From positions 1 to 64,000 of the forward strand of contig LSRY02000061.1 of NCBI GenBank assembly GCA_001643675.2: a stretch of DNA of 64,000 nucleotides, in the 5' to 3' direction. The position numbers and the translations under genes were made by a program. Shown here in pieces: positions 1 to 64,000 of this stretch. The DNA comes from Monocercomonoides exilis PA203. Its lineage: Eukaryota; Protista; Preaxostyla. Below the pieces are notes generated by a model. It did no database searches and was not told where the DNA came from. It saw only the letters and a list, made by a program, of their open reading frames with translations. The stretch's first letter is position 1. The number at the start of each line of letters is the position of its first letter.

Positions 1-96
1 TCATTATTGAGGAGTAAACCTGTCTCACTGCGTTCTATCAATTCGCAAAAAAGCTAATCTATTAACGCAAGGAGCAGGTTTACTCCTCAATAATGA
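1..96. repeat. 22-bp perfect inverted repeat (1-22 / 75-96), probable DIRS ITR/ICR structure
   Basis: tcattattgaggagtaaacctg (1-22) is the exact reverse complement of caggtttactcctcaataatga (75-96). A degenerate copy, cattattccgaagcaaacctgct, lies at 5306-5328. Confidence 0.85.
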
Positions 97-285
97 GTCT
101 CGAAATCCCTTTTATCTCCGTATGTGTGATCAAAAACCCCCTTTCCAGCACCATCTAGTGCGGCGGATGAGTTGAGAGCGTGCGTATAGTGGTGCAAACC
201 TCCTGGTCTATACCCGCTCCCTCTTGGTATATCTTTGAGGCGACATAGATTTGGCCCTTGCCTCTTCAGTGTCATTACCTATCTG

Positions 286-1590
286 TTAAATACTTCTTCC
301 GCTACGCCTCTTCCGATCTTTTCCCCTCCTCTTCAGCGGAGTTGGATCCTTCTCTCCCGTAAGCTCGCTTTCGCTACTGGGAACTATGAAGGGTGTTCCC
401 CAACGCTCGGGTTGTTCAGCTATTTCGCTCTCATGCCGTAAACTCTTATCTCGAATAGTCCCTCGTCTCTTCGATCTCTTCCTCTTGCTCACCTCCACTT
501 CTCCTCCAGCTTGCAAACTTTCTCCTGAATATTCCGTTATTCCTGATTCTGTATTCTCATTTCTTATATTCTCTTTCTCGCTGTCCTTCTCCAACTTGTC
601 TCCATTTCCTACAAGGGGTACTGGGCCGCAGATCGTCTCCAGGATCCATCTCGTGTCTTGAACTGGTAGCTCGGTGTAATATTCCTGGGCCACTCTCGAA
701 CCCGAGGCCAATCTCGCATAAGCATTGATAGCCTTCCAGTCCGCTCCTTCTTGTCTTGCTAAGTGTGTAATCACTGCGTGTCTTATAGAGTTCCCCGTGA
801 AAGTTTCAGGTATTCCGTTCTCTCTAAGAATAGCTGTTTGTTCTTCCTTTATTCTCTGCAAATTTGAAGGCCCGCTCCCCTCTATGTCAGACCACACCTG
901 TTCATTCTGAAAAATTGTCTTTGTAAACTCTAACCAACGTTGGAGCTCCCCTGCTGCATCGATACGTGAATTGGGGTGTGTATATATAATAACCTTTACC
1001 GTCTCCCCTTCCCGATGTTTTGGTTTGTACTTGTGTGAGTATTGTATAATCTTTTAATTTCGTTGTTCTCTTCTCATTCTTTCCAGCTCTGCTGGACTTA
1101 AACCCAAAGATCATGGTCAGGATGAGAGCTCTCCTTTGGAGGATCTGTGGGTCCGTCATATCGTGGGTGGCTTCTGCCCATTTCGTGATGATTGTCAAGT
1201 CCCACATTAATTTGTGTCGCTTGACCATTCTCAGCTTCTCTCCCACATAAGTCTTTTAAAATATTTCTATGTCCTTCCCATCAATCTTTATCTCTCTAAA
1301 CAGATTTATTTTATCAAGCACTTTCCGTACCGTCTGATATATCACTCCTCTTGACAGGTTAGAGCTTGATTGCGTTTCGGTTAACTCTGCCATAATCCAC
1401 TTGGCATCTCTGGATGTGAGGGTGTCAGTGTCATTCATGCTCTCTCTATCAAAAAACTGCTTTATTCTTCGTAGCGCTCTCCACGTATCTCTTTCACTCT
1501 TTTGATTTTTCAGAATTGCTGCTGCAATGTTTTTTGCTCCAACGTATTCTCCCCATGTGAGGAAGAGGCACCTTCCTGGAATATTTTCCT
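286..1590 (-). pseudogene. Tyrosine recombinase (YR) of the DIRS element, broken into at least 3 frames
   Basis: ORF 286-897 carries (H>N)SIRH and the terminal YY nucleophile region. ORF 902-1246 carries WDLTII..RRALILTMIF (box I region, frameshifted at the catalytic Arg) and KT. The N-terminal part is at the end of ORF 1256-2755. Confidence 0.78.
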
Positions 1591-3520
1591 CTCCAGTGTG
1601 ACGGATATCACCTCCCCTGGGGGTAGTTTCCAGCCTTCCCTTCTCATCCTCGCTCCCGGAATCATGCACTCCTGAAAAGTCCCCAGGGTCTTTGTCGAAT
1701 GCCCAGGCTGCAGTCGCGGGGTCCAGGTCTGCACCCGCTAGGCTGGCAGAATCAGAATCGTCCGTTCCCTCTGAGCTTCGTTCATCTTTCTCTTTCAGCA
1801 CCCGTCCAATGATTCTCAGGAACGGATGGACTCGCACTATCTCTTCTTTGGTATTTCTTTCTATCTCTCCCTTCTCAGAGAAAATAGTTTCCAAGTTCTT
1901 CCGCATTGTACTGGTGCAATCGGTCCTTAAGTAATATCTTGTGTTCTCGGTGCGACTATTTGCAATATCTCTGCGACTTTCTCCCACCCTCAGTGCATTG
2001 TCCTGTTCTCTCGCCATCCGGCTGAGTGCATCTGCTTCCGTGTTTTGTGCTTCCGGGATATTTTCTGTTTGTATTTTTATGTCCAGGCTGTTCAATTTCT
2101 TCTCTAATGCTCTCAGTGTTGGAATGAGAGATGGTTCTCCCTTCTTCTTCTGTGTTGTCCATCTCGTGGACATGTTGTCTGTATTCAACCAAATATGATC
2201 TATCCTCTGTTCTTTCAGCCATGCTCCTTTCCTTTCTAAAGTCTTCAACACTGCTCTGGACTCCTTCTCGTTTATCGCAAACGCGCTCTCCTGGATGGTC
2301 CAACTTCCGTGGACATATATCTTCTCCTCTTTGTTCTCTCTCGGTATTGTTAGCACTGCACCCCATCCCAGCTCTGAAGCGTCCGTCGTTAGTACCGCTG
2401 GTCTGTTCCTTCTCTTCAGACTCCTTGGTCTGTTTTCCTGTAGTATCTTTCTCCAGTGTGTTAATTCTCCCAGTATCATTGGGCTGACTATCACCGTTCC
2501 CTTCCAGCCTCCGCGGGCTATTGCCTGCCTCAGTATGTATTGCATGCGCTTCATCCACAAGCTCGCTGGTGGGTGTTGTAACCTCACAAAATTCAACCTC
2601 ACGAGGAGTGCTGCTAAGTCTCTCGTCTTTTGTCTCCTCCTCTTCTTTGCCAGTGCTATCCAGGTTCGCACATCCTCCAGGAGCAGCACTCTCTTCCTCT
2701 CTTGGAGCGTCATTTCCATCTTTTCCGAGTTCCAAAGCAATCCAAGGAACTCCACACTCCTTGTTGATTACAAGTTCAATTTCTCTTCCGACAGTATCCA
2801 GCCCAGACTCCACTGGAACTGGGCTATCTCCTGCGAGATCAATCTTAACGCATCCCTGTCTGGATGCATGAGGAAAATATCGTTCAAGAGTATTTCTAGC
2901 TTCGCTATTCACTTCTCTCTGATATAAGACACTGCTCGTATCATTATCTTTGTGAATCCTCTGGGCGCATCTTGCGCTCCAAAAGGCATCCCTACGTAAG
3001 AATGGCATTGCTTCTGAAAGCTGAAGCACAGGAAGGGACTGAATTGCTCGTCCACCTTGACATGTTGGTATGCACCCGATATGTCCAGAGTGGTCATCCA
3101 ATCGTTCTCCTTCAGGAGTTCCACCACTGTCTCCTGGGAATCCATCTTGAAATGCTTTCCTGCACTTCCTCGTTGAGCGCCCTGCAGTCCTTGATCTTTC
3201 TCCACTTTCCGTTTTTCTTTATCACCATGAATGTTGGGTTGAACCACTTCACCTCCGACTTCTGTATGGGCTTCACCGCTCAGTCTATCAGTTCCTCCGG
3301 CAAGAGGGATGAATAATTGTTCCTCATCTCCGTCGTCCCCCGAAACTCCTGCTTGCGTTTTCTCTCCTCGAGTGAGATTTGGGATGGGGCTCATCCATTG
3401 AGCTCTTAAACCACGGCAAACTTGTTTATCTCTACCAATCTCCTTCCACTTGCTTTGTCTGTTAACCAGTCTCCCAGGAAGTGGCTCTTTCGGTGGTCCA
3501 ATCACTATCCTCTCCCTTTC
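1510..3520 (-). pseudogene. DIRS pol: reverse transcriptase, RNase H and DNA N6-adenine methyltransferase-like domain, disrupted
   Basis: RT motifs are in ORF 2909-3652, followed by an in-frame stop at ~2909. The YxDD position reads LLND (~2875-2895). RNase H is in ORF 1256-2755, and MT-like motifs are at ~1700-1830 across a frameshift. Confidence 0.85.
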
Positions 3521-3742
3521 TCCTGGCATCTTGTGGCCAAACCGCATCTGTGTATTCACTTCTCCTTCGAGAGTATCTGCAATAGCTGTCTTCGAGCTCA
3601 CCTCCAGGGCGATCCCAATTGGGGACTCGATAATAGTCCCAGAAGCTCTCAAGGCTCCCTTCTCTTCCTCCTTCTCGGATTTCTGCTCGTTCTTCTGCTT
3701 AGTCTTGCGGGGATATACGGAGTCTCCTTCAATGCTCTCTCT

Positions 3743-5108
3743 TCATGATCCTTTCTCGTGATCTCTCGAGATCTCTTGATTTCTCCTCATCTCTTGATCA
3801 AACGGGCTCAATCCCTCTACGATATTCTCGCAATCTCCCACGGGTTCCATTATCGTATCCATCTCTCGATTGGGTGAGATTCCCTGTTGCATTGTCACTC
3901 TCTCGGAATTCGATAGCATTCCGTTTATTTCTGTCTCGCGGCGAAGTGCAACCTCCTTCCCACTCGCTTTTTCTGGGCACATTGGCTCGATCCAGGGGCT
4001 GTCCCTGTTGCTGATCCTCCCTGTATCCTCGGGGGGAGCTGGGGGAGGGGAACTGTGATCGAGGCCACTCTCCCAGCTGATGCTGGGGCGTTCTGTGGGA
4101 AGACTTGTGTTGACCTCCTTCTTTCCTTGAAATTCGTGAAGCTCCAATCGAAGCCGTGCTTTTGGAGTTACCTGTAGGCGAAGCCTTGAGCGTTCCTGCC
4201 TGTGCTGAACCTCCTTGAGTGTCCGCTCCTAGCTGAGACAAGGCCGAAGGCTGGGAGAAGCGGGGGATGTTCCGTACCCTGGAACATCCCCCTCTGGGCG
4301 AAAAAAAGCTAGTGCTTTCCACCAACCTCCTCAGGCTCTCTAGGATTTCTTTGGACTTTCCTCCCTCAAGGAACCCCTTCACGTTCTCCCAGTTTGACTA
4401 AAGCACGACTTTCAATAAATTAATGCAACTGATGCAGTCGGCTATCAGGGCGTACGCACAGAACAGTCCTTTGAGCCGCTCTTTCTCCTCCTCGGATTGC
4501 TGTGTCTTCTTCAGCTCCTTTGCTGTGAGGGCTATAATCGCTTTGGCTGCTTTTAAGCCCTATTCGAGAACAAGTTGGAGGAATTCAATTACTCGGATCG
4601 CTTCGGGAAAGTCCTTCCTTTCCTGAGCTGTGATTGCTTTCCTAACAAAGGCATTTCAAATTTCATTCATTTGTCCAGTTAAAAATTCCTTTTCACTCAA
4701 CGGGATAAAGGTTTAAAGGATGTCATCACTCATTCAAATTGAGAAAGCTTTTCATAACACTATAAAGTGTTTAAGTTCTCCCGCCTGCCTCCAGAGTGTC
4801 AGCCATTCGACAAGGAAAATTCTGACAAATATCTGCGACCTCTCTTCCTCTTCCTGCTCTTCTTCGTCTTTGGAATCCCAATTGCTGTCATCTTCATCCT
4901 CCAGTCTCTTCATCCGGCTATATATGCGATTTCCTTTCTCACGCTGTCCTTGCTTCCTTCTCGCGATCATGTCAATGTAATTTGCATCCGACTCGGACTC
5001 GCTCGATCTCTTACAAGATCTTCTCCTCTGTCGTTCTTTCTTTTCCTTTTTCATCTGTACAGAATCAAGAGCTCCGGACTGTGTTGGACGAGTTCGGTTT
5101 CTTTTCAA
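3743..5108 (-). pseudogene. gag-like/ORF1 remnants of the DIRS element
   Basis: Charged, low-similarity ORF fragments upstream of RT, with the same higher-GC composition as the element. No diagnostic motif recognised. Confidence 0.45.
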
Positions 5109-6553
5109 ACTCTGTGATCATATTTTTTCTCTTTCTTTCCAATAAGCAAGATCAAAATTATTTCCCAAGATGTCTTTGATTGTTATTCAATAAGGTTCTT
5201 CTTTCATTTCCAATACGGATTATAGTGTCAAAAACGAATTAATGTATTAGCTAAGTTCCCATTTTAAACACCCATTAATCGTGTTCAATAATCTTCATCG
5301 AGGAGCATTATTCCGAAGCAAACCTGCTTTGTTTCTGAGTTTTATTAAAAAAGGTCAGAGTGAATTTATAGCCCAACTCCAATTAAAATTAAAATATCGA
5401 TTTATATCAATTATGAAAAATAGGTTATTGAATATTTATGGAAAGTTTCAAATGAAAACAAACTGATGAATTTCTTTTTGATTTTTCCTGAATAAAAACA
5501 TTCTTTTCTCAACTCATTTTTTCTGTGTGATCTGATTGTTAAGGAGAATGAGTTTTCAAATTTCGAAACAAATAACAATATAATACAAAAACAAAAATAG
5601 TTTCTTCAAAAACTATTGTAAAAATTAATTATTTTGAATTATTTTTGGTGCATGATACAAACATACATGAATGAATTAAAAATATTATTGATAAAATAAT
5701 CACACTTTCACTCAGTAATTTGTTAATTTTTTGAAGTTTTTCTAAAAAATATTGTGATTATTGTGAAGTTGCTTTTATGAAAAATATATGTCAAACTCAA
5801 CAAACATTATAAATAGTTAGATACGAAATTTATGCGAAAAATGGATGTCATTTCAGATTAAAATAAATTCAAATTCAAATATCAATTTCAATTTCTGAAT
5901 AAATATATAAACATAAATATAAGCATAAATATAAATACATATTCAAAAGCATAAAGAAAAAGCAAAGCTCCAGTTAATTTCTAAATAGCAAAATGCTAAG
6001 TTCATAAACGTATTGAAATGCGAAATAAACATGTGAAATCAATTGGTATTTTGAATACGTGCGAAAACCTTGTTCAACAAAGCAAAAAGCTCCACATTTC
6101 ACTCAAACGATCCTTTTGTCAAAACCACTTAAAAATATATTCTTTTAAATCGTTCATTGCATCCATCAACACAACACTCTCTCATTGAAAGAGTATTTTC
6201 ACTAAAAAAATACAAACATTACTTGAAAAAGAAAATTCATTCATTTTGCAATTTCATCAAACTCTTCATTGAATCCAATGATCCTTTTCAAAATCCATCA
6301 CCATTTTATTGAAATTAACTGAATCAAAATTTCAGCAAACAAAACAGAAAAAGACAAAATTTTCAATTATTTTCCCCAGTGAGCATAAGTGCACATTTCA
6401 ATCCATTCTCATGCTGTCCATTATCTCCAAAGAAAAAAGATTGTTCTCTTTTAATTTTCTTCCACCTGCATTGTTTTCGAATTTTCAATCTTTCAGAAGC
6501 AGATTCACAATTTGTTTTGAATTCCTTTTCTGGATATTTCCTCATCTGCTTCT

Positions 6554-9500
6554 TTAAAAATATTCCACAAGACTCTCGCAGCTCGAGATGTTGTCTTTGC
6601 TCTCCTCATATAAAATTGCATCCGTCATCGTCATCGCCGCTGCTTCTCCTGGGAAATGCCCAAACAATTCCCGCTTCACCCACATCAACGTCACCCTTTC
6701 CCCTCGTTCTGCCCTCCAGCATCCCTTCACCAACTCATGCATCCCACTTGCCTCACTCTCCCCTCCACACGGCCTTTCCCCATTCACTATCTTCTGCCCT
6801 GCCACCTCCCCCTCATACTCCCCAAACGGAACTTTGAGTGTCAGACACTCCCACAACATCATCCCAATCGAGAACACAACTGTCTTCTTCGTCGCATGCT
6901 TCTTTGTTCTATTCAGCAATTCAGGTGCCTTCCACCTCAAACACTCATTCCTGTTATCTTCTTCATCTTCAAACGCTGATGAGGGCAGAGAATCTCTTTC
7001 ATCATCATCCTCACTGGTTGATGTCACAACTGTTGATGAAGATATTGAGGATGAGTCTGAATCTGAAGAAGAGCAGTCAGAGTGGAGGGCAATGCAGATC
7101 ACCATATGCTCTGAGAACAGCACAATGAGCGGACTCAAATTGGCAAGTGACTGAAGCTTGTTCTCCATTTCATCAAACGAGTGAAGAGCAAGATTCGCAA
7201 CCCAAAATAGAATTTGGGCAGCTGTCTGCTCCCTCTCCTGCAGAGTGCCAATTGCCATTTCCTTTGTCTTATTCCTTCCATGCAACAACATAAACAACGA
7301 ATCTCTCAGATCCACAATCAGCTTTTCATGCGGCGATGAACAGGCCATCGCATCCACCAGATTTGACATGGATGAAGTGGTTGGACACAGATCCTCTCCA
7401 CGAACAAATGTGGATTCTGTGTCTGAAGTGTCTGTGGTTGAAGTGGATGAAATGGATGGTGATGGAGCCTGCTTTCTAATTTCCTCTTCTTCAACCTTTT
7501 CCAACATCCATTCTGGAATCTTGTCTGAATCTCTTCCTAGGATATATTCTGTTGATCCGCTCTCACTCAACAAATGCTCTGATGACTCTGAATGTTCCAT
7601 CGTCTTGTCATACACCCTCTTCTTGATCCTTTCTTCATTCTTCTTTTCAGCTTCTCTCTCCGCTCTCCTCCACTGCTCCTCCGGTGACATCTCCATCGTC
7701 ACCATCTCAAATGCCTTCGGATCTTTTCTGATGTTATCATTCACAATTTCTCTCAAATCGTTGTTCTCATTCTTTGCCTTCTTCCATCGGATAACAAACA
7801 AAATAAATCCAATGAGAACAATTATGAGAATTATTGCCATAATAATCACAATGATTGGCCATATCGATTTCCCCTCTTTTCCTCCTTCAACAATCCTTTC
7901 ATCTCCATTTCCTTTGGGCTCACTGTTCTTCAGTATCTGTGGTGAAGTGGAAGCCAATGACTTTCCAAACAAAATCATCACTGACACCTCTGTTTCATCT
8001 GAAGCCAATGAAATATTTTCTGATGGAACTCTTCCAATCACTTCATTTTCTGATATGAAACTGTCTTCCTCAAAACGATATGTCTCAACCAGCTCCACAT
8101 CCCCTGTTTTATACACAAGTCTGAACGACAAGTCACACGGCACAAAAAGAGATCCCTTGAATTGGACAAAAATCTTGCTTCCACTTTCATTCACAGAAAC
8201 CTCTTCCAGTCTGGGAATGAAGAAAGACGATGGTCTTTCTCCTGCTATTCCTCCAAGTGTGCATCCATCATTCAAAATCCAAAGCGATGAGTTATCCTTC
8301 AATCCATCTCCGCCTTTCAAGCTCGAAATGGTTAGTGAGGCAGAATCTGAACAGATGATGTTTCGACGAAGAGAAGGGTATTTTTCGATGAATGGATTGT
8401 TATTTGCCAACATTCCCATCTCAATAACAGCCTTTCCCCTTTAATCGATACCCCACCTTTCGATGAATTCTCGATTGTAATTTCATTCACCTGCAAATTG
8501 GAGCTTTCAGAATGCACGAGAGATCCATTCCATTCACATATTTCTTCAAAAGCATTTGCAATTGCAATTTCACTTTCTTTTGTTAACGTTCCAATAAATC
8601 GACTCAAATCCATCGAAAAATTCGTCGCATCATTCACCTTCAACATGCTCCCTTTATCCGATAAGGAAATGCAATTTGAGCAGGAACCATTTGTGAACGA
8701 AATACATGCAGAGGTTGAAGAAGCCGAAAGAATAGAAGCTCCTTCTGAATTCCTTGAGCAGTTGTCGAATGACGAGCTTCCAACAGAAATTGTTCCTGAA
8801 GATGAACTGCCAATCGCAATGATGCAACCATCTGACAGCTTCACTCCATCCGCAGATACTCCATTAATGGACATTATTCCACAACTGCCAATCTCAAACA
8901 CATCTGCTGTTGATTCAATCTCTTCCAGTTTCACATTCGTCAACGAAATCTCATCTCCGCTCAACAGAAATGAAGGCTTCTTGAATGAAAGGAGTGACAC
9001 TGAGCAGTTATCAACATGAAGAATTCCACTTTCAATGCTCAGCAACGATGAGTTGAGAACAACAGGCTGAATGCTGTTTGACCCTTCAACGGATGAAAAA
9101 TCAACAAATGAAAGGGAAAGTTGGCCACTTGTTTCATGAACAACAGAACTGCCTGAAAATGAAAACGACTGGCCAAAGTCCAATTTCACACTCTCAATCC
9201 GAACTTTCCCTGATGTTGTGATAACACCTCCTGCATCATTAACAATTGCAAAGCTCAGATGCACCAAAGCAGCTGGAGGAGATTCCAGAGGATGGACAAC
9301 AACATCGTGAATGCTGCATTTCCCTCTCATCGCTGTTTCCTTTGATATCAACAGCTGCGAGTACGACGACGGGATGATGTGCTTCACTCCCACGTTCAAT
9401 GACTCACACGGCCCATGCAATTCTCCACAGGAATTGAAATCAGAGTGATTCTCTGCACAAGCCGACACAAATATCGTCTCGCTCTGGTATTTCACAACCC

Positions 9501-12500
9501 TCAGCAGCAGATCCTCTTCCCCCTCAAACGAGTCTGTTGAACAGCCCCACATCGCCAGCTCCTTCACAAAAGGTGCTCTGAAATCCAGCAAGAATTGCTC
9601 ATCAACTATCTGTGTTTCGATTGAGTGGCATCGAACATACACATCTCTCCCTCTCAATGCAGTGTTGTCTTTGAAGGTGAGATTCGACAGCACAAAGCTC
9701 AGAGGCTTCTCAGCCACTGAGCAACACTCCAGAAACAGCCACCCACCTCTTCCTGTGGTGGAGCAGAAACACTCAGAAATCGTGCAAAACGAGCAGTCGA
9801 AGCTTCTTCCTTCATTCAACATGCAAAACATCCCTCCTCCCTTTCCACACCTCGTTCCACCACACTTCTTCATCGTTGTGTTTCGAATCACCATTTTCAA
9901 TGGCTCATCATCATTGGCATTTCGAATGATGGGAATATCATCTGTTGTGTTCTGAGTGACTTCTTCGAATGAACTCCATTCAATGAGAACATCTTGTTCA
10001 ACTTCATTTTTCTCTCTTCTTGAACTCTTTGATATTTTCAATCCGCTTGCTCCTTCCAGCTCAACATTCTTCATCGTAATGTTTTTGATTCTTAAAATCG
10101 TTGTTGATAACACAGAAACAACATCATGTGAAAAGCCGAGTGATTGAATTGTCACCAATTCCAACACCACTGTTCCTCCATCTGCTTTGATCAGCCCATA
10201 ATTCATTATCTCTCCCTCATTGCTTTCTTCATTTTTTGTGAATGAGCAGTCTTTCACAGTCAACAATCCCTCGCTTGATTCAACATGCATCAAATAATTC
10301 ACTCCACTTGTGAATGATGAAGGAATCACAAACTTGATCAATTCAAAATTGGTTATTCCACAAATCTTCATTGCTGCTCCTTCTGTTCCTTCAATTGAAG
10401 AGTGACATTCCAAAGAGCACACATCGTTATCTTCCGATTTTATCGTCACCCCACTGATATCAACACTCTTTTGAAGAATTCCTTTTCCATTGATCTTGAT
10501 ATTCCTTTCGTTTCCTTCAGGCAATCTCGTTAATGAATGGTCGATTGACAGGCAAGGATAATCTGAAAGTCCACAAATGCACACATCTTTTCCATCACCC
10601 CCAACAACGATCTCTGAGCCAAATGTTCGCCAGAAATAGATCAGTGGGATGGCATTTGTCCCATCATCTCCATCAAAGCCGCTCAATGAATCCAACGAAA
10701 TATCAGCCAGATGCTCAGACACAAATGGAAGTGAGGTGTTTGTGATGCTCTTTGTCAAGTTGGATGATTCAACAAACAGATTATTTCCATATCTCGCAGC
10801 ATTTGGCTTGTCTGTATCAAAAACAGGAGATGAGACCACAAATGAAGAATCGCCATCAATCAACTTCAGCGCCATCCCTCCGCCAAACCCACTTTTCCCT
10901 TCTTCTCCAGCTGGTGCTGAACATCCTGTGAATGTGCATGAAACAATATTCATTTGAATGTTTCCTTTCAACTGGGCATTGATAGCCCCTCCTCTGCTTC
11001 CATCATCCAACACAGAGCATCCATCAAAAACACACTCTTCAATATTTATTTGTGTGTTTGCATTATCATCATGGCTGTTGCAAATGCTCACACACCCTCC
11101 ACTTCCAGCTGCTCTTTCGATTTCTGTGAAAGTGCAGTTAGCCATGTTCGACCATGTGGTGATCATTAACTCCGCATTTGTCCCACTTCCAGACAGTGAG
11201 ATCAATGGAATTGTGCTCAAGATGATTGACGAAGCAGAGAAGAAATCAATAACCAACGAACCAGAATCAACAGATAAGAACAGGCATGCTAATTCTGATG
11301 AAGGATCTTGAAGAGAAATAGAGCAATGAGACAGAGTCAGTTGTGACGAAGATGAAATGAAAGTCTGGTGAAGAGGAAGAGAAGATGGAAGAGAGAAGAT
11401 AAGTGCTGAAAGCACTGTTTCCACTCCAACTGTCACCATTGCTGTGTTTGTTTCTGTGGTTGTATCAGAAACTGTCCAACCACTCTGATCATCATTTCCT
11501 CTGATTTCATGTTTCTGTCCAGTAAAGGCCAATTCATCACTCATCAATATCATTCCATTCACAACAACTTTCTTTTCTCCTGTTTGTCTTGTGAGGAAGT
11601 GTTTCATTGTCAAACAAGGGAATTGGACAATTCCACAATGTGAGTGATCGGATGCTTCAGCGTTGCTCACATATACTTCTTCTGGTGTGGGAAGGAGATA
11701 GATGCACAGAGGAATGAACAACATGCTGTCGGCCTCCTCCACACCAGTCCACTTCGTCTCCCCTATCATTTCGACTACTAATCCCACTGAATCCCTCGTA
11801 ATAACACCTTTCAGCTCCATTGCCTTCACAAACACTTCTCCTCCTGATGCTTCTGCAACACATCCCTCAAACTCAATCCCTTTCAACACAAACCAACTTG
11901 CCCCTTCTCTCACATCAATATACACACCTCCACCAAACCCTTTCCCTTCTTCTCTTCCAAGCGCTTTGCAGTTCTTCATCCGAACTCCCCAATCCATCCC
12001 CAACTCCATTCTCCCTCCATCCTCCAAAACAGCTCCAACACCTCCTCCATTCCCTCTTCCACACTCTCCGCTCATCTCACCTCCCTCAATCATCAGCGCT
12101 TCCCCACTGGATACAACTCCTCTCACCACTGCCCCATCCCCTTCTCCCTTCCCAATCCCAACTCCTGTGCAGTTCTTCATTTCTGCTCTCTTCACATGCA
12201 CCACGCTCACCATCCCTCCAAAGCATTCATCCCCACACACAAAATCTGAGCTGTTCATCTCCACACCCAGCATCCTTTCTCCTGAGATCAGCCCCTTTCC
12301 AAAAGCTCCTCCCGCATTCCTCGTTTTCATATTCACAATGCTCAAAACAGATTGCTCCCCAAAACACTCTACAATTTCCACCCCGCTGAACCTCACATCC
12401 TCAACACTCACTCGAGTGATTGAACATTTCCCACTCTCCAAACACATTATCCGATATCCAATCTCATTCCCCACCTCTTTCCCAACAAACATGCAATCTT

Positions 12501-15500
12501 GAACAGAAACATTCGCTCCTATGCTGTTCACGTACACCACACACCTTTCATTTCCCTGGAGCTCTCCTCCCACTGCAAACTTCATCTCCTTCACAATCGC
12601 TATTCGCCTCAGCTCAATCACTCCTCCCCTCCCTCTCCCATCTCCAACAACCTCCACAACAGTTTTCTCCTCCACCCCGCCAACAATGCACCCTGCATCC
12701 TCTCCCATTACAATGCTCTCCTCCAGCTTGAACGGTGAAAGCACCACAACCTGCCTCACTCCTCCTTCCTGCTGCCGATGCCTCACCCCATATCCCACTG
12801 TCCGGCATGGATACGCTCCAAACCCACACACATCCACATCCACACCACCACTTCCAACACTCACATTCCCCTCCCTCTCCATCAGATAATACACCAGCGG
12901 AATTACCACCAAAGGAGCCTCCACTTCCACCCCAGCTGCATCTTCTGCACCAAATGGTGCTTCTCCTGAAAAGAACTTGAATGATTCCCTCGTCACACTC
13001 ACCCCCAGATCCGGGGATATCACAAACACATTTCTCCCTGAAACGGCTCTGTTCTCTCTGAACACAACATTCTCCAGCACCATCGATGAGAATGCATTCT
13101 CCATCACCACTGCTATCCCCCCGCCTCTCCCATCCTCTGCCAGACACCCGCAAATCTCTGTTCCACTCCTCTCTTCCCCAAGCCTCATCCATCCTCCATC
13201 TCCTATCTCTATCCTCATCCCACCTCCATCTCCTCCCACGCTCGAACAGTTATTCACACTCACATTCTCCACACGAACCCCTTCCCCATCCCCAATCTTC
13301 ATGTTCACAACACTTCCTCCTCCTGATACCCTCTCAATCCAACCAAATGTCACATTCCCAAATGGCACCATTGTTGATGCTGAGTGCAGCTTATCAGCAA
13401 TTAGCACCGAAGACAGTTTGAATCTCTCAATCCGGCTGTTTCTCACCCAGAAACGCCCCAGATCAACCTCAAACATCGAGCACTCAAACTCGACTTGAGT
13501 TTGCGACTCAGGAGAATACACACACATATCATCCAACCCACACTCCCCCTCCGACGAGATCATCACCAGTATTCGCATCGAGGGCGACTGATGGTTGTGC
13601 AGGATGGTGAATGACTCCAACAAAAGTGAGCCCGTTGACACAGAAAACAGCAAAGGATCTGGAGATGCAATTCCAGAAGAGTGAAGAACAGTGCGGTTTC
13701 TGCCTGTTCCCTTGAGCAATATCTCTTTTTCCCCAATGTTTAGACTTTCCCTTTCAGAAATGTGATTCCCTTCCAATAATACAATTCCGTATGAACATTG
13801 TCTGTTGCTTTTCTCAACTGAGTGAAAAAGTGTCTTACATGGCAGCCTTTCCTCCAATCCACAAATATCTTCATTATCATTGCCTGTAACTCCAATGAAG
13901 CATGGGTTGATATGAATCCCATTTGGAATCCATTCATCAGGATAATTCCAGCTATTATTGTTGTAAGTGACTCGATACTGTTTTATATTTGTTGTGTATG
14001 ACTCAACAAATGGTGTCTGAAAAAGTCGTTTGGATAAAGGATCATAAAAATAAGCATCATGACCCTTATAATCATCAAGTTCAGCGGTTCTTGTGAAGCA
14101 TTCATGAAACATACAGAACCATATCAAACTTGGATTCTGATCATGAAACTCAAGTTGTTCCATTGTTATTGCTCCTCCAGCCTTTCCTCCAACACATCTC
14201 AAATAATTGCAGGATCTTACAGAGAAACCTTTTGGTGAATAATCAATTCGAAAGGCTCCACCCCACCCTCTTCCTGCATCATTACCGTCAAAAGTGCATT
14301 CCACTATTGCTCCAGAGGTTGAATCATTTCCCCTACTGATGTTGAACTTGTCAAAAAAGAATCCTGCTCCGTGTCCTTCACAAATGCATTTCAAGAAATG
14401 CAAAGAAAATAATCTCGAAAATGTTGACACAACAACAGCATAAATTGCACCTCCCCTTTCCTTTTCTATTTTGCATTCTGTGAAATTGCTTCTTTCAATT
14501 ACTAAACCTAAGATATTGCATGTAGAAATAGCTCCACCGAATGATTCGTTTCCTGTGCATTTGTCGAAAATACAATTCGAAATGTTCAGAGATGCTTGAG
14601 GCTGATCATACAAATATATTGCTGCTCCGTTTGTGGCATTGCAGCCGCTCCACTCGCAGCTCTCAAATGTGTGTGATCCATTTCCGAGCACTTGCCTTCC
14701 CATCTGTCTCCTTCCTTCATTTTCTGTGAATCTCAGACGATTGCACCTGATATATGAATTATTCACAGAAAGAAGCGAAGACAGAGGGCAATACATCGAA
14801 TCCACAACTCCCCCATAAATCGCATCCTCCACGGAAACAAATGAGCAGCTATCAATTTTTGTGAAACAATCATTCTCAGATCCTCTTGATGATTTTGCTG
14901 GTGAAGCTTTGGTGATGTTTGAGAAAGCACACTTGAATAACAAGATGCTCGATAAAGGCCCATTGCACAAAAATGGGGTTGGTGAAAGCAACACAGACGA
15001 AAATGTTGAGTGGCTCATTGACACAGCTCTGGTTCTGCCAACAGAAATATCGTTTGGCGAAAAGGCAAGAGAATGGAAGAGTGGCGTTTGCCCTTCAATA
15101 ATAAGCGATATATTCACAAAGCTTGCTGACCCAGCGTGCAGCTCGATCGGAGATCTCTTTGACTCGGCAACATGACAAATCTCGCAGTCTTCAAAAAATA
15201 AAACAGATTTTCCTCCAATTGAGACCATTGCCTCTTCTCCTGGAGAATTCAGCTGAATAGACAACAGAAGAAGTGTGGAATTCAGAAGAAGAAAATGGCT
15301 CTGAAAACAACCTATTGTGCAAAGTGAATATAAATTTCCATTTTGTTGCGAATTTCCCTTTTTTTGCTTTTCATTTCTTTGGCTCTGTCCTTTTGCCTCT
15401 TTGCTGTTGCCAAATCCATAAATCCATTCAGAAACGCTCGTGTGCATCTCTTTTGTCTCATCTCCTCCTTCCTTATATTTTGTGTGCAACTCACTCGCAA

Positions 15501-15681
15501 TTTCATTTCTGAGCAAACATGGCTGGTTCTTGGATCTCCTCACTTTTCCTTTTTCTGCTCTTGTTTCTGCTTTTTCATGTTTTATTCCCACAAACTGCTC
15601 CTGATCACCCGCTGCACTGCAACTCACAATCGAAATAATTAATAGGACAAACATCAATATTTTTTGTGGATGTGGGCCCAT
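6554..15681 (-). CDS. Giant type-I membrane protein A (~3040 aa if the frameshift is corrected): signal peptide, Pmp-like GGAI/FxxN beta-helix, 5 Cys-initiated modules, TM, TKL-like pseudokinase; 1-nt frameshift at 8436-8439
   Basis: Signal peptide MGPHPQKILMFVLLIISIVSCSA. Repeated GGAI/GGG..FxxN motifs. Modules start with V..G.D..CG....PC.T. TM is IWPIIVIIMAIILIIVLIGFILFVIRWKK. Kinase C-lobe motifs RWKAPE, VVFSIGMMLWE and GERP. ORFs 8332-15681 and 6554-8419 join if one G is added, as in paralog B. Confidence 0.85.
6915..11715 (-). repeat. ~4.8 kb near-identical block shared in inverted orientation with 42862-47667
   Basis: The translations and DNA align almost residue for residue from IPLCIYLLPTPEEVYVSN to CLRWKAPELL, with a few divergent patches. 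Confidence 0.93.
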
Positions 15682-18600
15682 TCTGCAAAGGGATAAAACG
15701 TCTTCTTTTCCCTCAGGAATCCTTTTTTCTCGTCCATATGGGAGTTTTTGATCTATTCAATGATTCTTTTTTTGAAAGAAACATGATCTCAAAATGGACT
15801 TCATGCCAAATAGCACAATAAATTGGGTATTCCATTTTTCACAAATGATCGCAGAGCGGACTGAAGAGATAAGCAGATCTCCCAATTCTTTGCATTATCA
15901 GTTTCTCATTTCAATAACACAGTTCAAAAAGAAACAAAAAAAAAGGTTGAAAAGAAACATATATGCAAGACTTTGTGGAACATAGCCTTGAATTCGCGCA
16001 CTTGCTGTTTTGGGTGGGGTTCTTCAACTGAAACGAACGAATTGAAAAGTTATCATAAAAACCAATTGGCATTTTGTTTTTCGCACACGTCTCTTTCAGT
16101 TGAAATACTGCATGACATCCGAAAATATGCGTTCATCAAATGTGGATAGAATTTCGGGAGATGATCCTGACGCAGTGAAATTATCGGAGGATGGAAGAAT
16201 AGCAGAATAAATGAAATATGCAAGAAAGAGTGACGCTTTTCGATGAGTCGATTCCTTTGCTTCTTCATGCAAAGAACAAAGCATTTATAAAATGCAACAT
16301 GAGGAAAATTCCAGTGTCTCTGCTTTTCTGAAGCAAAAACAAGAATTTTTGTTTTCAATATTTGGCCCTTAATTATTTCCTCAATCACATAAATATGAGT
16401 TTCTGAAGCTAACATACACTTGCAGATGTTCTAGTGTTTTGTGACAATTTCAAGCCATTCTTTCTATCAATGTCCTTGTTTCTGTATTTCTGGCACATCC
16501 CCTGCTTCAGCAGGAATTGTATTTCATACGATTTTTCATGTATCTGAATCTGCCAAGGAAACAAACACCGCTTTTGTAATGCTGTTTACATTGTGTATTT
16601 TGAGGTACTCGTGGAAGGATCTGCTTGTGGAAGTGGAAGTTATTGGAAAACAAAAGCCATTTTTGTTTGTTTGTTGTTCTGCACGAAAGAAAGGGGAATT
16701 CTGGAAATTGAGACTGGACAAAAATGAACAAGTTTGTATATGGAATATTTTCTGAAGAGTATCTTTTTTGATATATTTTTCTTTCTTTTTCTTTATTTTT
16801 GAATGAAAATCTGCTTTCAGAAATGAGCATTAAACATTGCATGTTTGATGTTCAACAAAAGAAGATATTCGTGAAAGCAATGTTTTCCAATTAAACGGAC
16901 AAATGTGAGCAAATTGAATATTTTTTAAAGGTCAATTCCATTCTTTGTGATATGAATCAGTTGCCGAAGACAAAAACAATTTGTTTCAATAACTGAAGGA
17001 AAATGCAGTTTGTCTGATTTATTTATTGATTTTCTATGAATAGGTTTGTGTCTTTGAATAGGAGAGCATTTTGCTATTGTGCGATTGCTTTGGAAGTAAT
17101 ATTTCAGTTCGATTGTCTTATTTCATATTCTGCAGCCAAGTGGTTTGACAGCAACTGAGTTTCTTCAACGGAAGATGCTTCAATCTTTTGATCGCCTTCA
17201 TCATCAAATACAGTTTCAATACATATACTGTTGGCGCTGATGGAGAAGAGCAGACAGATGGGCCAGTTAGTCTATCTTTAGATGGATGAACGGCTTCAAT
17301 GAGCTAATAGCAATTGGTGCTCAAAAAAATTAATCTGGACAAGGAAGCCATTTTGTTACAAACGGGAATGCAGTGAGATGCATGTTTTGAAAGGAAACCT
17401 TCCAAAGCAAAAAGGATGAAATTTATGTTCATGTTGAAGAGAAAGATTGCTCACATAGCTTGTCTCAGAGTTTTGGACATGCATATAACATGTGCAAAGA
17501 GGAAGGAATATCGATAAGCAAGACAGTGGCAAGGGCTCTGCCGTAATACATCAGGGGGTGCATCAGGAATGAACCGAAACGAATGTTTGAATGAACAAAG
17601 GATATTGAAGCATGAGATTATCATAATTCCGATTTCATCAACATTTATTCTTCCTAAGTTAATGAAAGATATTTATCTTATTTATTGTTACTATTCTACA
17701 GTCGTTGTCGATTACTTTTCTTCTTCAGTATCAGTATTTGTTGACTGCCTTGTTTCTTTTCGCTCCCTTTGGCGATTTCAGAACACTCAGATTTTTATTG
17801 GTTGATGAGAAGGAAAATATGATTGTCTGCGAACCTTCTTCAAACAGATTCCTGATATGGCGACTCTATCAGCATTATATTGAGCATTGAACATTATTAT
17901 TTAAAGTCATTTGAATGTGGAAAAGAGAGATGAAGAATTTATTTCTCCATCTACTTCCCTTCTGTGCCTCTTATCATGTTGTTTGCAGGTCTGTCTTTCT
18001 GTTTATCTGTTTTTCTTTTTCAATCAATCTTGGCATTGACCATTTCAGACAGACTTCAAAAAGCAGTAGAAAATGGAATACTTGCAGTTATGTGCGTCTG
18101 TGTTTCTTTCGACAAAGAAAGAGAACAATGAATAACGTGTTAACATTAAACTGGCTGGCTTCGTTCCTGTGGTGCATACGATTGAAAGTGTGGATATAAT
18201 TGCAATATCAAGCAAGATGAGCTGCATTCGGAGAAATTCATTCAGTCAAAAGCAAAAGAAGGATGAAGCAGGTTGAAACGAACAAGATTCTCAAAGCATG
18301 GCTGTTTTTGCTTTTAACAAAAAATAAATGAAGATGATGTCTCTGATGCAATACGTTGAGGGCGCCTGGTCAGAGCCAGGCATGTGTGCAGAAAGAGACG
18401 ATGGAAAGCATCTATTTATCTATCTGCTTGCAGATGCGTGCATCATTCACCGAATGAGATAAGAGATGTGCAAAGTGTCTGACACTTTTTCTTCAAATTC
18501 TTCAGCTGCATTTTCTGTTGGTTATCGATCAGCTGCTTTCCTTTTCTGCATTGTCTTTTAATGCAGAGTTAGAGAAAGAGAGAGATTGAGATTGAGGTTG

Positions 18601-18848
18601 AGATAGAAAGAAAGTCAAAAAGTCAGAAAGAGGAAGTGCATGAATGAATGAATTTTTGAAAGTGAGGAAGAAAGCTAAAGTTGAAAATGAAGAGAAAGAA
18701 GAAAAGAAAAAGATGATGATTGGGAAAGTTATTGTGATGATGGGAAAAGTATTGAAAAAGAAAGAAAGAAAAGAGAAAAAAAGAAAAAGAAGGATAGACG
18801 GGGAAGATGGGGAAGATTATAAAAGGGAAGTTTGAGGGAGTATGTGTG

Positions 18849-18965
18849 AGCTACGGCCATAGTTGGTCATACGCACCGGATCCCTTCAGACCTCCGAAGT
18901 TAAGCGGCCAACGCTGGGTTAGTACTTGGATGGGTGACCGCCTGGAAAAACCCAGTGCTGTAGCT
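18849..18965 (+). rRNA. 5S rRNA: 5S rRNA (solitary copy)
   Basis: Sequence agctacggccatag..gcaccggatccc..tccgaagttaagc..gttagtacttggatgggtgaccgcctggaaaaacccagtgctgtagct. Termini pair (AGCUAC/GUAGCU), box A- and box C-like internal promoter motifs are present, and a T-run follows. Confidence 0.95.
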
Positions 18966-18985
18966 TTTCTTTTTCTTCTTTTTCT
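18965..18985 (+). terminator. Pol III oligo-T terminator of 5S gene
   Basis: ttttctttttcttcttttt immediately after the 5S 3' end. Confidence 0.75.
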
Positions 18986-19391
18986 CCTTATTTATTTCTT
19001 GTTTGAAATAGTCTTTTTGAATTTATTTGGATAATAGATTATAATTTTTATTTCAGGAGGAAAAGTCTTCGAATGATTTTTGATTTTTTTTTGATTTATT
19101 GTTGATTTGTTTGAAAGTCTTAAGGCACTTGATGACTTTTGAGGTATGAATAAAATAGTCTGATTGAAAAATAAATATTTTTTTCCCTTGGTAAACATTA
19201 GATTTTAAAAGATAAAATAAAAAAAAAAAAAATCACTTGATTTTAAAGAAATAGTTTTGATTATATTTTCCCCCATATTTTGTTTGTTTCGTTATTTAAA
19301 GGGGAAATTTTTTTCTAATTGTAACGATTTTTGGTTGATACGTGTTTTTCATCATAAGATGAAAAAAATGTCTAAACTCCGAATTGTGGTA

Positions 19392-19797
19392 TAGTTAGTG
19401 TTAATAATGGTGGACACTTTCAATAACTGTGGACAGTGGCATTTTCTCAACAACTGTCAAAAGTTGCTTTTTGATAATTAGCCCAATAATTCCCTCAATG
19501 AATATGAACTTTTATGAATTGTTTCAATCACCCATCCAACACAATGAAATATAATAATTATTATTTTCAATTTTCGGAGAAACTTGACTTATCATATTTC
19601 TCCGAATTTCTCCGAAAATTAAAAATGTATTTTTCTTCATTCTTGGGAGCAAGTTGTTTCATTTCTGTATGTCTTATAAGTTTGTATTCAATGAGGGAAT
19701 AATTGTGTTAATTGTCAAAATACAACTATCAACAGTTGTTGAGAAAATGCCACTGTCCACAGTTATTGAAAGTTTCCACCATTATTAACACTAACTA
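19392..19797. mobile_element. ~406 bp non-autonomous foldback/MITE-like element 1 (degenerate palindrome, TA-flanked)
   Basis: tagttagtgttaataatggtggacactttcaataactgtggacagtggcattttctcaacaactgt (19392-19457) matches the reverse complement of 19732-19797 with one mismatch. Weaker symmetry continues inward to a central aattttcggagaaa..tttctccgaaaatt. No ORF. Confidence 0.85.
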
Positions 19798-20805
19798 GGG
19801 TCAACTTTTTAATGGGACTTTTTCCCTTATTGGCACTTTTTTTGTTTTTGACTGCCAACTTTCAACAAACGTTGATTGGCTTTCAGTACTTCAAAAAACC
19901 TTTTTTACAAGTTTAACACAATTTATTTACAGTTTGTTTTTTAATTTTTGCTTATTACACATTGAGAAATTACGTTTTTTTGTTAAATTTGAACGGACTT
20001 TTACCAGCCAACTAGGCAACGTCCAAGAAATTGGATACATGTTTTGAATAGCAAATACTATTATCTAACTACTTTTAAATTCTTTTTTTTCATAAACACT
20101 TTTTTCTTGTTTTTTTCACATTTCATTTTTTTAACAATATTCTAACATAAAACCGATTATTTCTTTGTTCATATAATGAAATGAAAAAAATAAAAATTTG
20201 ATATGAAAAACAAATAGTCTAATAATAAAGTGTTGGAAAAATGAAACATTAATTTTTTCTATTTGTCAAGAACTTAACTTTTTTACAAAAACTTGGTCAT
20301 CGATTATTTTAAGTTAGCGCCATTTGTCCGTTTCAGATAAATAGAAAAAATTAATGTTTCATTTTTCCAACACTTTATTATTAGACTATTTGTTTTTCAT
20401 ATCAAATTTTTATTTTTTTCATTTCATTATATGAACAAAGAAATAATCGGTTTTATGTTAGAATATTGTTAAAAAAATGAAATGTGAAAAAAACAAGAAA
20501 AAAGTGTTTATGAAAAAAAAGAATTTAAAAGTAGTTAGATAATAGTATTTGCTATTCAAAACATGTATCCAATTTCTTGGACGTTGCCTAGTTGGCTGGT
20601 AAAAGTCCGTTCAAATTTAACAAAAAAACGTAATTTCTCAATGTGTAATAAGCAAAAATTAAAAAACAAACTGTAAATAAATTGTGTTAAACTTGTAAAA
20701 AAGGTTTTTTGAAGTACTGAAAGCCAATCAACGTTTGTTGAAAGTTGGCAGTCAAAAACAAAAAAAGTGCCAATAAGGGAAAAAGTCCCATTAAAAAGTT
20801 GACCC
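19798..20805. mobile_element. 1008 bp foldback element 2: 467-bp inverted arms, 74-bp spacer, TA target-site duplication
   Basis: 19798-20264 is the reverse complement of 20339-20805, with no mismatch seen by eye. Ends are TA|GGGTCAAC...GTTGACCC|TA. Non-coding. Confidence 0.9.
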
Positions 20806-20984
20806 TATATTTTCACAGAACGTTCAAAAACCATTCAAATTAAATTATCTCTTCTATGATGAAAAAAAATGTCATTTCATGTTACAGAATGATTTCAGAA
20901 ACTGAAAAAATAACTTTTTATGAAAATTTCTTGACATTAAAATTTATCATAATTTAAAAAAAAATAATTGTCTTTTTTGCATAA

Positions 20985-21976
20985 ATGAACAAAATTTGAT
21001 CCTGAAAGATAGGCAATTTCATTGAGGAATCTCACAATTTAATGATGAGGAGAACGCATGGCATTGCTATTTCACTGTTCTGTGAGATAAGATTTCACCA
21101 ATATGCAGAATTCACAAAATTGAAAAAACGAGCAGAATGGGAATGGATACGCATATTGGATTTGTTCAAGATTAATAAAATTCAAAAGTTCCGTTCATAG
21201 AGGAAAAGTATTCGAAAATTTGAAAAACCTCATTGGAGTTACTCTTCTTGTGTTTCTATATCTCTTGTAAAAAAGACAAAATTGAAACTTTTTCATTGTT
21301 ATTGATTGTGAATAGAAAAACAATTTCAAATTGTGCTTGTTCTTTGAAATGCTGCTTCATTTGAAATTGGAGCAGAAACAAGGACAAAATTGGATGGAAG
21401 GTGAAGATTGTGGTGATATAAGAAAAAGTCAGGAGAAGGAAACGCCATTAATGAAGAAAGAAGAAGTTGATTTTGATTTTTGGAAGAGAAGAAATTTTAG
21501 AAGGTGGAGGAGCAAGTTATAGATTTATGATTCTCTTACCGTATAGAACTAAAGGCACACAAATATCAATAATTCTGGATCATATCAGAATTGGAACAAA
21601 GTAATATTCTGACGAATGGAAAATTTTCCGATGGATGAGAACGTTTGGTTATTCACGCGAAACAGTCTGCCGTAAGCAGGAATTCATCAATAAAGAGAAT
21701 AAGGCTTGTACAAACGCAATTGAAAAGTTATGAAAACAATAAAGGAAGATTTTTCCTCAGCTCGGAATGAGAATAAGATTTCTCACAGATTAGATTGAAA
21801 TGTTTTTGGCTAAAAGTTCTTTGAAGCTTCAGTTTGAAGATGTAATAAAAGAGTTGATTCTTCACGAACCTGATGAATTGATTGAAGAGGAAAATGATAT
21901 TATTGAAGAAATGGTTGAAGAAGAAATCCCAGATGCGGATGATATTCTTCCTGAAATTGAAGAAGATGAAGATTAG
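20985..21976 (+). pseudogene. Merlin / IS1595 (ISXO2-like DDE) transposase pseudogene
   Basis: Manual translation through stops gives SPICRIH..GYAYWICSR..SVHRGKVFE (Zn-ribbon-like N-terminus), then KIGWKVKIVVI*EK..RRKRH..LIFGREE..LPYRTKGTQISIILDHIRIGTK*YSDEWKIFRWMRTFGYSRETVCRKQEFINKENKACTNAIEKL*K. This matches the Merlin consensus KIGG.G..VEIDE..RK..WVFG..PdR...L..I...I..GT.I.SD.W..Y..L...GY.H.TV.H...F.....G..TN.IE..W. It ends in an acidic tail. Confidence 0.85.
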
Positions 21977-22130
21977 ATCCATCCGAGGCCTGAGATGGAA
22001 AGTTTCGCTGCAAATTTCTTTTCAGAATATATTTTGACATTGTTATCTTTAGTCTTTATTCATTTCTCATAGAAAAAATTTCGAGTCACTTTTCTTTTTT
22101 CATTTTTTTTTCCTTTTTCTTTTTCATTTT

Positions 22131-22197
22131 CATTTTCTTTTTCTTTTCTTTTCTTTTCTTTTCTTTTCTTTTCTTTTCTTTTCTTTTCTTTTCTTTT
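22131..22197. repeat. (TTTTC)n microsatellite
   Basis: About 11-12 tandem TTTTC units. Confidence 0.9.
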
Positions 22198-22770
22198 TTA
22201 GAAAAATTTATTTCTTAATAGAATGATTCACTTCACTCTGATCCTCTTTTTAACCGTTTTTTTCACAATGATAATCTCTTTTATCAATAAATAAAGCAAA
22301 TTCTGATGTACAAGCAATGAATCCATTTGCCTCAAAATCATGTTTTTTATCATTACACAAATTAACTCTCACTTCAAGCAATCAGATAGTTTTTTCTCTT
22401 TTAACTTAGTGAGCTGAAGAAAAAAATTATTCGAATTCGAAACAGTCACTTTTTTTAACAGATTTTATTTTATTAGAGTAGAATTCTCTTTTTGTTGTTT
22501 AATATATAAAATATACTCTTCAAATCGGCATTGCGTGAATTTTTTATTGATTCATAGGCTGAAAATTTTCAGCTACATCAATCTAATGATAAGCTTTTTC
22601 TTCTTTCATAGCACGATATATAAATTATTGTTCAAACAAATTTTTGAGGTTGACAAAATATTATTTAGTCCAATAAAACGTTGGAAGGATATTTTTTATT
22701 GCTTAATAAATGAAAAAAAATTCCACCCCCCATTGCGTATGTAATGCTTAACATCAGTCTCACCATTTCT

Positions 22771-25700
22771 TCAACTTTCTTGTTTTCCATCTATTTTTGA
22801 CTTTTTGACATTTGTATTTTCGCTTTTCGGTTGTTCTAATTGGATTAACTTTTGTTTTACAACAATTGTAGCATGATGATTAATCAAACTGCTATTGAGT
22901 TGATTATCGCACTTCTTTGAAGATGAACTGCTGTAATGAGGAAATGAATTTAATGTCTCATTTCTTGAAATACTCTCTGATAAATTTGAGCTCTGTGTAA
23001 GAAAATTGGATGGTTCTGAATTGTCAGAAGGAATGCACTTTGCTTTTGGATTTTGCTTATTCTCACTTCCATGTTGAGAATCGTCCTCAGTAATTCGAGA
23101 AAAGAGTTTCCCTGAAAAGGTGGGCGGAGATATTGACTCCAGGCAAAAAGGAGATAAAGAAGAAAATGTGGATAATGCAGCAGCAGAAGAAAAGGAAGAG
23201 CATGATATTTTGTTCAATCTGTTTGAAATCTCATTCTCAGGTTGCTCGTGTGAAGGGGAAAGAGAAGGGCTCAGACGCGAGAAAAGCGAATGTCTTTGAA
23301 AAGGCGGGGATGAGCTAAATGAAGAACGGGAGCTTGGGGAAGAAGGAGGCAAGGAAACAGAATCGCTGGAAGATGCATCACTTGATAACGAAGTAAAATG
23401 CGAAAACGTGGAAACTTTTTTTTTAGGCACGGATTTAACATTTTTGTCGCTAACTGACAAATGCGATTTTTGTGGGTTGAAATGCACTGAAGGATAATGC
23501 TGTTTCTGAGAGAGCGCGCTTGGCACTGAGCATTCGGCAAAGTAATTGTAACTCTTTCTCGGCAAGCGCTCTGTAAGTGGTGGTGTCAAAAACAGCAATG
23601 AAGAAGAAGAAGAAGAAGAAGGATACGCCGATTTTGATGCTTCGCAGTAGAATGGGGATGCTGCTGAAGAGTTATCTGCAGTCGTGTAAGAGTCATCTCT
23701 GCTTGAAGGAAGGGAAAAAATTGTTTGACCAGATGAAACAGTCTTTGGCGTTGTTGAGGATGTCTTTGTGATTCGAAGGGTGGGAATCACAACATTTCGG
23801 TTTTTTAAAGAGAAAGCTGGTGGTAAAGAAGAAGATGAAGAAGATGAAGAAGATGAAGAAGAAGAAGAAGAAGAAGATGATGATGATGATAAAGTAAATG
23901 GTGATTTTGATTGTTCAGTAGATATGCCATTTTTACTCAAAGTCGATTTATTTGAAGGAAAAAGAAAAGATTTTGTATGAACTTTATTTCCTTGGTGCTC
24001 GATCGATTTTTCTCCTTCATCAGCTTCTTCGTTGCCTTCATCTTCCTCTTCCTCTTTTGATATCAATTCAAATTGCTTTGTTTGCTTTTCCGAGTCTCTA
24101 CAAGGAGCAACCGAAGAAATAACAAGTGGAGCATTATGAAGAGTTTCAAGAAATTTTGAGCCGACGCCAACTTTATTGAATTTGTGTGATTTTTCTGACT
24201 GTTCGTTTTCAATTTTCATTGTTTGAGTTGGATCAGCACAATTGTGCAGTCCACAGCGAATATCTTTGCTGGTTGGTGTGTCTGATGGAAGAGATGGTGT
24301 GGTAAGAAGAGACTGAATAGGGGATGAGGAATAAGGAGAACTGCCAGTCGAGGAAGTGGAAAATAACGGTTTGGACAAAGTAGAAGAAGAAGCTATAGAA
24401 GAAGCAAAAGAAGCAGAAGAAGCAGAAGAAGCAGAAGAAGTTGATGATGTTTCTGAATTCCTTTGATAGTTGTGCCAATTCTCGTCTTCATCATAAGACT
24501 CGTCTTCGCTTTCAGAAGCATCTGATTCATTTTCACTTCTTCTGTCAATTTGTCTGTTTGATTCAATTGGCCTCTTTTTCATTTTGTGATTTCTAATCTC
24601 ACCAGCAGCAGTGTCTTCAAGTGCATTCATTGGAGGCAGATGCTTTTTGATGTCCATTTCAGAAAGAGGATCAGAAAGTGTCCGATGCAAATGTGATTGT
24701 TGACGCGAAGAGTTTGAGGCTTGAATGGAAGAGGAGATGGAAGATGAAGATGAAGAAGATGAAGAAGTTGATGAAGAAGATGAAGATGAATGTGGTTTTA
24801 GATTGGAATGGAGGAAAATCGGAGATTTCAAAAGCAAAGTTGAGTTGGATGTCAACATTGGTGATGGAGAAGGAGATGAAACAGGTTTTGTTGAAGAAAA
24901 GCGAGGCGAAGCTAAAATGGATGGAGAATCTGGAGATGAGAAATAAGAGGAAGAGGACGAAAGAGTTGGAGATGTTGAGCAATAAATCGATGATGATGAT
25001 GAGGAGGAGGAAGAGGAAGAAGAGGAAGATGATGATGAAGTGGACAGACAAGTTGAATTGAGATTTGGCGAAAGTGCTGCAGGAGCAAAATGATAAGGCT
25101 TTTGAAGCAGTTGTGAAGGAGAAGCGTGAAAATGGTTATTTGTTGTTTTGTTCTCTTTGATCTTTGCAGCTTTTGGTGAATTGTTTGCAGACAATGAATG
25201 AGTATTGAATGAAGCAGAAGTGTATGATAAAGGCATCACAGGAGATAATGAAGGAGATAATGAAGAAGAAGATGACGATGAAATATAAGAAGAGGAGGAT
25301 GATGAAGATGATGAATCATGAAAAGGAACAGACTGATTTGAGCGAAGGAGTACAATGCAAGGCAAACAAGAGGCAGAAGAGGAGTTTGTGCTTCGGAGAG
25401 GAGGGAGAGGATGAGAGTCTGAGGAATGCAACGAAGGAGAGGGAGAGGGAGAAGGAGAAGGAGAAGACAAAGAGGAAGAGGAAGAGGAAGAGGAAGAGGA
25501 AGATGAATGAAAAGATAAAGTGGAATGAGGTGAAGAAGAAGTAGAAGATAACAAACCAGAAGTGCTGTGATCAGAAGTGAGCAATGGATGTGATGGCAGA
25601 AAAGAAGGCGAAACAAATGAGGAAGAAGAAGAATAAGAAGGGGCAGGAGGCGGAGGAGGGGTAGAGACAGGAGCAAGAATTGGAGCAGAATTGCTTGAAT

Positions 25701-28700
25701 GTAGATCAGTTTGTGAGCAATGGAAAGCAACGTTTTCAGAAGGAAGGCTAATTAAAGCAGGAGCTTTTGAAGATGATATGGGAAAGAGGGGGGGAGGAGT
25801 AAGAGTTAGAGAATAAGGAAGAGGAGGTTGATTGGAAAGGACAAGAGGATCGCGATTGAGAGAAGGAAGATCTGCTTCAGTCAGCTTCAATTCAGACAGT
25901 GTGGAACTATACGAAGAAGAAGAAGAAGAGGTGGTGGAGGATGTGGAGGAGGAAGGAAAAGGCAAAGCAAAGCTGATATCGACTGTGCTTATTTTCTGAT
26001 TGCTTTGAGGTTCACTGTGAGTTCCATTGGTGTTTATGCTTCCTCTTTCTTTTATTGCTCCCTTCTTTCTCTCACAAACATTTCCCTGTTCTTTCAAACA
26101 TCCTCCTTTTTTGTCTTTCTGTGCAATTATCCTCCTGTTTCCGCTCTTCTTCTTCTTCTTCTTCGGACTTGGCGAAGAATCACTGAAACTGCAGCTGCTG
26201 CTTCTGTCCTTCAGATTTGTATGAGAAGAGGGTGAAAGCGAAGCAAATGTGACCCGTTTGCTTGGCGGTTGCTTTTGGATGGTTCTGAATGTGGAAGAAG
26301 GAGAATGGGAGGAAGAGGCTTTGGTTGAAGAAGAAGAAGAAGATGATGATAACTTTTGTGTTGAAGAACTTTTCTTGAATATGTTTGATTCATTAGTTTT
26401 TTTATTGGTTGTTTGCTTCAATGTTGATGTTTGCTTAGTTGGAGTTGACTGTTCATTTTGTTTCGCTTTCTCTTTTTTAGTTTCTTCTTCCACTTCTTCT
26501 TCCTCCTCTTCCTCCTCTTCCTCAATCACTTCAGTTGCAGCTTCACTTCCATTTTCGACAAGTTTCAAATCGTCTTCTTTTTCTTTCTCCTCAGTTGCTT
26601 CAACCTCCACCACTGTAACTTTTTCCTCTTCTTCTTCTTCCCCCTCTTCTTCTTCGCATTCATCTTCTTCTGCTATTTTGTCTTCTTCTTTCTCTTTCTC
26701 CTCCTTTTCCTTCTCCTCTTTCACATTCTTCTTCCTCTTCTTTCTCTTTGACATCTTCAGAAACTGCCTGTTCCTCCTCTTTCTCTTCGCCTCGTCCTGT
26801 TTCGTTCTTTCTCTCTCCATCTCTTCCTTCTCGCTCTTCTTCTTCGCATTCTCTCTTCTCTGCCTCGTCAGCCTCGTTTCCGCTGCAAAGAACAAAGAAG
26901 CCGGAAGAACATAGTTTTCTGGGTCTGGAAATGAATCAGAAGGGAAAATGCGGATGAAATCGCCCATGTGTGTCTCTTCCCACTCTAACAGAGGGATTTT
27001 TGTGTAAAATGGATGTTTGGGGGAAGAGGAGGAGGAGGAAGAAGAAGGAGAGGAAGAGGAAGAAGGGAAAGAGGAAGAAGAGGAAGAGGAAGCATATGAC
27101 TGAGAAGGAGAAGAAGGAGAAGAAGGTGATGCTGATGTGTTGAGGGAATAAAAGAAGGGGATTGTGGAAGCAAATGTTGAAGTGTTAGTTTGTGGAACAG
27201 CTTGTTTTGGATGAAAAGCAGAAGAAGAATGTGAAGTGGAAGAGGAGGAGGAAGAGGAAGAAGAAGAAGAGGATGAAGTGAAAGGAGGGTGATGTGAAGA
27301 TGACAGAAAAGGAGATGTTTGTATGTTTTGTGCTGTTAGGTGAGGAATCGTGCGATTGGTAGATGGAGATGAATGTGTTGATGAATGTGGAGATAAATCA
27401 GAAGAAGGTGTGTTTGAAGGAGAAAGTGGAAGTGAAGCAGAAGAAGAGGATGAAGAAGAAGAAGAAGAAGAAGAAGAAGATGATGATGAAAAGGTTTCAA
27501 TAGAATTGGAAGAAGAAGGAGACAGAGAGGAAGGAGGAAGTAGTACTGGAAGTTCAACATTTAATGAGGATGAAGATATCAGTGAAGAAGAAGAAGAAGA
27601 AGAAGAAGATTTTGCAGAAGAAGACAATGACGTGTGCTGAGAAGGTTTATAAACAGGAGGCAAAGACGGAGAAGATGCTGATGACAAGCTATGTGTTTGT
27701 GTGTGATTGAGAAAAGAAAGTGTTTTTCGAGATTTCGATGGAGATAAAGAAACTGAATGAGGAAGGCGAGGATGTTGATTCTTTGGTGAAGAAGAAGAAG
27801 AATTAGAGAAAGAAGAAGAAGAAGAAGAAGAAGCAAAAAACGATGATGATGCTGATGATGATGATGAAGCTGTGTTTGAAGCAGAATTCTGACTTGAGGC
27901 AACTGGATGGACAACCGTTGCAGTTGCTGCATTGAAAGAAGGCACAGCCACAGCAGGTGGAGACGAATAGCAGTTCTCACCAACATCACCCGGATGCCAA
28001 ACAGATGAAATGGCTGCCTCATTCAGCAGACTGGTGAAGGAAGGGAAGGGAAGGGAAGGAGCGTTAAGGGGTGATACGGAAGAAGAAGAGGAAGAAGAAG
28101 AGGAAGATGATGATGATGAAACGCTTGCCATATTTGAAGACGATGATACAGATGACCCAGTTGATGCCAAGTTTGTTGAAGATACAGTTCTCGCGTTTCC
28201 TCCTCCTTTTTCACCACCTTTATCCCCACCACTGCTGTTGCTGTTGCTGCTGCTATTTTTCACTGCAATGCTTGTTCCGTGTGGCCTCAGCAGTCTCTTC
28301 CAGTGCTGGTCCTTCTCGTTCTTCATCCCAATCGCCCTGTTCAGCAGCGACACGCCAACCAGCCGGAGCGAGTCGGCAATCACTCGAAATTTCACTTCGT
28401 AGTCCAACGGAGATTCTGTGGCGAATGAAGGCGAATGATTCACCTCCAGCACATGCGGGTGCAGGCGATCATCGAGAATCACATCAAACCCCAACAGCTC
28501 GAAGCACTGCGACTGCCTGCCCACAGAGCTGTCGCCGCGGAAGCAGAAGGAATAGCTTTGAAGCAGAAACTCAGCAATGGGGAGGATCGTCTTCACACAG
28601 CACTGCCCAATCTCCTCCCACAGCTTGTCTGTGTCGCAGTGCTCCTTCTCTCGTAGGTGCTTGATCAGCGCCCGGTGGCTCCACTTGCTCTCTCCCCCGC

Positions 28701-29706
28701 CTTCTGAGTCGGTCGATTCGTTCTGCACAAATTCTTTGTTTCGTCTGTTCACTGCATAGTTCGTGAGATGCATGAATGAATGAGCCAAGTTCTCTTCAGA
28801 AGGAGGATTATATTTCTCAGTTGAAAAACGGACAATGCCTAGTTTATGGAGAAAGACACGCAAAGGCATACAACTTGTGACGAGAACGTACACTCGTATG
28901 TCATATTTAAGTCCGTGAATTAAATGGGGATGCAATAAATAGCGTTGGACAACACAATCTTCAGAAGGAGAAAGCATTTCGGGCTTTTGGGTCAAAAAAA
29001 TTCCTTTTCCTTGGCAACTTGCATCAGGCTTGACAATATATGTTCGCTCTTTCAATTTTGATAAATGATAATCTTGAAGCTCATTAAAACTACAACGTTG
29101 AATTTCAGTGAATAAACCAAATTTAAAAAAAAAATAAACATTAAACGTTTAAATAAAGACAAACTCGTGTGGGAGCACCCATGTTCTTGGAATAAATTTG
29201 TACTCATTTGGAAAGCGTTTCTTCATTTGATTCATATTTCTTGCCAAACAATCTTTTCTTGTTATCTCACACATTCCCGGAAAATGATTTATCTTCTGAA
29301 AACTTCTCAATCTCTTCACCCTATCAGCAGTAACAGATGTATCAGTCCAAAACAAATCCCATTCTTTTTCATCAGATACCTCCAACCAATGAAATTCTCT
29401 GAGGATTTCTCGAAGAACTTGATATTGGCAACCTTTTAAAAAGGCAAGTTCCAAAGCACAATCATGTAAGTTAGCTCTTAAAATTATATTAATAATAAAT
29501 ACATGTAAGATTAACTTGAATTATAGGCTCAATTCTCGATTTTTGTGAATGTTCCTGAAAAAAGATAATTATCATTTATTTAATTTGAAAGAGAAAAATG
29601 TTTCATTTTATAGTTAAAAAAATCATCACTAGTTTTAATTCAAAATAATTTACATTATTACCTGGGCGCGAAGCTCCTGGTCCACGTCAACGCTAGAAGA
29701 AGTCAT
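22771..29706 (-). CDS. TTLL: Tubulin-tyrosine ligase-like polyglutamylase (TTLL6/13-like) with very long Ser/Glu-rich extensions; exons 29706-29662, 29554-29503, 29432-29165, 29089-22771
   Basis: Spliced protein MTSSSVDVDQELRAQEHSQKSRIEPIIQVNLTCCQYQVLRE..WDLFWTD..QKINHFPGMCEITRKDCLARN..PRTWVLPHDF..YIVKPDASCQGKGI..KYDIRVYVLVTS..MHLTNYAVN..CFELLGFDVILD..LEVNHSPSF. Three GT-AG introns keep the frame. Confidence 0.92.
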
Positions 29707-30703
29707 TCATTTATAAATGAAATTTATTTTGGGTTGTTTTATCTTTTTTATTTCATAAGCTCTTTCATGTTTGAATATGTTTGCTCTTTCATTCAGGCTT
29801 GCGTTGTCATTTTGTTTTTGATTATCCAATAGCAATGCCGTTCTTATTTAAATTTGAAGAGATTCTAATATTTTTGAAAAATTCACAAAAATATGCAATT
29901 ATCAAAAATTAATCATAAATTATATGAAATTTAATTAAAAAACAAATTGGAAAATAAAATTGTTAATAAAATATATTTTTTTTATTGGAATGGATGAAAA
30001 TATTTTGTTGAGAATGATAAACCTTTTTTCCCTTTGGCTTTTGAACAGGGAAAAAAAAATGAAAGAAAGAAAAAGAAAAAAAAAGTAAAGAAAATGCAGA
30101 TTCTGAGGTTTTAAAAAGATTCGAAAGAAGCAAATTCATGTTTTGAATGGGGTTTGAATTTATCATCGCTAAAACGTTCTCAATTGTTTTTCAGTTTATT
30201 ATTGCCTGCTTGGTTTCAACTTAAATAACACAATTTATTGAAAAAATTTGGTAAATATTTTAACATTCACTAAAATATTTCCTTTTTGAAAAAAATTTCA
30301 TTTATCACAAAAATAGAACACAATTATCAATTCACAAATAATTGAATCATCATAATAAAGACAGAATGGCTTCAATATATACCGATTTCAATGTAAAATT
30401 ATTTTGATATTAAATCGTTTTTTCTACAAACATATTTTGTTAATTTTTTTTTTAAAAATTTAAAAGTTTTATCACTTCTGATTTTTTTGAAAGTGTTGCA
30501 AAAGTGCTTTATTCATTTCCCAGATGTTAATATTGAAGAATTTAAAAAATTTCAAAATAGCAATTTCTTCATGGACAAATCAATGAAAAGGTAACTAACC
30601 GAAGTATGATCAAACATACCATTACTTAAGCACTTTCATCTCAAAATACATTTTCAAGAATTATTTCGTAATAAGAACATATTAATCATTTATAAAATAT
30701 AAA

Positions 30704-33700
30704 ATGAATGGAAGAGGTGCTGCAAGTACTTCTAAAGAAGTACTATGTCCGATCTGCATGGGGAAGATGGATCGGAGTGATTTAGCATTTTTCCCATGTC
30801 CTTGTGGCTTTCAATTGTGCTTGTTTTGTTACAACAAAATAGTTGCACAATATCAAAACGCATGCCCAGGATGCCGAAAGACTTACATTGAAAGTAACAT
30901 TCGTTATGCTGGAAAACATAAGTATGAAAAAATTAAAAATTGTTTTGTTTGATAATTTTTGCAAACCGAAAATTTCTTTTCACAAGGAGCAATGATGAAA
31001 AAAAAGAAAAAATTAGATCTCGTGAACTTTCTGAATCCAATCTTCCGATCACGGCCGATTTAATTGGAGTTCATGTCTTACAAAGAAATTTGGTTTATGT
31101 AGCAGGATTGCCTTCATCCATTTGCAATGAAGAGGTTTTCTAACTCTTGATCATTGTCTTTTTACAATATTTTTTCCCATCAACTTTTTTTTTGAATAGA
31201 TTTTAAGGAATCGCTTGTTTTTTGGCCAATTTGGTAAAGTGATAACTGTTGATGTTAACAATAATGTTTCTCATCCTCAATATAGAGGAACAAGTGTAGT
31301 ATATATTGGATATAGAAAAGAATCAGAAGCAGAAGCTGCAATTGCAGCAATTGATGGAAAGACATATGGAAGTATTGTACTTGAGTATGTGGGGAAAACT
31401 GTTTATAAGTGAATTTTACTTTTCATTTTTTAATTAATCATTTTTCTTTATGACAAAATCATTTTATTTCTGATAATTATTTCAATCATGATGATATATT
31501 CATTGGATCGTTCCATTTCAAAATTCAAAAATTTATTGTTTGAACAGCGCTATGTTTGGTACTAATCGTTATTGTCCGCAAGTGTTGAAGGGATTAAAAT
31601 GTAAGCGCCCAAACTGCTCGTTCATCCACAAAAGAGATCTTGAAGGAGAGATTTTGGAGAAGAAGATCCAAGAGAAAGAGAGGAAGAAGGAAAACAGCAC
31701 GCGAGACGGAGAAAAGAGAAAAGACAGAGATAGAGAAAGTGGAAGATGGCTTGACACGAACGATTTGAGGGAGGTGATACAAGACACGCTTAAGGATATT
31801 ATTAAAATGAGGAAGAAGAAAGAAAAGAAGCTTGAAAAAGTGGAAGAAGAAGTGCATACAGCACAGTCACTTTTCTACACTCTTCAGGATTTGCACGACG
31901 ACGATCTGGATGCTTCTTCATCTTCCTCTTCAAAGTCATCATCCTCAAAGACTCGCTCATCCGCCTCTGATTCAGCTACTGGTGGCTTGGGAACTGCTCT
32001 TCATCTGATGCACAGATCATCTTCGTCCACGCACCAGCCTGCACCCTTTCCCGTGGGTGATTCTCTGATTAAGTCGTTTCCCACACATTTTCAGGGAACT
32101 GCCAGCATTCCAGCCAGTTTAGCGTCTCCTCGTACATCTGCTACTGCTTCCACGAGACATTCACAATCACCTGGCCCTTCTTCTTCTTCTTCCACTTCTT
32201 CATCTCCTTCTTCACATTCTCCTTTGCCTGTCAACACATCTTCTCTTCTATCTAACCCTCCAACTTCAACTATTCCCATCGCACTTCCACTTCACTCTCA
32301 TTCACAATCTCCATCACCATCTTCTTTGTCTTCCTCTCTTTCTCCTTCTGCTTCTGCTTCTGCTTCTCAACCAAACACACTCCCCTCTCCTCATCTGCAC
32401 TCTCCATCACCTTCTGCATATTCTTCATCCAACAAGCAATCTACCAATCAGTCTGTATACAAACCTAATCCACAACTTTCCTATCAATCCAATCAAACAT
32501 TCACTCCATCTGCATCTTCAGAAAGAGCACAGAAACCGAATTATTCATATTCCAGCCTTTTCCCTTCATATTCCCCACAGCCTATTCAACCAGCTAATTC
32601 TACTGTGCAATCGAATATTAAACAACAGAGTGCAAATTCAAATACTTCTGTTAGTTATTCTTCAAATGACTCAACAAAACAAAATGCATCTACAAACCAG
32701 TCGAATGAAAAAGTGAATGAAAAAACGAATGAGAAACAGAATGAAAAGAGCAATTCTCAACCTTCTAAACGAAAGAAAGAGAAAGCAAACGCTCAAAACT
32801 TTGTTTGGACACCTTCAAGTTCTTCTTCTTCCTCTTCTTCCTCTTCCTCTTCAGCATCTGCATCATCATCAGCATCTTCAACAACATCAACAACGCAACC
32901 AACAACTTTTTCATCAGCCTCTTCATCAGAAGCAAAGACATCAGCACCTTCTGCTTCTATTTTTTCATCTTCTGTTTATATACCAAATCAGAAAGCAGTT
33001 AAGAATGAACCAAACTGGAAGTCTTCTCAAGCAGTTAATTCAACAAGCACATCAACAGATTACAATAATACCACGTCTCGTGTTCAGCAGAATGGATCGA
33101 ACTGGCAGAGGAAGAAACAAGCTGAAGGATTTGCCTCAAATGCCTTTAATTCAGGTGCAACTGCTGACTGTAGCACAACTTATTCCAAACAATACAACGA
33201 TAAATCCACAAATATATCATTCCCATCTCAAACCGTACGGCAAAGCTCTGTTTACTCTTCTGATGCATCTGATAAGAAAAGCGAAGTTTTTACGCAGGAA
33301 GTTGTGAGTGAAGGTCAATCATGGGCGAAAGTGGTAAGATCTTCGAATGATCCATCAAAGAAGTCAACTTCATCATCATCGATGAAGCCGTCGAAGAGGA
33401 AGTCGTTCAGAGACATCGACTGGGCGAATACGTCGTGGGCAGACATTGAGTTTGATGAGTATGATGACTGGGGGGAGACACCAGATAATGAGTCTGCGTG
33501 TGAAGAGGAGGAGGAAATAGAAGAGAAGGAAAAGGAGAAGGAAAAGGAAGTCAATGAGAATAAAGAGAAGGATGAAGGTGAGAGGGAGAAGCTGAAAATT
33601 GAAGGAGAAAAGAAAGATCAGAAAGAAAGAGAAGCAAAAGAACAGAATCAAATGCAACAGTCAGTTTCCACTGATAATACAACATTTTCTTACAATTCAT

Positions 33701-36700
33701 CTTCATCAGCCAAAAACAAGAGAGAAGAAAAAGAAGAGGCACAGCGTGGGTTTTATGCTGACTTGGACTCAGAAGAAGATTCACTTGACGAATTCAAAGG
33801 AAAAAGCACAAGTAAAGCAGAAAGTGGAAGTCATAATGATTGGGCATTTGAGAAAGCCAAGACGAACAAGAAGCAGAATCAGTCAAATAATCAGACACAT
33901 TTCTCGAACAGAATGGAAACTGTTCAAAATTCAACTCAAAATGCTGGGCAAACATTTACTGCACAAACACAAGTGACAAAACAGTCTCAATGGAAGAAAG
34001 ATGCAGCTGCATCATATTCAACTAATGCTTCTGCTGCTGCTAATCAGAATCCATACAGCTATTCTTCATCATATGCACAGTCTGCTATGAGTGATCAGAA
34101 TAAGACAAGCCAATGGAATCAACAAAATACTCAACAAAAACAACAACAGCAACTGCCTCAGCAACAAAGCAATGAAATAACCAACAAACAACAACAACAT
34201 GACCAATTTTCTTATAAACAGCCATCACAACCAAATCAGATGCAAAATCCACCATTGCTGCAGCAACCTCCCCTGATTCAGTTGTCTATTCCTTCTCTTC
34301 TTCAATCAGCTGGAGCTCAACAAACAACAGCATCCAATGGATATGCTGCTGCACCATCATCATATCAGTACAAGTCTGAAGCAGTGCATTCATACACTCC
34401 TTTTGAACAACAACAACAGCAGCAGCAGCAACAGCAGATTCAACAACAACAACAACAACAACAATATCAACAACAGCAACAGCAACAGCAACAGTATTTA
34501 CAAGCACAACAAATACAACAGATTCAACAACTGCAACAATTACAGCAGCTACAGATGATACAACAGATAGCCTTTCTCCAACAACAGCAGCAGCAACAAC
34601 AACAGATACTTCCTCAACCATCTCCTGTTCTCCCAACACTTCCTCTTCTCATGCCTCCTTTACTCTCTCTTCCTCAACAGCAGCAGCAACAACAAACACA
34701 ACCCCAGCTTCAGTCTCAAATGCAACCACAGATACAACAACCACAATTACAACCACAGCAACAACAGCCTCAAATCCAGTTTCCTCAACAAACTTTGCCT
34801 TCTGTTGATCCATCTGCACAGACACAGCTGCTGGTACAGGCACTCTTGCAATGCCTTGTTGCACCGTCAGCACAGCCTTCTCCTTCTCCTCTTCCTCTTC
34901 CTCTTTCTCAGACAACAACAACATCTGCTTCATCTTCTGCTTCTGCTTCTTCTGATTCAACTCAACCTCAGACGCTTTCTTCTCTTCCGGTGACAAGTTC
35001 TTCAGGAAACACAAGCTATGCTACAAATCCAATGTATTCACAAGCATTGCAACACCAACCACAACAGCATCAGCAATTGAATACCCTTCCAACAAACATA
35101 ACACAGCCACCTACAACTCCACAGGATATACAGACACAAGTGATGGAAGTGCTGCAAACTCTGCCTCTGGTTCTCCATCAGCCATTTATCATTCCTCAGC
35201 AGACAACAACAGCAGCTGCAGGAACAACAACAACAAATACAGATAACTTGACAACTCAAATGGCTGCTTCTTCTATTGCTCCTTCTTCTGCTTCTGCTGC
35301 AACAGTTCAACCACAATCTCAAACAGGATTGCCACAAAGTTTGAACTCTGAGGCTGTTAATGCAACTTCCATTGAAACTGCTGCTCCATTGTCTGAACAG
35401 AATGTTTATGAAGGACAAACATCATTTGGTTCCTCATCATCTACAGAAAACAAGGAGATTTCAATGAGAAAATTGACTGAACGTTCAACTCAGCCATCTG
35501 TTGAAGCAAGAAAGAATGTTACTGCTGCTACTGCTGCTGTTAATATTCCTCAGCAATCTTCTTCTTCTCGAAAAGCGATGTCTCAAAGAGGAGGAAGACA
35601 AACAATAAATTCATATTCTTCTTCCTCCTCTTCCTCTTCTGTTGCTGCTTCTTCTTCATTAGATACCTCTCTTTCTTCAAAGCAACCAGCAATTGAAGAT
35701 TCACAAAATTCACAAATGAAAGAGGAAGAACAGATAAACAATCAACAGCCTTCTAACAAAACATCAGTTGGTTATGCAACAAATGCTACTGAAGTAAAAA
35801 AGAAGAGGAAGAAGAACAAAAAGAATAGCATAATGTTTTATTCATCGAACGCGGAGAAAGACAATTCTCAACAAATTGCTAGTCAAAACATTGAAACAGA
35901 AAGCAGAAAAGATTTGAATACAAAACAAACTCCTACTACAACTGTGTTTGCATCATCCTCTTATTCTTCATTCTCTCATTCTCCTTCTCCTTCTCCATCA
36001 TCATTGTCATCATCATCTTCTCCTTCTTCATCTCAAATAACAACTTCTTCAACCACAGCAACATCTCCTTCACCAAAGCCAGCAATCACCACAACTTCAA
36101 AGCCATCTAACTCTCTACTTTCAACACCTCCTATCCAATTGAACAAACAAGATTGCCTCTACAAACCATCCATATCATCTTCACCTGCTTCTTCACCAGC
36201 ACCATTAACTTCAACTGTAACTTCTTCTTCCTCCTCTTACACAAATAAACAATCTTTCAAATCTTCTTCTTCTTCCTCCTCCTCTTCTCTTCTTCCAACA
36301 GACACAGCCACTCCATTTGGCTCTTCTCCTGCTCAATCAACTTCTCCTCTTCTTCCTTCCAACTCATCCAACTCTTATTCACACAGCCAGATGAATCAAA
36401 GAAGCAATGTGAAATATCCATCACAACAAAGTCAACAGATTACATCAAAGACATCTGCTTTGTCTGCTTATCCTTCTTCTTCTTCAAATTCTGTTTATTC
36501 ACCAGCAACAACATCCACAACATCTGCTCCTCTTTCTTCAAACACTCCTTCGTCCATATCTCTTTCTCAGCCTCTTTTACCCTCTGCACAATTGACACAT
36601 CAACCACAAATGAAGACACAGACGAAACATCAGAAGAAAGGAATATTACAAAACCAGACTCAAATTCAGACACAGATTCCATCTCAGATACAACCACAAC

Positions 36701-39315
36701 CACAAACACAGCAACAATTACAAAAGCAATTGCAACAGAAACAGCCACAAATGAAAGAACAACCACATCCTCAACCACAAACACAACCAGAGCCAAAGCC
36801 AAAAGTACAGCCACAACCATCCAAGTCTTCATATTCATCCAGAGGCGCTTCGTGGGGTGCAGGTATCTTGCCATCACCTCCTCCTTCTCAACAGCTTTCG
36901 TCTCTTCTCAAAGCACAAACGCAATCACTAACACAAACACAAACACAGCCACAAATTGAGCCTCAGAACAAACAGACATCGATTCAACAGCATCAAATGC
37001 AGCAACAACAACCACAGCAACAGCAGATGAAGATGCAGAAACAGAATGCACGACAGCAGAATCAAAGAAATATGCAATCACAACAAGGAAAACAGATGAA
37101 ATCAACTGAAATGTCTTATCATTCTGACATGAATTCTTCTTCTTCTATTTCTTCAATTTCTCCTTCTCCTTCTTCTTCTCCTTCAATTTTATTAACTCCC
37201 ACAAATTCAACGAAACCTCTTTTGGAGTTAAATTCCTCACTTGCTTCAAAAACAACGCCAATTAAAGCTGTGATTGTTGCACCTGCACCTTCAACAACTT
37301 CTTCCTCCTCCTCCTCATCTTCTTCTGTTTCTGCTTCTATTCCTTCATCCTCCTCTTCTTCTCTTTCTACTTTTTCCTACAGCAGTGTGAATGCCCCATC
37401 TTCATTGAACACTTCCTCAGCCTCATTGCTTGAGACTCCTGCTCCACTCATAAGCAAATTATCAGTTTCTTCTCGTTCTTTGAAGCCATCTTTGATCACC
37501 CAACAAAAACAAACACAAATTAATCCAGTTAAGTCGAACGGGAAAATGGAAAAAAAAGAGGGAGAAGAGAAAAAGAATGAGAAGATAATTGAAGAGAAAG
37601 AAAAGGAGACTGAAAAAAAGAAGGAAGAAGCGGGAAAAAAGAAAGAAATTGATCATAAAGATGAAGAGGTTGAAGAAATGAAAGAAGAAAAAGTGAATGA
37701 GAAGGAAGCAGAGAAGGAAAAGGAGAAAGAGAAAGATGAAAAGACTCAGAAAGAGAATGATACAACGACAGAAGAGAAGAAAGGAAGTGAAAATGAAAGC
37801 AAGCAAAACGAACATGGGAAGGGAAAGAAAAAGAAAGAAGCAGCAGCATCTAAAAAACCAGATCGCAAAGCGAAGCAAAAGAGCATTGAGCAGAATGAGA
37901 AGAAGAAGAAACAGGAAGACAAGAAGAGGCTGAGGGAGATTGAGAAGAGCATGGGACTGATACAGAAGAAGTCGAAAAAGGAAGGAAAAGACGGAGAAAA
38001 AGGAGAAGAAAGTGTGGAGAGCATCGGAGAAATCGAAGGATTTCCTCTGAAATCGTCGCTGATGAGTTCAACTTCTGGAATGATGCACAAAACATCTGAG
38101 CAATCTGCCAACACAACAACATCTGCACCTTCATTGTCCCAGTCGCTGAAGCTGTCTGGAAGTGCGTATGCTACTATGAACAGTGCTGAAAGAGGGAAAG
38201 CAAAGATGGAGGAAGAGTCAGGAGATAGCAAAAGCGAAGGGAAGATGGCAAGTGTGGATGGAGCGGGAAGCGGGAAAGAAGGAAAAAAAGGAACATTTGG
38301 TTCAAAAATTGGAACAGAAATGGATAATTTAAAGTATGCAGATACGAAAAGAACTGAAAACAGTCTGAAAAAACCAGAATTATCGTTTAATAATTCACTG
38401 CTTTATGACGACTTGATCGAAGCCATCAGAAAGTTTCCTTCGTCTTCAGGCACAAAAGACTCAAAATTGAACCTTCGTGGGAAAGATGCTTCAACAGCTA
38501 GCGGAAAAACAACTCAGAAAACCGGAAAAAGCCAATCTGCAAAAAAATCAGACATTAAAAAGAAGTCTGACAGAGCAAAGAAAGAAGAAGAAGATGACGA
38601 AGAAGAAGACGGCGATAACGATGATGGTGATGAAGAAGATGATGATGAAAAAGACGATGACAGTATATTAGGCCATCACTCCAAGAAGTCGTTTCCTCTA
38701 TCATATGACTCAGAAGCGCTCTCGCAGCAGATGAAGCAGCTGTTCTCAAGCAATGCATTCTCAGGCTCTGCTCTCAACCCTTCTGCTTTGTCGTCCATGC
38801 AATCGTCTTCATCATCCTCATCTTCTGCTTCTTCTGCATCTTCTCTTGCCTCTCCTCCTTCTCCTTCTTCAATTTTGTCTGTTCTGCGCGAACCTGCTCC
38901 CAAACAAACAACGAGCAAAAGACAGCAGAAGCGCTTGCTGAAGCAGAAGACGATTGAAGAAAAGAAGGAGAAAGAGTCGAAATTCAAAGAAAACAGACTA
39001 CCGAAGCAGATTCTGCTGAAGAAAGAGGAGAAAGAAAGAGACCAGGAAAACAGCGAAAAGGGGAAAGGAAGTGCAACCAACACACATAAGGATAAGTCGT
39101 GGCTGTCGGGTGATAAGAAGAGGAATAGCGATGAAAGAATAGGAGCAGATGAGAAAGAGAGGATTGATTCGAGGATTGCTCCTTTTCTGTTAAACAGTTT
39201 GGGGCTTTTGGGGTCGAATCAGCTTGGAAATGAGGAGCTTGGGAAGATGCTGCTGGAGAGAGGGTTTGATGGGATGAAGTTTAGAGAGAAAGGAGGAATG
39301 GAGGAGAACATATGA
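30704..39315 (+). CDS. NOT4: CCR4-NOT subunit NOT4/MOT2 E3 ligase (C4C4 RING, RRM, CCCH) with ~2500 aa Ser/Gln/Glu low-complexity tail; exons 30704-30921, 30987-31134, 31200-31384, 31548-39315
   Basis: RING CPICMGKMDRSDLAFFPCPCGFQLCLFCYNKI..CPGCRKTY; RRM VHVLQRNLVYVAGLP..FFGQFGKV; CCCH FGTNRYCPQVLKGLKCKRPNCSFIH. Three GT-AG introns keep the frame. Confidence 0.92.
34405..34780 (+). repeat. (CAA/CAG)n poly-glutamine coding tracts in NOT4
   Basis: Multiple runs of caacaacagcag encoding Q tracts. Confidence 0.85.
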
Positions 39316-40287
39316 AAAGAGGAAGGATAAAAAGTACAAACACACAATTTGATTGTTTTATTACACTTTAACAGTATTTATTAGAGAATGACAGATTATA
39401 TTTTTTGAAGATGAATGAGTTATTTGCAATTTCAAAATAATTCCATGTGACAGAAATATCGATGTTTCGTGATTAGCATTCAAATGAAATTTTGTAATCA
39501 AAGTGATTCTTATTCATGACAAGCATATTTTTAACTATTTTTCGTAAAGTTATCTTTTTTACATTTTTGATAAAACAATTTTGAAAGCTTATCTTTAAAT
39601 ATAGATGTTATTGCTCCTATTACTTTTTTTAAACATTTGATATTAGATAGAATATTTATGATGATAAAAAAATAAAGATTTTTTTTAAAATACGTTTTTT
39701 TAAAAACAAAGATTATTATTTATAAAAACACTTAGGCCAAATTTTCAAAAAATGGATTTCGAAATCCTGCAACTTTGCTAATACGATTGAGTATCAACAA
39801 AGAATCACCTTTCATTTAGTCTTAATTAGCGATCAACACGATGATGAAACAGAAATCACTCATGGCTGATTGACAAATGATTTTTGATGAAGAAAAACGG
39901 CATTATAAAGAACAGAGATGAAGATGAATCTTTGAATATTTTTTCTGTAAAATGAAAATCATAGTGTTCAAATCGAGATGCAACAGATACAGAATACTTT
40001 GGAACTTTTTCTCTTTAATAATAATTATAAACGTATCTTATACAAACTTTAATTAATAAACTGATAACCATTGATGAATGTGAGTAAATTTTTTTGCTTT
40101 TTTGAAAAAACCAGAGATTAGTTCCAAGCATTTTCAACTTTCGTGAAATAATAAGTCTAATATTATAACACAATATAATATAGAAAAAATATTGAATCTC
40201 GAAAAAGATTCGAAAAAGTTAAGTGGAAAAATTTTTTTAAAGCAAAATACTCAGTCCCAAATTAAAAATAAAATAAAAAAACATCAG

Positions 40288-43200
40288 ATGAACAGTCTCA
40301 TATTCTTTCATTGTTTTTCCCTCATTCTCATATCAAAAGTAACATGTGAATTTTCCTGGACACAACCTTTTGAAATACAAAGAATTTGTTCAAGAAGGCA
40401 ATTTCTTGGAAATCATCTTTGCGATCTTGACATGAATAAAAATAGCAATCCTTTATCTTTTGAAGCACATAAGACCACTAATTTTTCAAAAGACTTTTCA
40501 ATAGCAAAAGAACACTTTCCATCGTTGTTAACATCAATAAAAACTGTTCTCATAATGGCGAATTGTTCAATTGGACTGAAATCATCAATGCTTCTTTCTT
40601 CATCAAAACCATTTGCAATAATCAGCAAGAAATCTCATCTCTGTTTTAATGAGAGTATCACTCAGCAAAAATATGCATCTTTGTTTCAAATGCAAAGTGG
40701 GTCAATCTATCTCACGAACATGACTTTGATCCCCCAAAAGAATCTGAATCCTTCCAGTCTCATATTTTCATCTGATGATTCAAATTCTATTGTTTTGAGA
40801 AATTCGATCATGAAAGATCTTGCTATTTCATCATCGAACTATTTCCTGCTGTCCGGAAAAAGCAAAAGTGAAGAGATTTCCAACTGTGCCTTCAGGAACA
40901 TGTCTGTGAAATCTGACAAGAACAATGATTATCGAATGGAGCATTCATGCAATTTCTGTTCAATGGAGAACAGCCTCATTTATTTGTGTGTGAATGCATT
41001 TGAAGGAGGTATCTCAAGTGGATCGCTTTCTTCAGAGAAATTTGTCTGTGTAAACACTACAATAAGCAACGGAAAAAGAGAAACAAATGCCCTTCAGAAA
41101 AAAGAGCAAATGAACACAACAGAAAGTCAAACATTTTCATTATGTGAATGGACTGATTGCACAGCCGAACAAGGGGGTGCACTTTTTGTGCATGACAACA
41201 ATAATGCAACTCTCACAATTGAAAATTCTTCTTTTGAAAGATGCAATTCTTTGATAAAAGGTGGAGCAATATATTCTTTCAAAATTGCTGAATGCATTGT
41301 CCTTCACACAACATTCATCCAATGCACATGTGCCGCAATAAATTCAGATTTCGAAGGTGGAGGGATATTAATTGAAAGCATTTATGTCCAGCCAATTATT
41401 GATGATTGTTCTTTTAGCAACTGCTCTTCGGGTGATGACGGAGGGGCAATTGATATACGGCTAACAAAAACTCAAAGACAGAATAAATGCATTATTAATT
41501 CCTTTTTTAATAATTGCCGATGTAGTGGAACCGATAGTGCTGGAGGAGCAATTATTCATTGGGACTGTGCTGATCAAGTTGTCATTTCAAATAGCCTGTT
41601 CTGCAATTGCTATTCCATGTGTGGAGGAGGTGCAGTTTGTCAACTGATAACTGAAAATAACAACGGAATTTTGTTTTTCTTCTGTTTTTTCCACAATAAT
41701 TCTTGTGAACAAGGCGGAAACGATATTGCTCTTCCTGAATCAACAACAAACAACATAGATTCCACATGTTTCTCTTCAAGGCAAACAGGAAACAGAGTCA
41801 GCACAGATTATACAAAAACTGTTGATCGAAGTGAATGGCTTCGAAACGATTTTGGACAAATCAGATTTGTCTCATCGGTGCAGACAGAACAAAATGCCAT
41901 AGATACATTTGCATGTGGACTCGATAAAGGCCACCCATGCAGCACTATCAGCCATTGCCTTTCTCAGCTAATCACTAATATTATAACAGATATTGAGATA
42001 CTCACAGGAACGATAACAGAAACCAAAGGCGTGGATTGTGGTTTCAGCGCCATCACGATTTATGGTCAAAGTGGTTTGAGCACAACAGTTCAAACAGAAT
42101 TGGAACCAGCTGGGTTGTCTCTTTTTGCTGTCTCGACTGGAACATTCACAGCGAGGGATCTGACTCTTGTGCATGACTTTGTTCATCCGAATAACCGTGG
42201 GTCAAGGATATTTGAGATCACTGGAACTGGAAAGATGCATGTTAGCAGACTGAATATATCAACCGGAAGTGAGCAAACTTCAGAAACAGCATTCACCACA
42301 GAGCTGATAAATGTTCAGGGAGGAATATTTCAAATGGAAAATGTGAACTGGGCAAAGACATCCTCGACTGCTTCGCTGATTTCGCTTTCTTTGGCAAATG
42401 AAGTTTCATTAACACTATCAGAATGCACCTTTGATGGGATTGAGAGAACAAGGAATGGAGCAGCTGTGATTTCGTTTTCCAACGATAAGGCAAACATTGA
42501 TTTGAATTCAAGTGTATTTGAAAGATGTGGAAGCAGAACATCGACTGATGGGGGATCGATGATGCTGTGTGTTGGGAATGGAAATGAAGTGAAAGTGAAA
42601 GGTGGATCTTTTGATGGGTGCTTTTGTTCAGCAACATATGGATTTGGGGGAGGAATCCTTCTTCGGCTATTGAATGAAAATCCCAATTTCCTGATATCCT
42701 CATCTTTTGGAACAAACACAGCTAAATGGGGGAATGATATCTTTGTCATTTCACACAATCTGGAAGTGTCTGCAAAGTCACAAAAAATCACATGTGTCAC
42801 AGCCTCATTGGATTCTGTTGACAAGGTTAGAGGATATGACAACGGAAACAACAGTGTGGCCATCCCTCTGTGCATTTACCTCCTTCCCACACCAGAAGAA
42901 GTATATGTGAGCAATGATGAAGCATCCGATCACTCACATTGTGGAATCATCCAGTTCCCTTGTTTGACAATGAAACACTCACTCGCACGATTAACAGGAG
43001 AAAAGAAAATTGTTGTGAATGGAATGATATTGATGAGTGATGAATTGGCATTTGCTGGACAGAAACATGAAATCAGAGGAAATGATGATCAGAGTGGTTG
43101 GACAGTTTCTGATTCAAGTTCAACATCCAATTCATCGATGATTTCAGCAAGTGTTGAAACAGAATTTTCAGCACTTATCTTCTCTCTTCCATCTTCTCTT

Positions 43201-46200
43201 CCTCTTCACCAGACTTTCATTTCATCTTCTTCACAACTGACTCTGTTTCATTGTTCTATTTCTCTTCAAGATCCTTCATCAGAATTAGCATGCCTGTTCT
43301 TATCTGTTGATTCTGGTTCGTTGGTTATTGATTTCTTCTCTGCTTCGTCAATCACCTTGAGTACAACTCCATTGATCTCGTTGTCTGGAAGTGGAACAAA
43401 TGCAGAGTTAATGAGCGCTCTGTGGTTGAACATGGCTAACTGCACTTTCACAGAAATCGAAAGAGCAGCTGGAAGTGGAGGGTGTGTGAGCATTGACAAC
43501 AGCCATAATGAAAATACGAACACACTAATAAATATTGAAGAGTGTGTTTTTGATGGATGTTCTGTGCTGGCTGATGGAAGCAGAGGAGGGGCTATCGATG
43601 TGCAGATGAAAGGAAACATTCAAATGAATATTATTTCATGCACATTCACAGGATGCACAGCACCAGCTGGAGAAGAAGGGAAAAGTGGGTTTGGCGGAGG
43701 AATGGCGCTGATGTTGATTGATGGCGATTCTTCGTTTGTGATTTCATCTCCTGTTTTTGATACAGACAAGCCAAATGCTGCGAGATATGGAAATAATCTG
43801 TTTGTTGAATCATCCAACTTGACAAAGAGCATCACAAATGACTCGCTCCCATTTGTGTCTGAGCATCTGGCTGATATTTCGTTGGATTCATTGAGCGGCT
43901 TTGATGGAAGTGATAGGGCAAATGCCATCCCGCTGGTGTATTTCTGGCGAACATTTGGGTCAGAGATCGTTGTTGGGGGTGATGGAAAAGATGTGTGCAT
44001 TTGTGGACTTTCGGATTATCCTTGCCTGTCAATAGACCATTCATTAACAAGATTGCCTGAAGGAAACGAAAGGACTATCAAGATCAATGGAAAAGGAATT
44101 CTTCAAAAGAGTGTCAATCTCGGTGGGGTGACGATAAAATCGGAAGATAACAATGTGTGCTCACTGGAGTGTGTTTCATCGCTTGAAGGATCAGAAGAAG
44201 CAGCAATGAAGATTTGTGGAATTACCAATTCTGAATTGATCAAGTTTGTGATTCCTTCATCCTTCACAAGTGGAGTGAATTATTTGATGCATGTTGAATC
44301 AAGCGAGGGATTGTTGACTGTGAAAGACTGCTCATTCACAAAAAATGAAGAAAATGATGTGGAAGAGATTATGAATTATGGGCTGATCAAAGCAGAAGGA
44401 GGGACAGTGGTGTTGGAACTTGTGACAATGCAATCACTCGGCTTTTCACATGATGTTGTTTCTGTGTTATCAACAACGATTTTGAGAATCAAAAACATTA
44501 CGATGAAGAATGTTGAGCTGGATAGGGCAAGCGGGTTGTGCATTGCAAAGAGTTCAAGAAGAAAAAACAATGAAGATGAACAAGATGTTCTCATTGAATG
44601 GAGTTCATTCGAAGAAGTCACTCAGAACACAACAGATGATATTCCCATCATTCGAAATGCCAATGATGATGAGCCATTGAAAATGGTGATTCGAAACACA
44701 ACGATGAAGAAGTGTGGTGGAACGAGGTGTGGAAAGGGAGGAGGGATGTTTTGCATGTTGAATGAGGGAGGAAGCTTCGACTGCTCGTTTTGCACGATTT
44801 CTGAGTGTTTCTGTTCAACCACAGGAAGAGGTGGGTGGCTGTTTCTGGAGTGTTGCTCAGTGGCTGAGCATCCTCTGAATTTTGTGCTGTCGAATCTCAC
44901 CTTCAAAGACAACACTGCATTGAGAGGGAGAGATGTGTATGTTCGATGCCACTTGATTGAAACACAGATAGTTGATGAGCAGTTCTTGCTGGATTTCAGA
45001 GCACCTTTTGTGAAGGAGCTGGCGATATGGGGATGCACATCGGACTCGTTTGAGGGGGAAGAGGATCTGCTGCTGAGGGTTGTGAAATACCAGAGCGAGA
45101 CGATATTTGTGTCGGCTTGTGCAGAGAATCACTCTGATTTCAATTCCTGTGGAGAATTGCATGGGCCGTGTGAGTCATTGAACGTGGGAGTGAAGCACAT
45201 CATCCCGTCGTCGTACTCGCAGCTGTTGATATCAAAGGAAACAGCGATGAGAGGGAAATGCAGCATTCACGATGTTGTTGTCCATCCTCTGGAATCTCCT
45301 CCAGCTGCTTTGGTGCATTTGAACTCAACCATTTCTGGCGATGCAGGAGGTGTTATCACAACATCAGGGAAAGTTCGGATTGAGAGTGTGAAATTGGACT
45401 TTGGCCAGTCGTTTTCATTTTCAGGCAGTTCTGTTGTTCATGAAACAAGTGGCCAACTTTCCCTTTCATTTGTTGATTTTTCATCCGTTGGTGAGTCAAA
45501 CAGCATTCAACCTGTTGTTCTCAACTCATCGTTGCTGAGCATTGAAAGTGGAATTCTTCATGTTGACAACTGCTCAGTGTCACTCCTTTCATTCAAGAAG
45601 CCTTCATTTCTGTTGAGTGGAGATGAGATTTCGTTGACGAATGTGAAACTGGAAGAGATTGAATCAACAGCAGATGTGTTTGAGATTGGCAGTTGTGGAA
45701 TAATGTCCATTAATGGAGTATCTGCGGATGGAGTGAAGCTGTCAGATGGTTGCATCCTTGCAATTGGCAGTTCATCTTCAGGAACAATTTCTGTTGGAAG
45801 CTCGTCATTCGACAACTGCTCAAGGAATTCAGAAGGAGCTTCTGTTCTTTCAGTTTCTTCAACCTCTGCGTGCATTTCGTTCACAAATGGTTCCTGCTCA
45901 AATTGCATTTCGTTATCGGATAAAGGGAGCATGTTGAAGGTGAATGATGCGACGAATTTTTCGATGGATTTGAATCGATTTATTGGAAAGTTAACAAAAG
46001 AAAGTGAGATTGAGATTGCAAATGCTTTTGAAGAAATATGTGAATGGAATGGATCTCTCGTGCATTCTGAAAGCTCCAATTTGCAGGTGAATGAAATTAA
46101 AATTGAGAATTCATCGAAAGGTGGAATATCGATAAAAGGGGGAAAGGCTGTTATTGAGATGGGAATGTTGGCAAATAACAATCCATTCATCGAAAAATAT

Positions 46201-48051
46201 CCTTCTCTTCGTCGAAACATCATCTGTTCAGATTCTGCCTCACTGACCATTTCGAGCTTGAAAGGCGGAGATGGGGTGAAAGACAATTCTTCACTTTGGA
46301 TTCTGAATGATGGATGCACACTTGAAGGAATAGCAGGAGAAAGACCATCGCCTTTCTTCATTCCCAGACTGGAAGAGGTTTCTGTGAATGAAAGTGGAAG
46401 CAAGATTTTTATCCAATTCAAGGGATCTCTTTTTGTGCCGTGTGACTTGTCGTTCAGACTTGTGTATAAAACAGGGGATGTGGAGCTGGTTGAGACATAT
46501 CGTTTTGAGGAAGACAGTTTTGTATCAGAAACGGAAGTGATTGGAAGAGTTCCATCAGAGAATATTTCATTGGCTTCAGATGAAACAGAGGTGTCAGTGA
46601 TGATTTTGTTTGGAAAGTCATTGGCTTCCACTTCACCACAGATACTGAAGAACAGAAGTGAACCCAAAGGAAATGGAGATGAAAGGATTGTTGAAGGAAG
46701 AAAAGAGGGGAAATCGATATGGCCTATTATTGTGATTATTGCATGCATTGTTTGTATAATACTGCTTGTAGTCATTATTGTTTTGGCTGTCAGATGGAGA
46801 AGAGCAAAGATTGAGAATAAAGATCTGAGGGAGATAGTGAATGATTCAGTGAAGAAGGATCCAAAAGCATTTGAGATGGTGACGATGGAGATGTCACCGG
46901 AGGAGCAGTGGAGGAGAGCGGAGAGAGAAGCTGAAAAGAAGAATGAAGAAAGGATCAAGAAGAGGGTGTATGACAAGACGATGGAACATTCAGAGTCATC
47001 AGAGCATTTGTTGAGTGAGAGCGGATCAACAGAATATATCCTAGGAAGAGATTCAGATAAGATTCCAGAATGGATGCTGGAAAAGGTTGAAGAAGAGGAA
47101 ATTAGAAAGCAGACTCCATCACCATCCATCTCATCCACCTCAACCACTTCAACAACTGATTCAGATTCAACATTTGTTCGTGGAGAGGATCTATGCCCAA
47201 CCACCTCATCAATGTCGAATCTTGTGGATGCGATGGCCTGTTCATCTCCTCATGAGAAGCTGATTGTGGATCTGAGAGATTCACTGTTCATGCTGCTGCA
47301 TGGAAGGAATAAGACAAAGGAAATGGCGATTGGCACTCTGCAGGAGAGGGAGATGACAGCTGCCCAAATTCTATTTTGGGTTGCGAATCTTGCTCTTCAC
47401 TCGTTTGATGAAATGAACAATCCACTTCAGTCGCTGACGAATCTGAGTCCGCTCATTGTGCTGTTCTCAGAGCATATGGTGATCTGCATTGCCCTCCACT
47501 CTGACTGCTCTTCTTCAGATTCAGACTCATCCTCAATATCTTCATCAACAGTTGTGACATCAACCAGTGAGGATGATGATGAAAGAGATTCTCTGCCCTC
47601 ATCAGCATTTGAAGATGAAGAGGATAACAGGAATGAGTGTTTGAGGTGGAAGGCACCAGAACTACTGATGAACAAGAAGATGGGGGCGACGAAGGAATCG
47701 GTTGTGTTTTCGATTGGGATGATGTTGTGGGAGTGTGTGACGCTGGAGATCCCATTTGGCGAGTATGAAGCTGGAATAGCTGGAGATAAAATTACGAAAG
47801 GCGAAAGGCCAAAATTGGAGGTTGTCCAATGTTCTGCTTTCTATAGCCTTGCGAAGCATTGCTTGTCGCAATCTCTGTCTGCTCGCCCTTCTCTTTTTCA
47901 GCTCAAAAAAGACTTTATTACTCATTTTCTGCCTGACGCTGCGATCCTCACAGTAACAGATGCAATTGGATTTGAAAATGCCACAGACGATACCGATGGA
48001 AGTGATACGCTCATCGATTCGGAAATCATAAGCATTCAAACAGAAATGTGA
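40288..48051 (+). CDS. Giant type-I membrane protein B (~2587 aa): signal peptide, Pmp-like beta-helix, 4 Cys-initiated modules, TM, TKL-like pseudokinase; intact paralog of A
   Basis: The first ATG at 40288 gives signal-like MNSLIFFHCFSLILISKVTC. GGAL/GGAI repeats; TM IWPIIVIIACIVCIILLVVIIVLAVRWRR; RWKAPE..VVFSIGMMLWE..GERP. Single uninterrupted ORF. Confidence 0.9.
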   Translation: MNSLIFFHCFSLILISKVTCEFSWTQPFEIQRICSRRQFLGNHLCDLDMNKNSNPLSFEAHKTTNFSKDFSIAKEHFPSLLTSIKTVLIMANCSIGLKSSMLLSSSKPFAIISKKSHLCFNESITQQKYASLFQMQSGSIYLTNMTLIPQKNLNPSSLIFSSDDSNSIVLRNSIMKDLAISSSNYFLLSGKSKSEEISNCAFRNMSVKSDKNNDYRMEHSCNFCSMENSLIYLCVNAFEGGISSGSLSSEKFVCVNTTISNGKRETNALQKKEQMNTTESQTFSLCEWTDCTAEQGGALFVHDNNNATLTIENSSFERCNSLIKGGAIYSFKIAECIVLHTTFIQCTCAAINSDFEGGGILIESIYVQPIIDDCSFSNCSSGDDGGAIDIRLTKTQRQNKCIINSFFNNCRCSGTDSAGGAIIHWDCADQVVISNSLFCNCYSMCGGGAVCQLITENNNGILFFFCFFHNNSCEQGGNDIALPESTTNNIDSTCFSSRQTGNRVSTDYTKTVDRSEWLRNDFGQIRFVSSVQTEQNAIDTFACGLDKGHPCSTISHCLSQLITNIITDIEILTGTITETKGVDCGFSAITIYGQSGLSTTVQTELEPAGLSLFAVSTGTFTARDLTLVHDFVHPNNRGSRIFEITGTGKMHVSRLNISTGSEQTSETAFTTELINVQGGIFQMENVNWAKTSSTASLISLSLANEVSLTLSECTFDGIERTRNGAAVISFSNDKANIDLNSSVFERCGSRTSTDGGSMMLCVGNGNEVKVKGGSFDGCFCSATYGFGGGILLRLLNENPNFLISSSFGTNTAKWGNDIFVISHNLEVSAKSQKITCVTASLDSVDKVRGYDNGNNSVAIPLCIYLLPTPEEVYVSNDEASDHSHCGIIQFPCLTMKHSLARLTGEKKIVVNGMILMSDELAFAGQKHEIRGNDDQSGWTVSDSSSTSNSSMISASVETEFSALIFSLPSSLPLHQTFISSSSQLTLFHCSISLQDPSSELACLFLSVDSGSLVIDFFSASSITLSTTPLISLSGSGTNAELMSALWLNMANCTFTEIERAAGSGGCVSIDNSHNENTNTLINIEECVFDGCSVLADGSRGGAIDVQMKGNIQMNIISCTFTGCTAPAGEEGKSGFGGGMALMLIDGDSSFVISSPVFDTDKPNAARYGNNLFVESSNLTKSITNDSLPFVSEHLADISLDSLSGFDGSDRANAIPLVYFWRTFGSEIVVGGDGKDVCICGLSDYPCLSIDHSLTRLPEGNERTIKINGKGILQKSVNLGGVTIKSEDNNVCSLECVSSLEGSEEAAMKICGITNSELIKFVIPSSFTSGVNYLMHVESSEGLLTVKDCSFTKNEENDVEEIMNYGLIKAEGGTVVLELVTMQSLGFSHDVVSVLSTTILRIKNITMKNVELDRASGLCIAKSSRRKNNEDEQDVLIEWSSFEEVTQNTTDDIPIIRNANDDEPLKMVIRNTTMKKCGGTRCGKGGGMFCMLNEGGSFDCSFCTISECFCSTTGRGGWLFLECCSVAEHPLNFVLSNLTFKDNTALRGRDVYVRCHLIETQIVDEQFLLDFRAPFVKELAIWGCTSDSFEGEEDLLLRVVKYQSETIFVSACAENHSDFNSCGELHGPCESLNVGVKHIIPSSYSQLLISKETAMRGKCSIHDVVVHPLESPPAALVHLNSTISGDAGGVITTSGKVRIESVKLDFGQSFSFSGSSVVHETSGQLSLSFVDFSSVGESNSIQPVVLNSSLLSIESGILHVDNCSVSLLSFKKPSFLLSGDEISLTNVKLEEIESTADVFEIGSCGIMSINGVSADGVKLSDGCILAIGSSSSGTISVGSSSFDNCSRNSEGASVLSVSSTSACISFTNGSCSNCISLSDKGSMLKVNDATNFSMDLNRFIGKLTKESEIEIANAFEEICEWNGSLVHSESSNLQVNEIKIENSSKGGISIKGGKAVIEMGMLANNNPFIEKYPSLRRNIICSDSASLTISSLKGGDGVKDNSSLWILNDGCTLEGIAGERPSPFFIPRLEEVSVNESGSKIFIQFKGSLFVPCDLSFRLVYKTGDVELVETYRFEEDSFVSETEVIGRVPSENISLASDETEVSVMILFGKSLASTSPQILKNRSEPKGNGDERIVEGRKEGKSIWPIIVIIACIVCIILLVVIIVLAVRWRRAKIENKDLREIVNDSVKKDPKAFEMVTMEMSPEEQWRRAEREAEKKNEERIKKRVYDKTMEHSESSEHLLSESGSTEYILGRDSDKIPEWMLEKVEEEEIRKQTPSPSISSTSTTSTTDSDSTFVRGEDLCPTTSSMSNLVDAMACSSPHEKLIVDLRDSLFMLLHGRNKTKEMAIGTLQEREMTAAQILFWVANLALHSFDEMNNPLQSLTNLSPLIVLFSEHMVICIALHSDCSSSDSDSSSISSSTVVTSTSEDDDERDSLPSSAFEDEEDNRNECLRWKAPELLMNKKMGATKESVVFSIGMMLWECVTLEIPFGEYEAGIAGDKITKGERPKLEVVQCSAFYSLAKHCLSQSLSARPSLFQLKKDFITHFLPDAAILTVTDAIGFENATDDTDGSDTLIDSEIISIQTEM
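42862..47667 (+). repeat. ~4.8 kb block, inverted near-identical copy of 6915-11715
   Basis: Direct comparison of translations and DNA. Confidence 0.93.
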
Positions 48052-49658
48052 AGTCTCTCTTTTGTGCCTAATTCATTTCATTTGAAAGTGTATTCCATCA
48101 TTTAGCATGAGTTATGCTTCCATTTTCTTGATTGTCGTTGATTTTTCGTGTATTACTTGTCGCTTTCACTCATTTTCTGTTCATTTTCATCTCAGAATCT
48201 CAGCTGTTCTCAACGATAGAACTCCGCATATATCCTTGCTTTTCAATTTGATGATTGCAAGAAAAATCTTGTAATGAGAAAAAAAATTGATTGATTTACA
48301 AAACGCATATTTTTCCGATTACTTTTTGGCGTTCGGATGTGAGCATTCACATGCATTCATCTAAATTTTTGGTGATATGGAGAAAGCTGTCAGAGAATGA
48401 AATGCTTTGACAAAGATAAATGAATGCGTTTTCCAAATAAGCAGCACAATCCTTTCAATTATCTCCTGCCTTTCCCATCAAAACAGCAAGTTTTTGACAA
48501 ATCCCTTTCAGGTGCCTCTCCGTTTTTCATATGGTTCTTGTCATAAACCCTGTAAATGCACCAGGAAATCAAAGTTAACGCTTGCTCTGCAAATCATGAG
48601 TTTTGCTCACGTCTAAATCTGCTCTTTTCCCGTCCAATAAAAATTACAGCAGCAGCTTATATTTATGTATGCAGCATCATTTGCAATCTGTATTTGTTTT
48701 GATCCTCTGATTCTCCAACGCTCACATGGAAAAGTGAGCCAACACGGAAGAATCGTATCTTCTCCAACTTCATGGAATCCTTGTTCATTTCGTTCAAAAT
48801 CCATTTTTCCAAGCAAAGTAAATGAAGAAAATTTAACGTTGTGCATGATGGCATGATCCTGCTTCCAAGCTTTAAAAAAATTGTCCAATATTCAGATGAT
48901 TTTTTTCTTCACTTTTTTTCTCCACAATAATCGCCTTAACGATGTTTCTAACCAAATAATAATCTTATAATTTCAGGTCTAATCCGTGGTAACAGTATAT
49001 TGGATAATATTTGTCTGAACGTGTGCGTAAAAAGCAGTGCAAGTATATAATAATGCACATAACTGAAGTTTTTTCAACGAAGAAAAATCTTTCCAGAACA
49101 ATGGTAATTATTTTTGTTACATGTCCTCTGCTTCCAAGGAAGTCGTTTATAAAATCTCACTCAATGAAGTATGGGAATTTCATAATACTGAATCAATTCA
49201 TAACTAAAAGTGAAATAAAAGTTGAGTTTTCATTTTTATTTGATTTTAATTTAAATGAAGAAGAAGAAATTTGAAAAACACGCAGACATATAGAAATTGT
49301 GAAACAAATATAGAAAAAAATTCGATCCTTAAACAATGGAACCAAAAAGATAAAAATAATAATCAACAAAAAATTATTAATCCTTCGTTTTCATGAAAAA
49401 TATTCCAAAATGTTTGATTGTTCAAAATTCAAAATCAATTCGAAACAAATAAATAATATTTTGTTTGACAATGAGTTAACTTTAAATTCCGTCGTTACGG
49501 CAGTTCTTAAATAAATCGTATATGTTGAAAACATGTTCTTTTTCAATATATGATCAAAAATTTTGTAAATATAAATTTTTTTTTTTGTTTTGAAAAAGAG
49601 AGATTTGATTACTAAAAACCATAAATTTTCTTTTAAAATTTGAAAGTTTTTATTTTTC

Positions 49659-52600
49659 ATGTCTGAAGTCTATCCTTTATGTATTTTTTTGAAAAATGGT
49701 GTTCCTATCGACTCATTTCATTGCATGCCACATATTGAGAAAAGTTCTGAAAACATAAAAGATGAGACAAATGATATAGGACCGATAACATTATCTCCAT
49801 TTTTATTACACATGCCTTTTTCTACCTGCTCTTCTGATTCATTCATTTCACTAATTTTTATGAATTCATCAAAATCAAGCCGCTGCTTTATTAAAGTTGA
49901 AATGGAAGGAGCAAAGATTAATGATTCTGAACAATTAAAAAATATTTCAGCAATACTCAACGATTCTCCATTTGCTATATTTTGTAAACGGAGGGAACAT
50001 CGAAGTCAATATCCTACTTTATTGTCCACGAACGAATTAGAAGAACAACAATCAATAATGGATTTAGGCAGCAATATTTCTAATTGCGTTGTGAAAAATG
50101 CTTTGCTAAAGGTGAAAAAACATCAAGGCGATTGTATTTTAGAAGGGCTACCAAGCATGTCTTTTTCTTTTGAAGACGAAAATGACAATTTGAAAGGCGA
50201 TCATGAAGAAGATCTTCAATTTGAAAATGAAAATTGTTCACATGAAGGCTTTCCAGCAAATTACACTTTCAAAGGAAGCGGCAATCCCTTTTCTATACGT
50301 GTTCCTTCATATTGCGCATCTTTTATATTTGGCAAAAAGGATACAGACTTCACAAAATCCTGTTCATTGGATGCTTCAAAACACATATTTCTTTTGCCTC
50401 CTTCTTCATGCATGCAATTAGATATTTTATTTCATCCAAGCGCATTTTCACAAATGCCTGTTTCTCATTTTCCGATGCTCTTGACATCATTAATTAGCGT
50501 GAATCTTTTATCGTGCTCTTCGAAAGAAATTGACAATTTCAAGAAAAATATTTCATATGATGATTTTAAAAAGGATGAAGGAGTAATTTATCAACTTATA
50601 CCATTAACTGGAATTGTTGGAAGCGACAATATAAGTGCCCCATCTTGTGTTTCACAACTTTTGGATTTTAGTGTGATCCCTTCTTCAATTCTCCAAAGCA
50701 CACCATTTACTCCTCTTTCAAACTCTTGCAAAACAAATGAACGTTCTCCTTCAAAGTCATTTCTCAAACAGTCACAAGATCCATCGTCAACTCCATTTTC
50801 AGCAGAGTCCATTGGCATTCACGACTTTTTAGGGGCAAACGAAACACAGACGTCGCTTCAAGCAACAAATAACACATTTTTTGAGCCTTCTATATCATTT
50901 TCATCTCCAGAACATGCAAATAATCCAACAACTGAACAACAGATGGCAAATAAAGCTGCACAACTGTCTGATCAGTGTATTCCTTTTCGCAATTCTGAAA
51001 CGATAACAACTTCACAGCATTCAAATAAAAAAGATACAATTCCTTCGAATACTCAAGCGTCAAGCAAATATGTTGCAATTCAACAGCTGATACCTGTGAT
51101 GAACAATTCTGAGTACAAACTATCTGCATCTATCGAATGCACATCATCCGTTACAGCTATTACGCCTATTTCTTCATCATTGATTCCTGATGACAGGACT
51201 GATAAAAATGATGAAGACCCCAACTCACGTCTGATGTCTCAAGGCAGTAATAATTTATTCAATGAAACAATAGACAAGGGCACATCGCAAAAAGAAAACT
51301 GTATTTCTGAATATTGTCAAACAATTCCATTGTTCAATCACGAATCAGAAATACAAATAATCCCATCTTACATTCAACAAATCTTTTATCCATCTTTATT
51401 CAAACAACATTTCAAATCGAGCACATTATCTCGTTTATCGAGTTCTTTTGGCTCATCCACAAATTTTTCTTCCATTTCAACTTCATTTTCAACAACTTCT
51501 CAGCCAACACCATTCCATCGAGAACTTGGAGCAAGCAACACATCATTTCGGCAAATGTCCCCATTTCATAGAAACAACACTTTTCAGACAAGCTTATCAA
51601 CCGTTGTTCCAAGTTCTCTTTCTCTAGAGCCTGCTGATTCTGCATCTATCACGATGACGCTCTCTTCTCCTTCTTCTTCGTTGTTTCTCTCTGCCTTGCA
51701 TTCACACATGTGCATAACAACAGCCATGCGTGCAATTTTTCCCGAGCTTCCCTTGGAAATAATACCTCTCAATTTGAGCGAGTGCAGTGCTGTATGTCAT
51801 GTAGAAGGACATATAAACATTAATGCAGTCAACACTGCAAAAGTTGCTTCACCTATCATGGATTCTGATGGAGCGAATCAACAAACAGACAAGCAGAAAA
51901 ATAATGAAAGAAGAGAACAACACAAAGATAATTTTAATGAAAGGATTATCTGCAAATTCCGTTTTTCGGCGGCGTTTGATCCGAGTCAGCTGGCTGATGT
52001 GGAACAACAAGAAGATTTATCGATTCAGATTGAAGGAGAAGAGCCAAATTTATTGGAAAATACAACAAATGAAGCAGGAACGGAGATTTCGAGCAGCAAG
52101 GGTTCCCATGATAACGAAGATATTTTGCCTTTTGAACAACATTTTGGAAAAGAAGGATCTGAAAAAAGAAGAAAAGATAAAACTTTTGTTTCTCCTGATG
52201 CAGAAAACTTTCAGATTAAACAAAAGCAAGTTGATGAAAAAGAATATGATACATCACACTCGTTAGACACGCCAATACATCAGCACTTTGAATCTGATGA
52301 AAAAATCCATAATCATTTAGCGCAGACAGAAAAAGAAAATTATTCAAAAGATGATTCTCCACAGAAAGAATTGTTAAGTGAATTCGATGATGTTAAAGAA
52401 GAATCAGAAAGTCATGAAAGCAAAAATGAAAATTCATCAGAAGAAGAAAAACAAGAAGAGAAAGATTATATCGATTCAGAACAAGACCACTCAAAGAAGA
52501 ATAAAAAAACAAATAGAGAAACTCCAACGCTTTCAGATCTGCACTCAATGCTAACTGATTTACTAAGACTTACACTTTCAAAACCAGATAGAAAAATTGA

Positions 52601-55600
52601 AGCAAAATGCGAAACTGACGATTTAGATGAAAAAGAAAAAGGTAAATCCAATGAAAAACGGGAAAAATCAGTTACAGACCACGTTGCTGGAAAACAAAAT
52701 GAAAAAGATTCCAAGCAAATTGAAGAAGATGACAATGAACTTTTATTACATCAGCATACAGCATCATCTTCGCGCGCATCAGCATCCTCTCCATTACCAT
52801 CAATTGTACCACCATCTTCGTTACCATCATTCCATTTACAGACACCATTCATTTCAAATACAATTTCGGTTTCTTCTTCAAAAAATTCAGAGAATTCTTA
52901 TAAATTCCCAAGAACAGTAAGTCCTTCACAAAATGGCGGGATATCCACCGAAATGTCATTTCCAGTAAATGAATTTCCAAGTATGTTTTCAGTCAACCCT
53001 CACCTTGATGCAGGAAAAGTGAGTGACAGTGAACCGTTATTTCATATTCCATCACCATCTCCTCCTATTTCATGTAACTTTTCAAACTCGTTGCCCCCTC
53101 CACCTCCACCTCCTCACAAGCTTATAACTGTTGGATCTTCTCAATCGCTTCATTCAACTTCCACTGCGTTTGCGGCAACTCTCCCCACTTCATTTGAAAC
53201 ATATCCTTCAGATGCAACATCTTCAACTGTTCCAGCTTTGCATCAATATAGTCTCCATCACAATCCATCAACTGGACAGAGTATTTTACCTTTGCCTCGC
53301 CATTCTCAATCTCCTCCTCGCCATCAACCTTCAACAACAATTTTTCAGACTCCCTCTTTCATCAGCTCGAATAGCGAAACTAAAACAAACACATTCACTT
53401 CCACAATGCCATCTCTTCCATCCATTTCTTTGCCCCCTTCACCTACGCAGTCATTTATAACTTCTGGCGTGTCTTTTCCTTTCCTTCCTTCTTCGTCTTC
53501 AACGTTATCTTCATCTTCCCCTTCTTCCGCAATGCGAATGCCATCGTATTCAAATAATCTTTCTACTTCTGGAAAGTCTCGCAACCCTCTTTCCCCAGCA
53601 AGACAACCTCCAGTGGCACGCTCTTCTTTGGCTTCTGCCAGAAATAAATTGTTTTCGAATCAAAAAGAAAGAGATTATCAAAACAAATCCAAAAAGAGTG
53701 AAATGATAAGTACTACAATTCCTATTGAAGATGCAAATGAAGACCATAAAGGAACTTCTATTGAGTTTGGCAAACCTGAAAGAAAAGATAAAATCTCTCG
53801 GACAGATGCAGAAGGAAGCGATTGCGGACGAAATAATGTAACTTTTAGCGTTTCTTCACAAACTTCTCCAATTAGAGATTCTGAAAGATTAACAAATCCA
53901 AAAATACACATGGATTCTTATCATCAAGATGCATTTGCTCGTGAAAATCAAAATGAGGAAATTGGAAAGCATTTGCAATCAGGATCATCTTCTTGTTCCC
54001 CTAATACTGTTTCTTTTATGAAAAAGTGTGATTCAAATTTGCCAAAGCCGAATTCATCGTCTGACAAAGATAACACCCGACAAGATTTTGTTGAAGAGAA
54101 AATTTTAAAGGAGGTTATGAAGATGAAAAAAGCATTAGATGCAATTGAAAAAAGAAGCAAGAATAAAAAGACTGAAAGACACGACTCTTTTGCTTCAGAG
54201 AGAAAGATATCACCAGACAGGAAATATGAAAAGAAAGAGATGGAAAGAATGAGAGACAAACTTATCAAACTGATAGAGGAATTCAAAAGATCAACAGACT
54301 CTTTCGCTGAGACTCAAAGAAACAAATCAACATCTTTTTCACCGCCTCCTCGATCAACTGTTCTTGAATACGATTCTCCTTCTTCTTATCGACAATCAAG
54401 CTTTCATTCTAACTCTGAAGCTCGAACAAAAGATAATCGACGACGTGTGTTTTCTGATTCGGCCAAAAGGAAATTTGCACACAAAAAGCACGAATCTGCA
54501 CCACATCAAATGGAAAGCTATATTGATCAGATTTTTTCAACAAAAGATTTTGAAAGAAAGCATTTGAAACACAAAGAACTTCCTCGTCATCGAAGTCACC
54601 ATTCTCACCGCAATCATCAACATTTGAGCAAATCAATAGCAAAAACATCATCTGCTTCATCAATTGAGCCAAAGGTCACAGTTCAAAAGTCTCACATTCA
54701 AACGCAAACTGATGATTTGAGTCCACAAAATTATCGGCCCATTTCTCAATCAATTTCTTTACCTCAGAATTCTTTGCTACAAATGTCTGGCACAGTGAAT
54801 CAGAATGCTACCCCAACTTCAACTAATTCTCAAATCTTTCCAAATGCAACTGTCTCGATTGCCACAACGCCATTGGTTCCAACAACAACTCCAACACAAA
54901 TAACAACCAATCCAATAACACCTCAAGATATACCGCCGATTGTTATAACACTTCCTCGCTCTCATTCTCATCGTCATTACCACCACCACAGGCATCACCG
55001 CCGCCACAGCCCAAGCTCGATTTCTTCAATCAATAAAACTCGTTCACGCTCGCAAAGACGAGGAACTTCGACGAAACAACTTGATTCAAAATCAAAAAGT
55101 CCTTCAATTGAAAGCAAACGGATGGAGAGCTTCAACAAGGGACAAGGCATGCTTGATGAACACTCAAACATTTCAAAAACATCCCATTCATCGTTATCTC
55201 ACAGCAAAAGATCTTCATGCAATCCCCACATTCATCATTCTCCTGGAAAACAAAGCGTAAAAGTTGTCCTCGATCCAGAAAAAATACACTCACTGGCCAA
55301 CCAAACTGCATTTCTCAAATCTTCTTCTTCTTCTTTGCCTCATTCAAATACTGCAAAACCACACGGAAAGATTGCTGATTCGTCAAATGATATGCACCAA
55401 ACTTCTCATTCCCACTCTCATTCTCAAGTTCATTCAAATACACAACCAGAGTCAAATTCTCCGCGCTCCATTTTGGGACGTTTACTCAATACACATTCAA
55501 AGAAGAAAAATACCTCTTCATGTGAATCATTTACCCCATCGTATGCTAAAAATGAGTCAGTCTCTTTTCGTTCATCTCCGCTGCTTAACAGAAGTTCGTC

Positions 55601-57275
55601 TCCAGTTTTGTTGCATTCAATACGTTCCCCTTCAGCAGGATCATCTCCAACTTCATCAAAAGGCCAGCGATCAGAGCTTCTTTATTCACCTCCTCGTCAG
55701 CAGCCAATGCCAATTGCATCACATCCTGCAACGGATTCCCAGTTTAGTTCTCCAATCTCTGATGGGAAAACAGAACCTGACGCAGTTGCGCGTGAAGCCA
55801 CTGAAAAAACAAGAAGGTCGTCTCATTCACCTTCTTCTTCGAGGCCTTCGTCCTCGTTTTCTGATCCAGCAAGAAACAAACAAATGGATTCTCCTTCATC
55901 TCCTCATCAAAGCTCGAAAAGCCACAAGTCCCACAAATTGCCTCGAACGGTGATTCCGTCTCGCCGTCCAACGAGCGCATCATCGTTTTCTTTTTCTTTA
56001 TGCTCTCCACTTTCCTCATCCACATTTACCCAAACTTGTGAGGAGCCTTCACTACAGTTTTCTTCGACTCCGCTAAAAGATAATTATTTGGGCACCTCAA
56101 AAAAGCAACAATTGTTGAACTTATCAAAAAAGCACATAATATTTGAAGTTACTCCAGCAAAGTCAACATTGGAAAAATCTTTGTGGTTCGAAAATCAAAC
56201 AAAAGAACCATTATTTTGGAGAATCACAGCAAACGGAGATGCCGTTTCGATAAATGAAGGTGAAAAAGCTCAACAAAGGAATGATGAAGTGGCGCAATCC
56301 TCTTCTTTATATTCGAATGAAACGTCAAAAGTGAATATTCAAAAAGTTTGTGATGAGCAACCTCGTCAAACTGAAATAAAACCAGTTTTTGACATCAAAA
56401 CAGCTGAATCGGGATGGATTGCTCCGTTTGCCCAAGAGCAAATATTATTTTTATTTAATCCAACGAAAATGCAAAATAAAGGGAGTTGGAAGCAGAGTTT
56501 CATCATGAATGTTTTCAAAAGCGCAACGAAACAAATACAACAGCATGAAGAGACATTTGACAAAAGAGAATCAAATGAAAGGCATAAAATCAAAGTGTTT
56601 GGATTTTATTCACAAAACGAGAAAAAAAGAAGAATGGATGAAAGCCAATTTAGCATTAAACAAAAAACGTCCAACACATCTCTTCCTTTTTCACCGCAAC
56701 AAACATCACAACAATCAAATAGCAATCAGATGGCTTATGGAAGCAAACAAAAACCATCATCTGCTTTGGGACATGAATTCGCTTACGCAAGCGAATCAAA
56801 AAAGCCTCAACTTTTCTCATCCGAATTACATCTTACGCAAACTCCTCCTCCACAACAGCCATTAACTCAACCTCCTCTACCGTTGTTGACTTATTCTGGA
56901 AGCAAGGAATCAGAGAACACTGCTTTTGGGTTGCATTCTATTGATAAGAGTCGCAATCAACAGTATCCAGAAGCGGGTCATTCAATCAGTTTTTCTTTCA
57001 AATCATCGCCTTTAGATCAAAAGCATTCATCACTAGGAACAACTTCACATGAACATAGTCGGCTTCTTTCCAGCGAACGAGCGATTATTCGAAATCGAGA
57101 AAAAAATAGCTTTTCAAGTGAAAATACTCCAACTTCAACTTCAAGCAATTGTCTAACAAAACATCCAACAATAAACAGTTTAATTTCGCCTCATCGCTCC
57201 GAACCTCCACGCCGTTCGATTTCTCCTTGCTCTTCATACTTAAAAGAAAAAGAAAATCTTCTATTCAGCGAATAA
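49659..57275 (+). CDS. Large Ser-rich protein (2538 aa) with probable ASH/PapD-like Ig domains (CEP192/SPD-2/Hydin-like centriolar protein)
   Basis: Long intact ORF from ATG to TAA. ASH-like patterns: LLPPSSCMQLDILFHPS..IPLTGIVG; IPVMNNSEYKL..LSLEPADSASITMTL; IIFEVTPAKSTLEKSLWFENQTKEPLFWRI..ESGWIAPFAQEQILFLFNP..GSWKQSF. The family call is tentative and a 5' exon cannot be excluded. Confidence 0.6.
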   Translation: MSEVYPLCIFLKNGVPIDSFHCMPHIEKSSENIKDETNDIGPITLSPFLLHMPFSTCSSDSFISLIFMNSSKSSRCFIKVEMEGAKINDSEQLKNISAILNDSPFAIFCKRREHRSQYPTLLSTNELEEQQSIMDLGSNISNCVVKNALLKVKKHQGDCILEGLPSMSFSFEDENDNLKGDHEEDLQFENENCSHEGFPANYTFKGSGNPFSIRVPSYCASFIFGKKDTDFTKSCSLDASKHIFLLPPSSCMQLDILFHPSAFSQMPVSHFPMLLTSLISVNLLSCSSKEIDNFKKNISYDDFKKDEGVIYQLIPLTGIVGSDNISAPSCVSQLLDFSVIPSSILQSTPFTPLSNSCKTNERSPSKSFLKQSQDPSSTPFSAESIGIHDFLGANETQTSLQATNNTFFEPSISFSSPEHANNPTTEQQMANKAAQLSDQCIPFRNSETITTSQHSNKKDTIPSNTQASSKYVAIQQLIPVMNNSEYKLSASIECTSSVTAITPISSSLIPDDRTDKNDEDPNSRLMSQGSNNLFNETIDKGTSQKENCISEYCQTIPLFNHESEIQIIPSYIQQIFYPSLFKQHFKSSTLSRLSSSFGSSTNFSSISTSFSTTSQPTPFHRELGASNTSFRQMSPFHRNNTFQTSLSTVVPSSLSLEPADSASITMTLSSPSSSLFLSALHSHMCITTAMRAIFPELPLEIIPLNLSECSAVCHVEGHININAVNTAKVASPIMDSDGANQQTDKQKNNERREQHKDNFNERIICKFRFSAAFDPSQLADVEQQEDLSIQIEGEEPNLLENTTNEAGTEISSSKGSHDNEDILPFEQHFGKEGSEKRRKDKTFVSPDAENFQIKQKQVDEKEYDTSHSLDTPIHQHFESDEKIHNHLAQTEKENYSKDDSPQKELLSEFDDVKEESESHESKNENSSEEEKQEEKDYIDSEQDHSKKNKKTNRETPTLSDLHSMLTDLLRLTLSKPDRKIEAKCETDDLDEKEKGKSNEKREKSVTDHVAGKQNEKDSKQIEEDDNELLLHQHTASSSRASASSPLPSIVPPSSLPSFHLQTPFISNTISVSSSKNSENSYKFPRTVSPSQNGGISTEMSFPVNEFPSMFSVNPHLDAGKVSDSEPLFHIPSPSPPISCNFSNSLPPPPPPPHKLITVGSSQSLHSTSTAFAATLPTSFETYPSDATSSTVPALHQYSLHHNPSTGQSILPLPRHSQSPPRHQPSTTIFQTPSFISSNSETKTNTFTSTMPSLPSISLPPSPTQSFITSGVSFPFLPSSSSTLSSSSPSSAMRMPSYSNNLSTSGKSRNPLSPARQPPVARSSLASARNKLFSNQKERDYQNKSKKSEMISTTIPIEDANEDHKGTSIEFGKPERKDKISRTDAEGSDCGRNNVTFSVSSQTSPIRDSERLTNPKIHMDSYHQDAFARENQNEEIGKHLQSGSSSCSPNTVSFMKKCDSNLPKPNSSSDKDNTRQDFVEEKILKEVMKMKKALDAIEKRSKNKKTERHDSFASERKISPDRKYEKKEMERMRDKLIKLIEEFKRSTDSFAETQRNKSTSFSPPPRSTVLEYDSPSSYRQSSFHSNSEARTKDNRRRVFSDSAKRKFAHKKHESAPHQMESYIDQIFSTKDFERKHLKHKELPRHRSHHSHRNHQHLSKSIAKTSSASSIEPKVTVQKSHIQTQTDDLSPQNYRPISQSISLPQNSLLQMSGTVNQNATPTSTNSQIFPNATVSIATTPLVPTTTPTQITTNPITPQDIPPIVITLPRSHSHRHYHHHRHHRRHSPSSISSINKTRSRSQRRGTSTKQLDSKSKSPSIESKRMESFNKGQGMLDEHSNISKTSHSSLSHSKRSSCNPHIHHSPGKQSVKVVLDPEKIHSLANQTAFLKSSSSSLPHSNTAKPHGKIADSSNDMHQTSHSHSHSQVHSNTQPESNSPRSILGRLLNTHSKKKNTSSCESFTPSYAKNESVSFRSSPLLNRSSSPVLLHSIRSPSAGSSPTSSKGQRSELLYSPPRQQPMPIASHPATDSQFSSPISDGKTEPDAVAREATEKTRRSSHSPSSSRPSSSFSDPARNKQMDSPSSPHQSSKSHKSHKLPRTVIPSRRPTSASSFSFSLCSPLSSSTFTQTCEEPSLQFSSTPLKDNYLGTSKKQQLLNLSKKHIIFEVTPAKSTLEKSLWFENQTKEPLFWRITANGDAVSINEGEKAQQRNDEVAQSSSLYSNETSKVNIQKVCDEQPRQTEIKPVFDIKTAESGWIAPFAQEQILFLFNPTKMQNKGSWKQSFIMNVFKSATKQIQQHEETFDKRESNERHKIKVFGFYSQNEKKRRMDESQFSIKQKTSNTSLPFSPQQTSQQSNSNQMAYGSKQKPSSALGHEFAYASESKKPQLFSSELHLTQTPPPQQPLTQPPLPLLTYSGSKESENTAFGLHSIDKSRNQQYPEAGHSISFSFKSSPLDQKHSSLGTTSHEHSRLLSSERAIIRNREKNSFSSENTPTSTSSNCLTKHPTINSLISPHRSEPPRRSISPCSSYLKEKENLLFSE

Positions 57276-57663
57276 GTCTTCTTTAAATGAATTTTGAGGT
57301 TATTTTTTCAAATTTCATTTAAAAACGAAAATAAACGCTTTTTAATTACAATGCTAAAAAGAAGAAAAGAAGAAGCAATCAGAAGATATTTATTCACAAG
57401 TTCTTTTACTTGTTCTTTTACCAAACCGTTCTTAAGTGGTTCACTCCCATTTTTTTATTTATGAGGAATCAATGGATTCTAAAGTGAAAACTGTTATGAA
57501 AATTTATAATTAAGTGTGAAATTTTTTTTTAAAAAAATGTTTTTATTTTCTATTTCAATCTTTTATTTAAATGTGATGCTTTTGATTTTCTTCAAATGAT
57601 CAAATTTTTTTTCGCACCTTAATCAATTTCACAAAAAAGTTTTTGATTTGAGTTACAAAAAGA

Positions 57664-57763
57664 GAGTCATTGAAGGAATCGAACCCTCGACCTGGAAACA
57701 AAACATCTGTTTTGTTGGATGTGAACCAACTTTCACCCAATCATACCACTAGACTAAATGGCT
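57664..57763 (-). tRNA. Atypical 100-nt tRNA-like gene (best anticodon hairpin CAC/Val) with 8-nt and 20-nt insertions flanking the anticodon arm
   Basis: Minus strand: AGCCATT TA GTCTAGTGGTATGAT T [GGGTGAAA] GTTGG-TTCACAT-CCAAC [AAAACAGATGTTTTGTTTCC] AGGTC GAGGG-TTCGATT-CCTTC AATGACT C, then TCTTTTT. Intact A box, B box, T arm and Pol III terminator. C3-A70 mismatch in the acceptor stem. Confidence 0.75.
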
Positions 57764-58193
57764 CTCAAAAAACAAAATTTTTTAAATTTGAAAGCTTAAA
57801 TAAAGATCACATTTAAAAGTCAATTTAACAGAATAATCTTGAAAAATTGTTATAAAAAAAAAAGAACGTTTGCTAAGAAAAAACAATAAAAGTTTTTTTT
57901 TCAGAATTAAGATCTCATTCGAAATGAAAGTGAAAGCAAAATTGCTTTTTTGAAAATGTTTGTTGAAGGATAATATTCCGGTTTTAATTGAAGATAACCT
58001 AAAAAATGATAAAAACACCTCTTCCAAATGTCATTTGCTGTGAACATAAATAGAAATGCATCATATGAATGAAATATGTTTTGTTGGCAAAACTTAAAGT
58101 GAAAGTTTGATCCATAATTAATTAATTAACAGAATTTTTGCCTGATTCTTTTTTGCTTCTTCGGATACATCTCAGCGACGACATAAAAGATAT

Positions 58194-61100
58194 ATGGCAG
58201 AAATTTCTGCTAAGACAGGGGGGTTATTGGTTTGTTATTTTTTCCCACATGCGTGCGATTGAATGTTGTTTATTCAATTTTTCAGAAATTTTCATCGTTG
58301 CAAACAATTGAAATACCTACCCTTGGACCTTTGTCTCAAAAGAATGAAGGAAATTCAACTTCTACAAATATAAGTTTATTATCAAAAAGAGATCAACAGT
58401 TTGATTTGATAATATTTTCTTTAACCTTATTTGATTTGTTTGAACACAAAGATGTAAATCAACGAAGATAACTTCAATAACTTCTGTCAGTACTTCATAC
58501 CAACCGGCAAATGATAAATTACAAAATCAGGCACGAAATAGTTCTCAGACAAAAGTTCTTTCTTCTTTTTTAACTACAAAAGAAATTGTCCGAAATATAA
58601 CATCGGACTCTGTTGATGAATTATTCCGTGGAACAGTTTTGTTTACTTTTAGAAAGTATACGGAAGTCGAATTACTTCTTCTATTTTTGAAAGAAAGACT
58701 GATTCAGATTATGGCAAATGAAAGAAAATTTAAGCAGCATGACTGCATTTACGAAATGAAAATTTGTGATTCAGATGAAAAACGCTCGATTCACAATAAA
58801 AGCACATCAATTTATTCAGAAAAGGATAACTGCAATTACTTGTCTGATTCAAATGAAGGATTTCCAAGAAATGAACAGAAAACATTGACAGATGTTTCTG
58901 CAAACCAATCTACACATATTCAACCGCATCATATTCCAGATGAAGAATCTTCCGATTTGGATGTGAAACTGTTGAACCTGTTTTTGTTTATGTTTGACTG
59001 GATTTGTGGATATAACGATCTTTGCAGCACACCCAGTGCATTGGAATCAGCCACAAATCTATTGAAAGAGATGGAGAAGGAACCAAATCTGAAGCAATCC
59101 GTCGAAGATCTCATTCAGCTGCTTGGCAGAAAAAGAGAGGAAAGAGAAAAGAGAGAAATAACCATCAAAGAAAAGACAAGCTTGCTGAGCAAAAAGGAAA
59201 AAGACGCAGAAAGGATGAAGAATCAGAATGCGATGAGAGAAGAGGCGATCTTCGTTCTTGAGCAAAGGCTGGAGAACGAAAGGCTGCAGAAGCGATCAAC
59301 AGAGACTGCAGGGGCAAGTGACAGCAGTATTGATGGATCACATTCCATTCAATCATACACATCTCCATCAAACGAAAAAGAAACATCTTCTTCTTCTTCT
59401 TCTGCTTCTTCTTCTGCTTCCACATTCCAGTCATCCACAAGCACAGCCAACTCCTACTTCTCCTCAGCCACAGCTTCTGCCCACACTACCTCCCCATCCC
59501 ATGCACCAGGCAGTGCCTCGCTGTGGAGCATGCCTCTTCTGCAGCTGCGTCAGCGTGTGTCTGAACTGGAGCAGGAGCAGATCCGGCGCTTCAACGAGCT
59601 TTTCCCTCTGTGTGAAATTGACCCACGATTTTTGGCTTGTTCGCTAACAGCGCAGGAGGAGCAGCTGTTCAAGTGCATCCAGCCAGCAGAGTTTGTGGCG
59701 CAAGGGTGGATGAAGAAGGACAAAGAGCTGACGTCGCCGACACTCGTGGCAGTCACCGAGCTCTTCAACAAGGTCACCAAATGGATCCCTTCACTCATTC
59801 TTGCCTGGGACGCGCCGGCACAGAGGGCCAAGCGCATTGACGAGTTCATCGAGATGGGGATGTATTTGACGGAGATGGGGAATTTCCACGGCGCCTTCGA
59901 GGTTTATGTTGGGCTGCAGCACCGTTCGATTATTCGGCTGAGGCAGACACTGAAGATGACTCGTTCTCATCCTTCTTCTGGAAACCCACAAAGTTTGGCT
60001 CAAAACACACATTTGGGGAATGCTGGTGCGAATGGAGGAAACAGGAATATGAGGAGAGGAAGGGAGAATGCAGATACGGTGAGTAATCAGTTGAATGATA
60101 GGAATAATTCGAAGGAAGAACAGAGACAGTTCAGAAAAGTGAATCAGACATCATCTTCTGCTGGGATAACTTCAACAACATCAAATTCTTCATCAAATAC
60201 ATCTTCTTCTTCTTCTCTTTCTTCCTCCTCTTCTTCCTCCTCCTCTTCTTCTTCCCGCACATCCTCCTTCGACTGCACCAGCGTTGACAAGAGCAGCTCC
60301 TCCATCCATCCCAACAGACAGCAATGCCACGACTTGTTCACTCTCTTTTCTCGTCCTCCTTCTTATCCCAATCTGAAGCGGGTGTTGGCATCACAGGCAT
60401 TTCCTTATCTCCTGCCTCTTCCTTTCTTTCTGCACGACATCGTCTTTTTTGAGGAAAAAGGAGGGTTTGTGAGGAAAAGCGGGGTGAGGTCGGTGAAGGA
60501 GAAAGTGGAAGATAAAGAAGAAGAAGATGATGATGATGAAGAGAAGAAGGAGAGAGAGAATGATAAAAATGAAGCAGACGAAGAAGAAGAAAAAGAAGAA
60601 AAAGAAGAAGTTTATGTTTCTGTGGAAAGATGCTACAACTACTACAAATTGATAGATGACTTCATCCAGGCAATAAAGCTGCCTTTTGAATATCCCTTTG
60701 AATTCATTCAGTTTGCCAAGAAAATCAAAGCAGAGCAAAAAAATGAGGAGAAAAACAAGAATTCACAGGAAAATGAAGAATGTGGTATCAAAAAGGAAGA
60801 AAAGGAAGAAAAGGAAGAAGAAGAAGGAAAAATCACGAACACAAGTGAACTTCAAAATATCGAGTCTAAAGAAGATGAAAGCAAAGAAACAAAATGCAAA
60901 CAGAATGAAAAGATGAATGCTTCTGCACCTTTTTTGTCTTCCTCACCAAAAACATGCAGTTTGGGAGACGATACAAATTTGAAAGAGATTTCTTCTTCCT
61001 TTTCTTCTTCTTTTTCTTCTTCAAATTCCTCTTTTTCGATGTCAGACAATCAAAACCTCTCAAATGAGAGCAACTTTCTTCTCCGATGGATCGATTTTGC

Positions 61101-63477
61101 CTCTCTCACTCCTCCAACAGATGACGAACTGGTTGAGCGTTCAAAACAACTTGAGCCATATTCTGTGTCAGGTGCTGGAATTAATGCTTCTTCTTCTTCT
61201 TCCTCCTCCTCCTCTTTCTCTTCATCGTCTTCTTCTTTCTCTCGTCGTTCTTCTTCTTCGCACAGCCGCTCGCGATTGTCAAAGTCAAACACAACTTCAA
61301 CAACAACAACCTCATTTCGTTCTCGTTTCGGACAAATCTCTTCTCTCAAGCCAAACACATCATCTTTGGCTCATTCATCATCCGCTTCTCCATCAGACAC
61401 TTTTTCTTCTTCTTCTTTTTCTTCCTTTTCCTCTTCTTCTTCTTCTTCTTCTTCCCCTTTCTCTCATCCAGCGTTTCGCTCTGCTTCCACACAGAATGTA
61501 CCATCACCTGTTGTGCCTGCAAACTTATCGACTTCGCCTGGCAGCTCTCCTTCTCCACCAATTTGCTCTCCAAACTTTTCTGCTTCTTCCGCTTCTTGTT
61601 CTAATTCTAGTTCTCTTTCTCTTTCTCTTTCTAACTCTGATAAATGCACTTCTTCAAGTTCTTCCCAAAATGCTAATGTTGATTCACCTGCTTCATCTTC
61701 TGAACTTTTAGGCAATTTATCTTCATCATCCTCATCATCTTCAACTTCTTCCTCCTCTTCTCCTCCTTCTTCTCTTCTCGATGCTTTATCTCTTTCTCTT
61801 TCCTCATCCATTCTCTCTCCAATGCCAAATTCCAAACCCCAATCAAAGATCAATTCTTCTGCTTCTTCTTCTGTTTCTTCTTCTTCTTCTTCTTCAAATG
61901 TGATAAGCCAATCGTTTGAAGAGACAGACTCAACAAACACACAACTCACTCACAACGCCACATCACAGCCACATCACAACTATCAATACAAAACAGACAA
62001 AGAACAGGTCTCTTCATCTGTTTCTTCTATTTCTTCAAGTTCTTCCGAAAGCACAAAAGAACACACCAATATGAATTCCCCCAGTAAATATGCCCCCTTC
62101 CTTCCTTTCTCATCGTCCTGCCCGCCAACCACAAACACATTCACATCTGCAACAGCAGCCGCAGAGTCAAGTGTTTCCATTCACTCTTGTTCTCTTCTTG
62201 AGCCAGCACAGCGGCAGATTCTGAGAGAAAGAGAGGCCGAGCGAATGAAGAAGGAGAACTCAAAGAGGAGCTCAAAAAAGAACATGAAGGTGTTCAACAA
62301 GAGCCTGATGAGTTTGTTTGGGATTAGTTTTTTGCTTCGCAGTGGAAGCGGCAGCAGCAATGCAGCTAACAGCAAGAAGCATTCGGGTGAGTCGTTTTAT
62401 CCAACTGTCTCTTGTCGCACTCCTGTTTTGTCATCAAATGCATCATTTTCATCGTCTTCTTTGGCTTTTGGTGAAAAAGAAGAAGATTCCAGTGAAGAAG
62501 AGAGCGATGGATTAGGATTTTTGAATAGCAATAGCAAGAACCAGAAGTGGAAGAAGAGGAGGAGGAGGAGAACGAAGAGGAGGAGGAAGATGAAGAAGGG
62601 AAAAGGGAGTGCTGATTGTAGCTATGCTGATATTAGCAATGCAACTTGCATGTGCAACTTGAATGAAGCAGAAGTTGGACAAGATAGCGAACCGCTTCTT
62701 GATCGACGGCAGCAGCTTCGTATGAAGGAGTCAATTATGAGCTCTGTTGGGAATGGTGGATTGGAAGGAAGAGAAAGAATTAGTGTGAAAAAAGAGGAGA
62801 CGGAAGAGGAGGAGGAAGAAGAAGAAGAAGAAGTAGAGGAAGAGGAAGAGGAGGAAGAGGAAGATGATGAGTATGAGTATGAGTATGAGTATGAAGACGA
62901 AGAAGAAGAGGAAGAAGAGGAAGATTATGAAGATTATGAAGAAGAAGAAACAGAAGAGGAGGAAGAGGAGGAGGACGATGAAGAAGAAGAAGAAGCAGAG
63001 AGAATTAGAAATCAGAAGTTTCTTTTTTGTGTGAAAGAAACATCAAAAAATGACAAAGAAGAAAAGGAAAGCGTCAAAATTGATGTTGTTGAGAAGGAAA
63101 AAGCATTTCCTAAAAAATATGCAGATAAAAAGGAAGAAGAAACATCAGATGAATTTGACGAGGTTGAAGTGACTGTAAATGATGAGTGTATTGCGAGTCA
63201 AACAACAACTGAATTTTGCGCGCCAAAGAAGAAAGCAGAAGATGATCAAAGACATTCTTTGGTGAATTCTCTTCCTTCTTCTTCTGCTGCTTCTTCTTCT
63301 GCTTCTGCAACAGCTGATTCTGTTATTGTTCATTCAACAGCGAATAACAAGGAATTAATAATGCAACATAATCTGAATGCAGAAGCCAATGAAACAGACC
63401 ATGTTTCGAGCACAGACAGTGAGTATGAGTATGAAGAATACGACGAATACACCGAAGTCGTCATTGGAACGCTGTAA
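58194..63477 (+). CDS. Ras guanine-nucleotide exchange factor (REM + CDC25 domain) with Ser- and Glu-rich inserts; exons 58194-58229, 58286-58398, 58452-63477
   Basis: REM-like LFTFRKYTEVELLLLFLKERL. CDC25 domain IDPRFLACSLTAQEEQLFKCIQPAEF..W..SPTLVAVTELFNKVTKWI..RAKRIDEFIEMG..MGNFHGAFEVYVGLQHRSIIRLRQT..LPLPFFLHDIVFFEE. Two GTTTG..AG introns give an in-frame ATG start. Confidence 0.88.
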
Positions 63478-64000
63478 GACTTGCTAATAAAAGTCAGACA
63501 AATACATAATAGTGATGTATTTTTTTATATATACATAATACTTTTCTTTTGTTGTCCAGTCGGATATTTCTGTAGGAAATTAGTATTAGAGAAGTCAATG
63601 GTTGTGATGTTGGAGTATGATTGCCTTTACGTTTGAAGAACAGTTATGTTTCTAGGGTATAGAGCAAAAGAGACTTTTCATCTGTAATTTGTTTACCCAG
63701 CTGTTAATCCTATTTGGGTTTCTTTTTTTTTTTTATTTTTTTTTTTTCAATTATTTTACTGTTTTTCGTGAAAAGAAAAAAATAATGAATAGTTTTTTAT
63801 TTTTTATGTTCACTTTCAATATATAGAAATTTGTTATTTTATGTAATGAAACAATAGTATTATGAAACATCTTCATATGCTTTTTATTGAAATATGATTA
63901 TTTGTTTGTGATAATAGAGAAAAAATCAATGGTGCATGTTTCTTTTTTTCTTTCCAATAAATTTTAAAAAAAATTAATATACATATTGCAATTGAGATTT

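Follow-up and report, generated by a model that had tools for sequence, protein, structure and literature searches.

The abrupt block of similarity shared by two giant genes, A and B, in the window (the whole stretch of Monocercomonoides exilis DNA that was analysed, 64,000 nucleotides) is very probably one case of evolutionary short-tract ectopic gene conversion combined with one old chimeric junction. We propose that the A-type head, comprising the signal peptide, the N-terminal domain and the first two modules, came from a distant five-module subfamily, and that the head/body junction formed once and was inherited by A and by its twin on contig C63. The B-type part of A would later have swapped tracts of ~100 to 1000 nt repeatedly with B and with two C63 genes, a gene of a third subfamily also serving as a tract partner of A. 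Such exchange would be ectopic (non-allelic) gene conversion, which would run only between alike partners. Limited in this way, it would end 5' at the junction and 3' where the whole family diverges, and the sharp edges of the block would result from these two limits. The mechanism may have been aided by the inverted orientation of the genes, and the directions of transfer are those that comparison of the sequences suggests.

M. exilis was the first eukaryote in which a lack of mitochondria was demonstrated. The proteins belong to its largest gene family, so far counted only as "tyrosine kinases." The new picture is one of giant surface proteins, each a stack of beta-helix domains joined to a dead-kinase tail, falling into subfamilies by module number, whose copies would be continuously reshaped by exchange within and between chromosomes. 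It offers a concrete view of how a large surface repertoire is built and renewed in a gut commensal protist and a tractable case for measuring ectopic conversion. It also means that trees and orthology calls for the family are unreliable, and it brings no novel diversification machinery to light.

Family members are single-pass surface proteins with stacked beta-helix domains outside and a dead-kinase remnant inside, the ectodomain consisting of an N-terminal domain and 4, 5, or more modules of ~350 amino acids (aa). The features of both genes are collected in Table 1. Counting the Cys-Gly...Pro-Cys module starts gave five in A (aa 607, 952, 1349, 1703, and 2085) and four in B (575, 917, 1271, and 1653), the numbers claimed in a preliminary description of this DNA. 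The transmembrane (TM) segment and pseudokinase claimed there were also borne out, with Pfam scans and a motif check finding a degenerate kinase; the TM segment of A lies at about 7790-7864. Translation of B likely starts at the ATG at 40288, directly 5' of the signal peptide. The two open frames of A were queried as separate pieces in all searches.

Table 1. Positions of genes A and B, their domains and the block that they share, numbered along the window
Feature	Position	Strand	Remarks
Gene A, whole	15681-6554	minus	
A first open frame, 2449 aa	8332..15681	minus	signal peptide, N-terminal beta-helix domain, M1, M2', three B-type modules
A second open frame, 621 aa	6554..8419	minus	end of last module, juxtamembrane region, TM segment, cytoplasmic pseudokinase remnant
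A-type head, 1322 aa, foreign to B-type subfamily	11716..15681	minus	
A G-rich sense-strand block (G 0.41-0.44, C 0.05-0.12)	11716..13520	minus	latter half of M1, whole of M2'
A 1-nt deletion in G run (G4 versus G5 in B), splits gene	8440..8440	minus	
A TM segment, cytoplasmic tail and C-terminus	6557..7876	minus	protein 100% identical to C63:411472-412791
Shared block in gene A	11716-6813	minus	B-type modules, juxtamembrane region, TM segment, most of cytoplasmic tail
Shared block in gene B	42861-47768	plus	blastn and sliding comparison
Gene B, open frame, 2619 aa	40192..48051	plus	
B N-terminal beta-helix domain, GGA-type repeats	40354..41835	plus	AF2 pLDDT 81; Foldseek
B module M1, final part of B head	41836..42861	plus	
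B module M2, complete right-handed parallel beta-helix domain	42862..43926	plus	AF2 pLDDT 92
B module M3	43927..45066	plus	
B module M4	45067..46161	plus	
B juxtamembrane region, without Pfam match	46162..46716	plus	
B transmembrane segment	46717..46791	plus	
B cytoplasmic tail, only kinase C-lobe detectable	46792..48048	plus	PF07714 positions 160-257

An AlphaFold model of M2, a step proposed in the preliminary description, yielded a whole beta-helix domain (AF2 pLDDT 92.2, pTM 0.91). The predicted structure superposes on 5mqp_A over 291 residues (VIA-align Z 23.2, rmsd 3.1 Å) and matches 394 chains at Z ≥ 8, of which the 50 listed comprise enzymes acting on glycans, phage tailspikes and other proteins of like beta-helix fold. 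Proteins with this fold commonly bind or cut polysaccharides. In the model the IPLCIYLL motif forms the N-terminal cap helix of M2, and the IPL module start is a genuine structural domain boundary. For the N-terminal domain (pLDDT 80.9), the top Foldseek matches were all parallel beta-helix proteins, with weak E-values. These models indicate that each ~350-aa module is folded as a right-handed beta-helix domain.

The preliminary description had likened these beta-helices to the Pmp adhesins of Chlamydia. The fold and the motif support this likeness, since the GGA(I/L/V) and FxxN beta-helix coil motifs are common to Chlamydia Pmp and Trichomonas Pmp-like proteins (PMC11166332; PMC10715098; bioRxiv 10.1101/454884) and to the proteins studied here. 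Membership of the family itself was not supported: the Chlam_PMP model (PF02415) scored 16.3 bits against a threshold of 20.6 bits for the N-terminal domain of A (E 0.011) and reached only E 3.4 for that of B, the modules gave no PF02415 match in Pfam searches at E up to 10, and NCBIfam returned nothing at the same limit. Pfam scans found no autotransporter domain, the C-terminus being a TM helix followed by a kinase C-lobe; in contrast to Chlamydia Pmp, the anchor is thus a TM helix with a pseudokinase rather than an autotransporter barrel.

The cytoplasmic tail matched PF07714 with 35.8 bits in B and 36.8 bits in A (gathering cut-off, 23.1), at model positions 160-257 of 258. Neither the glycine loop nor the VAIK lysine, HRD or DFG motif was present in the 419-aa cytoplasmic tail of B; among the paralogue tails, HRD and DFG were absent from all 27, and APE was retained in all 27. 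Judged by these motifs, the remnant appears to be catalytically dead. Its best match among solved structures was the pseudokinase integrin-linked kinase (PDB 3kmu and related entries), at E 3e-6 and for the C-lobe only. Catalytic motifs are absent from both proteins, but the alignment is weak and takes in only ~110 residues, no N-lobe can be recognized here, and no functional link is implied. Members of the family may act as receptors or adhesins.

Protein tyrosine kinases are the largest gene family of M. exilis, with 332 genes, according to passages of the published accounts (PMC6759080; PMC8767320), one of which regards the organism as a commensal (PMC6759080); a passage of the assembly paper has tyrosine-kinase genes overlapping "unclassified repeats." In these genome-paper passages the family is counted by kinase match alone, and no beta-helix module architecture, loss of catalytic motifs, module-number subfamilies, or mosaic exchange is described. 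Identity with annotated members places A and B in this published tyrosine-kinase-like family. All relatives among public proteins are from M. exilis, and most carry at most a PF07714 match and are named "uncharacterized." One of them, MONOS_8235 (P0060), is a model of gene B itself; it is truncated at the N-terminus, and 43% of the head query aligned with it, at 100% identity. At E ≤ 1e-20, the B head matches 124 public proteins of M. exilis.

Searches of the genome with the B tail found 26 further genes at 72 to 86% aa identity, and searches with the B head found 50 further genes at 63 to 70% identity. Matches to the first 120 aa of M2 occur in at least 150 genes, and a 32-nt pattern at the M2 start had 158 genomic matches, versus 0 in the control. 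B is an ordinary four-module gene, and its subfamily numbers about 158 copies or more. Across the family, open frames group near 2600, 3050, and 4040 to 4180 codons, and module number differs by subfamily. Heads were compared across paralogues over 1.5 kb per head at 27 loci.

When the reverse complement of A was aligned with B by blastn, the shared block was recovered as one match, with 93.2% identity over 4913 nt and 9 gap openings. In a 100-nt sliding comparison, matches per 100 nt rose from 30-45 to ~90 at A 11718/B 42859 and dropped at A ~6822/B ~47759, with random-like A/B identity in both flanks. The 5' edge coincides exactly with the codon that opens the IPLCIYLL module start, homology beginning at the Ile codon (ATT/ATC), and the switch point proposed earlier (11715 in A, 42862 in B) was therefore exact. 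The 3' edge falls within the pseudokinase remnant, inside the kinase C-lobe. Other parts of the preliminary description fared less well. A block near-identical over ~4.8 kb had been reported; it is abrupt, but the overall identity is as given above, and individual 100-nt windows range from 66% to 100%. Nor does the constancy of the tail extend to its end: in the final ~280 nt and in the 3' flank, A and B bear no relation to each other. Upstream of the block, where only motif-level matches had been seen, the heads are true homologues (24% identity, E 6e-38).

Gene A is a chimera in which the head of a distant five-module subfamily is joined to a B-type body. Ectodomains of different subfamilies normally show 22 to 27% identity. 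The heads of A and B are no more alike than this, and the A head does not belong to the B-type subfamily. The head of the twin gene L003 on C63 is 98 to 99% identical to the A head at the nucleotide level, and C63:355915-359877 matches it at 96% aa identity; one C26 gene (C26:397996-401463) shows 52% and other relatives 26 to 32%. Among the 100 of the 158 matches that were listed, the B-type module start (32-nt pattern, perfect or with 1 mismatch) was not found on C26. The head/body junction is common to A and L003. The G-rich block of A ends at this junction, and its 5' edge lies inside a domain. At the other end of the gene, the last 440 aa of A match the end of a 4035-codon C63 gene of another subfamily at 100% identity.

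The 1-nt frameshift at 8440 is real. It is spanned with 0 gaps by a contig of an older DNA run (X3 record 10, 8335-8529) and by an RNA-library contig (X5 record 17, 8363-8512). The first frame of A closes 36 out-of-frame codons past the frameshift. No relaxed constraint was seen 3' of this site, the private changes there being 16 synonymous and 8 nonsynonymous.

Within the block, A, B, L003 and a second C63 gene, L002, form a patchwork of 100- to 1000-nt tracts. At 195 of the 299 quartet-informative sites A groups with B and L002 with L003, but 55 sites group A with L002 and B with L003 and 49 group A with L003 and B with L002, and these three groupings alternate in long runs along the block. 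A and L002, which lie on different contigs, are 99 to 100% identical over ~1.4 kb; they share a mismatch-free run of 449 informative sites (997 nt), compared with a permutation maximum of 84. The last ~300 nt of M4 (45862-46161) are hypervariable across the family and shared within each locus pair; identity in this 300-nt patch is 94 to 99% within a locus versus 56 to 61% between loci. Exchange extends across the family, with identical runs exceeding all 200 permutations in 124 of 378 gene pairs and dS inside tracts near 0.02 to 0.05 versus a family mean of 0.5 to 1.1. The correlation between pairwise-distance matrices fell from 0.44 for neighboring 180-nt windows to ~0.30 at distances of 540 nt and more, and genealogies shift every few hundred bases, equally within and between modules. 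Bounded tracts of near-identity that include synonymous sites, together with a changing genealogy, are the signs by which ectopic gene conversion is recognized, and both were found here. Diversifying selection was sought region by region and none was detected, the average dN/dS being 0.1 to 0.4 with the hypervariable patch included; the values of 0.10 to 0.16 for the cytoplasmic tail show strong purifying selection there. Part of the significant-tract signal could stem from differences in rate along the gene, though the quartet pattern and the 997-nt run could not.

The preliminary description held that whole modules are exchanged at the IPL linkers, giving a combinatorial repertoire; such exchange could be programmed. 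Recombination among paralogues, a junction placed on an IPL start and chimeras between subfamilies all stand, and this reading also draws on the similar ATYCCNCTG codons that open every module, on the variation of module number among subfamilies, and on a distance-matrix correlation of 0.370 (n = 5) across module edges, slightly below the 0.458 (n = 26) obtained within modules. The modules, however, do not behave as units of exchange. The junction of A is single and was inherited by two genes, and identity among 26 B-type genes stays level across the M2 start (0.83 to 0.84 nucleotide identity). The 11 breakpoints in the patchwork of A, B, L002, and L003 lie off module edges, the M3 start falling in the middle of a 34-site run; the intervals of 2 of the 11 contain a boundary, with about 1.1 expected. 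Ends of the 276 significant shared tracts lay within 15 nt of a module edge in 8 cases versus 10.1 expected, within 30 nt in 22 versus 20.2, and within 60 nt in 45 versus 40.4, and distinct tract ends near edges numbered 4 versus 3.9 expected. It had been set down beforehand that breakpoints unrelated to module edges would speak against module exchange, and random with respect to the edges is what they proved to be. Two further edges, the 3' one of the shared block and the 5' one of the G-rich block, fall inside domains, the dN/dS values give no sign of diversifying selection, no signal of a cassette archive or a recombinase was seen, and the donors are full-length genes. We consider exchange of whole modules quite unlikely, and in the assembly and the contigs of public runs we saw no sign of a programmed or somatic diversification system.

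One old domain swap followed by vertical descent, with the similarity due to recency or to constraint on the tail, would agree with the junction shared by A and L003 and with the purifying selection on the tail. It is very unlikely, since it leaves the alternating four-gene groupings, the identity at synonymous sites in stretches of up to 997 nt across contigs, and the identity of the tail end of A to a gene of another subfamily without explanation. Moreover, dS between A and L003 is 0.045 in the head and 0.07 to 2.0 in the tails, which places the overwriting of the tails after the duplication. An assembly collapse or chimera in a highly repeated family is the least probable reading of all. 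It gains from a copy number well over 150 and from the public short-read contigs, which break at the junction, starting at 11693, and cross it with 24 nt on its tail side, below the 31-nt rule. However, the same junction occurs at two loci of the nanopore assembly, and the independent 454-era model MONOS_5693 (P0001) equals L003 at 99.96% over 2221 aa, junction included. Each copy also carries many private substitutions, unlike a collapse, and contigs of other runs cross the frameshift site without a gap. Ectopic conversion added to one old junction accords with these observations. A further proposal, that short-tract conversion among the family's several hundred members is a selected source of new mosaic ectodomains and not just a by-product of their similarity, with inverted pairs as reaction centers, chimeras as occasional larger products, and activity perhaps continuing at measurable rates in cultures, seems to us unlikely.

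Ectopic gene conversion is known from Plasmodium var genes, the mosaics of trypanosome VSG, Pneumocystis MSG, and arm-to-arm conversion in inverted repeats. Patchy tracts of near-identity, changing genealogies, exchange limited by homology, and many inverted pairs are common to the conversion of such surface families and to the case described here. In contrast to var, VSG, and MSG, nothing in the M. exilis genes points to switched expression, silent cassettes, or subtelomeric expression sites; the proteins have a conserved tail of signaling type in place of a GPI anchor or short conserved tail, and the average dN/dS is well below 1. The transmembrane kinases of Entamoeba histolytica (EhTMK) are likewise a large single-pass family in which variable ectodomains are combined with a kinase-like domain inside the cell (PMC2880585). 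In both families many copies are near-identical and many are truncated. The EhTMK ectodomains are built of cysteine-rich repeats, whereas those described here are stacked beta-helices, the likeness being one of description, and the kinase here lacks every catalytic motif examined.

Only one event underlies the exact position of the A junction on a module start. Two explanations fit it equally well, microhomology at the ATYCCNCTG (IPL) codons and selection against chimeras in which a domain is broken.

Genes A and B, the two giant beta-helix receptor genes of the window, are divergently oriented, with 24.5 kb between their starts and two unrelated low-complexity genes separating them. A single blastn match joins them, A 11716-6813 against B 42861-47768 (93.2% identity, 4913 nt). 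At the 5' edge of this block (A 11718 / B 42859), matches per 100-nt window rise from 30-45 to ~90, and at the 3' edge (A ~6822 / B ~47759) they fall again. Homology starts at the Ile codon of IPLCIYLL, the position given in the preliminary description, and the residues directly upstream are unrelated between A and B. The abrupt switch point of that description is borne out by the sharp 5' edge, but the block has a second sharp edge at about B residue 2525, within the kinase C-lobe (Pfam, 2476-2574). Among 26 B-type genes (B's four-module subfamily), nucleotide identity is smooth across the boundary between modules M1 and M2 (0.83 to 0.84), declines gradually toward the 5' end and drops family-wide only at ~47800 (0.81 to 0.55). 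The copy number and this identity profile indicate that B is a typical gene, and the family-wide drop indicates that the A/B block ends on its 3' side at a limit common to the whole family.

Long open frames in the window, with their strands
Feature	Position	Strand
Gene A, two open frames	15681-8332 and 8419-6554	minus
Very long open frame, low-complexity	22771-29055	minus
Very long open frame, low-complexity	31540-39315	plus
Gene B	40192-48051	plus
Very long open frame, low-complexity	49659-57275	plus
Very long open frame, low-complexity	58639-63477	plus

Inside the block A and B differ by two indels only, a 3-nt in-frame indel and, at A 8440, the loss of 1 nt from a G run, which breaks A into two frames. 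The latter site was spanned without gap or mismatch by a contig of an older DNA run (8335-8529) and by an RNA-library contig (8363-8512); therefore, the frameshift is present in the organism's DNA. Parts of A, the frameshift site included, are covered by RNA-library contigs, a coverage that is no proof of transcription.

In both proteins a signal peptide precedes an N-terminal domain of ~500 aa that was predicted to be a parallel beta-helix (pLDDT 81); the top Foldseek matches to this model were all pectin-lyase-fold proteins, with weak E-values. The modules, of 340-400 aa, open with a cap helix, which in most reads IPL.IY, and an invariant Cys-Gly...Pro-Cys pair. Module starts confirmed the earlier count of five in A and four in B (M1-M4), and the additional module of A, M2', lies between the equivalents of B's M1 and M2. 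Fold prediction for a module had been proposed as a check, and B M2 was modelled from an alignment of 50 modules. The model (pLDDT 92) superposed on solved right-handed beta-helix proteins with Z 23.2 and an rmsd of 3.1 Å over 291 residues, which argues that each module is a complete beta-helix domain and that a genuine domain begins at the IPL motif. Structure prediction omitted one alignment row. The likeness to the Pmp adhesins of Chlamydia holds for fold and motif and is confined to them, as the Pfam Pmp repeat model scored under threshold in these proteins and no NCBIfam model matched. After the modules come a juxtamembrane region of ~185 aa with no Pfam match, one transmembrane (TM) helix and a cytoplasmic tail of ~420 aa, in which a kinase C-lobe is the sole recognisable part; HRD and DFG were found in 0 of the 27 paralogues examined, and APE is retained in them.

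The head of A (signal peptide, N-terminal domain and first modules; 1322 aa) has one near-twin, at C63:355915-359877 on another contig of the assembly (96% aa identity; 98-99% nt identity over the 1.5 kb compared), and one 52% relative on contig C26. Its remaining matches (26-32%) are in genes with open frames of ~1400-4180 codons. It is collinear with the head of B at 24% identity, within the 22-27% usual for ectodomains of different subfamilies, and from the next module onward A is 87-93% identical to B. By sequence comparison, gene A is thus a chimera of a foreign-subfamily head and a B-type body. The head/body junction recurs in the C63 twin, locus L003 (public model MONOS_5693). A nanopore assembly artefact was ruled out as the source of the chimera, because a 454-era gene model matches L003 at 99.96% over 2221 aa, junction included. 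The junction falls on a module start, a single event compatible with microhomology at common ATYCCNCTG codons and also with the loss of chimeras in which a domain is broken. The second half of M1 and all of M2' in A (11716-13520, minus strand) have a sense strand with G 0.41-0.44, C 0.05-0.12 and GC3 0.40-0.54, and G is 0.17-0.28 elsewhere in A and throughout B. This G-rich stretch starts inside M1 (about 13520) and ends exactly at the junction (11716).

On C63, L003 stands tail-to-tail with the B-type gene L002, ~10 kb apart. When A, B, L002 and L003 were compared in 150-nt windows, head similarity joined A to L003 (0.95-1.00) and B to L002 (0.69-0.90). Within the block, the nearest partner among the four switches repeatedly. 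Between about B 43066 and 44448, A and L002 are 99-100% identical, L002 matches L003 at 100% in some other windows, and B matches L002 at 96-100% around 46650-46940; at 45886-46186, genes of the same locus agree (96% and 99%) while the loci differ (56-61% identity). L020, L021 and L014, further paralogues, are at times the nearest neighbour. The 299 quartet-informative sites of the block (195 for A+B, 55 for A+L002, 49 for A+L003) are grouped in long unbroken runs, and the supposed constant tail is instead a patchwork. Over its last 440 aa (TM, cytoplasmic tail and C-terminus), A has 100% identity with the end of a 4035-codon gene, C63:411472-412791, compared with only 88-90% for B, L002 and L003. 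These identities indicate that A contains recent sequence of at least four partners. Between A and L003, dS is 0.045 in the head versus 0.07-2.0 across tail regions, indicating that the tails were overwritten after A and L003 separated. The C-terminal 90 aa of A are common, at 96-100%, to C63:411472-412791, C60:118732-120045, C60:283731-285053 and C65:164738-166057. Three of these are genes with open frames of ~4035-4039 codons, and the one on C65 is an open frame of 1180 codons; the subfamily is distinct from A-type and B-type, and its members here lie on C65 and on the two contigs that carry the A/B and L003/L002 pairs.

Exchange between copies is family-wide: in 124 of 378 gene pairs a matching run of informative sites exceeded all 200 permutations (chance expectation, ~2 pairs), and pairwise-distance matrices computed for neighbouring 180-nt windows show a correlation of only 0.44, which is ~0.30 once the separation reaches 540 nt. 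The preliminary description had modules being exchanged at IPL linkers. However, the 276 significant tracts had 551 ends, which fell near the M3, M4 and TM boundaries at the rate of a uniform spread, with 8 observed and 10.1 expected within 15 nt, and 45 observed and 40.4 expected within 60 nt. In the quartet, the M3 start (43927) lies in the interior of a 34-site run, and 2 of 11 breakpoint intervals include a module boundary (estimated chance, ~1.1). Genealogy likeness of window pairs was 0.458 within a module (n=26) and 0.370 across an edge (n=5), not clearly higher within modules, adjacent values ranging from 0.11 to 0.85. The sole breakpoint on a module start is the junction at which the A-type gene arose. 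Modules are not the units of exchange. Many probe-search matches are neighbouring inverted pairs with identical scores, such as C50:518367(+)/521511(-), C18:1029493(+)/1032190(-), C29:713209(+)/716934(-), C32:695673(+)/699248(-) and C36:537827(+)/543066(-). Such convergent pairs, separated by a few kb and with equal cytoplasmic-probe scores, are numerous in the family, a pattern that suggests palindrome-like duplicates kept identical. Given the frequency of such pairs, inverted duplicates may be the usual setting of exchange.

dN/dS was 0.10-0.45 in every region and comparison and, at this resolution, gave no signal of diversifying selection by region. The cytoplasmic tail protein is at least 82% identical among the 150 matches listed, whose open frames span ~500-4190 codons. 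Among B-type genes, the synonymous divergence of the tail is about 1.1, which argues that the tail is conserved through purifying selection, not homogenisation.

The genome searched was the Monocercomonoides exilis assembly (82.3 Mb, 101 contigs), in which the window spans C60:1-64000. With the B tail as query, 26 other genes were found (72-86% aa identity across the full 1729 aa), and with the B head 50 others (63-70%). A 120-aa probe matched at least 150 genes, and the 32-nt M2 start occurs 158 times, versus 0 for a reversed control. Passages of PMC6759080 describe these genes as the genome's largest family, 332 'tyrosine kinases', mostly tyrosine-kinase-like, and according to passages of PMC8767320 family genes overlap unclassified repeats; the ectodomain is undescribed in the passages found by term search of PMC6759080, PMC8767320 and PMC10703272. 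The module profile matched 9826 proteins at E <=0.001 among 1.84 billion representatives. The best ten comprise six from M. exilis (4599 to 7986 aa) and four from Blattamonas nauphoetae, a related oxymonad; therefore, the module is common to another oxymonad. In P0134, P0135 and P0137 of M. exilis and P0136 and P0173 of B. nauphoetae (5256-7986 aa), the profile matched in 19-24 separate stretches, and far longer stacks of the same module therefore exist.

A B-type M2 start also occurs in genes with open frames of ~3010-3105 codons (C27:707988-710909, which has a B-type head as well, C32:690537, C32:704780, C49:428977 and C50:527367), so module number may vary within the B-type subfamily too. 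The four other frames of the window (1612-2591 aa) consist mostly of Ser-, Gln- and Glu-rich low-complexity runs and are unrelated to the receptor family; by eye only, the start of the minus-strand one resembles a tubulin-tyrosine-ligase-like domain. At the very contig start (1-95), bases 1-22 are, also by eye, the reverse complement of bases 74-95, a small hairpin-like inverted repeat.
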